DNA of 64,000 bases. Origin: Heterodontus francisci. Taxonomy: Eukaryota. Shown here one piece after another: positions 1-64,000 of this stretch. The notes beneath the pieces are model-generated. The model worked only from the letters and a program-made list of their open reading frames with translations. It was not told where the DNA came from and searched no databases. Each line of letters starts with the position of its first letter. Position 1 is the first letter of the stretch. The stretch covers positions 50,335,404 through 50,399,403 of the forward strand of contig NC_090387.1 of assembly GCF_036365525.1 (NCBI RefSeq), read 5' to 3'. A program made the position numbers and the translations under genes.

Positions 1-316
1 ATTCAGGCTCAGTAGTGATAAACCCACTAACCGACAGTTTTCTGACCGACACTTGTTGTCCTGGTCTAGAATTGTCGCAAGGCAACTTCAGTGAGCTTGC
101 GCCATCAGGACAGAAGGCATTAAATAAAAGTAAAATTGGTGGAAGAAAACATACCATTTACTTAATGCAGTTATATCAAAGTATTGATTGCAGCTATGCA
201 ATCACCCTCAAATCTGAATGCAACAGATAAAGATAGCCTTTTTATATCACTGCAGTAGGAAAGCAGAGGGTAAGAATTACTGGCCACAATCCAGTTATAG
301 CATAAAGCATTACTAT

Positions 317-1024
317 GGCCTGAATTTGCAGTCATAATGATGATAGAACTGTCAGTGTTTGCCATCATTATTCCTCTGAAACTGACAGCAACTTCTGGAG
401 TCCTCACATGCGCAGAACGCAGAAATTGAGATGTTGCTGTCAGTAATTCTACGCTTCTCCAGAGTGTGTGCTGTTGAGGCACCCCCAAACTGCAATCAAT
501 GAAAATTAAATGAATTGACGAGAAATTCCAATCTTGCGCCAATAGTTTCGCTGTAAAACACGAAAAAAGTTACATCTTGTTAAATGAGGTGCAACTGGGT
601 TTTTAAATGATGTACTAACTTCATAATTATTACTAAAAACATCTGCACTGACCCTGTAAAGCTACTTTTATATGTGTGGAATATCAAATTTCTCCACAAT
701 AAAAATTTTCTATTTTAAAAATGTTTTAAAAAGTTTATTTATTTTAGTTTCTCGCGATCCATTTATTTCACTATCTGAAAATTTAAATTAAAAGTTAAAG
801 ATATTAAACGCTTTTAAGTTCCTGTTTGTGTGTGTGAATACTTCAACATCATTGACTGCCTACCTGCTTGCTGACAACACTGCTGCTGCATGCCAAGATA
901 TCCTCTCGACTTGGCACCAGATTTAAACTTCCATCAGTAAAGAAGAAAACCACGCCAGAGATTGCTAGATTTTGTGGGCAGCGTGGAGCGCCCTTGCTTA
1001 GCTGCTGACCACAAAATCTGGACC
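317..1024. mobile_element. Possible old MITE / non-autonomous DNA transposon
   Basis: Imperfect terminal inverted repeats GGCCTGAATTTGCAGTC / GACCACAAAATCTGGACC around an AT-rich centre. Confidence 0.4.
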
Positions 1025-3309
1025 AAAAACGTTCAACATAATAACCAAATACAACAAAGTCACAAATCAGCATCAAGTAGTGCTGAAAAATATTTTTCAT
1101 TTACCTGGATAAACACAAATTCATTAAGGACCTGCTATGCACAATCTCTTCCATTCCACTACACACAAATATAATTAACAGGCAACTTGGCTGCTTTGCT
1201 TTTGACAAAAATAACACGCAGCACCACACACTCATCATAGATAATAATTCATCTGCCTCTTTCAATGGATATATTTCCTCCTCATCCCAAACTCATGAAC
1301 CTAGAAGATTTGCTCTATGGACCAAGGTTTGCATGTTTGAATGAATGAGTGCTTCAGCGGCAGATGGGCTGAGGCTGGGGTGGAGACAATGTTATAGAGG
1401 CAGTCTTTGTAATGGAGAGGATATGGGGTTGGAAACTCAGCTCCAACAGGATGCCTTGCTTGTCAACAATTTGGTGACAGAAGAGGACAGAATCAACGAC
1501 AATGGCAGAGTTTATGGAATGGGTCAAAGACAATGGCTCTGGTTATCCCAAAGTTTAACTGAAGAAAACTGTGTCTCAGTCCAATAATGAATATCAGAGA
1601 AGCAATCTATTAGAATGTAACCCAAATCCAGAGTTTGGATCAGAACAGTGAAGGGATTTAGAACCTCCTCAGCTGACTCCACCAGGACCCATGGATGAAA
1701 ATTCCTAATCTGTAGCCTAGTTTATTTTCAGCTTCCTAAACTTCCCAGTATGCTTTTCCTTCCAATATTGAGTGTTGCCAGTCTGTTCGATTACACTTGG
1801 CAAGGACAGCTGCAAAATAATAATTTAGTAACTCTTCCTCAGACACCACTTCCCAATGGTTAACAGCCCGATGCACTTCTCTCCCTTTTGATGTACTTAA
1901 AGAACATCTACCGTCATTTATGTTATTTCTCTCATTCCCTCTGATCCATCAGGTTCTTGGCACAGTTCTTTGATTTTATAATTCTCCTTATTCTGTTCCT
2001 TCCCTCTACAGTTTTCAATTTGACATATGCATTCTCTTTCCCAATGTGTTCCATTACTACCTATTACATTCAAGTTGGTTTTATTTGCTTATTTGGTCCT
2101 CAACTGGGATAAACTGCTTCTGTAATGGAAAATGTGTTTCTTTAAAACACTCCCATTTCTCTCCCACACCCTTCCTTTTAAAGTGTTCTTATTTCATTCA
2201 GTTCACAAACTTTCATAGTTACAAAGTCGCTTTTCCTGAAATCCAATTAACAGTTTTTATTAGTTCAACTTTTAATTAATATTTTATTTGGCTTATTACT
2301 CTCTAATTATTACCTTTTCCTTGACATAAGCATATGTTTGATTGGAATAGTCCTAAAAGCTATTGTATTTGCATGGATACGAAATTCTCAGTGTAACATA
2401 ACAGCCAACACTTCCGTGAAAGTAATTTAAAAAGGTTGTTTGGTTTTATCTTGAATATGAACCTTCCCATGTTTCAATGAATCTAATATTGATCAATACA
2501 TCTGCTTACTAAAGACTAATAAAAAATAAATTCTATTTTAGATGTCATTTGAACTGAAGTTTTTGGACAGTTTTTTTAATATACTGTAGCAACTGACATC
2601 AAAGATGTCACCTTTCCAATTCCTTTTATAATGCTGTGAAAATATATTTTAGTCGAATGAACATCTGACAACTATACTCAACTTTATATTATACAATAGG
2701 GCCCATAATCTTTTCCCATTTTTGCAAATGTTCTGTTTTTGTTTCCTCTCTCTTGTCCTTTAAAAAGTGAGTCTCCCCAACCACCCTCAAATAATTCTCA
2801 TTGCAAAATACAGTCTGATCAGTGGCTATAAACATTTTCAATGCATTTCTGATTTGGAGATACTGCACCTTCTCATGAATTAGCAGTTATACAACACAAA
2901 ATCCTCAAACTGGTTGGTCTGGGATGCAGGATGAAAACAGAACTAGCAACAGGGCTGTTCTCTGGATTAGCCATGTCACAGGACTCAATATTGCTAGAAA
3001 AGTCTTCATCAAAATCTTCTATTCTTGCTTTGCAGCCAGGACGACAGAGAAGCACTTTGGTGGTGCAGAAGGAAAATTCACATTCTATTCACTGAAGAAT
3101 CAAGAAGCCAATTTGACCTTTACAATGGGATAAATATATGCAAGTCACTTCATCCAGTGTCAGTGCAATATCACAAGAACATAAAACACTCCTCCTTCAC
3201 CACCCCCAAAGTCATGGGTGCATTCGTGCCCATGCTCCAGACCAACATCTCGTTATTACAAATGTAATTAGATCATTGTTCCGTCATCCCAGAATAAATT
3301 TCTTCATAC

Positions 3310-6300
3310 CTGGGCAAGGATTCTCTTGGAATGTTGTACTCTGCTGTTGCAAAAGAACTGGAGAGGAGGAAGAGAAAGAAAACAGATAAGAGGAGTCAAT
3401 TTCTAGGCCTTGGCTGTACTTTCCATTAATTAGCCAATAACCTCATTCTCTGCATGATTAGAGGGCAGTGTTTGATCAGAAACCTAAAGACACAGAACAA
3501 GATAGTTATCCAAAAAGTCAAAAGTTGAAGAAAATGGGCAATATGGATTCACTTTTCAGGACATATGGTAATCCAATTATATTTGTTTGTCCCTACTTAA
3601 TAGATTAGTGGTTTGGAATCCTTAAATAAGCCAACGAATTTTCAATGTAGGACCACAAAATTCTTTTCAGCATCAGCTAACAATATTGTAATGATGGACT
3701 CCTAGATTACTAAACTATGACCTTCAAACATCAGAAAGTGTCACTAAACTTTAGAACATTGAGTATTACTTCATTTAAACATTTGTGTCAGAGTTAAAAC
3801 TAGATATCTTAATAGACTTTTCTGGGATAATAGGCATTTTTAAAAACTCTCCTTACCTTCCATCTGGACTGGGTCTGTGTGATAGACCTCCCCTAGGCTT
3901 TATCCAAGCAGACATCTTAACCACTTTTTATTTCTGAAGATAAAGAAAATATTGCTTAAAGCTTTTACTGTAATAGTTGCAAGGAAGTAAATGGTCTATT
4001 GGCACAGGCTCCATTTGGAATTCATCCAATACCCTCATTCCTTCTGTTGCCTTTAATGCTTCCAGCAACACTTAACTGTAAAGGAACTGTGTGATAGCAA
4101 AACGAAGCCTAGCCAAGCGCAGGATGCTAAACAGAGCAACATACACCCAGGCTCCAAATACACACTTACAATTAGATACATAAACTTGCTATCCTTCAAA
4201 AATGTAAATTGGTAATATAACCAATGTAAGTGGGTTGCCTTAAACAGGGCCAAAAAGCAGCTGCATCATTTTAAAATGAAACCCAGAAAGGCACTGGACA
4301 TGCTGCAGCATCTTACTAATACTTCAGTGACAACATGCACTTTCAAAGGCACATGGGAGCAATAATGTACATCAAAATTATCTGCTTTCTATTGATTTAC
4401 TCCTGACCTGGCTATACGGTCACAGTAACTTTGAAGTCTATACTAGAATAATTAACACACAAGTCCTATCTGTAGCCAGGATCAGTGGAAGCTACAGTAG
4501 CAAACAAGACACAACCCACCGTCAAGCTTTCATGCTCACATGGGGGACATAGTTGTTTTGAGAAACATGTAGCAATGTTAAAATGCATTAGTTAAACCAA
4601 ACCATACCAGACTTGGTAATGAGCTCCACAGGTCATATCTCCCCTTTTATTGCTAAATGAATAACTTGCAAGCAAATGAGCATTTAAGGTTTCTGTACGA
4701 ATGAATAAATTTGTTTCAGGAAATAATTCCAGGATTCAAATGGCACTCAACCATCTGTCTGAGTTATCAAGATATAAAAAACAATCTGATGAGGTGTCAA
4801 TTTGTTCTTCAATAAAGCCAGGGCAAACGTATGCGATAATGGTCACTTTCTTCTGAAGGAGCGTAACACCAAATTAAGAGGTCACAAGTAATGTGCAGAG
4901 TTGTGGCAAATACTTCAGCTTGCATTACACTGGTAGGTTATTACTTCAACTCTGGAGCTTAAAACAAAATTATTTTTGCAACATCTTCAAGACAAGTAAA
5001 ATCTTCCCAATCCAATATGTTCACTGTTTTTGATTTTCAGCAGCTCCAACGGCTGACACAATCTACTGATCTAAAACTATTACAGCATCAAGCAGTATTT
5101 TCCAACTGCGAAATTTCTAAATCTAAATAGGAAGATTCTTAATGTTCTTAACGTACCCCCAAACTTTGCAACAAGTAACACTGAATAAACCCATGTGTTA
5201 TTTAGTACACTGATATGTCTCCATTTTCACATTTTTTCAGATGTTAAATCCTTGTGCGAAACACAGTTATAGTAACAATCTCATGTGCTCTACAGCTTAA
5301 ATTTAAAATTCAATTTATTTATAATTGTATTTGTTTTGAATTCCCCTAGCAAGGGCATTGCCCTACAATGCAAAATTTTGGGACACCAGATAACTGGAAA
5401 TTTCCAATATTTAGTGGCAGCAGCAGCAGGGGGGGGAGGGGGGATGGCTTCTATGCTAAGAGTTCCCACTGTAGTCAAACTGAAATGTACAGATTTGGTC
5501 ATTAGTGGTATCATCGAATCATATTTTGCTAATTTCTGAAAATGGAACAGTGCATTAAAGCTGATTTAATGTTTCCAATCAAAGCTGATTACCAATACAT
5601 TCAAAATTGTAATCCCACTATAGTCTGTTTTTCCTTGTTGCTTCTTTGAATTTGTAAATTATACTCACAACAAAAGATACTTTTCTTGCTGACCCTTCAA
5701 ATAATTTCCCAAATGACAAGACCTATTGCCAAATATTTACTGATGCCCACATCAAGGGCAACTAGGAAATCCACAGTAGCCCAAATTCTCTTTTTTCATG
5801 GACAAGGGACGAAAAGGACTTCATTTTCCAAATCCTAGCTGCATCTGGGAATTTGGCTGGTGATAAGACGATAGAGAAAAAAGCAACCTAAAGGAACACG
5901 TGGCCTACTATAATCTGTGTGTTGCAACATTAATGCTGTCTTTTTTTTTAAATACAGTGTGTTATAGCAAGAATTATGTATAATCTATCAACCATGTTCC
6001 TGATTAATTTCTTTATCAGATCACCATGTTTCACTTGAATTTGCTGCATGAATTTTAGATTGGATGCATCTGCAGCTTATTTATTTTTCACTAAATTTTC
6101 CCTTTTTGTTTGAGATTGTCTGGACCTTTATTGTGCGTTTCACCCAACACCCTCATAATTTGCATATATCTATCTAACAGTCAATTAAGCACTTGCCAGT
6201 CTTTTAATCCACTAACTCTTGTTTGTGACTGGTGGATCCATCAATTCTCCGTCCTCCTACCTATTTTTTCCAAACCTTTACTAAAGTGCTCCCAATTCTG

Positions 6301-8545
6301 ACACTAGTCAGCCTTTAAGTTTTGCCTGCAAATATTTTCAGTCTTCAGTTCTGATTAAACATACACACCTGCAACATCATGGCTTGCCATTTCTCTTTGC
6401 AGATGCTGACTGACCTGTGAATTTCTAGAAGTTTCAATTTTTAATTTCAAATCTCCAGCATTTGCTTTTTTGAGAAAAAAAAACACAAAAAAGCCTAACG
6501 TTGAAAATGAAACTTGGCAATGTTCTTCATTTGCAGGGAATGCAAACTAAAATTGACTCAAGAGTATATCAAGGGTTTCCTCTAGTATTTTAATGAGGAA
6601 ACTAAAGAAACCTTTCCTGTATAAATAATAACCTTCAATAGATATGAGCAGACGACGTGCCGAAGGACAACAAACCAACTAGCATCTCCAATCACTTTTT
6701 CTTACTACAGGAATTATAACAGAACTTTGGTAAACACAATTCAAATGTGAAAGATGGTTTTAAACTAGGGAAATGTTTGAAAGCTTAACTTCTGTATGAT
6801 ATGTTGGCATACACTGAAATTCTCAAGAAGTCTGTTTTCCTGAAGGCACTGATACACAATACACTCTCTTCCAAATGGCTAATTTTCCTCATGTGCCCTA
6901 GACAGCGAGGAAAGAAAAGCAAGTTCAGTCATAATTTCACTCATAACACCAGAAATACCATGACCAAATGTAACTGCTTTACTTCCATCAGCTAACTCAC
7001 CACAGTCCAGGAAATCAAACTTATTTGTTTGGAAAGGTCTATTGCCAATACCAACTAAGCCAATTGAAGGTCCAGAAGTCTTGTTTTAAAAGTAGTTTCA
7101 CTTCAATAATTATGTACCTATAAATGTCTTGATAATCAAAGTTGGAATTATGCCCAAACAAGTGCCAGTCATACCAGAATAGATACAAGGTTACATTTCA
7201 TGTTACATGACAAAGAACTTTAATTCATCTGGATATCAAAAATTGCCAAACACACACACTTAAAAATGCACACAACCCACAAAGGATTAAAACTACAACC
7301 AGCAGAACTCACCTTCTGAAAGATTATATAAATGAAATCTTCTCAATTTACACTGTTGAATCTTTGAGCTTTGTCAAACAGTGGCGAACAGAGATGAAAG
7401 TGGCAACAAAAGAGAATTAAACATAAATGTCAATCTACAGTTTCTCTTATAAAAGCAAAATACTGCGGATGCTGGAAATCTGAAATAAAAACAAGAAATG
7501 CTGGAACCACTCAGCAGGTCTGGCAGCATCTGTGGAAAGAGAAGCAGAGTTAACGTTTCAGGTCAGTAACCCTTCATCGGAACTTGGGTCACTGACCCGA
7601 AACGTTAACTCTGCTTCTCTTTCCACAGATGCTGCCAGACCTGAGTGGTCCCAGCATTTCTTGTTTTTATTACTGTTTCTCTTTACAGGTTTAACTGACC
7701 TGAGAAGCTCCAACATTTTGTTTTAATTTCAGATCAACATTTACAATTTTGTTGTTTATGAAATGTATCAAATACTTTTCTATACTTATTTTACACGGCT
7801 TTATTTTTTAAAAGATTACTTCGGAATGTAGGAAATCGTTAACATTTTGCGTGCAAATGCGTGAACCCATCCAATACAAGCTGAGCTACGTGTGTATTAA
7901 CGGCGCTGCTTTTGGTGACTATTTTTCTCGACAGTAGTTTATCAACAACAATTAAAAAAAACTCATTAAACGGGCGTCTTCACAACATGGCTACAGACAT
8001 TGGGCTAAATAAAAGTTTGCGATAAGAAACCGTCTCTTCCATGAGCGAGATTTACATGAATCGGGCAACGGGCCTAGTGGAGCAACAAAAGCCGCCGACA
8101 GCGCGGGGTGAGGAGAAAGGAGCGGGGGACTAAGGACGAGAAAGGCCGGCCAGGCCCAGCCACGCCTCCCCGCCCTTAGACTGACCAAGAGGCCCTGGGG
8201 CTTCCATCTAGAACAGCACGGTGACGGCAGCAACAGCGCCTGGGCCTGGACCGGGCCTCGCCGCCCTACAAAGTAACAAAGGAAGATTTACAGTCCAGGT
8301 AAAACCCGAGCAGGCGCAGCCAGGCAAAACGAAAACAAAATGAAACTAAAGACTTATGGCCCAGGTGACGGCGATTCTGCCGCCCTCCAAGTGGAGGGAG
8401 GAGGGGGGGAAGAACCCCCTCCCGCCGCCCTCCAAGTGGAAAGGGGGGGGGAGAACCCCTCAGATTAAAACAAAACTGCGATTCACCTCCTGCCGCTCTC
8501 GCTCTCCTCGGCCGTCAAGCTGAACCGGAACCAGAAACACGACCC
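3310..8545 (-). ncRNA. Putative divergent spliced transcript (lncRNA or 5' UTR exons) from the CNEP1R1 CpG island
   Basis: Minus-strand donor GAG|GTGAAT at 8486 inside the island; AAG|GTGAGT at 7312; strong acceptor ttttctttctcttcctcctctccag at 3358 followed by CAG|GTATGA at 3309. No recognisable protein. Confidence 0.35.
7450..7670. repeat. Fold-back pair of the hammerhead-bearing Penelope-type terminal repeat
   Basis: 7450-7584 is followed by an inverted copy at 7586-7670. Minus strand reads AGTT-CCGATGA-AGGGTTACTGACCT-GAAA-CG-TTA-ACT. Confidence 0.8.
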
Positions 8546-8707
8546 GACCCACGCACCGCCCCTTCACTTTTTCCCACCAATCAGGTTGCTCTTTACATGG
8601 AGGCTTCTGGCCGCTGCGAACGACCAATTAACTGTGGCCTCTGGAGACGGTGGGAGGGGGAACGGTAGGGGTGAATGGTGAGCCCGGGGCGGCTGGTGAT
8701 TGTGATG

Positions 8708-8732
8708 ATGAATTCTCTGGAACAAGCCGAAG
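8708..8732 (+). CDS. CNEP1R1: CNEP1R1 coding exon 1 (MNSLEQAE)
   Basis: ATG at 8708, with an in-frame ATG also at 8705; donor AG|GTAAAT at 8733. Confidence 0.95.
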
Positions 8733-8829
8733 GTAAATGGTGGGGAGTGGGGTTAGTAGAGGGTTTGTAGAGCCGGGCCGGATTATACTGTGTAGCAGGC
8801 GCGACATGGGTGTGTGTTTTGTATTGCAG

Positions 8830-8901
8830 ATCTCAAGGCTTTCGAGAGAAGGCTGACCGAATACATCTCCTGCTTACAGCCAGCGACAGGGCGGTGGCGA
8901 A
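8830..8901 (+). CDS. CNEP1R1: CNEP1R1 coding exon 2 ([24 protein letters not shown])
   Basis: Acceptor ttgcag at 8829; donor A|GTGAGT at 8902; phase 1/1. Confidence 0.97.
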
Positions 8902-9059
8902 GTGAGTATCCGGGTGCGTGTGTGCTCATTGGAGGGGGAGAGGGAGAGGAGGAGGAGGAGGAGGGGTGGGGGTAGTGGGTGAGAGTTGTACTTCTATATG
9001 CAATTTAATGGAGGGGACACCCCCACAGCAGCATCAATTGGTCCCATTAAACGTGCTTA

Positions 9060-9194
9060 CAAAAGCAAAATATTGTGGATGCTGGAAATTTGAAATCAAA
9101 ACAGAAAATGCTGGTGTAACCTGAAACGTTAACTCTTTTTCTCTACAGATTCTGCCAGACCTGCTGAGTGTTTCCAGCATTTTCTGTTTTTGTT
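9060..9194. repeat. Fold-back pair of the same repeat (both arms truncated)
   Basis: aaaagcaaaatattgtggatgctgg... followed by acctgaaacgttaactct...ccagcattttctgttttt. Confidence 0.75.
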
Positions 9195-9359
9195 CCCATT
9201 AAGCAGCCTGCAGGTTGCTCTATAGCTGGGGAAATGTAGTAGATTGAAAAGGTCATTATAATCGCAATGATCTGGTACAACACCTTGTTTTTATTAATGT
9301 ACGGCAACTGAAATAATGTACTAGTAAGGTGGCAACTACAAGGGGAAAAATCGCTAGGA

Positions 9360-10612
9360 TCTGGCAATCTTGTACAGTATCTATCAGTTCTTTGAGGATA
9401 TAACAAGCAGAGTGGATAAAGGGGAACCAGTAGATGTAGTGTATTTGGATTTTCAGAAGGCTTTCGATAAGGTGCGACATAAAAGGTTGTTGCACAAAAT
9501 AAGAGTTCAGGGTATTGGGGATAATGTGTTGGCATGGATTGAGGATTGGCTAACACACAGAAGGCAGAGAGTCTGGATTAATGGGTCTTTTTCAGGTTGG
9601 AAAGCCGTACCTAGTGGGTTGCAACAAGGATCTGTCCCAGGGCCTCAATTATTTACTATCTATATTAATGACTCGGAGGAAGGGACAGAGTGTAGTGTAT
9701 CCATATTTGCGAACGATACAAAAATGGTTGGGAAGGCATGTTGTGATGAGGACACAAAGAATCTGCAAAGGGATATAGATAGGTTAAGTGAGTAGGCAAA
9801 AACTTGGCAGATGGAGTTCAGTGTGGGAAAGTGTGAGGTCATCCATTTGGTAGGAAGAATAAAAAGACAGATTATTTAGATGGAGTAAGACTACAATATA
9901 CTGCAGTACAGAGGGATCTGGGTGTTCTTGTACATGAAACACAAAAAGTTAGCATACAGGAAGTATGTAATTAGGAAGGCAAATGGAATTTTGGCCTTTA
10001 TTGCTAGGGGGTTAGAGTTTAAAAGTAGAGAAGTCTGTTACAACTGTACAGGGTGTTGGTGAGGCCACACCTGGAGTACTGCATATAGTTTTAGACCCTG
10101 TATTTAAGGAAGGATATACTAGCATTGGAGGCAGTTCAGAAAAGGTTCACTAGGCTGATTCCTGGGATGAAGGGGTTGTCTTATCAAGAACGGCTAAGGT
10201 TAGGCCTTTATTCATTGGAGTTAAGAAAAGTGAGAGGTTATCTTATTGAAACATATAAGATTCTAAGAGAGTTTGACAGGGTAGATGTTGAGAATATGTT
10301 TCCACTGGTGGGGGAATTTTGAACTAGGGGACATAGTTACAGAATAAGGGTTCACACATTTAAAACTGAGATGCAAAGGAATTTCTTCTCTCAGAGGGTG
10401 GTGAATCTCTGGAATTCTCTACCTCACAGTTGTGGAGACTAGGTCACTAAACGTATTTAAGGAGGATGTATATAGATTTTTGAAATCTCGGGGAGTCGAG
10501 GGTTATGCGGAGCAGGCCCAAAAGAGGAGTTGAGGCCTGGGATAAATCAGCCACGATCTTATTGAATGGCGGGGCTGAATGGCCTACTCCTGCTCCTATT
10601 GCTTATGATCTT
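9360..10612 (+). mobile_element. CR1 LINE, 5'-truncated
   Basis: RT motifs VYLDFQKAFDKV, QGSVPGP and FANDTK; typical 3' tail ggcctactcctgctcct. Confidence 0.92.
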
Positions 10613-11499
10613 ATCTACGTAGTTAGGTGCTAAAAAGACAATCACTGGGAAGCTAATTTTAATGATTTGGGTGTGGTCTCTATTAAGTTTGCATTTTTAA
10701 ACTAACTTGCATACAGATCATTGCAGCAAGCAGAATAATCAGATCGGCATAACAAAGGTACCAAAAGACAATTACAAGTTTTTAAAACCCTTCATGGAAT
10801 GCAAAATGGAGGGACATAGTTGTCTCATGTACAAGAGAAAGGGAGAGATAGCTGCAATTAAATCTACAAGCCTCCCCCATTGCATTTCATTTTCTCCTGA
10901 AATATATCGACCTGCATATAGATCCCAATATATTGGACCGTATGAAACATGCCATACAGTTAAATATTTGTGTGTGGTTGGACGAGAGCTTCTGGAAAAT
11001 GGATCATTAGGGATTGGTCTGTTATAAACATCTGTACTTTGTGTTTTAAATATTTCTTTAAGTGGAGGAATTGTATTGTATTTATTAACAATCCTAACTT
11101 TTCTACATGTAGATTTGTGCCTCACTCCTCTCAGTTTCTGGGTTCCAAGCTAGCAAGTGGATGGTCAAAGGTTCTGAGCAGACATTTTGTTTGGTATTAT
11201 GACTTTAAGTGCTGCTTATAGCTCTTCTTTGGCAGCATGAGCTAGGACAAAGCCAGCCCCGAGCCTCTTCGTAACCAGCAATTTAATAGTGTAATGATGA
11301 TGAGGAAGGATTTTGATAAATATAGGTATTTCCTGTTCCCTCGTTTATAATATCTTGGATTATGTGGCAATTCAGTAGGTTACCGTTGGCTTCCTCTTTC
11401 CAGTCCAGCCCCAAACACAAACTATGAATTTTTCTAATTGCTAAGCTACACAGTGGCTGGATGGATGTCTCATTTCAGTATCTCAGATATAAGCAAGTA

Positions 11500-11850
11500 T
11501 TTAGCTTGGTGAACATACCTAATTAATATATGAGCCATACAGACATGCAAGATACAAGTTTCAATTCCTGGAGCTTCATTGTCCCTAATTATGGATGGGA
11601 AAATCAACCAGGATTTCTTCTCCTAACCAGTATTCAGTGACACTTGCTAAAGTATAATGGTGTGAACTTCGCATAAGGGCAATGTTAGGTTTGACTGTAA
11701 TTTCCTACTGCCTTAAAGTGCTTCAAAAGCCTGTTCTTTGTCAAAAATTATTTTGAGATTCATCAATAAATCATGACCACATGGGCAAAATAACTAGGTT
11801 CACCAGTGCCGTGGGACTCCACCCCATCAAGAAGCCAGACCATCAGGTAA
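11500..11850 (+). mobile_element. LF-SINE-like ancient SINE
   Basis: gagccatacagac...tttcaattcctgg...gggaaaatcaaccagg...tattcagtgac resembles the LF-SINE consensus as remembered; related pieces at about 14195-14275 and 61350-61510. Confidence 0.5.
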
Positions 11851-12815
11851 AAAGGGTTTCAGCAAAAATTTAGAAAAGGAATTGCTTTGAAGTAATCCAT
11901 GAAATCTAATGAATCACCTCTGAATCTGTGAATTGCCACTTTTTGAAAATACACAGCCAAGTTTATAATAGGGACATCAGAACAACCCACATGTCTCCAA
12001 AGAGCTTGCTAATTGCAACTATGTCTTCCACAGAGAAGCTTATTCTGACAAGTTTAATATTTATTAACAATGTGCAGTAGTAGTAAGGGCCTGCCAAATA
12101 CTTTTTTCATAAGCCTGTATACAGCATTGGTGCTGAGCAGTGTTGCAGTTAGGGCTGCTTTGCTTTATTTGTGCTCAACACAGAAACAAACTTCATAGAT
12201 ATGCCTATGCATTGTCTAAACCAAAACTTGATCTTAATGTGTAAAATATCTCAGATAGCTTTGTTTCAGGGCAAACAACGAACCCCTCTACCATTGGGTT
12301 ATGCACTAGAAATTATTTGACCAGCTCCAAGTTGGTAGAAAACATCAGGCTGGCAGACTGTGTAGCTGTCTGGATCATTAAGAAAACAATTACACTGATG
12401 TAAGAATTAAATCAGAATTATTTAAAAATACAGTCTTAATTCTCTATTTTAAAACATTTTTTACTGAAATAAATATCTTTTGATAGGCTTACTCATGAAT
12501 GTGTGCCATTGTACTCATAGCGCCCTGGATTCTGTCCTTCACAAAGACAACTCTTTGCCAGAAAGCAGCCACAGAAACCATTTTTAAATTATTACAATGG
12601 TAGGAATAGCTGCAACTTCAATTAAAATATATTGAGATGCCAAGGATTTGAAAGAATGGATCCTCATGTCTCTCACTCACAGTTAAAGATTTCTTAAAAT
12701 AACTATGATAAGTGCATTTAGAATTTTATTTTCCTTGGAATACAAATTGCTGCTGTCTTAGTGAACCACATCCATTAAAAATAATTGGTACCTGAATTCA
12801 ACTTTTTGTTTGCAG

Positions 12816-12889
12816 TGATTCTCATAGTTGTTTCAGTGTGTACTGCCACAGGTGCCTGGAACTGGTTAATAGATCCTGAAACACAAAAG
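12816..12889 (+). CDS. CNEP1R1: CNEP1R1 coding exon 3 ([25 protein letters not shown])
   Basis: Acceptor ttttgtttgcag; donor AAG|GTAATT. Confidence 0.97.
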
Positions 12890-14349
12890 GTAATTTGAAG
12901 TTTTTATACTTATTTAGAATTATCAAAACATTTTGTTTGGAACTAGTAATTATGTGTTTGCTTTTTATTGGTGGCGGTGGAAGTTCACTTTCAAAAAGTT
13001 CACTGGAACTGTTTTTTGTTTAACAGCAGCTTAGCCAGTTTTTCTTTCACATTCCCACAAGTTTCAGAAACAAGAATGGCTTTATTAGGAGAGACCTTTT
13101 TTCAAAACATGTAACTGTGAGCCTATCCAAAGTTAAAGGATTAGTATTTAGTTAGTTCTCTGACACTTTGTAAGACAGGAAATGGTCCTAAAGAACACTA
13201 AGTAACAGTATTAACATTTCATGAAAGTCACTTGAGAAATGACGATAATACCGATGACTGCCTTGTTTGGCCATTTGTTATGCAAGGTTCAGAGAGTCCA
13301 AAACCATTCATACTGTATTCTCATAAGTTTAGTTGTTGCCTTATATGTCTAAAGATCTAAATCTTCCAACCTTTAAATTATAAATTCAAGATCAGGTTCA
13401 TGGAAAATATCAGTCTGTTTTTGAAGTTAATTTGAAATATTATAATGTAGTCTTCCAAAATAAGGGAATCAGGCAAATCTTCAAATTTTCTCCGCTTGAA
13501 ATCTGATTTTATTTTTTAGTTTAGCTGTTGCTCCTTACTTAGGTTGTGCAGGAACCAACTAAGGCTGCCTTTGAGACAATTGTTTGCTGTTGCTTCCTTT
13601 GATTAAAATATATGTTTAAAGAAAAATTATTCCCTTGTCTTTTGCTCCTTCCACATTCCATATGGGAGCATTAAAATAGTTCTGGGAAATACTGCGACTT
13701 GGTTGGGCAGCAAAAGAAGTAAAAACACTTTCTGTAGCTGCCTATAAAGTTTTGTAGCTTAAACATACTTCTGTGACAGGTCAGATTTCTAATGTTGTGT
13801 GAACAGATGGCTGTGTGGCACATTGCTTCAGTGATTTTTCAGTGTTATGTTGTCTATAAATCTTCGTGTAAAAATAATCCTAGAAATGTGTTACACCCAA
13901 GTATAATCATCTGGAAAAGGCTGTTAGATATTGGATCCACTGTAAGCTTTTCCAGCTCACCATTATGGCTGGTACAGGTGATGCCTGTGAGAAACATACA
14001 AGGGTCAGTTACTTGAGAATGTCTTCAGTTGGAGAGAATTGTCCATAAGAACTTTTAGTACAATCTTACCTACACACAATAAGCTTGGAGAACCCAGCAG
14101 CTTTGAGAGCCTTCAAGCAACTTTGGAAAGGGAAATGTTTGCTTAGTATTATACCCTTAATTGTGCTTAGATATAATTGGCAGGGCATCTCAACTGGTTA
14201 AGCAGTGAGCAGCTGAGCGACACAGACTAGGAAGATCACAGATTTCATCCCTGTGCAGTGTTGTGCTGACTTGGGTGGTTTAATAATGTTGCAATGGATT
14301 TCAGTGCCACTGGGCAGAAAATAATGGGCCAGGGTTCCAGCTTCTGATG

Positions 14350-15010
14350 AACACAAGAACACAGTAAATAGGAGCAGGAGTAGACCATATGGCCCATTAA
14401 GGCTACTGTGCCATTCAAAACAATCACGGCTGATCTTAGGATTCAACTCTACTTTCCTGCCTGCTTGCCATAATCACTTAATTCCCTGAGAGACCAAACA
14501 TCTGTCACTCCCAGCCTTAAATATATTCAACGATGGAGCATCCACAGCCCTCTGGGGTACAGAATTCCAAAGATTCACAACCCTTTGAGTGAAGTAATTT
14601 CTCCTCATCTCAGTCCTAAATGATCGGCGCCTTATCCTGAGACTGTGCCTGTGTTTCAGATTCCCTGACCAACGGAAATAATCGCTGTGTCTACCCAGTC
14701 CAGCCCTTTTAGAATCTTGTATGTTTCAATGAGATCACGTCTCATTCTTCTAAACTGCAGTGAATATAGGCCCAATTTACTTAATCTCTCATCATAGGAC
14801 AACCCCCTCATCCCAGGGACCAATCTAGTGAACCTTCACTGCACTCCCTCCAATGCAAGTATATCCTTTCTTAAATGTAGAGACCAAAACTGCACACAGT
14901 ATTCCAGATGTGATCTCACCAAAACCCTGTACAATTGTAGCAATACTTCCTTATTCCTGTACATGCCATTTGCCTTCCTAATTGTTCGTTTTACCTGCTT
15001 GTTAACTATC
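14350..15010 (-). mobile_element. CR1 LINE 3' fragment
   Basis: LYRVLVRSHLEYCVQFWS motif on the minus strand; CR1 tail. Confidence 0.88.
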
Positions 15011-15830
15011 CAGCAACCCTTGTTAGAAGTTTGTGGATGTGAAGGACACAATCAGGATCAGCTGGGATGATCTCTTGGTCTAACAGGTTTTCAAGACTCA
15101 AGCATCAACAAGATCACTTGAATGAGATACTGTAGTGTGCCTGACAGTATAAAACCATATTGTAACAAGAAGTGGACACCTTCACAACATAACAAAACAA
15201 GAAAATTTACGTGGGGTTGGTGGGGGGAGGGTGGTGAAATTGGTAATAGTATGGAAACATCGTCGATGCTCTGGCACTCGAAGGAATATTTGATCCAATC
15301 TTGCTCAGTTTGTGAAAATGTTCTTAGTACACTGCAGGATGGAATAATGAGATTGTAATTATTAAGAGCAAATCTCCCAAGCGTTGGGGCACATCTTACT
15401 ATTTTATGATCTTGAAAATTATGCCTGTGGTTAGAGATTGAATGAGTTGGTAGAGTTCCTAAAGTAAATTGTGTGTGGTCCATGAAAAGTATGGGTTAGA
15501 TTGTTTCACATTTTCTTATTTTCATGTATTGAGGAAGCAGCAACTGATGGTGATGATCAGTGCTGGTTTCATTTTTTATTTTCTCAAAATTGAGACTTAT
15601 TTCTAATATACGGGAATTGTGTGAAGATAAATGACAGCCAAATTGTAGCAAATTTAAAAGTGACTTTAATATGTAGATATGTTTCTGTAAATCGCTGATG
15701 TTGCTGGCCTTTCAAAATCGTTTTGGTACAATTGTAATAAAGCCCTCTTGATTTTATTTACAATTGCTATTTTGTTGTACACTGAAAAATGTTTTGAAAA
15801 TTATTCAATTATATTTTAAACCCTTTTTAG

Positions 15831-15940
15831 GTATCTTTTTTTACATCGCTATGGAACCATCCATTCTTCACGATCAGCTGTATAACTCTAATTGGTTTAT
15901 TCTTTGCTGGAATACATAAAAGAGTGGTTGCACCATCAAT
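15831..15940 (+). CDS. CNEP1R1: CNEP1R1 coding exon 4 ([36 protein letters not shown])
   Basis: Acceptor ccctttttag; donor AT|GTATCCTTT (U12-type). Confidence 0.97.
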
Positions 15941-15956
15941 GTATCCTTTTTGTGGT

Positions 15957-16908
15957 TGTTATGATCGCCATGGAGACCACCAACAAATCAAAAGAATCAA
16001 ATCCACCAACTGACCCATATTTAGGAAACCAAAAACCAAACTGACAAGATTTCACTTTTATAAATTTTACTTTAACACTCAAGCCAACACCAACATAAAT
16101 TAAACATGAACTAACAGTTAACCCACATTCAGTATATAATATATATATCTTAAACGTTACATGTGAATTGGCAGATGCAACAAAGATAGTTCTTACAGGT
16201 CTTCAGAATAGCTTTATCGGCAAGGTGGTGCTGAAGAGTCTCACAGTACAATAAAATCAGGATCTTGTTCAGGTAGTTTTTCGAGTTCTGTCCTCCAGGA
16301 TCCAGATATGGAAGGAATGAGGCCCTGTCGATAGTGAGCGATGCATAAAGGCCTGCTACCCGACTCGAACCCGACGACGTTGGGCTGGACACACACGGTA
16401 AGTGCTCTGCTGGTAAGTATTGAAATTAAAAAAACTTCCCTGGGCTGGGAGTCCAGGATGAAACTGAGTCTGCGCAGTGAGCGAGTGATGTCACTATGAT
16501 ATCATCACACATGCGCTGCAGCTTCCTGGAGGTTCTGAGTCCAAAGGTAAGTGAAGGGATGGTCGGGGCGGGCTCAGGGCAAAATCGGAGGGACTTGGGC
16601 CAGGTCAGGGTTGGGTCCGCTGTGGTTCGGTTGGGTTGGGGTTGGGTTCTTTTTCCCGACCTGAGCAGGCTTTTAGCGATGCAATCTGCCCTTTAACGGT
16701 TCTGTCTTGTTTCTTGACAAACCTCCGATTATATGTCCTTGGTTTTTTAAAAAACTGCTTGTTTGTTCTCAGTCACAGGACTGTTTGTTTATTTAACCTG
16801 GGTTTAACTCCCAGAAGCTGGAAACACTCCGCCTCAAATCAGGGACTGTCTCAAAAACACAAACACAGGCTGTACAGAACTCAGTTTACACACAAAGACT
16901 GCGTAACA
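15957..16908. mobile_element. Solo LTR in CNEP1R1 intron 4
   Basis: TGTTATG...CGTAACA inverted termini; perfect 5-bp TSD GTGGT (15952-15956 / 16909-16913). Confidence 0.85.
16346..16675. mobile_element. hAT-type MITE nested in the solo LTR
   Basis: TIRs TAAAGGCCTGCT / AGCAGGCTTTTA; perfect 8-bp TSD GCGATGCA; subterminal ACCCGA/TCGGGT repeats. Confidence 0.88.
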
Positions 16909-16919
16909 GTGGTATATGA

Positions 16920-17010
16920 TCTTAGATTTTTTGATCTTAGAGTAGGTTAAAGGTTCGGCACAACATCGTGGGCCGAAGGGCCTGTACTGTGCTGTAATGT
17001 TCTATGTTCT
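16920..17010 (+). repeat. HER1/CR1-type 3' tail fragment
   Basis: ggcacaacatcgtgggccgaagggcctgtactgtgctgtaatgttctatgttc, the tail shared with the HE1 SINE. Confidence 0.65.
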
Positions 17011-17425
17011 TCAGCTTGTTGTCAATACAAATTTCAGACTTAGAGGGAGAAATAGTTGCTTCGATGTCTTTGGAAATGCTGGCTGTACCCAGTTTTTATT
17101 TATTTAGTTAGCTTCTGCTGAGTTGAGCCTTGTCTTCACTCACTGTACCAATACTTTGTAATATATAGTATGTTGTTTACTATTAGACTGAAGATTGCAA
17201 AAGTTTAACCAGTACGGAAGCCATTAGCAACGAACATTCTTTAATTTTGTAATAATTCTGCAATACAATTTTCTTTACTGCATTCTGTTGAGTATTTTGT
17301 CATTCTTGTCGCGTTAATGAATCTAAAGTTTCTTATGCAGTGCCTTCACATAGAAAATGACCAGTATCGTGAAACTCCAATTTTAATTGATGAATAATTG
17401 GTTTTCCTTAACATGTTGCTTGCAG

Positions 17426-17480
17426 CATTGCTGCAAGATGTCGAACTGTTTTGGCAGAATACAATATGTCTTGTGATGAT
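17426..17480 (+). CDS. CNEP1R1: CNEP1R1 coding exon 5 (IIAARCRTVLAEYNMSCDD)
   Basis: Acceptor ttgcag after the U12 branch site; donor GAT|GTAAGT. Confidence 0.97.
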
Positions 17481-18789
17481 GTAAGTATTTGTTTCCATAG
17501 CCAGAGTACCTGGGAAATGTACGTAAAAATTGCATGAACTTTAATGTTGAAGCCTTACTCAAATCAGCAAGGACTATCATTTACATATGTTTTTCTGCTT
17601 TTTAAAAAAAAAACCCTGTTCTGTGATTTAGGGACATTGCATGTATTTTCTTCTTTGTGTAGGTTTTTAAAAAAATTGTTTTAAGTTTTCTCTGGGTGCA
17701 CGAGCAGTACAGAAATTAAAGGAGACAAGGAGATGAGAAACTGGTGAATAGTTCAACCATATTTTAAGTGTGTTAGAATTGTTACTGATTTGGAAATGTG
17801 TGTTATTTTTGTGTGTCTTGGTTTGGTGCCCCGTTGACATCCTTTGCTAAAAAGGCAAAATAAAATTTTGAAGAAGTCTTGTTGTTTTGTGGTGTTCATC
17901 AAAGCGGAAGTCAGAAATTTAGAGAGTTACAAGTCTCCACTGACTTCAAGATTATAAGCAGCTACAATTACTTAGATTTGCTGTATTTCTATCACTTTTA
18001 TTCAAGGGGGGACTTGATCAGTGTATTCATTATTAGAGTTAAAAAGGAAAACCCTGCTGTTGACTCCAGGCTAGCCTAAGCAGTGCTGCAGCTGGTATCT
18101 TTCAAAATGGTCCAACCCTCAGGTCACTAGCTGTAGGGGATTTAGTCTAATTCAGAGCTTGGTATTTTGGTTGGTTTAGTACACAAAACAATATGAATCT
18201 GCCTTTTCTTGTAAACTGCAAAGGAAGAGATCTCTTCATTTATGTTTGCCACGCATCTTGCCCCATACTCTTTGCAATTTCCAATTTGCCAAAATAGGAA
18301 AGGAGCAACATCCCGACTATTGTTTGTCAATTGGGTTACTACAATAGTTACTGGACAAGAAATCAAATTTAATCAGCAAATTTTACCTTAATTCATTTTT
18401 TCTTTTCAAGAATTTATCTTTTTTTTAAAGATTTCCCTGTGGTTTAAATTCAGTGAAATCTGAATCTAATCCCGCAATCACCCATGTGGATTACTTCACT
18501 CAATTCATTTTTGGTTAGGTGACAAGACTACTAATTGTCTTCTGCTACTGTTGGATGATTGCATCTGTGGTCCCTAGCTCTTAATTATTCTGCAAGAAAG
18601 AAAGGAATTTCATTCTTCACATATTTATTATCTATATTAGTGGTAGTGCTTTTTAAAAGGATTTGTTCCCTTGTTTGTACTGGTGAAAGTACTTGGGAAA
18701 GTACCAACCAACATTTGACAATAGCAGGCCTGTCAATATTTGGGTACATATTTGTAACTCATTTCCTTGAAGCTCCCTGCTGTACAGGA

Positions 18790-19860
18790 CGAGCGGTAAA
18801 CTATTTAACCTACATCACCTCCAGTCCAGAACCAAGGCCGCTCCAATCTCTCTCATCAAGTTGCAGAATGCTGACGAAGCTTGCGTATGCGCACACTCAG
18901 AGGCCGAGCTTCAAACCCTCTTCGATGCATTCACGGAGGCGTATGAAAGAATGGGCCTTAAGCTAAACATCCAGAAGGCAAAGGTCCTCTACCAGCCTGC
19001 TCCCGCTGCATAACACTGCCCCCCGACTATCAAGATCCACGGTGAACCACAGGACAATGTGGATCACTTCCCATACCTTGGGAGCCTCCTCTCAGCAATG
19101 GCAGACATCAAGGATGAAACTCAACATCGCCTCCGGTGTGCCAATGCAGCCTTCGGTCGTGTGAGGAAAAGAGTGTTTGACAGTAAAGACCTCAAACCTA
19201 GCACCATGCTCATGGTCTACAGGGCCGCAGTGTTACCTGCCCTCCTGTGTGCGTCAGAAACATGGACACTTTAAGCAGACATCTCAAAGCACTGGAGAGA
19301 TATCACCAGCGGTGCCTCTGCAAATTCAGTGGCAGGACAGGCACTTCAATATCAGTGTCCTCTCTCAGGCCAACATCCCCAGTATCAAGACACTGGTTAT
19401 GGCTAGTCAGTTACATTGGGCAGGCCACATTGTCTGCATGCCTGTCACAAGAGTCCCAAAACAAGCTTTCTATTCTGAGCTCCGTCACAACAAGAGGCTA
19501 CCAGGAGGGCAGAGGAAACACTACAAGAATGTCCTTAAAGCCTCCCTGAAAAAAGGTGACATCTCCACCAATTCGTGGGAATCTCTTGCCTGAGACCTCA
19601 CAAAATGATGAAGCATCCATGACAGTGCCAGCCAGTTCGAACAACATCGACATGCCCAGGCAGCAACCATATGGAAACAGCGGAAGGAGCATTCGGAATT
19701 TTGAGCATCCCATTCACTCGCCTCACCAAATACCACCTGCCCCACTTGTGGCAGAGTGTGCGGATCCAGAATTGGACTATTTAGTCACCCAAGGACCCAC
19801 AACCCTGGAGTGGAAGAAAGTCATCCTCGCTCCCGAGAGACTGCCTAAGAAGAAGAAGAC
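18790..19860 (+). mobile_element. RTE-clade LINE, 5'-truncated, in CNEP1R1 intron 5
   Basis: VDHFPYLGS...AAFGR...SETWT, RVPKQAFYSEL, a C-terminal CPTCGRVC..RIGL..H zinc finger, and a (GAA)n tail. Confidence 0.9.
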
Positions 19861-20454
19861 ATTTACACTATAACTGTAGAGTCTCTGTGAAGCAATTTCA
19901 CACAGATCCTGCAATTATAATGTAAATAGAGCCTCATTCTGGAGTCAGGGCCAGACCTGACCTGACACTAAAGACAATGAGAGAAATTGTGAGTGAAACA
20001 GAAGTAGTAGTAGAGGAAGAGACAGAGCGAAACACAGAAGCAGGAAGATTTTTATGTTGCAGATTTACCACTTATCCTTAGCTTGATGAGCATGACCTGT
20101 TGAGAGTTGTTGGGTTTCATCCAAGAAAGTGTGAGAACCAATTAATCTGATAGTTTGTTAAAATTTATTGTCCAGAATAACCAGGGGCTTGAGTGAAGGT
20201 CAGTGGGTATGCCTCTGATGTCCCTCATTTTGTGAGCGCTGCATCTATGGTATCAGTCCTTTTAGCTTATTTGTAGGACATTACTGTTAGCCTAACTTGG
20301 ATGTGTTTTAATTAGCTGTACAATTAACATCCTGTCAAATGTTGCAAGTTGTCTGTACTTTGTGCAGTATCTCTTGTGTACTTTGTTTTTGTAAATGTGT
20401 GGAAACTACTTTTTGTGACTAATTTAAAAAAAATATATTTTTCACCTTTTATAG

Positions 20455-20496
20455 ACTGGAAAACTAATATTAAAGCCCAGGCCCCATGTCCAATGA
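20455..20496 (+). CDS. CNEP1R1: CNEP1R1 last coding exon (TGKLILKPRPHVQ*)
   Basis: Acceptor ccttttatag; stop TGA at 20494-20496. Confidence 0.96.
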   Translation, partial: TGKLILKPRPHVQ

Positions 20497-21475
20497 CGAA
20501 TCTACGTGCCAGTTGTTCTGTGGCTCTTTGAAAAAGTGGAAGTAACTTCAAATGCAACACTGCACAAGTCCACTGATGCAATGTTCCTTTTAGTGTCAAC
20601 ATCATTATTTTCAGCTAAGCTAATCTCCCTAAAACAGGAAAAAAAAAGTCTTCAGCAAAAGAAGTGCATTTTATGAGAAATCTAATATTGCAGCAAGCAG
20701 GTTAGAGATTTTCGATAACTTGGTATAAAATACAATTTTGAACTTAAATTAAAGTGACCTGGCAAGATTTAAATACATTAGAAAGTTCTAGGTTCTTATA
20801 TTTTAACTTCTGGGTTGGACTGCTCATTTTATTATTGATATGCTTTTGTAACTATTTCGTGACTCAGTCTCAAAAAATACAACATCAAGGATTTAAAAAC
20901 TGTGACCGATTCTCACTGAGAATTGGGCTGAACTATATCAGGAACTGTTCCAACAAGATTGCTGAACCATTGTTGCATGCCTTTATTCTTCCCTCCGTAC
21001 AGATGCTTTTTTTATATAAAGTTATGAGAATGTTCTGTTGCTGAGTTATCTTCACTGTTCACCAATACGATTTTGAGGCATCTGTCTCCTTATTCCATTT
21101 AGACTGGAGATGTATTAGAAATGGATCACCAGTACGTTGGGTGAAAACTTGAATCCCTTTGATCTGCCAAATTGTGTTGTGTACGAATCTATTTATAAGA
21201 GATAATTTGTTTAATTTGTATTGCAGCCTATTGCATATAAAGATTCTAATTTTACTTCTCAATTATGCAGCCTTGTATAACCATGTAGAAATGATCTTTT
21301 CAATCTTGCAGTTGTTTATGTTCTCTTGCATTGCAATTCTAGAACCTATTACAGTTCTACTTTTGCCTCTTTGTATTTTAATGACTTGAATGATTCAAAC
21401 TTTTAAATTTTAAAAGCATCATGACTATGTAAATGTTTTTCAGGCACTTGAATTTTGTAGGCCTGTGTACATAGC

Positions 21476-21481
21476 AATAAA
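21476..21481 (+). terminator. Candidate CNEP1R1 polyadenylation signal AATAAA (about 1 kb 3' UTR)
   Basis: Canonical hexamer at the end of the AT-rich, repeat-free stretch after the stop codon, just before L2 debris begins. Confidence 0.5.
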
Positions 21482-21589
21482 CCATTTATATGGAAATGAT
21501 TTGAGAAGTGATCATGCAGTTGTCCCTTGAATCAGTCACACATTTGAATGTACTAGATAACGTGAATGGGATTTAAATGTTTAAGTTAT

Positions 21590-22250
21590 AATGACAAGCC
21601 AAGTTGGCTGCCTGATACTGTTGAGCATGAGCCAGAATTTACTCCAGTTGAACACTAGAAAGACCAAAGCCATTGTTTTAAGCCCTTCCCAGAAACTCTG
21701 GCACCTTGGCTGTTCATTCAGGCTGTATGAAACCTCAATCTCTTTGAGAGAGCTGAGCTTCAAATTATATATCTCATCCATTCTTCACCAAGACTACCTC
21801 CTTCCATCTTCACACCATTGTCTGTCTCCAACACGTCACTGTCAAAATACATATTGATCCACTTGTCACCTATAGACTTAATTTCACCAGTACTCTTGCC
21901 AGCTACCTGACTTCCATCCTCAAACTCCAACTCATTCAAAACTTCACAGCCTGCTCTATTCCATTTAACCATCACCTTGTGCTCACTGATCCACAGTGAC
22001 TCTTTGTCCCTAAAGCATTGAATTAAAATCCTCAACCTTCTGTACAAATTCCTTTACAAGATTACCCTACAATACTTCAACAACTATTTCCAAACTTCTA
22101 TTTCCTCCTGTGCCCTCTTGTCCTCTGACTCTGAACTTCAAAGCATACTTCCCTCCCTTCATTCCATTATTAGTAGCCGAGCCTCCAGCTGCTTGGCCCC
22201 ATCTGATGGGATATCTTTCCTAAACACAATTTCTGTTTATCTTTAAATGT
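21590..22250 (+). mobile_element. Old L2 LINE fragment
   Basis: MSQNLLQLNTRKTKAI (L2 WM..N.L.LN..KTE motif) and a following LQLIQN-like segment; heavily decayed. Confidence 0.7.
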
Positions 22251-22460
22251 TCCCTGAAATCCCATACTTCCTACTTCTTCCAGGAACACACTTCACCCTT
22301 GTCAGTTTGCTATCAGCAGGATAAAATAATCAACAAAACTGTAATTTTAAATACCATATGGCACTAATTTATGAAAGAAAAACATATTCTCAACACACTA
22401 CTGTGGATTGAGACAAAGGTAATAGAAAATTGGAGGTCCTGTGCTGCACAGTACGATCAG

Positions 22461-22823
22461 TAGATTAGATTAGATTAGATTAGAGATACAGCACTGAAAC
22501 AGGCCCTTCGGCCCACCGAGTCTGTGCCGAACATCAACCACCCATTTAGACTAATCCTACACTAATCCCATATTCCCACCAAACATCCCCACCTGCCCCT
22601 ATATTTCCCTACCACCTACCTATACTAGTGACAATTTATAATGGTCAATTTACCTATCAACCTGCAAGTCTTTTGGCTTGTGGGAGGAAACCGGAGCACC
22701 CGGAGAAAACCCACGCAGACACAGGGAGAACTTGCAAACTCCACACAGGCAGTACCCGGAATCGAACCCAGGTCCCTGGAGCTGTGAGGCTGCGGTGCTA
22801 ACCACTGCGCCACTGTGCCGCCC
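22461..22823 (-). mobile_element. HE1-type V-SINE with (AATCT)n tail
   Basis: tRNA head TGGCGCAGTGG / GGTTCGATTCC; V-domain tgtgtggagtttgc...ccggtttcctccc; tail gggccgaagggcctgtttc. Confidence 0.9.
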
Positions 22824-22839
22824 TGTGCTTCCATTTGAA

Positions 22840-23320
22840 TTGCCAATGGTGAGAAAGGGACTAAAACTTAGAATTTACTGGGAGCCAATGTAGAACAGTG
22901 AGCTCAGTGGTGATGGTGACCAGGACCTGGTGTGTGTAAGGACATGGGCAGAAGAATTTTGGATAACTAAAGTTTACAGTGTGGAATCTGGGAGACTGGC
23001 CAGCAGTGCTTTGGAATAGTCAAGTCTAGAGGTAACAAAGACATGGACGAGAGATTCAGCAGCAGATGAGTTGAGGCAGGGCAGAGATGGGTAACATTAC
23101 TGAGGTGGAATTAGGCAGTCATGGTGATGATGCGGATATGTGGTTGGAACCTCATCTGTGACATATGTCACCAAGGTTGCAAACAGTCTGATTCTCTGAC
23201 TGCAATTGGATAGGTAAGAATGGAACCAGGTGATTTCAGTCCCACCCAACTGGATGACAGTGGAGAGGCGTTGGAGGAAGTTGGTGTGGTCAACCATGCT
23301 AAAACTGCACACGAGTTGAG
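22840..23320 (-). mobile_element. L2 LINE fragment
   Basis: Similar to 27300-27460; contains FSMVDHTNFLQRL...WFHSYLS RT remnant. Confidence 0.7.
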
Positions 23321-23343
23321 AACAACAACTTATATTTATATAC

Positions 23344-23471
23344 AAAAGCAAAATACTGTGGATTGCAAATCTGAAATAAAAACAGAAAATGCTGATATAC
23401 TCAGCAGGTCTGAAAGTATCTGTGGAGAGAGAAATAGTTAACATTTCAGGTCTGTAACATTTCATCAGAAC
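23344..23471 (-). repeat. Single copy of the hammerhead-bearing repeat
   Basis: Minus strand GTT-CTGATGA-AATGTTACAGACCT-GAAA-TG-TTA-ACT. Confidence 0.75.
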
Positions 23472-24450
23472 ACATAGCGGCTTTAACATAAAGCGCTTCA
23501 TAGGAGCATTATAAAACAAAATTTGACACCGAGCCATGTGAAGATGTAGATGACGAAAAACTTGATCAAAGAGGTAGGTTTTAAGGAGCACCTTTAAAGG
23601 AGGTAAGAGAGGTAGAGAAACAGAGAGGTTTAAGGAGGAAATTCCAAAGCTTTAGGGTTTTGGCAACTGTATGCACAGCCACCAATGTTGATACAGTTGT
23701 GATAGTGATCTGCCTAAGGGCAGGTTCTCTGCCCATTTCTCCACATCTCGCGGTCTTGGGTTTCTCTTCAGTTGCTCGTAGGAGCCTCCCATTTTCAATT
23801 TCAAGTTGTCTAACATCATTCTCTTTCTCCCTCTTGGTCTACATCCCTCTAATCTTCTGTCAATCCACCTCCTTCAGAAAGTTCTCATGTCTTAGATTAT
23901 GACCAAACCAACCTTGTTCCCTTTTCTTGATAGTCACTAACAATCTATCCTCCTCCACCATCCTGAGAGCTTCATTGCTATTGTGTTCTCTCCAAATGAC
24001 CTACTCCATCCTTCTACAGAACCACATTTCACAACTTTCTAGTCTTCGGATGCCTGCTTTTCTCAAGGTCCACATTTCAGTCTCATACAACAACACACTC
24101 CAAATCACAGTCTTGATAATTCTTAAGATCTCTACTCGTTCCTATACTGAGCAATTCTTTATGTTTGGAGAGTGCATTCTTTGCCATTGCTATTCTAACT
24201 GTGATTTCTTTATGGTAGTAACTATCTTCTGATGAGATGCTTCCCAGGTACTTAAATTGTGATACCTGTTCCAGCTGTGATCGTTTATCTTGACTTCTGT
24301 TTTCTTACCATTATTTCTTCCAACCGTCGTAACTTTTGTCTGTTTTACATTAATTTTCATTCCGTAAGTTTTCACCACTTCATTCATTTTATCCATTAGT
24401 ATCTGTAGATTTTCTGCTGTTCTAGCCACAAGGGTTTCATCATCTGGAAA

Positions 24451-26577
24451 AAGAGTCATAGAGTTATTTAGAGCATGGAAGGAGGCCATTTGGCCCATTG
24501 AATCCACGCTGGTTCTCTGCGGAGCAATCCACTCAGTCCCACTCCCCTGCTCGATCCTCATAGCCCTGCAAGTTTATTTCCTTCAAGTGCCCATCCAGTT
24601 TCCTTTTGAAATCATTGATTGTCTCTGCTTCCACCAGCCTCATGGGCAGCGAGTTCCGGGTCATTAGCACTCATTGCATAAAAAAGTTGTTCCTCACATT
24701 TCATGCCCAAAACCTTCAATCTGTGTCCCTAGTCCTTGCACCATCAGTTAATGAGAACAGTTTTTCCTTGTCTAACTAATCTAAGCCTGTCATAATCTTG
24801 TACACCTCTATCAAATCTCCCCTCAATCTCCTCTGCTCCAGGGAGAACAACCCTAGCTTTTCTAACCTAACTTTGTAATGAAAATTCCCCATTCCTTGAA
24901 CCATTCTGGTAAATCTCCTCTACACCCTCTCAAGGGCCCTCAGATCCTTCCTAAAATGTGGTACCCAGAACTGGATGCAGTTCTCTAGTTGCGGCCTAAC
25001 CACAGCTTTATAAAGGTTCAGCATAAATTATCTGCTTTTGTACTCTATGCCTCTATTTACGAAGCCCAAAATCCCATTTGCTTTGCTAACCACTCTCTCA
25101 ATATGTCCTGCCACCTTCAAAGATCAATGCACCTGAACCCCCAGATCCCAATGTTCCTGCACATTCTTTAGAACACTGCCATTAAGTTCATAATGCCTCA
25201 CCCTATTTCTTCTGCCAAAATGCATCACCTCACACTTGTCTGTATTAAATTCCATATGCCACTAGTCTGCTCATTCTGCTAGCCTATCTATGTCCTGTTG
25301 CAAGCAGTTTATAACATCCTCACTGTTTGTCACTCCTCCAAGTTTGGTAGCATCAGCAAACTTTGAAATTCTACTCTGTATTCCAAGATCCAAGTCATTT
25401 ATAAATAGCTAAAAAAAAAGTGTTTTTCAGCACTGACCCTTGGGGAACACCACTGTCTGCCATCCTCCAGTCTGAAAAACAACCATTTACCACAACTTGC
25501 TGTTTTCTGTCCTTAAGCTAATATTTTTTATCCAATTGGACACTGACCATCCTATTCATGAGCCTCAATTTTGTTAACCAACCTTTTATGTGGTACTTTA
25601 TCAAACTCTTTCTTAAAATCTTCCCTTCATCAACCTTCTCTATTACTTCATCAAAAAATTGAATTCGATTAGTCAAGCACAGTGGCGCAGTGGTTAGCAC
25701 TGCAGCCTCACAGCTCCAGGGACCCGGGTTCGATTCTGGGTACTGCCTGTGTGGAGTTTGCAAGTTCTCCCTGTGTCTGCGTGGGTTTTCTCCGGGTGCT
25801 CCGGTTTCCTCCCACAAGCCAAAAGACTTGCAGGTTGGTAGGTAAATTGGCCGTTATAAATTGTCACTAGTATAGGTAGGTGGTAGGGAAATATAGGGAC
25901 AGATGGGGATGTTTGGTAGGAATATGGGATTAGTGTAGGATTAGTATAAAATGGGTGGTTGATGGTCGGCACAGACTCGGTGGGCCGAAGGGCCTGTTTC
26001 AGTGCTGTATCTCTAAAAAAAAAAAAAGCATGATCTGCCTTTTACAAATCTGTGCTGGCTATCCTTAATTAACTCAAACCTCTCCAAGTGCCTGTTAATT
26101 TTTCCCCCTGATTATTGTTTTTAAAACCTTACCCATCACTGATGTTACACTAACTGGCCTGTAGATGCTAGGACTGTCCTTCCACCCTTTCTTGAATAAG
26201 AGTGTCACATTTGCCACTCTCCAAACCTCTGGCACCTCCCCCATATTTAGGGAAGATTGGAAGATTCTTTAGCAACCAGGGATCCAAGTCATCCAGACCA
26301 GGTGACTTATCTACCCCAAGCATAGCAAGTCTTTTCAGTACCACCTCCCTCTCAGTTTTTAACCTTTCCATTGCCTCTATTCTCTCGGCTTCTACCGATA
26401 TTTTGTCAGATTCCTCTTCCTTAATGAACACTGATACAAAGTACTCATTAAGTATTCTAGCCTTGCCCTGTACCTCTAAGCATATATTACCCTCTTTGTC
26501 CTTAATAGGCCCCACTCCACCTCTTACTATCTGCTTACTATTTACATGCTGGTAGAAGATTGGGTTCTCTTTATGTT
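24451..26577 (-). mobile_element. CR1 LINE nested in the RTE
   Basis: ILNEYFVSVF...KSPGLDDLDP; PQGSV; CR1 3' tail near 24455. Confidence 0.9.
25677..26027 (+). mobile_element. HE1-type V-SINE nested in CR1, poly(A) tail
   Basis: Same family as 22461-22823; TSD AAGCA. Confidence 0.9.
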
Positions 26578-29039
26578 GAATCTCACTATCTTCACCAATT
26601 GACTTTCTACTTTGACACCTTTCTGTACTTCACCTCATGCTTTTATCATGGCTTCCGCATAGTGTTAAAGAACAATGGTGACAGTAGACAGCCTTGTCTC
26701 ACCCCTCACCCAATTACACCAGGTTCAGTTTCACAAAATGCTATCCTGATTGTTGCAGTCTGTCCATGTACAGAGTTACAATCATTCTTTTATCTTTCCA
26801 TTCAGCTCTGATCACCTCCAGCACTTTCAACATCTTTTGCTAGTTCACCCTGTTGAAAGCTTTTTCGTAATCCACAAAGTAGGTGTAGATTTCTTGCTGG
26901 TTTTCTATGCTTCTTTCGCTTAACACCCTCATCACTGCTATAGCCTCTCTAGTGCCATAACCCTTTCTAAAACCAAATTGGTCACAGCTGATGTAATGCC
27001 TTTCTTTGCCTTCCAATCTATTTTCTAGGATCTTTAACATTACCTTGGATGCATGTGTAATCAAAGTTATAGTGCAGTTATGGTCCCATTGTAGAAGACG
27101 GCAAATACCACAAAATGTGAAGAGCACTGCACCACCAATGGTGGAGAGATTAAAATTGGGGATGTAAAAGAGGCTAGAATTAGAGGAGTGCAGATATCTT
27201 GAAGGGATGTGGGTTGGAGGAGATTACAGAGTTAAGGACGGGTGAGGCCATGGAAGGATTTAAAAACAAGGAAGAGAATTTTAAATTTGAGGCATGCTTA
27301 ACCGGGAGCCAACGTAGGTCAACAAGCACAGGGATGATGGGTGAACAGGACTGAGTGCAAGTTAGGACACGGGCAGCAGAGCTTTGAATGACCTCAAGTT
27401 TACAGACGGTAGAATGTCAAAAACCAGCAAGGAGTGCATTGGAATTGTCAAGTCTAGAGAAAGACGAGGAGGCACAGTTTACATTTGACACAATCACACA
27501 GGATGTCATTTGTGACTTTGATGAGTGGTTTCATTACTGTCGGGTGCAAACTTGATTGGAGAGATTCAAACATAGAGTTCCAGGAAAGATGGGAATGGAT
27601 TTGGGAGGTGACACGATATTCAAGGACTTTGGAGAGGAAATGGATGTAGGGAAATGGATGTAGTTAGTGTGGCTGGAGGAATCAAGTGTTAGGTTTTTGA
27701 GGAGAGGGGTGATGATGGCAGATTTGTATAGGGGACCAGAATCATTAACAGTGGCAGCTAACATAGGAGTCAGGAAGAGAAGCTGGGTATTCAGCACTGC
27801 TGTGAGAATAAGATGAGGGAGCAGGAGGTGGGTCTCGGAGACAAGATGGGCTTGGAGAGGTTTAAGAAGATGATGTGCTGCAGAGAAAAGAAGCCAGGGG
27901 TTTTCTGTGCATTCAGGATGATCCTGAAATAGTGAGCAGTTTTGTCAGCCGACAGCAGGACCTGGTAGTGATTTATGTGGTCTAGCCAGATCTTGTGGTG
28001 AATGGTTCAAGTCTTCATCCCTTGGACTTAAGGGAGCAGAGATGAGGGCTGTAATGGGGCAACGATCAGGGTGAGAGAGCATAATGGTTATAATGGGAAC
28101 TAGGATATCAACGGTGAGGGTGTGGTTGATCGGATTGGTAGCTGCAGAAATGTTGGGAATGGAGGGCCAAAGGTTAGATAGTTGGGATTTTGAAGTGCAA
28201 TTGTAAGTGAATTGGGAATGTTTTTTCTAGGGATATACACAGAAGGAATTAGGGTTGGGAGGGGGAGCAGGAAGGGGGAATGTGGGTGGAGAGAGATACC
28301 AGGAAGTGACCAGAGATGGTCTGACCTGTGATTGATACAAAGTAAGAAGGCCGTGTGATGGTAAAGTCAAGAGGGTGGTATTGAATATGGGTTGGGAGTT
28401 TATATGGAGGGAGATATTAAGGAAAGAGGAGACAGCATGATGAATTGAGATGGGAATTTGAAATCACCCAGAATGAGATCTCCGTTTATTTGCACAGATA
28501 CTGCTTGTGAATTGTTTCCTTGATCATAAAATAGGTCTAAACCAGGCAAGATTTTGAGAGTGTATCAGTAAACCTGATTCTGATGCACCATTGTTTACAT
28601 GCCCCAACTGTCTACAAAGATCTGAATTTGAAAAAATGCACTTGTAAAGATTCCTAGCTTTTATTTACGATTATCAAAAATAACTTTGCTGCTTTAGTCC
28701 ATGAAGATCACGCCTTAGAATAGTAGGGGTTCTACGTTCACACTGTAATGTGGTAGAGTATACAATTTGAATACGTGCTAGCTCCCATGTGCAGTACAGC
28801 CTGCAGCATGTTTAATAGGACCAGTTGACCCCATGTTGGGAGTATCCTCACTGTAACATCACATCCGGATCGTGTTAACTATTTGCATGAAAGGCATTTC
28901 CCTCGCCTGTGCAAACAATGTCAGTAATAGTCTTTGCGCCCTCACTTGCTGAAGTGCATCCGTCCGCTTGCCTATTTAATTGCAGATACTGGAAATCTGA
29001 AATAAAAGTAGACAATGCTGGAAATACTCAGCAGGATTA

Positions 29040-29228
29040 ACACTAACAACGTGCCAACCTTCTTTCTGCAAAAACACTCCGTCTCCTCCCCGGTCGTGAC
29101 GTTCGTGCGGCTCTGAGCCCTGCCGGCACAGACATGGACTGCGCTGAGGCAGCCCACATGGTATAGCGGCTCAGCCTGGCTTTCCAGCTCAGTTCACTGG
29201 TTCCCAGCTCAGTGCAGCCACCCAGACC
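29040..29228 (+). promoter_or_regulatory. CpG-rich promoter / 5' UTR of HEATR3
   Basis: Local CpG enrichment directly upstream of ACCATGG (strong Kozak context) at 29229. Confidence 0.7.
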
Positions 29229-29351
29229 ATGGGCAAGAAGAAGACCAACAAGTTCGCACGGCCGCAGTTTTCCCCAATTGGGCCACTGAACAATATCGAG
29301 GGGGAGGAGGATGGAGAAGTTTGCTCGCCGGTTGGGGATTTGTTTGAGAAA
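29229..29351 (+). CDS. HEATR3: HEATR3 coding exon 1 (MGKKKTNKFARPQFSPIG...DLFEK)
   Basis: Kozak ATG; basic N-terminus with RPQFSP motif; donor AAA|GTAAGT. Confidence 0.94.
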
Positions 29352-29687
29352 GTAAGTGTAGGAACTTCCAACTGCTCCTGTGTTGAACTCAATGTGGAAC
29401 TAACTTTTCCTTATTCTTTTGGGTGTTTTCTTTTAGGCTATATTCCTTTTTAAGGGTGTATTCAAATATTTCTCCTCGCCCTCTCCAGTGGAAAGCGGGT
29501 CACCAGACAGCAAGCAAAAGTACCTTTTAAAATAAGTTTCATATGTAGCTTTAGAGGGTCAGTACGACACCCGGTACTGATGGAAGAGATGCATAGAAGT
29601 TCCCCGAAGGTATAATCAAAAATGTAAGTTTTGAAGGAGGGGTGATGGAGCACAGGCATTCAGGGAGAGTCTGCCAGCATATATGTC

Positions 29688-29893
29688 GCAAAATACTGCG
29701 GATGCTGGAAATCTGAAATAAAAGCAGACAGTGCTGGAAATACTCAGCAGGTCAGGCAGCATCTGTGGAGAGAGAAGCAGAGTTAACGTTTCCGGTTCTG
29801 TTGAAAGGTCAGACCTGAAATGTTAACTCTGCTTCTCTCTCCACAGATGCTGCCTGACCTGTTGAGTATTTCCAGAACTTCCTGTTTTTATTT
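29688..29893. repeat. Fold-back pair of the hammerhead-bearing repeat
   Basis: Arms of about 80 bp around GGTT-CTGTTGA-AAGGTCAGACCT-GAAA-TG-TTA-ACT. Confidence 0.8.
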
Positions 29894-30069
29894 GAGTATG
29901 CTAACGTGGTTCAAGTAGGGCTACCTAACAACTTTTTGTAATGAGTTCTTTATGTTGTCTGACGCAACATAAATAAGATGCGTGGAGTCGAGTTGGTTGA
30001 AGATCTCAGGTTTATTACAGCTGAACTATTATATACAATACAGAACAAACTATTTACAGAATAGTTGTT

Positions 30070-30288
30070 TGACTTTGGAATTCTCTGCCTCAGAAGGTGG
30101 TGGAGGTTGGGTCATTGAATATTTTTAAGGCAGAGGTAGATAGATTCTTGTTAGACAAGGGACTCAGAGATTATCGGGTGTAGATGGGAGTGTGGAATTT
30201 GAGACAATAACAGAATCAGCTTGATCTTATTAAATGGCGGAGCAGGCTCGACAGCCTGAATAGCCTACTTCTGCTCCTAATTCGTATG
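30070..30288 (+). mobile_element. CR1 LINE 3' end fragment inside the Gypsy 3' LTR
   Basis: tggaattctctgcctcagaagg...atttttaaggcagaggtagatagattctt...cctacttctgctcctaattcgtatg; matches the other CR1 3' ends in the window. Confidence 0.8.
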
Positions 30289-30289
30289 G

Positions 30290-31006
30290 TAGTGCAGAAC
30301 TTGAGAATTGCTGAAAATAGAGACATGTCAAAGCTTTTTGTCTTGTGCTCATCAGGACAATACGCAAGAATAACCAATGTAAGGGAAAACAACAACTTAT
30401 GCTGCATGAGAAGAGAGTGCTGATTGCTTGGCAAGTGAACTCTGGTAGAGGTGTTGTCATGGAGAATGCACCAGTTTAAGGTGACTGACAGTTAACTGCC
30501 AAGCTTTGTTTGAAATTTAAACCAGGCGGCTTGACTGGTCAAGGCATTGCCCTGAGGAATGAACCAGCTGTCACTTATTTTGTTCAGCTGAAATAGGCGC
30601 AATGTGTGTACGTGTTATTTCTGTCTGCAAAGAACAGGGCCCTGTGTATTAATATATGTAGCTTCCAGTATGTGCAAATGCACCAGACTGCGAGCCCTAC
30701 TGACAATCTTAAATTGGTTGTCAGAGTAATTCTTTGCACACTGTGGATTATTTAGCAAATGTTGTCCAATCGTGGAATCACATCTAATGTTGGACACTGT
30801 TTTGCAAGCACAGGCTGGTTGGGTACGGCCTGTACCTTGCCCATTGCAGAACAGCGGAAGGGACATGTTGTTTGCTTTGATCTGCCAGTCTTTGGGGCAT
30901 ACAGCCTATACACCTAGCATTAGACTGGCATTGAAATTCATATATCACAATACTCATTTGTGTGCTAGGACGTCTTTTTGGCTTGACGGCAGCATCCTGT
31001 TAGTGT
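30290..31006 (-). mobile_element. Penelope-like element fragment (GIY-YIG endonuclease C-terminus + 3' end with decayed hammerhead)
   Basis: Minus-strand YEFQCQSDARCIG...RLADQ..QH and TIGQHLLNNPQCAKNYSDNQFKIVSRARSLVHLHILEATYINTQGPVLCRQK; TGTC-CTGATGAG...CAAAAAGCTTTGACA near 30325-30359. Confidence 0.8.
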
Positions 31007-32081
31007 GAACCTTCCTTTGGGTGTTCCAGTGGCAGAGTGAATCTGGCTTTGTCACATGACTACAGCCTGGTACTTAGCTCATTAGCATACTAAATCTTAA
31101 GGGACATCACTCTTAAAGGCAATCATACAACATCCCCTTTCTTTCCAAAGATAAGTCACATATTCTATAAGCAAAAATACATAAAATTAGAGAACATCAG
31201 AATTAGTTATGCGGGATATTGATCATAAAATTTACAAGTGTGGAAGCTTCAGACTCAATATATCGTTTCGGTGGTTTGACAACTCTTCCAGATCTGGTTA
31301 TAATATAACCTTCTGGGGCTGTGGATTTCACCCTTGGCTGTTTTGGGTTTGCAGGCATGTTGTCAATGTATTGGTTGATGTCCTGTTTAGTCATACCCTC
31401 ATTGTCTGAGTGTGTTCTTTCGAGTCCGCTGTGCTCAATTGGAAGTTTGCACACTTCTCTTAGTTGGCTTCGGTTCCTTCTCAGCACCGCTGTTGTAATC
31501 TCATCGGAGCTAGGCTCACATGTGCTTTGGATACCTCTGCGGGTAATCATGCTCTCCTGATGGGGTGTATGATCCTGATCTTTTGTCCTACGTGTAGCTG
31601 AGGTAGTTCCGCCCCTGTGTCGGTCATGCACCATCTTCATTCTCCATTGTTTTTTAAGCAGTGTCTCCTGTATCTCGGAGAATTTGGACAGATGATGGCT
31701 TGCCAGAGTTGTCTGCCAAACATGATCTGTGCTGGTGACAGTAAGCCCATATCCGTGGGTGTAACTCTGGCATGGAGCATAGCAACACGGAAATTTTTGT
31801 TTTGTCGTCCTGCGCTTCAGGGTAAGTGTTTTGACTGTGTGATCCATTTTCTCGGCAAGACCATTAGATCTCGGGTAATATGGTGAGGGTGTCACATAGT
31901 TTATACCCCATTTGGCACACATATCCCTGAAAGGTTTGCCCGTATACTGTGGCCCATTGTCAGAAATGATTTCATCAGATGCACTGAATAGACTGAATGT
32001 GGCACTCAATGTATCTGTGACGACTGTGCTTGAAGCGTCTTTTACCTGTCTGACAATTGGAAATTTAGAGAAATCATCAGT

Positions 32082-32905
32082 TGTTACGACCAAGTAAGAA
32101 ATGTATCTAGGGGTCTTTTGCTGTCTTTACCTGGTCTTATTGTGACAGGGTTTAATTTTAAACAGTGTTTTGAGCTCTCCCTTTGTGAATCTTTGTTCAC
32201 AGCTTTCCAATTATAAAGCAATGAGCATAAACATGCCTTCTCAGGTTTAAAGAAGAAATGTCAAATTTTATTAAACCTTAAACTCTAATACAGTTATTGT
32301 CTACAGATATACGACACGCCCACACTAGCATGCACACGTGATACACGCATGCAAATAGGGACAGAAAAGAGGAGAGGAAAATATAGTAGAGAGGGGTTTG
32401 AGGCAATATCAGAAGGGTTTCTTGTTTACTGTGCTTCGAGCTCACTTGATTGTAGGTAGTCTTGCTGTTTGTCGGAGCCCAGTGTTGTCCACGTGGGAGA
32501 CTTTTCTCTCTTTCACAAGATTCAATTCCATGGGAAAGAGATGGAGGCAGGCAGGACTGGAGGTTCTGCTTCAGTTTCAGGAGCACACGGCCTTCTGAGT
32601 TCAAATCCCTTGTTGGAAGTTCAAATCTCAACAGCCAGCTAGTCATGTGACTAAAACTGGTCTGACCACTTCTTCTGTGTTTGTGGATTCTGCTATCTTA
32701 GCAGTCAACCTGGAATGCTAGCTCCCCCCACCTTCAAGTCCATTGTTGTTTAAATGAGTCGGGATGGTCCTTTGTCCCTTGTTCCAACACTGTCTGTTAC
32801 CATGCAAATGTCTTTCCAGTCAGGGGATTGCAATTTTAAGTTTTAATGTTCTTGTGGCGAAATAACGTGTGCCTCAGTATTGGTAGGTGGGGGGCTTGCC
32901 TGACA
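32082..32905 (-). mobile_element. Solo LTR (824 bp) inserted in the Gypsy integrase
   Basis: TGTTACGACC...CCTGACA ends; imperfect 4-bp TSD CAGT/CTGT. It interrupts the integrase frame DFILVT|DDFSKFP. Confidence 0.8.
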
Positions 32906-34607
32906 CTGTGACTAAGATAAAGTCGTCTCCACTAATGGAAAATAGATCAGTGGCGATTTTAGACCAGGGGACTGATGGAATCTTGTGAGGGTGTAGAGGT
33001 TCTTTGTGTTGTTATGGCTGGTGGCTCTGACATGCCTCGCGCATCCTCACTAACCTTTCAATGTCACTGTTGATCCGTGGGCAATAAACACTGTCTTGTG
33101 CCAGTTGTCTGGTTCACTCTCTGACCCTATGGCCTTGATGAAGTTGCGACAAGATGTCCTATAAGGCCAAAAGCATCTGAGCATTTCTGACACCTCTTTT
33201 ACAGTGTCAGGCCAACCTTCTGTAATGCCTTCAGTTGTGGGTCATTCGCTGTTTCTAATTGTAGTTGGTCACATTTATGTTGACCAAAATGCAATAAATT
33301 GATTTTGAGCACATCTTCCACCTCAATGGCCATGCTATCTACTTGTAGATCCAGTGGAACTTCTTCATTCTTGCTCGGGTTTGGCAATTTGCTCAGAGTA
33401 TCCGAGATGACCATTTTGATATCCGGTTTGTAGCACATGTCAAAGTTGTACCCCTGTACTTTCACTAAGAGTCACTGTAATCAAGTGGTTTGTGCCAGAT
33501 CATCTCCAGTGGTTTGTCGTCAGTTTCCACCGTGAGCTGCTTGCCGAACAGGTAGGTGTGGAACCTTGTGTTCCCAAACACCAGAGCAACTGTTTCCTGC
33601 CCTGTGTTTGAGTAATTGGATGTGCTGAGGATAAACATTTGGATCCGAATGCAATAGGTTTGCCATTCTGCAGGATGCACACACCTAGCCCTTTCTGTGA
33701 GGCGTCGACTTTTAGGATTGTCGTCTTCCTTGGATCGTAGTACTGCAGGGTACGGGGTTCTGCTGACAGTGCTTGTTTGAGAGACTCGAACATATGCTGA
33801 TGGCCCTCCTGCCATGCAAATGGTACGTCTTTCTTTAAGAGCTCTCTCAGCGATGATGCTTTGTCAGAAAAATTTGGAATGTATGGTACCAAGAAGTTGA
33901 AAACTCCAAGATATCTCTGGAGGTCTTCCTTGGCTTGTGGAGTAGGCATACGCCTTGCATCTTCGATTTTGCCTGGGCCAGGATGGATTCTGCAACCGGA
34001 ATAGATGGAGCCAAAGAAATTGATCTGACTTGTATTCACCTGGCACTTCTTGCTGTTAAAAACAAACCCTTTGTGACGAAATACTGCCATTAGTGAATGA
34101 AGATTTCAATCGTGTTCTTCCTTGGTTTTGTCCATTACTGCAACGTCATCAGCAATGCATATACAACCAGGTACTTTTTCTATAATTATGTCCATCAGTT
34201 GCTGAAACAGATCTTGACTGATAGATAAGCTGAAGGTTTGTCTTTGGAAGCAGTATCTTCCAAATGGTGCCCTGAAGGTGGTGACTACCTGAGATTCCTT
34301 AGCTAGGTATACCGACCAATATCCATGTTTAGCATCCAATTTGGAGAAGAATTTGGCCTCTGTGAACTTTAGGGGGCATCTCTTTCGGGAGAGGTTTAGA
34401 CGCCTTGGATCTGGACATACCCCGATTGCTCCAACCTTCTTCAATACACAAGTAATTGAGCTGCACCAGTCTCCGTGATGATGCACACGACGGATGATGC
34501 CATTGCATTCCATGTGCACGCTGCACTTTCTGGGAGCGTCGATTGACGGAATGGCATCCTCTCTCGGGTGCAGTACGGCATCGCCTTTGAAATCCGCTAT
34601 GGCATTG

Positions 34608-34931
34608 GGGCGGCGCAGTGGTTAGCACCGCAGCCTCACAGCTCCAGCGACCCGGGTTTGGTTCTGGGTACTGCCTGTGTGGAGTTTGCAAGTTCTCCCT
34701 GTGACCGCGTGGGTTTCCGTCAGGTGCTCCGGTTTCCTCCCGCCAAAGACTTGCAGGTTGCTAGGTAAATTGCCCCTAGTGTAGGTAGGAGAATGGTGGG
34801 GAATATGGGATTAATGTAGGAGGGGACGTGGTAGGGAATAATGTAGGATTAGTATAAATGGGTGGTTGATGGTCGGCACAGACTCGGTGGGCCGAAGGGC
34901 CTGTTTCAGTGTTGTATCTCTCTATGACTCT
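34608..34931 (+). mobile_element. HE1-type V-SINE nested in Gypsy pol
   Basis: Same family; TSD ATTG; tail TCTATGACTCT. Confidence 0.9.
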
Positions 34932-37015
34932 ATTGAACCGGTCTGGGTACATCTGTTATAGGTCGTTGTCTGACTCAATGCGGGTACCCTTGGTCTCTTC
35001 TGCTGTAATTGGTACCTTGATGACCTCATGGATAGTTATGATGTTGAGGTCCTTGCATGTTGGTAGTCCTGGCACTTCTGGTCTGCTCCTGTCTACCAGG
35101 TAGAATATTTGCAATTTCCATGCCAGCTTGTCATAGCTGCATTGCATTGTTAGTGTGCCACTGCAAGGAATGGGAGACCCATTGTATTGAGGTAACTTGG
35201 CAGTTGTCGGTTTTGTCATTGATTTCCAACAACTCCGGTACATGTCCTTCAGGATTTGAATTGATAGGATATTTGCACTGGCGCTGGTGTCGATCTTGAC
35301 CCTGTATGTTTGCCAGGTTTCTTTGGGCACATGATGTTAATAGCGGCAAAAGCTTCCAGTTGTTTGACTTCATTAACATTGTGTCAGGTTCACAATGTGA
35401 AACGCCTTCTTGTATTTTGCTTGAGAATTGCTTCTCTAAGTCTTAGAGTCATAGTCATACAGCATCGTGTCCATGCCGGTCATCAAGCACCTAACTGTTC
35501 TAATCCCTTTTTCCTTCATTTGCCCCTTAGGCTCAGGTCTGTTTCACTGTGGACTTCGTGTATCGGCTTGTGTTTACACAGGTCTCTGGTGTTTTCCTTG
35601 CTGCTGTTGCCATGTTGCTGCGCCTGTCTTCTGTTTGTTTCTGCCCTACTGTGACTTCTGGCTGTGTCTTTGGGGCCAGATCTGTTGCATAGGCAGGCCC
35701 AGTGTCCTTTTGCACCACACACCTTGTGCATCTTTTGAAATGCAGGACAACTTCGTGGTGAGTGGGATCAACCACACTTACCACATAGCTTCCTTGCTCT
35801 TTTTGACCTGGCTATTGCGCCAATACTGTTGGCTGCACTTAGTGCTTGAAGATGCTGTTGTCCAGCTACAGTGGTTTCGTATTTTCTGTCGTCATCTAGC
35901 AGCGCATCAATGCTGTGATGTTTCCTTTTCCTCAAGAGGTCTTTCTGAAATGCTTCAATGGGTTTTGATACAATCACCAGCTCCATTATTTGGTCCAACA
36001 GCTCAGTTTCTGGGAAGTCGCATTCGTTGCCCTTATGACGGCATCTACTGATGAATTGGTCTATTGATTCCTGTGGCTGTTGCCTGTTGGACATCAATTC
36101 CAGACAGTGCATTCTAAAATTCACTCTTAATCGGAGCTGATCTTCTAGTACTTTCCATGTTTTTGTAGATCTTTCTGGACCTCTTCAGATAGCAAGAGGT
36201 GGTGTTTCTGTATAATCTCTCATTTCCAACTGCTATGAGTATTTTTACAGCCTGTTTCTCTGGTTCTGCAATCACTTGGTCCATGAAACATAACTGCATT
36301 CTTTGTTTAAAAAGTTTGAGCTTAGATAGGATATCAATGGCTTTCCAGTTCATGTTGGGAAATTTGGTATCCATACTTATGTTGTTTTGCTTACAATGTG
36401 TTTTAAGACTGGTTCTGTGACTCTGCACTGTTTCCACTTTAAGAAACTCTGGCTTCTTGGATTGAGAGGAGCAGGTGTTTTGCAGTGCTCTGTTTATCTT
36501 GCTTGCCGCACTTAAGTCTGTTTACACAGCTGTTCGTTCGGCGATTCAATGGCTTTTTTTGCTAGAGTTTGTGTAATGTTCTTCACGCTCGACTGGTTTA
36601 ATGGCATTCTTATAGTCGTGGCTTTGTGAATGAAAGCTCCTCTTCATGCTTGAGTGCTTTAATGATTTTTTAAAACTTTGGCTGCATGGATGAAGGCTGT
36701 GCCGTGATCGGGGTTTTCCTGCCTTTTACAATCATACACCTCCTGTAATGGCACTGACCTCGATCAGCCTGGGAGAGGAGTCGGGTCTCTTTCTCCTTCC
36801 CCCCCCCCCCTTTTTTTTTTTTGGAACCCGATTTACTTGCAGCCTGTCGTTCTGTACTCTGTCTTCTACAGCTGGAGGTAAGTTCCTTTATTCCTTCTAT
36901 TGTTTGGGCCAGTATTCCAGTATTTCTGTGGAACTTTCTCTCTCTTGGCTGTAGGAAGGGTAGTTTTTACAGCTGTTTCACCTGTGGTCTTCAATCTTAG
37001 ACTTTGTCTTCTCAT

Positions 37016-37029
37016 CACCGCTGCCACCA
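37016..37029 (-). other. Primer-binding site complementary to tRNA-Leu 3' end
   Basis: Minus strand reads TGGTGGCAGCGGTG directly inside the 5' LTR, matching vertebrate tRNA-Leu(AAG) ...CACCGCTGCCA-CCA (from memory). Confidence 0.85.
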
Positions 37030-37277
37030 TATAATGAGTTCGTCTGACGCAATATAAATGAGATGCGTGGAGTCCAGTTGGTTGAAGATGTCAAACAGGT
37101 TTATTACAGCTGAACTATTCTATACAGTGCAGAGCAAACTATTTACAGAACCTTCCTTTGAATGTTACAGTTGCAAAGTGACTCTGGCTTCGAGTCACAT
37201 GACTACGTCCTGGTACTTACCTTGTAAGCATACTAAGATCTTCAACGGACATCGCTCTTAAAGGAGATCATACAACA
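37030..37277 (-). repeat. 5' LTR of the Gypsy element (248 bp)
   Basis: Direct repeat of 29937-30061 plus 31010-31132; adjacent to the PBS. Confidence 0.93.
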
Positions 37278-37289
37278 CTTTTAGATTAG

Positions 37290-38660
37290 GATTTTGAATT
37301 TAATGTGACAGGGAACCAAAGACAGTGAAGGGAGGATTTACTATAGTATAGGATACGGTGGCAGAGTTTGGACAAGTTACAGTTTATGTAGGGTAGAACT
37401 TGAGTCTGATGAGAAAATTGCTCGTGTTATCAAACCTGGAGATATTGTGGATAATTTAGTGGTTGTGGACAGTGCTGTGATGGCGAATAAATTGCTTTAA
37501 AGCTCAGCACTGGATCTAACAGGGTACCAAAATTGAGTATCATCTGACTGATTCCTTCTTTGTGTCTTGCCAATTTAGTGATCAGTGTGCACGCTTTGGT
37601 GAGACATTAACATCGATGACATTTGTTGTATTAATGCTAAATTGGAGAAAACTTCCTCTTCAACTTGATGTTGGACAAGCCATTGGATAGAACAGAGTAC
37701 AGGGCTGTAGTGGAGAGGTAGAACTGGATGCCATTTTTATTGAAGCTGGCCCCTGGCTATAGATGATGTCACTAACAACCAGGCCATTTACCATTTAGAC
37801 ATGGATGGAAGGGTATTGAGGATAGATTTTTGGGGTACACCCAAGTTGATTATGTGGGGATAGGAGGAGTTGCCAGAAATGAACTGACTGTTGACATTTA
37901 GGAGTGAAACCAACAGCGTGCAGTGCCATGGCACTGAGTTGGAGATGGGGGGATTAGGGTGGTGAGTATGGAGGTTGGAAGCTACAGTGATGTGAGATTG
38001 GGGTGTAAGTATTGGGCAAGATTGGAAAGGAGAAGCCGAAAGAGCCAACAGGGTATCCTTCAGTTCTGATGAAAGATCACAGACCTGAAACGTTAACTCT
38101 GCTTCTCCCTCCACAGATGCTGCCAGACCTGCTATTTCCAGCACTTTCTGTTTATATTTCAGATTTCCAGCATCTGCAGTATTTTGCTTTTATGTTAGGA
38201 TATCCTTGAACTTCAAGTTGAAAAAAAGTCCATGAACATCTTATGCTTGCAGTTGAAATTATGATGCATATTAGCAGAAGAAAGGAGATGGGGTAGGTGG
38301 TTTGTTGCTAAGAACAGGAATCTTTGGTTATCCTTGCCTTGCAGGATATCCATGGAGTGTTAGGGTAACTTGACTATTGAGTGGAAGGTACATCACCTTA
38401 AGGTGATCTAGCCAGATCTGGCAGTGAATTACTAGGTCAGTTGTGTGCTTACAAGCCTGCAGCGCTCAAATTCAGTACAGGGGTGGAATTGCACAAGGTG
38501 TAACTGAGAGAATTGAAAGGGGCAAGGAAAATAAGGGAGCTGTTATGAAGGTTAACAAAAGCTGCAGTGTAATGGCATGTCGAGGGCCAGACAAGAGGAT
38601 GCTGGAATCTGAGCTGGTGGATAGTTTCCCTGAGCGAAGCTTTGGAAGTGGGTAGGGACG
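37290..38660 (-). mobile_element. Old L2 LINE remnants
   Basis: Decayed LGVPQKSIL (GVPQGSIL) RT motif and L2-like downstream sequence. Confidence 0.55.
38062..38098 (+). ncRNA. Minimal type I hammerhead ribozyme motif (in a repeat copy spanning 38062-38192)
   Basis: AGTT-CTGATGA-AAGATCACAGACCT-GAAA-CG-TTA-ACT: conserved CUGAnGA, GAAA and UH boxes, short stem I, stem II hairpin, palindromic AACGTT stem III. Confidence 0.7.
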
Positions 38661-38694
38661 TGCAGATGCTGAAGCAAAGTGATTCAGGAAAAAA

Positions 38695-39085
38695 TGTTTG
38701 CATTTATATAGTGTCTTCCACAACCTCAAGACATCCTAAAGCACTTTACAGTCAATGAAGTACTTTTGAAGTCTAGCCATTGTAACGTAGGAAATGTGGC
38801 AGCCAATTTGTGCACAATGTGCTCCCACAACAGCAATGTGATAATGACCAGATAATCCTTTTTTTAGGTGATGTTGAATGAGGGATAAATATTGGCCAAG
38901 ACACCAGAGATAACCCCACCAGCAAAGACAGATGGGTCCTCAGTTTAACGTCTCATCTTGAGCGTGCAGCAGCCCCCCAGTACTGCACTGGAGTGTCAGA
39001 CTAGATTTTTGTGCTCAAGTCTCTGAAGTGGGACTTGAGCCTACAGCCTCTTAACTCAGGCAAGAGTACTACCAACTGAGCAATA
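38695..39085 (-). mobile_element. DeuSINE (SacSINE1/AmnSINE-like)
   Basis: Minus-strand tRNA head (gctcagttggtagtactc...ggctcaagtcccact), Deu-like core, and tail ...ctatataaatgcaa. Confidence 0.75.
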
Positions 39086-39619
39086 GTTGACAACTTGAAG
39101 GCTTTGTCAGTTATAGAAACATGAGACGTGGCAAGGCCTTGCAAGGTGGTGAGAGTGGATGTAGAAGTTCATCTACAGTGTTAGATTGTCTGCATCTTCA
39201 CACAATCGGAGGTGAGGGGCCTGGAGGAGTTTAGATTGAAATCCTCAAGGACAAATTGCTATTCGACAGTGTAGTGAGGGGAGATTTCAGCAAGGAAGTT
39301 GCTACAAAATTTTGGAGATGTGGGAGTAGTGGGTGGTGCTCAAGGAAGGAGAGGGTCTGAGAAACATATGAGAGGTGAGGACCTCCACTACATAATTACA
39401 GAGCAACTGTTACAATTGGAATTGTTTGCATCAAATTAATACAATTTGTCTTTGCATAATAATACAAATAAAGAGCATGTTATGCTTCCCCACATCTGTT
39501 GTCCGTCTTGATTTAAACAAAATAATTCCTAACTACCCTCCTGTATTGTAATCTTATGAATCTGGGCAAAAGTCTGCCTGAGCAAGTTTCAGGTTAAAAA
39601 CCTGATTGTGCATCTCTGA

Positions 39620-41480
39620 TTCACAGAATTACAGAATTGTTATAGCACAGAAGGAAGCTATTCAGCCCGTTGTGTCCATGCTGGCTTTCCGAAGGAGCAA
39701 TTTACCTTGTGTCACTCCCCACCTTCCTTCTCCCTGTAGCTTTGCACATTTTTCAGTTAACAATCCAATTCCCCTTGAATTCCTCAATTGAACCAGCCTT
39801 CACCACACTTTTGGGCATTGATTCCAGATCCTAATAGCTGCATGAAAAAGTTTTTCCTCATGTCTCATTGCTTCCGTTGCTTCTTTTGCCAATTGCCCTA
39901 AATCTGTGCCCTCTTGTTCTCGATCCTTCCACCAGTGGGACAGGTTTTTCCTTATCTACTCTGTCCAGCCACCTCGTGATTTTGAATAACTCTATCAGAT
40001 CTCCTGTCAACTTCTCTTCAAGGAAACCAGTCCCAACTTCTCCAGTCTATCTACGTAACTGAAGTTCCTCATCCCTAGAACCATTCTTGTGAATATTTTC
40101 TGAACTCTCTCTAATGCCTTCACATCTTTCCTAAAGTGTGGTGCCCAGAACTGGACACAGTACTCCAATTGAGCCCAAATCAGTGTTTTACAAGTTCAAC
40201 ATAATGTCCTTGCTTTTGTACTGTATGCCTCTATTAATAACGCCTAGAATGCTGTATGCCTTATCAACTACTTTCTCAACCTGTTCTGCCACCTTCAAAG
40301 ACTTTTATACACATATAGACCCACATTCCTGTGCTCCTGCATCCACTTTAGAATTGTTTCCCTTATTTTATATTGTCTCTCCACGTTCTTCCTTCCAAAA
40401 TGAATCACTTCACACTTCTGTGCACTAAATTTAATCTGCCACCTGTCTGCCCATTTCACCAACCTGTCTGTTCTTTTGAAGTTCTACACTGTTGGATCCC
40501 ATCGATTACAAGGAGAGACAAAGTCCGACCGTAACTTTTAGAAACTTTATTGCAGTATATGGTTGTTACGTTGCAAGGTTACAAAAAACAAAACAAACAA
40601 CGAACAAAGAGTAAGAGGGAAGAGAGAACTCACTACAGCAAGCCTTTCTTAGTTATTCAAACAAAACTCATAACCCCCCCCCCCTTTGTTTCTGAGTGGT
40701 TCACAAACCTCCGCAATTTCGTGTTGTCAGAGCCTGATTGGTATACTCGTTGACTGACCATCAACAATGGGCAGCTAATAAGCTATCTGCAGTTGTCCTG
40801 TTAGCTTCTGCTTGTTATTGTTACAAGTTGACTCCACAGCATCACAATTAGTTGATTAGCTTACTTTTAATCTGTTCTCACAGTCACTTTTACTCTGTTC
40901 CCACAGTTACACTATTCTCCTCACTTCACAGTGCTTTCAAGTTTCGTATAATTTGCAAACTTTGAAATTGTGCCCTGTACACCAAGGCCTAAGTCATTAA
41001 TATATATCAGAAAGAGTAAGGGTCCTAACACCGACCCCTGGGGAACTCCACTACAAACCTTCATCCAGTTCCAAAAACATTTGTTAACCACTACTCTTTG
41101 TTTCTTGTCACTCAGCCAGTTTCGTATCCATGTTGCTATTGTCCCTTTTATTCCATGAGTTATAACTTTGCTCACAAGTCTGCTGTGCAGCACTGTATCA
41201 GATGTCTTTTGGAAGTCCATGTGCATGACATGATATGCATTACCCTCATCAACCCTCTCTGTTACCTCATCAAAAAGCTCCAGCAAGTTAGTTAAACATG
41301 ATTTGCCCTTAACAAATCTATGCTAGCTTTCCTTAATTGGCCCACAATTGTCCAAGTGGCTATTCATTTTGTCTCGAATTATCGTTTCCAGGAGCTTCCC
41401 CACCACTGAGGTTAAACTGACTGGCTTGTAGTTGCTGGGCTTATCTTATTCTCCAGCCCTCTGGTACCACCCCTGAATCT
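39620..41480 (-). mobile_element. CR1 LINE, 5'-truncated
   Basis: HMDFQKTSD, GVPQGSVLGPLLFLIYINDL, KFANYTK. Confidence 0.9.
40490..40908. mobile_element. Insertion of about 420 bp (solo-LTR-like) inside a CR1
   Basis: TGTTGGA...TCCCACA near-inverted ends; TACAC flanks both sides; the CR1 resumes after it. Confidence 0.55.
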
Positions 41481-42078
41481 AAGGAAGACTGGAAAATTAT
41501 AATTTCTATGTTCACTACCAGGAGAGGGCCAATGCCAGACCACCTCTATCAAGCACATGGCACCAGAGAGTTTCCAAGTGGTGTGATCATCTATTATTGA
41601 TGCAGGCGAACAAATTGATTATAGTTTTCAGTCTTTGGGGAAAATACTTCAATGCGTATCTCATGAGATTTTTTTTTAACCACCAATTTCTCTAACCCTA
41701 CAGTGGAGGTCTATGAGCCACATATAAAATTTTACATTTGCTTGTGTTCATGCTGCTGATGCAAACAAATCATGATGTGCATGTGATGCTGAAACAGTGC
41801 TCAAAATTTGTTCTTAATTTTTTTGATATCGAATTCTTCTGCCATAATTCTTTCTGAAAGCATTTCTAGGAGTCTAATGCCTACCAAGTAGAATTCATTT
41901 CTGTTATTCCAAGTCCAAGTTATTCCGAGCTGAGGAGAATAATTTTACTGAGTCTTGAGCACCAAAATTATTTGCTCATCATTTACTGTTTGTGTAGTAA
42001 GAGAGCTTCATCTTTAGTTCTGGCCTTGTCTTAAGTACAGGTGGTTTGCGTAATGCAAGATAGAAGCACAGGTGAGAG

Positions 42079-42321
42079 TAAAGCCTGGCTCGGGTATAAA
42101 GTTAAAACCCAGCCCGAGTCCGTTAATTTTTTCTCATACCCGACCCGAAAATAGCAAACATATTATTGAAACATAAAATCATAGATTAAAAAGAAAACAA
42201 TACAAAACAAAACAGCCCAGCCCAACCCGAACCCGAATGCTGAACAGAGAATATCAACCCGACCTGAACACAACACATGTAGTTGGGTTTGGTCGGGTTC
42301 GGGTCGGGTAGCTAGGCTTTA
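42079..42321. mobile_element. hAT-type MITE
   Basis: TIRs TAAAGCCTGGCT / AGCTAGGCTTTA; perfect 8-bp TSD GGTGAGAG; ACCCGA subterminal repeats. Confidence 0.9.
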
Positions 42322-42873
42322 GGTGAGAGCATGTATAAAAGATACAATGTTAAGTTTGTCAAAGGGGTACATTGTTTCCCCTAGGTTAAGTTATTGTATA
42401 AGTAAATATTGGGTAGTGTCTGGCAGCTCAGGAAGGTAAACAATGGTTGCAGGAGCAGCTGATGTCACTGAACCTAGCAAGGTATCTGTTGTAGCCTCAG
42501 ATTTATAACAGACAACATCAGCGAACCTAAGTCCAAAGGGCTTAGGCGCAGCTTGGCACAGCCAAGTTTTAGGGAACACCAATTGTGTAGAGGGTGTTCC
42601 TGGATTTTAGCCAGCTAAAACTGCATAACTTACCAGTGCAGAGCATTGGTATACTTGTCCAGCCTGTGCCATCCTACCCAATAAAGCATTGGCTTAGATG
42701 GTTATCTGGAGCTGAGTGAAAAGCACCCAGTTAGAAGTCTATCACTCAGTTTGGAGTAGTGAACCAACTGGTAGATCAATAACCATGCTCTGGAGTACTG
42801 TGGACCTGTCTGACTAAGTATCTGTTGGAGAAGATTGACATGGTTCTGAGTTTACTTCACCAGCCCTGTTGTC

Positions 42874-45800
42874 TTTTTTTTTGTTCATTCATGGGATATG
42901 GGCATTGCTGGCTGGGCCAGCATTTATTGCCCACCCCTAAATACCCTTGAGAAGGTGGTGGTGAGCTACCTTATTGAACCTTGGGGTGTAGGTACACCAA
43001 CAGTGCTGTTAGAAAGGGAGTCCAGGATTTTGACCCAGTGACAGTGAAGGAACGGCGATATAGTTCTAAGTCGGGGTGGTGTGTGGCTTGGAGGGGAACT
43101 TGCAGGTTGTGGTGTTCCCATGCATCTGCTGCCCTTGTCCTTCTAGGTGGTAGAGGTTGTGGGTTTGGAAGGTGCTGTTGAAGGAGCCTTGGTGAGTTGC
43201 TGCAGTGCATCTTGTAGATGGTACATACTGCTGCCACTGTGCATCGGTGGTGAAGGGAGTGAATGCTAAAAGTGGTGGCCAATCAAGAGGACTGCTTTGT
43301 CCTGGATGGTGTCGAGTTTCTTGAATGTTGTTGGAGCTGCACCCATCCAGGCAAGTGCATACTCCTGACTTGTGCCTTGTAGATGGTGGACTGGAATTGA
43401 GGAGTCAGGAGGTGAATTACTCGCCGCAGAATTCCCAGCCTCTGACCTGCTTTTGTAGCCATGGTATTTATGTGGTTGGTCTAGTTCAGTTTCTCGTCAA
43501 TGGTAACCCCCAGAATATTAGTGGGGGATTCGGTGATTGTAATGCTATTGAACATCAAGAGGAGATGTTAGATTCTCTTTTGTTTGAGATTGTCATTGAC
43601 CACACTTCAGTGGCGCAAATGTTACTTGCCACGTATCAGCCCAAGCCTGAATATTGTCCAGGTTTTGCTGCATCTGGACGTGGGCTGCTTCGGTATCTGA
43701 AGAGTCATGAATGATACTGAACATTGTGCAATCACCAGCCAACATTCTAACCTTATGGTGAAGGGAAGGTCATTGATGAAGCAGCTGAAGATGGTTAGGC
43801 CTAGGACACTACCCTGAGAAATGCCAGCAGTGATGTCCTGGGACTGAGAAGATTGACCGCCAACAACCATAACCATCTTCTTTTGTGCTAGGTATGACTC
43901 CAACCAGCAGAGAGTTTTCCCCTGATTTCCATTGACTCCAGTTTTGCTTGGGCTCCTTGATGCCATACTCAGTCAAATGCTGTCTTGATGTCAAGGGCAG
44001 TCACTCTTGCATCACTTCTGGAGTTCAACTCATTTGTGCATGTTTGGACTAAAGCTGTAATGAGGTCAGGAGCTGAGTGGCCCTGGCAGAACCCAAACTG
44101 AGCGTCAGTGAGCAGGTTATTGCTGAGCAAGTGCTGCTTGATAGCACTGTCGACGGCCCTTTCCATCACTTTGATGATTGAGAGGAGACTGATGGGTCAG
44201 TAATTAGCCGGGTTGGATTTGTCCTGCTTTTTATGGACAGGACTGGACAATTTTCCATATTTTCAGGTAGATGCCAGTGTTGTAGCTGTACTGGAACAGC
44301 TTGCCTAGGGGCGCAGCTAGTTCTGGAGCACAAGTCTTCAGTACTATTGCCGGAATGTTGTCAGTACCCATAGCCTTTGCGGTATCCAGTGCCTTCAGCC
44401 GTTTCTTGATATCACGTGGAGTGAATCGGATTGACTGAAGACTGGCATGTGTGATTCTGGGGACCCCAGGAGGAGGCCGCTATGAATTATCTACTCGGCA
44501 CTTCTGGCTGAAGATGGATGCAAATGCTTCAGCCTTGTCTTTTGCATGAATGCGCTGGGCAGCCCCATTGTTGAGAATGGGGATATTTGTGGAGCCTCCT
44601 CCTCCTTCTGTTAGTGTTTAATTTTCCACCACCATTCCCGACTGGATGTGGCAGAGCTTAGATCTGATCACTTCGTTGTGGGATCATTTAGCCCTGTTTA
44701 TCACATGCTGCTTCTGCTGTTTGGCATGCAAGTAGCCCTGTGTTGTAGCTTCAGCAGGCTGCCATCTCATTTTGAGGTATGCCTGGTGCTGCTCCTGGCA
44801 TGCCCTCCTGCACTCTTTGTTGAACCAGGGTTGGTCCCCCAGCTTGATGGTAATGGTAGAGTGGGGGATTTGCTGGGCCATGAGGTTACAGATTGTGGTT
44901 CAATACAATTGTGCTGCTGCTGATAGTCCACAGTGCCTCATGTTTTGAGTTGTTAGATCTGTTTGAAATCTATCCCATTTAGCACAGTGGTAGTGCCACA
45001 CAACACGATGGTGAGTATCTTCAATGTGAAGATGGGACTTTGTCTCCACAAAGACTGCGTGGTGATCATTCCTACCAATACTGTCATGGACAGATGCATC
45101 TGCGACAAGTAGATTGGTGAGGGCGAGGTCAAGTATGTTTTCCATCTTGTCGGTTCCCTCGCCAGCTGCCGCAGACCCAGTATAGCAGCTATGTCTTTTG
45201 GGACTCGGCCAGCTTGGTCAGTAGTGGTGCTACCGAGTCACTCTTGGTGATGGACATTGAAGTCCCCCACCCAGAGTACATTCTGCGCCCTTGCTACCCT
45301 CAGTGCTTCTTCCAATTGGTGTTCAACTTGGAGAAGCACTAATTTGTCAATAGGTGGTAATCAGCAGGAGGTTTTCTTGCCCATGTTTGACCCGATGTCA
45401 TGAGACGTCATGGGGTCTGGAGTCAATGTTGAGGTCTCCCAGGGCATCTCCCTCCCAATTGTATACCACTGTGCCGCCATCTCTGGTGGGTCTGTCCTGC
45501 CGGTGGGATAGGACATAGCCAGGGATGGTGATGGTGTTAGGGACATTGTATGGTTTGATTCTGTCAGTATGACTGTCAGGCTGTTGCTTGACTAGTCTGT
45601 GGGACAGCTCTCCCAATTTTGGCACAAGCCCCCAGATGTTAGTAAGGAGGACTTTGCAGGGTTGGCTGGATTTGCCATTGCCGTTTCCAGTGCCCAGATG
45701 GTCCGTCCATCCATTCCTTTTCTTAGACTTTTTAGCAGTTTTTATACAATTAAGTGGCGTGCTAGGCCATTTCAGAGGGCAGTTAAGAGTCAACTACATT

Positions 45801-46054
45801 GCTGTGGGTCCAGAGTCACATGTAGGCCAGACCAGGTGAGGATGGCAGATTTCCTTTCCTAAAGGACATTAGTGAACCAGATGGGTTTTAACAACAATCG
45901 ACAATGGTTACCATTAGACTAGCTTTTAATTCCAGATTTATTAATTGAATTCAAATTTCACCAACTGCTGTGGTGGGAACCTATGTCCCCAGAGCATTAA
46001 CCTAGGTCTCTGGATTACTAGTCCAGTGACAATACCACTATGCCATCGCCTCCC
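42874..46054 (-). mobile_element. Near-full-length CR1/L2-group LINE (APE + RT, decayed) with tRNA-derived 5' head
   Basis: Endonuclease NIWGL...IPGY...RQDR...GGTVVY and LDLALTN...DH; RT QFGF...DIKTAFD and QGSVLG; poly(A) 3' end at 42874-42882; tRNA-like head at about 45965-46054. Confidence 0.88.
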
Positions 46055-46635
46055 TGTACACCTTAACTCCGAAGAGCTTACCAAACATTGTTTAAACTAT
46101 AACAAAAGTAAGAGGGGAAAAATGGTATTCCTTTTAGCAAATTCAAGAAGCTCGGATGGTAATCAATCTAATTGAATTGGCAAAGTTAGTATAATCCTTG
46201 TCTATATACAGGTGTTCGTTCTAGGCATTACCATCAATCATATTGAAAACTGAATTTCTCACTGGTGATGTTCAAGTCATTGCAGAAGTTAAATGCGTGT
46301 TAACTGATACAATCTGAAAGGCACTCTACTTTGTGTAAAACCTTAATCAACATTAAGCTTTAATTATATGAACCAGCAGTATGCTTATTTTGGTTCACAA
46401 ATTGCGTCGATATGTAAAGGAATGTAGAATACCATGTACAGACAAAGGCGTTATTAATGTAAAGGAAGGTTACCACCATAGACTGCGCATGTAGAATATT
46501 GGATCAGAAAGAAACTAGACCAAAATGTCATTGCCTTTCTACAGGATGTATTAATTGAGAATCAGTTGTATAAGTGGGTATGAGTGTAGGACCTTATCGT
46601 CCCCTATGATGAACTGAAATTCTATTCTCTGATAG

Positions 46636-46808
46636 TTACAGAGCGTGTCTCCTGATGTCCGAGAATTTGCATGTGCAAATATTTCAAAACTTGTCCAGGA
46701 GAAAAAGGTGATCCCTTCATTTCTGCGGAAAGATGCTGTTCGGTGTTTGGGACCTATGTTGCTTGATCCAAGTGTTGCTGTCAGGGAGACAGCTGCTGGT
46801 GCACTCAG
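46636..46808 (+). CDS. HEATR3: HEATR3 coding exon 2 ([21 protein letters not shown]...[10 protein letters not shown])
   Basis: Acceptor tctctgatag; donor AG|GTTAGC; 173 nt. Confidence 0.95.
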
Positions 46809-47154
46809 GTTAGCACAAAATGTTTTATAAGTTGTTACATGTGTCAAGTCAGATTTTGGTGATAACATTGTTCAATATTTTTTTAGACAGGACATTTACT
46901 TGAATGAGAGTATTTTTATCCAAACAGGGACAAGAATATCAAGATTTCAAAACTATAAGATTATAAATTACCATTTTCCTGTAACACAATTGGTGACTGT
47001 CAGCTTTTTAATAATGGATGTCTTTTTTTTTTCCAGGAATAATGATTTATAACAACTGCACCAGGACCTAACTGATCAAACAGGGAGACTTTTTTTGGTG
47101 GGGGTAGGGGGGGAGGGAAGAGAAATATTAAGTAATTTGTTGAAAATCAACTTT

Positions 47155-48077
47155 ATCGATCTATATTAATGACTTAGACCTGGGCACAATTTCAAAATTT
47201 GTAGATGACATAAAACTTGGAAGTATTGTAAGCTGTAATGAGGATAGAGATCGACTTCAAGAGGACATAGACAGGCTGGTGGAATGGGCAGATGTGTGGC
47301 AGATGAAATTTAACGCAGAGTGTGTGAAGTGGTGTGTTATGGCAGGAAGAACGAGGTGAGGCAATATAAACTCAAGGGTGCAATTCTAAATGGGGTGCAG
47401 GAACATATAAACCTAGGGTTTATGTGCACAAATCTTTGAAGGTGGCAGGGCAGGTTGAGAGTGGCTAACAAGGCATATGGGATTCTGGGCTTTAGAGTAC
47501 AAAAGCAAGGAAGTTATGATGAAGCTTCATAAAATACTGGTTCGGTCTCACCTGGAGTATTGTATCCAATTCTGGGCACCACACTTCAGGAAGGATGTGA
47601 AGGCTTTAAAGACGATACAGAAAAGATTTACGTGAATGATTCCAGGGATGAGCAACTTCAGTTACATGGATAGATTGGAGAAGCTGGGGTTGTCCTCCTT
47701 AGAGAGAAGGTTGAAAGGAGACTTGATAGACGTGTTACAAATCATGAGGGGTCTAGACATAGTAGATAGGGAGAAACTGTTCCCATTGGCAGAAAGGTTG
47801 AGAACCAGAGGGCATAGATTTAAAGTGATTGGCAAAAGAACCAAAGGTGACATTGAGGAAAAACGTTTTATACAGTGAGTGCTTAGGATCTGGAATACAC
47901 TCCTGAAAGGATGGTGGAGGCAGATTCAATTGTGGCTTTCAGAAGGGAATTGGATAAACACCTGAAGGGGAAAATATTTGGAGGGCTATGGGGAGGGGGG
48001 TGGGACTAGCTAAATTGCTCTTGTGGAGAGCTGGCAGACTCAACAGGCTGAACGGCTGCCTCCTTTGTTGTAACCAT
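47155..48077 (+). mobile_element. CR1 LINE 3' portion
   Basis: IYINDL...KFVDDIKL; LEYCIQFW; RLEKLGLSSLERRLKGDLI; RTRGHRFK. Confidence 0.9.
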
Positions 48078-49047
48078 TATTACGACCGAGGCGGGAAGAG
48101 TGCACTGCCTTTTCTAGTTCCACTTCTCCACAGGTCACAACATCTGTTTAAATGTTTATCTAGTTACCGATACAGCCAATCATATACTTTTTTTTTGGTT
48201 TTTTAATCCCTGAACAAAATACACCAACCAGGTTTCTATAATAAACAACGAAATTATCAGTTTATTATAAAACAAGACTTAACCAGTAACGAAGCAAAGC
48301 AGGTTAAAATATGAAAGTTCCCTTTTTAAAAATTCTCCGACTGCGCGCACTCACACAGGAAAAACAGACAGGAATTCACTCTGCAGAGGTCTGTTACAAA
48401 AAAAAAGACAAAAAAAACTACTTTGGCCAAATACTTGCTAATTCTTGATGATAAAAGAAAGATGTGGAAGGAAGTCAGTTGTCCCTTTTTTTTTTTTGGT
48501 CTGACATCCGGGTATACGGAGACGGGTCACTGGGATCATTTCAGAAGCAGTCCGTTCTGGAGATGTTGAGAATTATTCTAGTAGGCTTTCTAGGAGAAAT
48601 GTGGCATCATCCGCCAGCAAACATCTGAATTGCAGGATTGTTTCCAGCTCCTCGGGAGCTATACGGCACCAGGGATTTTTTTCCCCACACTGGATCTTGG
48701 CAGGACCTCTTCAAAGAGGTAGAGGAGGAGGTGAGCTGGGTGTTTTTCCTTGGCAGGAAAACACCAACTGTCTTCTAACAGTGCACACCACAACTGACTG
48801 AAAACAATGTTCAAACCGAAACCGAGAGTCGACCTCCTGACCTCCACAAACCTTGACGTGGCATCTCTGTAACCATTTTTTTCCCCATGTCACCAAGGGT
48901 TATGCTGTTTTCTGAGCCCAAATCACAGGTGGCCTCTAGAACAGGTGGCTTTCAAACAATATCTTAAGTCCTGTTGGTGAACTTGGTTTAAAAACACAAG
49001 TACTCAAAAAAAAAAAAATTAAAAGAAATGGAAGCATTTTTGTAACA
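48078..49047. mobile_element. Solo LTR (970 bp) just upstream of HEATR3 exon 3
   Basis: T(A)TTACGACC...TGTAACA ends; 4-bp TSD CCAT (48074-48077 / 49048-49051); inserted in a CR1 3' tail. Confidence 0.82.
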
Positions 49048-49119
49048 CCATTCTGTGATATGCTTCGAAGTGGGGTTGTAAACATGTCCATGTCTAATAT
49101 GAATTGTTTGTTCTAGCAG

Positions 49120-49207
49120 AAACCTTAGTGCTTGTGGAGGATACGATGTTTGTGATGAGATGGTGAAGCAAGATGTTATGACCCCCCTTATTGCACTGTT
49201 GCGGGAG
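49120..49207 (+). CDS. HEATR3: HEATR3 coding exon 3 ([29 protein letters not shown])
   Basis: Acceptor ttctagcag (NAGNAG); donor GAG|GTAAGC; 88 nt. Confidence 0.95.
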
Positions 49208-49289
49208 GTAAGCTCTTTGTGTAAAATGCAAATCCATATGCTCTTGTTTCATATTTTCTGCAATTTGCTTCCTTTGACGTCTTCCTCCA

Positions 49290-50525
49290 TAAGAATATAA
49301 ACAGGAACAGAAGTAAACCATTTGGCCCCTCGCATCTGCTCTGCCATTTAATAAATCTTCCACCTCATCTACGCCTTCCTGTACTATCCCCCCCACATCC
49401 CTTCATTCCCTTAGTATCCAAAAATGTATCGATCTCTAACCTGAAAATATATATATATATATATATATTGAGCATCTGCAGCTCTCTGCAGTGGAGTATT
49501 CCAAATATTCACAACCCTTTTGAGTGAAGAAACCTCTCCTCAACTTAGTCCTAAATGGCCAACCTGTTATTTTGACACTATGACCCCGAGTTCTAGACTC
49601 CTCAGCCAGTGAAACATTCTCCCAGCATCTACCCTGTCAAGACCCTTCAAAATTTTATGTTTTTTATTTTTTTATTTAGAGATACAGCACTGAAACAGGC
49701 CTTTCGGCCCACCGAGTCTGTGCCGACCATCAACCACCCATTTACACTAATCCCATATTCCTACCACATCCCCACCTATCCCTATATTCCCCTACCACCT
49801 ACCTATACTAGGGGAAATTTATAATGGCCAATTTACCTATCAACCTGCAAGTCTCTGGCTGTGGGAGGAAACCGGAGCACCTGGCGAAAACCCATGCAGA
49901 CACAGGGAGAACTTGCAAACTGCACACAGGCAGTACCCAGAATGGAACCCGGGTCGCTGGAGCTGTGAGGCTGCGGTGCTAATCACTGCGCCACTGTGCT
50001 CATTTCTCATTCATCTAAACTCCAGGGAATATGGGCCTAGTCTACTAGTCTACTCAATCTGTCCTCACAGGTCAGTCCCCTCCCTAGGAATCAGTCTAGT
50101 GAACCTTCTTTGCACTCCCTGTAAGACAAGTACATTCTTCCTTGGGTAAGGAGACCAAAACTGTACGCAGTACTCCAGCTGTAGTCTTACCAAGGCCCTA
50201 TACAATTTCAGTAAGACTTCTTTACTCCTAGCCTTTATTACAAAGTGGTTGGAGTATAACACACCATTTGTTTTCCTAATTGCTTGCTGTACCTGAATGT
50301 TAACTTTGTGTTTTGTGTACCCAAGGACACACAAATCTCTCTGAATACATTTCCCAGTCTCTCGCCATTTAAAAAATATTCTGCTTTTCAATTTTCCTAC
50401 CAAAGTGGATAACTTCACATTTCTCCACATTATATTCCATCTGCCACGTTCTTGCCCACTCATTTAACCTGTTTAAATCCTTTTGCAGCCTTTTTGCGTC
50501 CTCCTCACAGTTTACTTCCCCGTCT
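49290..50525 (-). mobile_element. CR1 LINE 3' portion, interrupted by a SINE
   Basis: LYRALVRLQLEYCVQFWSP...VQRRFTRLIP. Confidence 0.88.
49660..49999 (-). mobile_element. HE1-type V-SINE nested in CR1
   Basis: Same family; A-rich tail. Confidence 0.9.
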
Positions 50526-50838
50526 TTGCATCGCCAGCAAACTTGTGGTGTGTTGGTATCGGAGAATGTGTGGAATATTGGCCTTTGGCGTCTATATAGT
50601 CAACTGCTCAGAGAGGAGGGGAAGCAGCTGTGGAAAAATCCTGGTACCCTGACATTGGCGCAATTGAGAATTGGAACTCTCATATTGGGAATTGTTGCAG
50701 TGTAGCACTAAATGGCTCAGATGTTTGAATTCCATGGCAACATGTTACTTTTTCAATTTGTCCTCTTCAAGTACATGCTGAGAAGAACATAACTAACTTA
50801 AATCCCAATGAACTATTTCTGTTGCTTTTTGGTTACAG

Positions 50839-50951
50839 TGTTGTACGGGATTAGATGCAAATGTGGTCAGTCCACAAAAACAGAAAGGTGCAGATAAAAA
50901 CTATGTAGAGGACATAGCCAATGAGGCCATCCACCTTCTCTGGAATTTATG
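50839..50951 (+). CDS. HEATR3: HEATR3 coding exon 4 (CCTGLDANVVSPQKQKGADKNYVEDIANEAIHLLWNL)
   Basis: Acceptor ggttacag; donor TG|GTAAGT; 113 nt. Confidence 0.94.
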
Positions 50952-51856
50952 GTAAGTTTATTTTTCATCAAATGCAAAGAGTCAGAGTAATTAACAGTAA
51001 GCTGTCATTAATGTGCAAATATTTTAGTGCAGATTTTCTTGATCGCTCTTTAATGATTTTGCAGTGCAAACTTTATTATCACTTTTAAGGTAAGTAGTTT
51101 ATGTTTTGGAAAATGCCCATGATGGCATTTGGTAAGAAATCAAGCAGAAGTGTTCATTTCACCTCCTGCAGCATTGTACATTCTTATAAATTCTTTAACA
51201 GTACATTGCAAAATACTGCAGATAGAATTCCTGAGCCCTTGCCAGCAGCAAGGTACTGGGTCCATTAAGGACGTGGATCAGAAAATCATGGGTGCACTGC
51301 TCACTATTTCTATCCATTGATTTCAATGGATAGAGAGTTGTGGGCAGCACACCCATAGTTTTCAGCTCTCTACCCAGGGACCAGGCATCTTGATGGGTGA
51401 AGATTTGGAACATCTACTGCAGGATGTTGGATTCTGCTATTGGTTCTGCTCAAAACAGCCCAGTGGAATAATCAAGTAATACCTAAAGTTGGACATTGAT
51501 GTATGCTGTTCTAACACAGCAGCCACAAAATTTTTTGCTGCCTTTCAGGTTACCAACTAACAATTGTCCTCCAAGCATCAGCTAGGAATTGCTGCTGCTT
51601 TGATGAAGACAGTTGCTCCCAAAGTGACTTCCATTTTTACAAATTAATGTAAACATTATTTTGCTGCTCACGGGCGTATTTTGTTTGAGAAATATGCCTG
51701 ATGATGAGGTGCCGAATTCTGTGAGCTTAGATTGAAAAGGTGAATACTTTGTATACAGACATGAAGGGGTCTCAGCCCTGTAAACTAAACTAATATAATG
51801 TACTGTAATTGTATTGAAGAGAAGGGTTGATTGGCATTTTTCTCTTGTTTTCATAG

Positions 51857-51966
51857 TGAGAGCAGCAGCACAGCAGTGTCTGTCTTTAACAAAGAAGGTT
51901 TATTGGATGTCTGCATTCCGTGCTTGAGACAATTCAACACCAACGTAGAGCTAGCCATTTCTGCAG
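51857..51966 (+). CDS. HEATR3: HEATR3 coding exon 5 (CESSSTAVSVFNKEGLLDVCIPCLRQFNTNVELAISA)
   Basis: Acceptor ttgttttcatag; donor CAG|GTGAGT; 110 nt. Confidence 0.95.
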
Positions 51967-52279
51967 GTGAGTAGTCTTAACAAAAATAATTTAGTGTGTT
52001 GTGAGCGTGTTGGATTTATGGTAAAATTTTAAGATATGACTCACTTCATACAGTAGGTTAAACAAAAAGAATAATTAGAGGGAAAACCATTAGCAACCTT
52101 GAGTAAAATTTGAACAGTTTTCATGTTTAATTCCCGTTTAATTATTTTCTGTCTTTAAAAAAAAAAATGTTTCAATGGTGGATCCTGATGACTGCTTTCG
52201 AAGCATTGACAGTGACAATACCAACTAATGATTAAACTATCATTGACTTAGATCTGAGTGGGACATAAGTTTTAACATA

Positions 52280-52760
52280 GCAGTGTATAGGAAAGGACAA
52301 ATGTTTGGTCCATCTTGCCAGCCTCAGACTTCAAAATTAGAAAATACTTTCACAACTGATGTCGCTCCAAGTGATTTTTCTCACCAAATGACAGTCCTGC
52401 TCCCGCTTGAAACTTAACCTCGTTGCCTCACCGGGGAGTCCATTCTAAACACTATCACGCTCTTGTATCTGATCTCATTTTACCTTCCTTCCTTCTGAAC
52501 TTCTTCCTTCCCCACTTGTTGTCAACCACAAGGCCATGGTAAACAGTTTCTAAGTCTCATCTTGTCAATGCTCTTTAAGGATCTTAACTGATTCAGTAAC
52601 ATCCATTCTTCATCTTTGTCATAAACAAACTCAAACGCAGCTGATTGTAGCTCAGATGTCTGATACCACATGGGTAGCTTTTTGCTGCACCTTTTCCAGT
52701 ATTATGATGTGCTGCTACAACATGATGACAAGAATTGCACAGGAGTGCAGTTGTGTGTGT
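52280..52760 (-). mobile_element. Very old CR1-like fragment
   Basis: Decayed match to CR1 3' ORF/UTR (aattgcacaggagtgcagttgtg, ccattctaaacactatcac). Confidence 0.45.
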
Positions 52761-53139
52761 CGGCCCTTACGCCATGTTTACTCTGTCAAATATTGTAGAG
52801 CTTGGTCGGTATGGTGTCCTATTGTGTGAGCTCATGGAACTACCTTTTTTGTAGTGTTCTTCATACTATTCAATGCTATTCTGTTCTAATGCTAATTCTA
52901 TTCATACTCTTAACTGCATGCATATGCCTGTTTTGTTTAATTGAGACCAGGAAGCTATAGGTCAAGGCTGTTGATGGAAAATTGCAATGTGAATAATCAT
53001 TGTGAAGTCACAAGATATATTTTTTGCGTTCGGCATGTGGTCAAATTGGGCCTTAGTGGAGCACTCTGTGGCTTCCTTGGATCAATTTTGACATTAGTAA
53101 CATGCTACATTGGTGCATTTGTAGTTAACTTCAATATTT

Positions 53140-53550
53140 AGGAAAGACTAGCTCTTGTATAATGCATTCTCATGTCATTTGAAACATCTCAAAGCTCTTC
53201 ACATTCAACTGATCACCCTTGAAAAGCACTGTTATTATTGTAGGCAAATGCAGGTGGCAAAAGATCCTCAAAACAGCAATGAGATGAATGACCAGTTATT
53301 CTGTTTTTTATGATTGAAGGAGGAGTGTTGGTCCACTCGTTTGGGAGAGTTCCTCTGCTCTGTGAATAATGCTGTCCACCTGAACCACTGGAACAGATTG
53401 CTGCGGCTTCAGTTTTATTTCTGCTTCAAAGAACTCTGTGACAAGGCAGAATTCCCTCAATACTGCATTGAAGTGTTAGCCTAGATTATATTACTTGAAC
53501 CCATATCCTTCTGACTCAGGAAAAAATGCTCCCAATGGAGTCAAGCTGAC
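53140..53550 (-). mobile_element. DeuSINE copy
   Basis: Similar to 38695-39085. Confidence 0.65.
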
Positions 53551-54059
53551 ACTTAATATATGCAAAGGAGATGGACTTTAAATCCCCTAATGGGAGGACT
53601 GCCTACACACAATGTGTAGATGGGGTTTATTTTTCTTTCTGTAAAATTTTCATGTGAATGCTTCATAAATGAATTCTAGGATGATTTGTAAGAGGGGAGC
53701 TCCTTATTGAAACTACCCTGGGGAATGCTATTCACGTATTTTCCTAGGTATCTGTTTGATTTCCTGATTGCTTTGTGCCGAATAGCTCATCTGAATAGTC
53801 ATTGCCCAGTGACAGCAGTAATATATCTTGCACATTGTCCATGTTGAAAAATTAGGTGGTTGGTTTAGTAAGTGACAGTACAATTGTGTATCGCTCCAGT
53901 TATTTTAGCTGAAACAGAGCCTAGAAGAGAAATCGCATTCAAACATACAAAGAGCTTTGTTGAAAAGATGGAAAACGTTTTGTGAGAGTATTGGTTCATA
54001 CTGTACACTAATCAATTAAGTTCTAAAATGACTTACCTGCCTTGTACATACTAACTATT

Positions 54060-54385
54060 AGCACCAACCGTGGCTTAGTTGGTTGTACTCTCGCCTCTGA
54101 GTCAGAAGGTTGTGGGTTCAAGTCCCACTCCAGAAGCTTGAGCCTATAATCTAGACCAACACTGCAGTGTAGGACTGAGAGAATGCTGTGTTGCCAGAGG
54201 TGCCATCTTTTGATTGAGATCCCATCTGCTGTCTTGTGGACGTAAATGATTGCGTGGCACTATTCAAAGAAGAGCAGGGGCGTTCTCCTGGCCAAGCCAA
54301 CATTTATCAGTCAAGCAGCATCATTAAAACAAAATTATCTGGACATTATCACACTGCTGTTTATGGAACTTTTCTGTGAGCAGGT
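54060..54385 (+). mobile_element. DeuSINE copy
   Basis: A box tggcttagttgg; B box ggttcaagtcc; core aagaagagcaggg...ctcctgg...ttatc. Confidence 0.75.
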
Positions 54386-56343
54386 TTGGGAGTGAGAATG
54401 GCAATTGAGCTCTGTTTTTGTAATTAAAAGGGCAAGAATTTATGGGAGCATTCAGAGGTTGCAAAAGGGGCACAGATTGGTGAGAATTCTGAAAATTTGC
54501 TATCTTGAGTTGAAGCCAAACATTTGAAACCAAGTTATCAAACAGACCTGTAAAGACGATTGCAGGCAGACAAGCAACATGAATTGTATTTTAAATATTG
54601 CCAGTGTTGGAATTGCTTGTGTCTCGTTTAATTCTACTGGATAAGTTATTTTAAAATACTCAGTTCCATCGAAACTTGTACAATTGATTACAGGGGTTTC
54701 TTTCCATTGATGCCTTCTAGTTATCTTCATGAAAACTATGTAAGCAAATTTCAGCTGAAGATAAATGATTTCTTTTAGAACTGGTACAGTTTCTTTTCAA
54801 AATGGGTTGCTCCTGCAATGCTCAAGATGTCATCCAAAGCATTTTAGCTCTTCGCGTATCTTCAAATTTATTCTTCAATGACTTGCTTCTGATTTAATCA
54901 CTTTGGAAAATGGGATCATTTTTGAATTGAAGATGTTAAAACTCAGGTCATATAAATAAAGTTACCAGCAGATGGCCCATGACTGTGCTCCTGGGTAGTT
55001 TGACCCTGGAGAATGTTTGCGATAACTGCTAATCTGTCCTGTGCTTTTAAGGCCACTCCGCAAGTATTCGCCATGCAAATCTAGATAATTTTAGTTGCTT
55101 GTAAATTCTTCCAGTGAACTTGAGGCCAGTATATTGTTTGCAAGTTTCAAATTTTATAATTGGATTTGCTTTCTCTATCTAAAATTATTTTGTATCAAAA
55201 ACAAAGTATCACAGATGCATCCTGGATGCAAAACTCTTTATATATGCGTAGGTGTGCCATGATGATGCTCTCAGTAAGAGGCTATGATATGGATGAGGTG
55301 GGAAACTGAGGAAGGGGTGGACATTTCTAATTAAAGAATTTGGAAAGAAGTCCATTAGAGACCTGTCCAGAGAAAGCAACTTTTTTTTTATGATTGTTCA
55401 TGGAAAATGAATAATTCTGTTTTCCTTGCTCACTGCTGACAGATTATGGCAGGATCGCTCTTCAATCCTTGCTAAGTGATGGCCATTACATCAGACCCTA
55501 ACCTCATTTTAAACAGTTAAGCAAATCTATTAAATAATTCTGTAATATAATAATGAAATAAAAGCAAACCATCTCAAGCAACGCAAACTATGAATTTTTG
55601 AACTTCATCCATGATAATTAGTATTGTATAATTATTTATTGTAAATGAACAATGGTAGGTGCTGTAATTATTCAAAATAAATTGCAAAAGTGAAGATTCC
55701 ACTTTGAAATTGGTATTTTATTAAAAATGTTTGAACATAATTACCTAAATTGTATTTTTGAAGAAAATTACCCCAATAAAGAATTTAAGCATTACCTTTT
55801 TGTTCATTAATTAAGGATTGGGGAGGAACAGAATATGTATGATTGCAGTTATAGACAAAACATATAAAGAAATATCTCGGTATTGTTTATCCTATCAAAA
55901 GTTATTTCATTAGAATTCATGCATTACATTGCTTTCAGATTTCAAATCAGAAAAGCGTTTATTTTTAACATTCAAACTCCAAAATTATTTCCTGATCTGT
56001 TGTATGATTTTCTATTACTTGGAAATGAGATAAGGGAGCCAACTTGCAAGCATCAGCTGCTGGCACGTTCAATGAGTGACATCGTGCTGTTTTTAAAAAA
56101 AAAAAATGTCTTAAACTTATTGGGATGATGTTCAAAAGCTCATGATTTATGTTACTTTGAGATGGTTTGCTATTTTTGTCTATTATATTACATCTTCATT
56201 ATTTAATAAATTAATAGTTTAAAATGAGGATATGTTCTGATGTAATGTTTTTTCACTTATCAAGGATTTAAGAGAGATCCTGTGGAGGCATAAGAATAAG
56301 TCCAGGAGCTGAATAATAATTAACAGTGGTTTCTGATCATATT

Positions 56344-56672
56344 TAGAGTCATAGAGAGATACAGCACTGAAACAGGCCCTTCGGCCCACCGAGTCTGTGC
56401 TGACCAACAACCACCCATTTACACTAATCATACATTAATCCCATATTCCTTACCACATCCCTACCATTCTCCAACCACCTACCTACACTAGGGGCAATTT
56501 ACTTTGGCCAATTTACCTATCAACCTGCAAGTCTTTTGGCTGTGGGAGGAAACCGGAGCACCCGGCGGAAACCCACGCGGTCACAGGGAGAACTTGCAAA
56601 CTCCGCACAGGCAGTACCGAGAACTGAACCCGGGTTGCTGGAGCTGTGAGGCTGCGGTGCTAACCGCTGCCC
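56344..56672 (-). mobile_element. HE1-type V-SINE
   Basis: Same family; tail TCTATGACTCTA. Confidence 0.9.
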
Positions 56673-57030
56673 AGAGTGTCTGTCTGAATGTTTTATTTAC
56701 CTAACAAGGCTAGTGAAATCACTTTGAACGACATGGGGAGTCTATATATAAAATGAGTCCCAAGAAAGATCTAAATTAAAGATGGATAGAAAAGTTCCAA
56801 AAATTTTAATAGGATTGAATTTTAATTTAATCTTGGGCCTTGAATTATCAGGCTATTAATTGGCTGTGGAATGAAACAATGTCTCAAATAAAGGCTTTTT
56901 CTCCTGAAACTTCTGGTGGCTAATGGGAAAGGACCGTGGTTCTGAAGTAATTTTACACAGCTTGCTTTGCTACATTTTTTTGCAATGAATACAATCATAA
57001 CAGTTTACAGGACAGAAATAACTACTTTAA

Positions 57031-57345
57031 TAAAAGCAAAATACTGCGGATGCTGGAAATCTGAAATAAAAACAAGAAATGCTAGAAATACTCAGGTCTG
57101 GCAGCATCTGTGGAGAGAGAAGCAGAATTAATGTTTCAGGTCAGTGACCCTTCTTCAGAACTAGCAAATATTAGAAATGTGAAAGGTTATAAGCAAGTAA
57201 AGCGGGGGTGGAGCGAGAGATAACAAAGGAGAAGGTGTAGATAGGACAAGGTCACAGAATAGCTGACCAGAAGGTCATGGAGCAAAGGCAAACAATATGT
57301 TAATGGTGTGTTGAAAGGCAAAGATAGGGTGTTAACGGACTGAAG
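57031..57345 (-). mobile_element. Longer copy of the hammerhead-bearing repeat (Penelope-type 3' end)
   Basis: Minus strand AGTT-CTGAAGA-AGGGTCACTGACCT-GAAA-CA-TTA-ATT at 57126-57162, plus about 180 bp of extra element sequence; possible TSD AACTACTT. Confidence 0.75.
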
Positions 57346-57768
57346 GAAGAAGGAACTACTTGGTGTCTATGGCACTTATCTAAAGCAATTCCAAAAGCGA
57401 TCCTCCTCCTTTTCCCTGTTGTCTTTCCCTAGCCATGTATCTTTCACTGCTTTAAGTGTGAGGTGGGGAGGTGGGGGGGAAATCTTTTTGTATCCGGTTT
57501 CTTTGAATATGGAGTAAGGCAGGTAATACAATATAACTCTGCCCTTTGCAATTCCATCAATTTCCGCAAGCTAAAATATGTGTATCTGTTTTAATTTGAG
57601 CATAAAACTGACTGCTCATTTTTGAAAATAAACCCCCCCCCCCCCGTTCTTTTGTCAAGCTAAAAGTTCCATTATGGAGTTTACCAACTGTTTCTCCTTG
57701 AATGCAGTTGGTTGAGTTCATTACAAAGTGGCACGTAAGAAACTGAAATATGACCTGATCAGATTTCA

Positions 57769-57781
57769 TGCCATCTAGTGG
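57769..57781 (-). promoter_or_regulatory. Candidate CTCF site
   Basis: Minus strand CCACTAGATGGCA fits the CCACYAGRKGGCR core, in non-repetitive intron sequence. Confidence 0.4.
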
Positions 57782-58049
57782 TGTAAAGCATATTAAATTT
57801 ATGAAAGTTGTCCATACTTGAACATTTTAGGATAGCAATAAAAAATAGTGGGAAAAAATACAGAAAGTCTGAATGATGGTATTGATACTTTTAAAATTGC
57901 TTTCAGGTGCCTATTTAAAGTAACACAATCGTACAACATTTTGAAGTTATCAGGACTTGATTATATGTTTGTGGCATCACAACAAGCTGTGTTGGATATT
58001 CTGGACATGATGTGATGTCAGCCAGGGTAACCCCCTGATCCTGCTTCAA

Positions 58050-58720
58050 CAGTCCCACGGAATCGATGATGACTTGCTTCTACTTTGGTTTGACGGATTT
58101 TGAGATGGCTGATTAATCCAATGTGTGATCTGTAGACTCTGTCACATGAGGGGCAGGTGGTGCTTGGAGGGTCAGGTAGATGAATAATTTGGAGGTTTGT
58201 GTTCTCCCTCTGATGACTCGACTTTGTCTCCTCACGTTCCCAACGAAGTCCCTCGAGGTGTACGATGCCTTTTTGAATGAGCTTTCTCCATCTAGGACAG
58301 TCAGGAGTCTGGGACTCCCATGAGTTGTTAGGGGTGTTTGATCTCTTTAGGGATGTTTTGTCATAGAGACATACATGTATCTTTAAATACATCTGTAAAG
58401 CATTTCCGCTTTCCTCTTGGGAGTCTTCTGCTGTGACCAAGTTCCAAGTAGAACAGCTGCTTCAAGAGTCTGGTGTAAGGCATGTGGACAACATGTCCTC
58501 GCCCAGCGGAGCTGGTTTTGGATGATTAGTGCCCCGATGCTGGGTAGGTTGGCGTGGGAGAGGATGCTGCTGTTGGGTTGCCTTTCTTGCTACTGTATTT
58601 GGAGGATCTTGCGGAAGCAGCTCTGGTGGTACTTCTCCAGTGCTTTGAGGTGCCTGCTGTAGGTTGTCCAAGGCTCCAAAGCATATGGGAGTGCAGAGAT
58701 CACTGCTGCCCGGTAAAACA
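58050..58720 (-). mobile_element. RTE-clade LINE 3' fragment (same family as 18790-19860)
   Basis: TCPSCDRVYRSHIGLISHLKI zinc finger; RHLKALEKY. Confidence 0.85.
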
Positions 58721-59662
58721 GAGCATATCCACTCATTATCATTGGTGTCTATGAAATCTGTCTGTTTTAACACTAATTGGCGACTGTTTATTTGCTCATT
58801 CTCCACTGGATGTTTGCTGTATGTTAACAAATAATTCTGTGGAAAGAACGTTGCTTCTGATTGTGTATCTCAACAAAAAAGCAGGCACACTCTTGGGGTG
58901 GGAGTGGGGGTGTGTGGAAAGAATCAACAACTGTGTTTGCTCAAGTAAGTAGAGAATGCTTTATTTTTGAAGCGTTGCTCCTGTTTTTTTTTCCCAAAAG
59001 AAGGCATGGTGTGGGGTGGGATGATCTGTGGATTAGTGCTTATCTGTTGTTGCTTTCTCTTAATCATAAAATATATACAGTTTCAATTCAGTTGTGGATT
59101 TACTTGCTTTCATGTGTTGTTATGGCGATTCATGAAGCACTAGTTGTTTGGATTGCATTTCTAGGTCGACCTGGATCTGAATTCCCAAGTGAAGCTATCT
59201 AAAATACATTGTAGTGCTTTGATTACAATAATTTCAGCAGCCCGTGGTAGAATACGATCCACCTGTCTGTCTTAATTACAAGTCAGTTAATTGGTTATGT
59301 ATTGCACAAACCTCAAAATATGCTGCACTGCTTGTAATGCTGTTAACCTTCAGGCCCACTATTGCTGTTAGCAGTAACGCTTTTAGTTCGTCACCATTTT
59401 ATTGCAAGCTATGCTTGGTTGAAAGCTTTTAAAAACAGAAACACCTGCGTAGATTTTTTTTTTAAAGGACTCTAAAAGGAGAACTTGGGATTGAGATACA
59501 ATGATATAATTCAATCTGTAGGTACAAATTACATTTACAAACAGTTGAAGATGCATTCTTGTGATTTACATTATTTGAACCAGATTTATAATTCTTTAAA
59601 TGTGTATCTTCAATAACAAAAGAAATGACTAACTTTGAACCAGTAGATTCCAGAAGTAATCT

Positions 59663-59850
59663 ATTAGCGCCCCGATGCTGGGCAGGTTGATGTGGGAGAG
59701 GCCGCTGCTGTTGAATCACTTTTTTTGCCACTATTTGGAGGATCTTGTGGAGGCACCTCTGGTACTTCTCCAGTGCTTTGAGGTGCCTGCTATAGGTTGT
59801 CCAAGTCTCCAAAGCATATAGAAGCACAGGGATCACTGCTGCCTGGTGAA
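59663..59850 (-). mobile_element. RTE fragment, part of a local duplication
   Basis: AAVIPVLLYALETWTTYSRHLKALEKY. Confidence 0.8.
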
Positions 59851-61349
59851 ACAGAGCATATCTACTCGTTATCATTGGTGTCTGTGAAATCTGTGTGTTT
59901 TCACACTAATTGGCGACCGTTTATTTTTCAGTCTGTGCAAATTCGTAAAGAATATATATATTCACAGAACATTTTCTGCCAGTTGCAGCTCAATCAAATG
60001 TGAGCAGATAATCATTGAAGATCCATTGCATGCTGGGGGTTAGATATGTCTCCCTGGTTGATGTCATTAATAGGATTTAAAACCTAGATTCTTTGTATCG
60101 TGGGATTTTTGCTGCCAGTGATCAGCTTCTCCCAGTGGTTAACTTTGTCACCTTCCATTTTATTTACCTGGATAAACTGTGTCCTTTCTCACTTGCAGAT
60201 CAATAAGATGATGCATCTTCCAGTCTACCTGACTGGTCTTGCTTTTATATGACCTTTTTGAATATAATTCATGACAGCAGAGATGAAAAAGAATTTGCAA
60301 GCCATAATCTACATAGCTATGAAATAGTCCAGGTTCAGATGATTTATATAGCTCCAATTAGCCAGATTCTGCCCAACAAGCAGTAAATAAATTAAAATGA
60401 CTACCAAAATCCAATCAATAGACAGGAAATATCCCAGCAAGCTTTCTGGTCTGGCTCCAGCATTTCAGCCTGAAAGACGTACTGCTCCAGCACTTTACAG
60501 CTGCAGCATCTTGCCTTTCCTGCAGTCTCGCGTACTGCTTGGCAAAGACTGCAGGTGTTGCCTGGGTAGCACTGCACCGTCTGAGCTGGCCCCTCCCAAC
60601 AAACATCTTGTATGGTTAGCCAGGTCTGCTGCCAGCTGTATGTGATCTTGTCCAACAGCTGTCTTTACTTGTTGACTGCTGCCTAGCTGAAGCAGTCAGA
60701 CCCTGCAAAGTGCACTGTACATCAAGTTAGGGTGCTGGTTCTGTGGCTCCTTATTGCCCTTCCCCTGAGTAGGCAGGATGCAAAATGGCTACCCTGGCAT
60801 GAATTCAATGCAGCGTGGGACTATTATTCTACAACATCGAGCATCTGTGACTGCCCTATGTGGACAACTGGGAGGCACAGTCTCTGTGTGCTTCCTCACA
60901 GGCCTCTTTGTGGGGGTTACTGAATGGAACCTTTTTTTAAAGTCCCGCTTAGTTTTCACAGCATGAGCTCTCTGAACAGCTGGATACTGAGTGAATTTTA
61001 GCAGGCAATGTAGCACGACTCTGCACACCTCTACTGTGCTTGGAGCTAAAACAGCAGATCCCTGACTAGAGGCAGCCTGGCTCACTGACTTCAGGTAGGT
61101 GAAATCTCTGGTGAAGTATAATGCAAACAACATCTGCCACAGCTGCTGCCACAGATTTAGTGCACAATGGGCTTCCTTTCCTGGTTTTGACCTCATTTTT
61201 AAGTAGGTTATGCATAACTTCCTCATTTCGATGAGTCCCTAATTAAAAAAAACTTCAAAAGATGCAGTTGGTAAAATGCTCATTTCAGTTCATCATGAAC
61301 CCAATTCTGTTCTCGGCCAAATTCCACACAAATGTATTTGTAGCAAGGC

Positions 61350-61510
61350 AGTCACTGGATGGCAGTCAGAATGGAGAGCCCCAGTTGATTTCCCTTCCTG
61401 AATCCCTGAGTTATTGAGGTTAATTGCAGCATTCCTATTGCCACCTGCCTGAGTCCAGCACAGACTGGTTTTGAACCTGGATCCTTACTGGTGTTTGTGT
61501 GGCTCTGATG
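61350..61510 (-). mobile_element. LF-SINE-like ancient SINE
   Basis: Reverse complement reads gagccacacaaacaccag...ccaggttcaaaaccagtctgtgctg...gggaaatcaactgggg...ccagtgac. Confidence 0.5.
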
Positions 61511-61774
61511 CTGACTGGATATAATTGCTAAGCTTTGGATGCAGTTCTGACATTTTGAACTATCAAGACTAGTGTTAAAGGAACAGTGTGTGCACATCGA
61601 GGTGCAGAACCTGACCTGCATCAAACCACACTTCTAATTCATATAAGCTAGCTGTAATGATGCATAAATTAGTAAGAATCTTGCAGTCTCAGCAGTTTGT
61701 TCACTGTTTATACGTAAACTTTTTATGCACGTGACTGAATGTAACTAAGGTGGATTCAATGCTTCAATCCACAG

Positions 61775-61915
61775 CTTATTGTTTGCAGACAATCACTGAA
61801 GACAATACCGAGCTTTTGCCGTCCTTAATTCCCTCGGCCCTCCAAATGTTGGAAATGGTGCTTCTGTCCTCGGAAGATACCACAGAAAGTCTGCTGTTGA
61901 GGACACTTGTAGCAG
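61775..61915 (+). CDS. HEATR3: HEATR3 coding exon 6 ([18 protein letters not shown]...LLLRTLVA)
   Basis: Acceptor caatccacag; donor CAG|GTAAAA; 141 nt. Confidence 0.94.
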
Positions 61916-62238
61916 GTAAAATGTGTAAAGGAAAAGCAAACTGAAATCCTCTCAAGGCCATCTATCCAAGAAGAGAAAACATTCATTTTGTGTCTCTGAT
62001 TATACATTTATGCAGTTGTATTATTTGGATATAGATTTACTGCAAAAAGCCTGATTGTAAATACATTTTTAAATATTGCAGGTCAAAATAAATCAGTACA
62101 ATATTTGAGAAGTGGTCTTATCTGTAAATGGCTGTGGGGAGTAGGGGAAGGGTGCGATTCTAACTTTATCTTTTATCATAAGCATTCAGTAAAGGACCAA
62201 TTTCAATAAAACAAAGCAAAATCATTTACAAAGCATTT

Positions 62239-62565
62239 GGGCGGCGCAGTGGTTAGCACCGCAGCCTCACAGCTCAAGCGACCGGGGATCAGTTCTGGGT
62301 ATTGCCTGTGCGGAGTTTGAAAGTTCTCCCTGTGACCGTGTGGGTTTCCGTCGGGTGCTCCGGTTTCCTCCCACAGCCAAAGACTTGCAGGTTGATAGGT
62401 AAATTGGCCATTGTAAATTGCCCCTAGTGTAGGTAGGTGGTAGGAGAATTGTGGGGATGTGGTAGGGAATATGGGATTAATGCAGGTGGTTGTTGGTCGG
62501 CACAGACTCGGTGGGCCGAAGGGCCTGTTTCAGTGCTGTATCTCTAAATTTAAAAAAAAATAAAA
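62239..62565 (+). mobile_element. HE1-type V-SINE
   Basis: Same family; A-rich tail. Confidence 0.9.
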
Positions 62566-63027
62566 GCAGAGCCTGCATATAATGACAAGCAACAATTCAG
62601 TCGTAGAATATATATAAAATACATCTGCATAAGTCATGAATTTCCAAGTGATGCACCTTGTCTGTTTAATTTCAGAAAATCTTGTGGAAATGCTTTTAAT
62701 ATAAATTTGGGTTCTGGAAATTTCTATTTTTCGTTATTGCTGAATATTGCTAAATGGATGAGAAATTTGCACAGTTCATTCTCTGTATGCATATGTGTCA
62801 GTGCAGAGATGCCATTAAATTCCACAAATGGTAAATTGTTAATCAAGTAAACAAGGTGTAATAGGATACGATACTTTGCCTATAGGCAATGTAATTGTTA
62901 TGCTACACAAATTGAGTGGTGAGGGACAATGGTGTCTTGTGGTTTGATGAGTTTCAAATCTGCAGTTACTGGAGTGCATTGATTTATCATGTACATATTT
63001 ATGATTGGAAATAACATTTGCTTTTAG

Positions 63028-63320
63028 GTACTCTATGGAATGTGAAGAGTGTTGTTCCTACCAGCAGTCAAACAGACACAATAAATGCCGTTATAAGGAT
63101 TCTTTCGGAAACTCTGGATAAGAATGCCAACCAGATCATTCTGAGACTTCGGAAGGCTGCCTGTGCAATGCCAAAAGTTGAGGCAGAGACTGAAATGGAG
63201 GAGGAAATGATTGATGCAGATGAGGATGTTCCTTCCAACCTAGGTGATGGGATGCAAAAGGTTTCACAAAAAGGAAAAACAGGGAATATGAGAAATGATG
63301 ACATTTCAGACCTTCTACCA
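63028..63320 (+). CDS. HEATR3: HEATR3 coding exon 7 (GTLWNVKSVVP...acidic loop...DISDLLP)
   Basis: Acceptor ttgcttttag; donor CCA|GTAAGC; 293 nt; acidic stretch ETEMEEEMIDADED. Confidence 0.94.
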
Positions 63321-64000
63321 GTAAGCATACAGTGAAAATCGTCCGAAAAATGCTTAGCCCTTGTCCCTCCACATTTGTCAGGTCTCTTTCTCTTATCCTT
63401 TTTGATACATTACACAAGAAGCAACCCCCATTGCTTCAGCTCATCTCATGGACAAAGTCTAAAATGCCTGAAAAATATATTTGCTTTTATTCTCAGAAAT
63501 CCTGCTAGGTTTCTTTTTTTTCGTAATGTTTTACTTTGGGGAAAGGAGAGGACAAAGGTACAGCACAATCTGCTCCTGTTAAATTATCTTCTACCTATTT
63601 ATTTACATATTGGGCTTTAGTTTGCATCTTAAAAGATTTGCAGAATATTAACCTTTTGGTGTTATTAACTTGGTGTATTTTTGTTAATTGTTGAAATATT
63701 GGAATCAAGTAAGACATTCTATGGCGATTGATTAGAAATTGGACTGCAGACACAGTAGACTATCTAATGCAGTAGAACATGGTCTGGGGACAAAGAGTCT
63801 CGTAAATTCAAATAGGTATAGATTTAGGACCTATCCTTTACCTTGCTGAGTAAACATGAATACTTTGTGGCTTGCACTGACAAACACTTTACAGTCACTT
63901 GGCCATTTAAAATTCCTCCTATGTATGCTGGAATTGTTAGAGAATTAGAGAATTCTAGTTAGGCTATAAAGCACTTCTATTTAAAACTAATTATATTCTT

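Follow-up and report, generated by a model that had tools for sequence, protein, structure and literature searches.

Along this 64-kb stretch of shark DNA (the window, taken at its full length) a repeat with a hammerhead ribozyme motif recurs at several sites, which raises the question of whether it is a ribozyme-bearing retroelement in its own right or a part of something larger. A sequence-only reading had named eight sites and proposed a very abundant, non-autonomous element of Penelope pseudo-LTR or retrozyme-like kind. With a probability of roughly 0.85, the repeats stem from the 3' pseudo-LTR (pLTR) of an autonomous Penelope-like element (PLE), inserted in 5'-truncated and inverted form, the short stubs being likely run-off cDNAs of uncleaved element RNA and not a separate ribozyme element.

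Copies in the window

Using BLAST and a profile HMM derived from 103 genomic arms, we found the repeat at all eight named sites of the 64-kb window. BLAST recovered seven of them at E<=1e-11 and the copy at 6345 at E 3e-7; with the profile HMM the latter reached E 2.6e-10, and the reversed window gave no match. The copies are given below in window coordinates, and positions with a plus sign are unit coordinates, where 0 is the first base of the hammerhead.

6343..6465, + strand: very decayed PLE pseudo-LTR stub with a broken hammerhead core (nhmmer E 2.6e-10, alignment)
7449..7584, - strand: tailed arm, unit 0..+135, starting at the hammerhead's first base
7584-7548: hammerhead with U4C in the 7449..7584 arm
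7586..7671, + strand: tail-less inverted arm (+12..+100), insertion shared with the 7449..7584 arm
7673..7744, + strand: weak extra unit fragment, an older or partial copy (nhmmer E 2.7e-4; blastn E 5e-4)
9061..9194: inverted pair, tailed arm 9114-9061 (- strand, +80..+133) and tail-less arm 9119-9194 (+ strand, +21..+100)
23344..23471, - strand: solo tailed stub, +1..+133, beginning with the hammerhead's second base, 81% identical
28980..29035, - strand: short fragment, +66..+120, without hammerhead
29688..29896: inverted pair, tailed arm 29796-29688 (- strand, +21..+129) and tail-less arm 29795-29896 (+ strand, +1..+104)
38062..38193, + strand: solo tailed stub, 0..+135, with a 7-bp repeat at 38054 and 38201
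57029..57353, - strand: 5'-truncated copy extending into the parent 3' UTR, with an 8-bp repeat at 57020 and 57354

The unit had been described as single copies of about 135 bp, a description that fails at 7450, 9060 and 29688, where inverted pairs are found, and at 57031, where the copy continues into the 3' UTR (BLAST extent to 57323, sequence common to other copies to about 57344). The copies at 6345 and 38062 are oriented opposite to the remaining ones. Repeats of 7-9 bp flank four of the eight loci; the 9-bp repeat at 7440 and 7675, around the 7449-7671 inverted pair, is likely a target duplication, and the 9061..9194 pair has a 9-bp repeat at 9042 and 9194. This last pair lies directly beyond the 3' end of exon 2 in a TMEM188/CNEP1R1-like gene. 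The 7449..7584 arm is 95.6% identical to the intact element. No window copy contains ORF sequence (a tblastn search of the window with the parent protein gave no match), as had been claimed for nearly all copies, and the eight are likely inert, intronic or intergenic debris.

An Rfam scan of the window, uninformative for a motif as small as a minimal hammerhead, found no hammerhead family and gave four weak miRNA matches to the 29688..29896 pair, which are spurious and drawn by its long fold-back hairpin.

The parent element

The unit is continuous with an RT + GIY-YIG element. The proposed identity as a Penelope pseudo-LTR with a minimal hammerhead holds, and copies attached to such ORFs, which the earlier reading had suggested looking for, occur elsewhere in the genome. 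Five of the best 30 genomic copies extend by more than 1.5 kb into common RT + GIY-YIG-coding sequence. Among the 150 protein matches listed, 14 have the same 924-codon open frame, and four of these belong to a tandem array with a period of 3,301, consisting of four 3,301-bp monomers with an intact RT + GIY-YIG frame, preceded by a partial and an inverted copy; the only tandems seen are such full ORF-bearing monomers. The first ATG of the open frame lies at +172 from the hammerhead's first base and gives an ORF of 916 codons, and ten ORFs show 0-27 differences in 2,751 nt.

The translation displays DKG, YIDD, a CX4CXXC linker and VVY..CxxC..YIG motifs. Pfam matches to RVT_1 (E 6e-6) and GIY-YIG (E 0.002) are both below the curated cut-offs, and homologs with the same domains were found, the closest named one being from Chiloscyllium (71%). 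A single ORF with RT and, at its C terminus, GIY-YIG is in agreement with the features of EN+ PLEs. The linker, CNRRRCNTC, fits the CX2-5CxxC consensus that, in the passages of PMC8557442 dealing with it, lies between RT and EN in Neptune and Nematis and is missing from Poseidon. The parent is thus likely a Neptune element, an assignment made by sequence motifs that fit Nematis too; the vertebrate PLEs treated in the relevant part of the preprint 10.64898/2026.07.22.740005 are Neptune and Poseidon only.

Abundance and ends of the genomic copies

We sampled 140 evenly spaced 10-kb stretches of the genome and obtained 93 loci, 74 solo and 19 inverted, excluding from all counts 25 near-identical-scoring copies on small contigs. 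This sampling corresponds to about 66 loci per Mb and an estimated 4e5 loci, in agreement with the claim of great abundance. The claim that the family is non-autonomous is not supported: copies, which measure between about 60 bp and 2.6 kb, are continuous into the parent 3' UTR and ORF. Copy depth in the sample is 116 at +60 and 1.6 at the ORF start. Two fixed 3' ends, at about +100 and +133..136, bracket the known PLE 'tail', and inverted pairs combine one tailed and one tail-less arm in 15 of 17 classifiable cases (P about 0.001). Target duplications vary from 7 to 16 bp; those of 8-16 bp flank 18 of the 74 solos, compared with 0.3% in a mismatched-pairing control.

The inverted pairs (19/93 loci) could recall the terminal inverted repeats of a DNA transposon of MITE type, with an incidental hammerhead look, but arms are unequal, joints variable and target duplications of varying length, and the continuation of the unit into the RT + GIY-YIG ORF refutes this reading, whose probability is practically nil.

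A distinct non-autonomous ribozyme retroelement of about 135 bp (retrozyme- or SINE-like), derived from the pLTR and spreading via its own self-cleaved or circular RNA, would account for the ratio of stubs to ORF 5' ends (about 70:1) and for the many stubs of fixed length with target duplications, and part of the same preprint argues for a descent of animal retrozymes from PLE pLTRs (10.64898/2026.07.22.740005). Retrozymes are, however, defined there as tandem repeats, while tandem stub arrays were found at none of the 93 sampled and none of the eight window loci. The stubs follow each parent subfamily base for base, their lengths grade into those of long copies, and a cleaved retrozyme unit would begin at +33, where (+32..34) none of 96 arms starts. 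With the two fixed 3' ends and the continuity to the ORF, these observations largely refute a separate retrozyme, which we regard as very improbable.

The hammerhead motif

On the sense strand of the element the motif has a minimal type I hammerhead layout, as proposed, with the register AGUU / C(U or C)GAnGA / bulged A / 5-bp stem II / GAAA-CG-UU / AACU. This makes GUU the triplet and gives stem I 4 bp; the register first suggested, 'CG-UUA-ACU', is off by one and gives a mismatched stem I. The full core quoted earlier is a composite, since the motif is perfect in none of the window copies: 7450 has U4C, 9060 and 28981 lack the CUGAnGA half, 23344 has stem II and the palindrome broken, 29688 has a broken core, 38062 keeps a canonical core with one stem II mismatch, and at 57162-57126, in the 57029..57353 copy, the palindrome is decayed (its CG lost). 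A hammerhead descriptor gives two window matches against 0.017 expected per 64 kb (60 Markov-shuffled windows). A CUGAnGA descriptor overlooks the U4C motifs of the young lineage.

For helices I and II, with the palindromic 15.2-16.2 and the bulged base after A9, 92% of cells are paired across 16 copies, compared with 14-46% in slid controls, and both the palindrome and the stems are conserved between subfamilies. Pair 10.1-11.1 changes on both sides (A-U, G-U, G-C across subfamilies), at a covariation level matched by 398 of 500 shuffles. In the CUGAnGA/GAAA/UH core, the canonical U4-G5 is present in 39 of 41 older arms; C4-G5 occurs in 21 of 24 young arms, as well as in every one of the 16 motifs that precede an ORF. 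U4C marks the young intact lineage; older copies keep the canonical core. An origin of the canonical CUGA by CpG decay of CCGA is ruled out by the older arms, which show TG in 39, TA in 2 and CA in 0 of 41.

The hammerhead is of the already described minimal PLE type and is predicted to be self-cutting. A nearest-neighbour model of the 37-nt young motif gives -13.7 kcal/mol for the active dimer, about -15.7 for two monomers and -24.8 for the inactive dimer, so that the active dimer would be less stable than either. Together with the GUU triplet and the 4-bp intermolecular stem III, U4C, which is reported to lower activity considerably in vitro (PMC3088659), leads us to predict weak activity, and the ribozyme probably depends on the element's protein or on a partner RNA.

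5' ends of the insertions

Twenty-two of the 63 arms that reach the motif's third base stop at 0..+2, as do 15 of 29 arms at least 90% identical. The per-base stop rate is 0.116 at 0..+2, 0.012 just before and 0.004 beyond. These 5' ends are BLAST boundaries with a blur of a few bases (HMM spread about -4..+1). An alignment artefact of a diverged UTR is ruled out: the peak is most pronounced among young arms, and target duplications lie right against the stubs' first base. Among solos starting at -4..+3, 8 of 18 have target duplications of at least 8 bp (mismatched pairings 0.3%), and their upstream flanks are mutually unrelated, one pair excepted. Copies starting at 0 show no excess of G before them as a cap signature (A 5, T 3, G 2).

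None of the 96 arms starts at the predicted cut. Thirteen starts fall at +27..+38, but four adjoin the end of a common unrelated repeat and several are fold-back junctions; a cut-site footprint in the starts at +29..31, partly beside that repeat end, was dismissed. Since many stubs begin with the first base of the motif and the predicted cut is the start of none, they were likely copied from uncut RNA. Tandem arrays do set motifs 3.3 kb apart on one RNA, and the retained palindrome and stems, with 10.1-11.1 as A-U, G-U or G-C, would suit a hammerhead that, in dimeric form, cleaves tandem transcripts efficiently and makes the template for insertions. This is improbable given the missing starts at the cut, the U4C of the young lineage, the modelled cost of the active dimer and the case of the anole element, where HHR mutants were without effect on insertion in vitro (PMC11167929).

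The same parent could also yield the 5' pile-up through RNA processing, with a 3' splice site at the AG of stem I, or through a structure-induced stop of RT at the hammerhead base. The position of the hammerhead start resembles a 3' splice site, with a branch-point-like CTAAT, pyrimidines and CAG upstream of stem I; in D. virilis an intron is described as ending at helix I (PMC4209133), with 46 bp of exon after the start (PMC2377424), and the stop rate is raised about threefold already across +3..+26. Splicing, however, would keep the upstream exon in stubs, whose flanks are unrelated to one another and to the element and whose target duplications abut the first base, and RT moving 3' to 5' would be expected to stall where it enters the fold (+36) and not where it leaves it. 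We consider these explanations possible but rather unlikely.

Some PLEs have a spliceosomal intron close to the pLTR. In our reading of the shark sequence, a candidate intron with GT at +74 and AG at +168-169 would put an upstream ATG in frame. Its GT..AG joint was not seen in four assembled contig sets, an absence that weighs nothing, and one copy (L062) taken as spliced was ruled out as a microhomology deletion, not GT..AG. The 22 RNA runs listed are all assembled contigs, most only guessed to be RNA, which cannot show transcript starts; two contig sets cover the element, with no start, end or strand information.

Proposed mechanism

For the run-off reading of the stubs we propose a chain of steps to which we give slightly better than even odds. 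Transcription would begin within an initiator-like YCAGTTC, with the first base of stem I, and the element protein would use nicked AT-rich DNA to prime reverse transcription at either of two U-rich leader sites, in line with the part of the anole work that describes internal RT initiation in vitro at two tail-defining sites with both strands extended (PMC11167929). A cDNA begun in the upstream pLTR would reach the RNA 5' end after 100-136 nt and then integrate as a stub; inverted pairs would arise when each target strand is primed, one per site, and the cDNA ends are joined. After removal of seven of 32 rows as duplicates or edge-cut, 17 of 25 distinct ORF-bearing copies start well upstream of the hammerhead and only two at it, and long templates or template switches are therefore needed too.

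More tentatively, and at rather less than even odds, the hammerhead may be the first thing transcribed, and the hundreds of thousands of 100-136-bp stubs may be strong-stop-like cDNAs, leader-primed and run off the RNA 5' end, that would normally transfer to the homologous downstream pLTR and yield full copies and partial tandems, with two-site priming giving the asymmetric inverted insertions. The ribozyme would then be a brake or off-switch and not a template maker, and the successful lineage would have weakened it by U4C and tightened stem II.

The motif and its host element are of known kinds, and a PLE expansion in shark has already been reported (10.1101/443036). Fresh here are the 5' pile-up at the motif's first three bases, the tailed/tail-less asymmetry of the pairs and the U4C of the young lineage. 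The family is a large natural record of the start and stop points of reverse transcription, and bears on open questions of the field: the role of the PLE hammerhead and the origin of pLTRs, tails and inverted ends. The intact young element suits the assay that has been developed in vitro for the anole element, and the old U4 and young C4 cores form a natural pair bearing on whether cleavage matters.

Comparison with known systems

Minimal hammerheads are known in the pLTRs of metazoan PLEs, vertebrate ones included (Cervera and De la Pena 2014, PMC4209133). As described in the relevant passages, they share with the shark motif the type I layout, the 4-bp helix I, the unpaired base between A9 and 10.1, the palindromic 15.2-16.2, the lack of loop 3, the presence in both pLTRs and the occurrence mostly as single motifs from truncated elements. 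The shark motif differs in its GUU triplet and young-lineage U4C and in a helix II of 5 bp, where the S. mansoni families have 7-8 bp; cartilaginous fish are not mentioned in those passages.

With the EN+ PLEs Neptune and Nematis, as portrayed in parts of Craig et al. (2021, PMC8557442) and Arkhipova et al. (2013, PMC3846280), the parent shares a single RT + C-terminal GIY-YIG ORF, DKG, CX2-5CxxC and two cysteines inside GIY-YIG, as well as partial tandems, inverted 5'-truncated copies, a 30-40 bp tail at one end and variable target duplications. It stands apart by its very high estimated copy number and by the sharp class of 100-136-bp hammerhead-starting stubs, a class that those parts do not describe.

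The Anolis carolinensis Poseidon element PAc (Frangieh et al. 2024, PMC11167929) is alike, in the sections concerned, in that its tail is delimited by two sites of RT initiation lying just downstream of the hammerhead, and in its AT-rich targets, tandem organisation and lack of cut-site ends. Its ORF starts inside the hammerhead, with the start sites in an AC-rich stem-loop within the ORF, whereas the shark element has its two 3' ends in U-rich tracts that precede the ATG at +172, and the CX4CXXC linker is one that Poseidon lacks. Finally, the non-LTR retrozymes, as characterised in part of Li et al. (2026, 10.64898/2026.07.22.740005), resemble the stubs in being short, non-coding, PLE-related and provided with a type I hammerhead, but they consist of tandem repeats in which two or more motifs follow one another, whereas the shark stubs occur solo or inverted and belong to an autonomous element.

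Repeat copies and hammerhead motif in the window

The eight sites at which the sequence-only reading had placed a dispersed repeat proved to be true copies, all of them recovered by BLAST with three window copies as queries. When 103 genomic arms (an arm being one stretch matching the ~135-bp unit) were combined into a profile, this scored 12 arms in the window, where the weakest named site reached an E value of 2.6e-10, and gave 0 matches in the reversed window used as a control. No piece of the ORF sequence of the parent Penelope-like element (PLE) was found within the window.

Features of the window
23344, 28981, 38062 and 6345 (decayed): solo copies of the unit (n=4)
7450, 9060 and 29688: inverted pairs (n=3)
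57031: longer 5'-truncated copy (n=1)
8708-8902, + strand: coding exons 1 and 2 of a TMEM188/CNEP1R1-like gene, lying within a CpG island (about 8000-9000); exon 2 matches Pfam PF09771 above cut-off
near 8500, - strand: likely head-to-head first exon
9358-9795 (+) and 40921-41322 (-): RT fragments of LINE type, matching Pfam RVT_1 and unrelated to the PLE
31203-34105, - strand: broken pieces of an LTR-type retroelement, with integrase core and RNase H domains
22480-22818, 25674-26027, 34602-34934, 49660-50000, 56344-56680 and 62233-62563: second dispersed family of ~340 bp, six copies 85-97% alike, putatively SINE-like

In the hammerhead, AGUU pairs with AACU to form stem I (4 bp); the CnGAnGA box follows, then a bulged A, stem II of 5 bp and GAAA-CG-UU. 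This register lies one base away from the parse first proposed. With the first base of stem I on the sense strand as position 0, cleavage is predicted between +32 and +33, directly 3' of the GUU triplet. A descriptor of this motif gave 2 matches in the window, against 0.017 expected, and 38 in 1.4 Mb; both window matches are imperfect, U4C being present in one and the palindrome decayed in the other. Over 16 aligned copies 92% of the stem cells are paired, with covariation not above that of shuffles, and an Rfam scan gave no match to the hammerhead motif. For all three motif variants, namely old (U4, A-U), middle (U4, G-U) and young (C4, G-C), the active dimer was less stable than its alternatives under a nearest-neighbour model, which ignores core tertiary contacts.

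The parent element and its population of copies

The 30 loci retrieved with the unit all have a single 3' end in common, and most continue into shared sequence; five extended loci contain RT and GIY-YIG frames that are broken. Of the 150 protein-search matches listed, 14 share a 924-codon stop-to-stop frame, and four of these lie at a 3,301-bp period. In this tandem array the unit ends each monomer and precedes the following ORF; a partial copy and an inverted copy without the tail stand at the start of the array. The protein carries DKG and YIDD motifs, a CX4CXXC linker and two cysteines inside GIY-YIG, with Pfam matches below curated cut-offs. According to the available text of PMC8557442, a linker of this type marks Neptune or Nematis and not Poseidon. 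Since ten ORFs differ at no more than 27 of 2,751 bases, the ORF-bearing lineage is young. In several ORF-bearing copies (L042, L043, L044, L047, L053, L054 and L061) the open frame is 484-485 codons long and terminates inside RT, each time in the same shifted frame; these copies possibly form a shared frameshifted sub-lineage.

Copies were counted in 140 stretches of 10 kb, taken at even spacing from large contigs, a sample that is not a random draw from the whole assembly, and 7 of 119 arms were left out because they lay at stretch edges. The 93 loci found (74 solo, 19 inverted) correspond to about 66 per Mb, or roughly 4e5 in the 6.0-Gb genome. Element matches occupy 3.1% of the bases sampled, and their depth falls from 116 within the unit to 1.6 where the ORF starts. 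The 3' ends fall into two groups, at +96..104 and +133..136. In 15 of 17 classifiable inverted pairs the two arms belong to different 3' end groups (P about 0.001), the remaining two pairs combining a tailed arm with a shorter one. Target duplications of 8-16 bp surround 18 of the 74 solos. A separate set of 25 loci with identical scores (L191-L215, four compared) holds an old unit copy inside a larger repeated segment on many small contigs, possibly a segmental or satellite-like amplification.

A candidate 96-nt intron (+74 to +169) lies at L106:8510-8605, just before the first ATG of the ORF, and its removal would put an upstream ATG in frame with the ORF. Both 3' end sites lie inside it, a placement that could account for intron retention; the assembled contigs gave no support for this intron.

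Many copies begin at the hammerhead start, and none of those sampled at the predicted cut

Among 63 arms reaching +2, 22 stop at 0..+2; for arms that match the intact element at 90% identity or more, the count is 15 of 29. The stop rate per base is 0.116 at 0..+2, compared with 0.012 over +3..+26 and 0.004 over -30..-3, and this peak is also where an arm starts at four of the eight window loci. At the predicted cut (+32..34) none of 96 arms stops, which allows up to about 3%, and a re-check for a cut-site footprint found none in this genome. Integrated copies therefore probably come from RNA uncut by the hammerhead. The upstream flanks of peak solos are unrelated, one shared pair excepted, and abutting target duplications are present at 8 of 18 peak solos versus 0.3% in the control.

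Four copies (L145:8562, L155:4829, L182:8055 and L160:1304) are cut at the TTAA of the hammerhead palindrome beside a shared unrelated repeat end. These are likely DNA transposon insertions at that site, and such insertions could be mistaken for a cleavage footprint.

The 5' peak would be most simply explained by an RNA beginning at the first bases of the hammerhead. The peak sequence, YCAGTTC, fits an initiator consensus. An internal promoter without TATA is described for D. virilis Penelope in the available text of PMC2377424. Several observations count against a transcription start there: no G excess precedes position 0, so that no cap signature is confirmed; the same bases resemble a splice acceptor; and 17 of 25 distinct ORF-bearing copies start upstream of the peak. 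These longer copies require multimeric RNA or strand transfer between two homologous pseudo-LTRs.

Subfamilies and the U4C change

A diagnostic base lying outside the motif was used to sort 67 arms. Of the older arms (n=41), 39 have U4, and stem II is closed by A-U (18) or G-U (17); the young group (n=24) has C4 in 21 and G-C in 23, and C4 occurs in all 16 motifs directly before an ORF. The palindrome is intact in 14 of 41 older arms versus 22 of 24 young arms, and this stronger CpG decay independently supports the age of the older group. U4 is not a decay product, because CA is absent at positions 4-5. In the part of PMC3088659 available, U4C considerably lowers cleavage in vitro and still allows viroid infectivity.

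Comparison with known elements

Neither stubs that begin as a class at the hammerhead nor a U4C change in a PLE turned up in our literature search, although subscription papers, Repbase or supplements may describe them. The stub family is mostly known biology together with a testable mechanistic lead. The membership tests place the parent family among EN+ PLEs that carry a minimal hammerhead. The retrozyme affinity at first suggested was not borne out: the available text of 10.64898/2026.07.22.740005 defines retrozymes as tandem units, a definition that this family does not fit. A PLE expansion is reported for the whale shark in the accessible portion of 10.1101/443036. The sections available of PMC4209133 describe minimal hammerheads in the pseudo-LTRs of PLEs, with fish, coelacanth, frog and reptiles among the hosts, and the layout of the window motif fits them. 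The two groups of 3' ends match both the 30-40 bp PLE tail of PMC3846280 and the pair of sites at which RT starts in the anole element of PMC11167929, as far as the accessible text of each goes, and the origin from uncut RNA proposed here agrees with the anole PLE results given in that part of the latter source.
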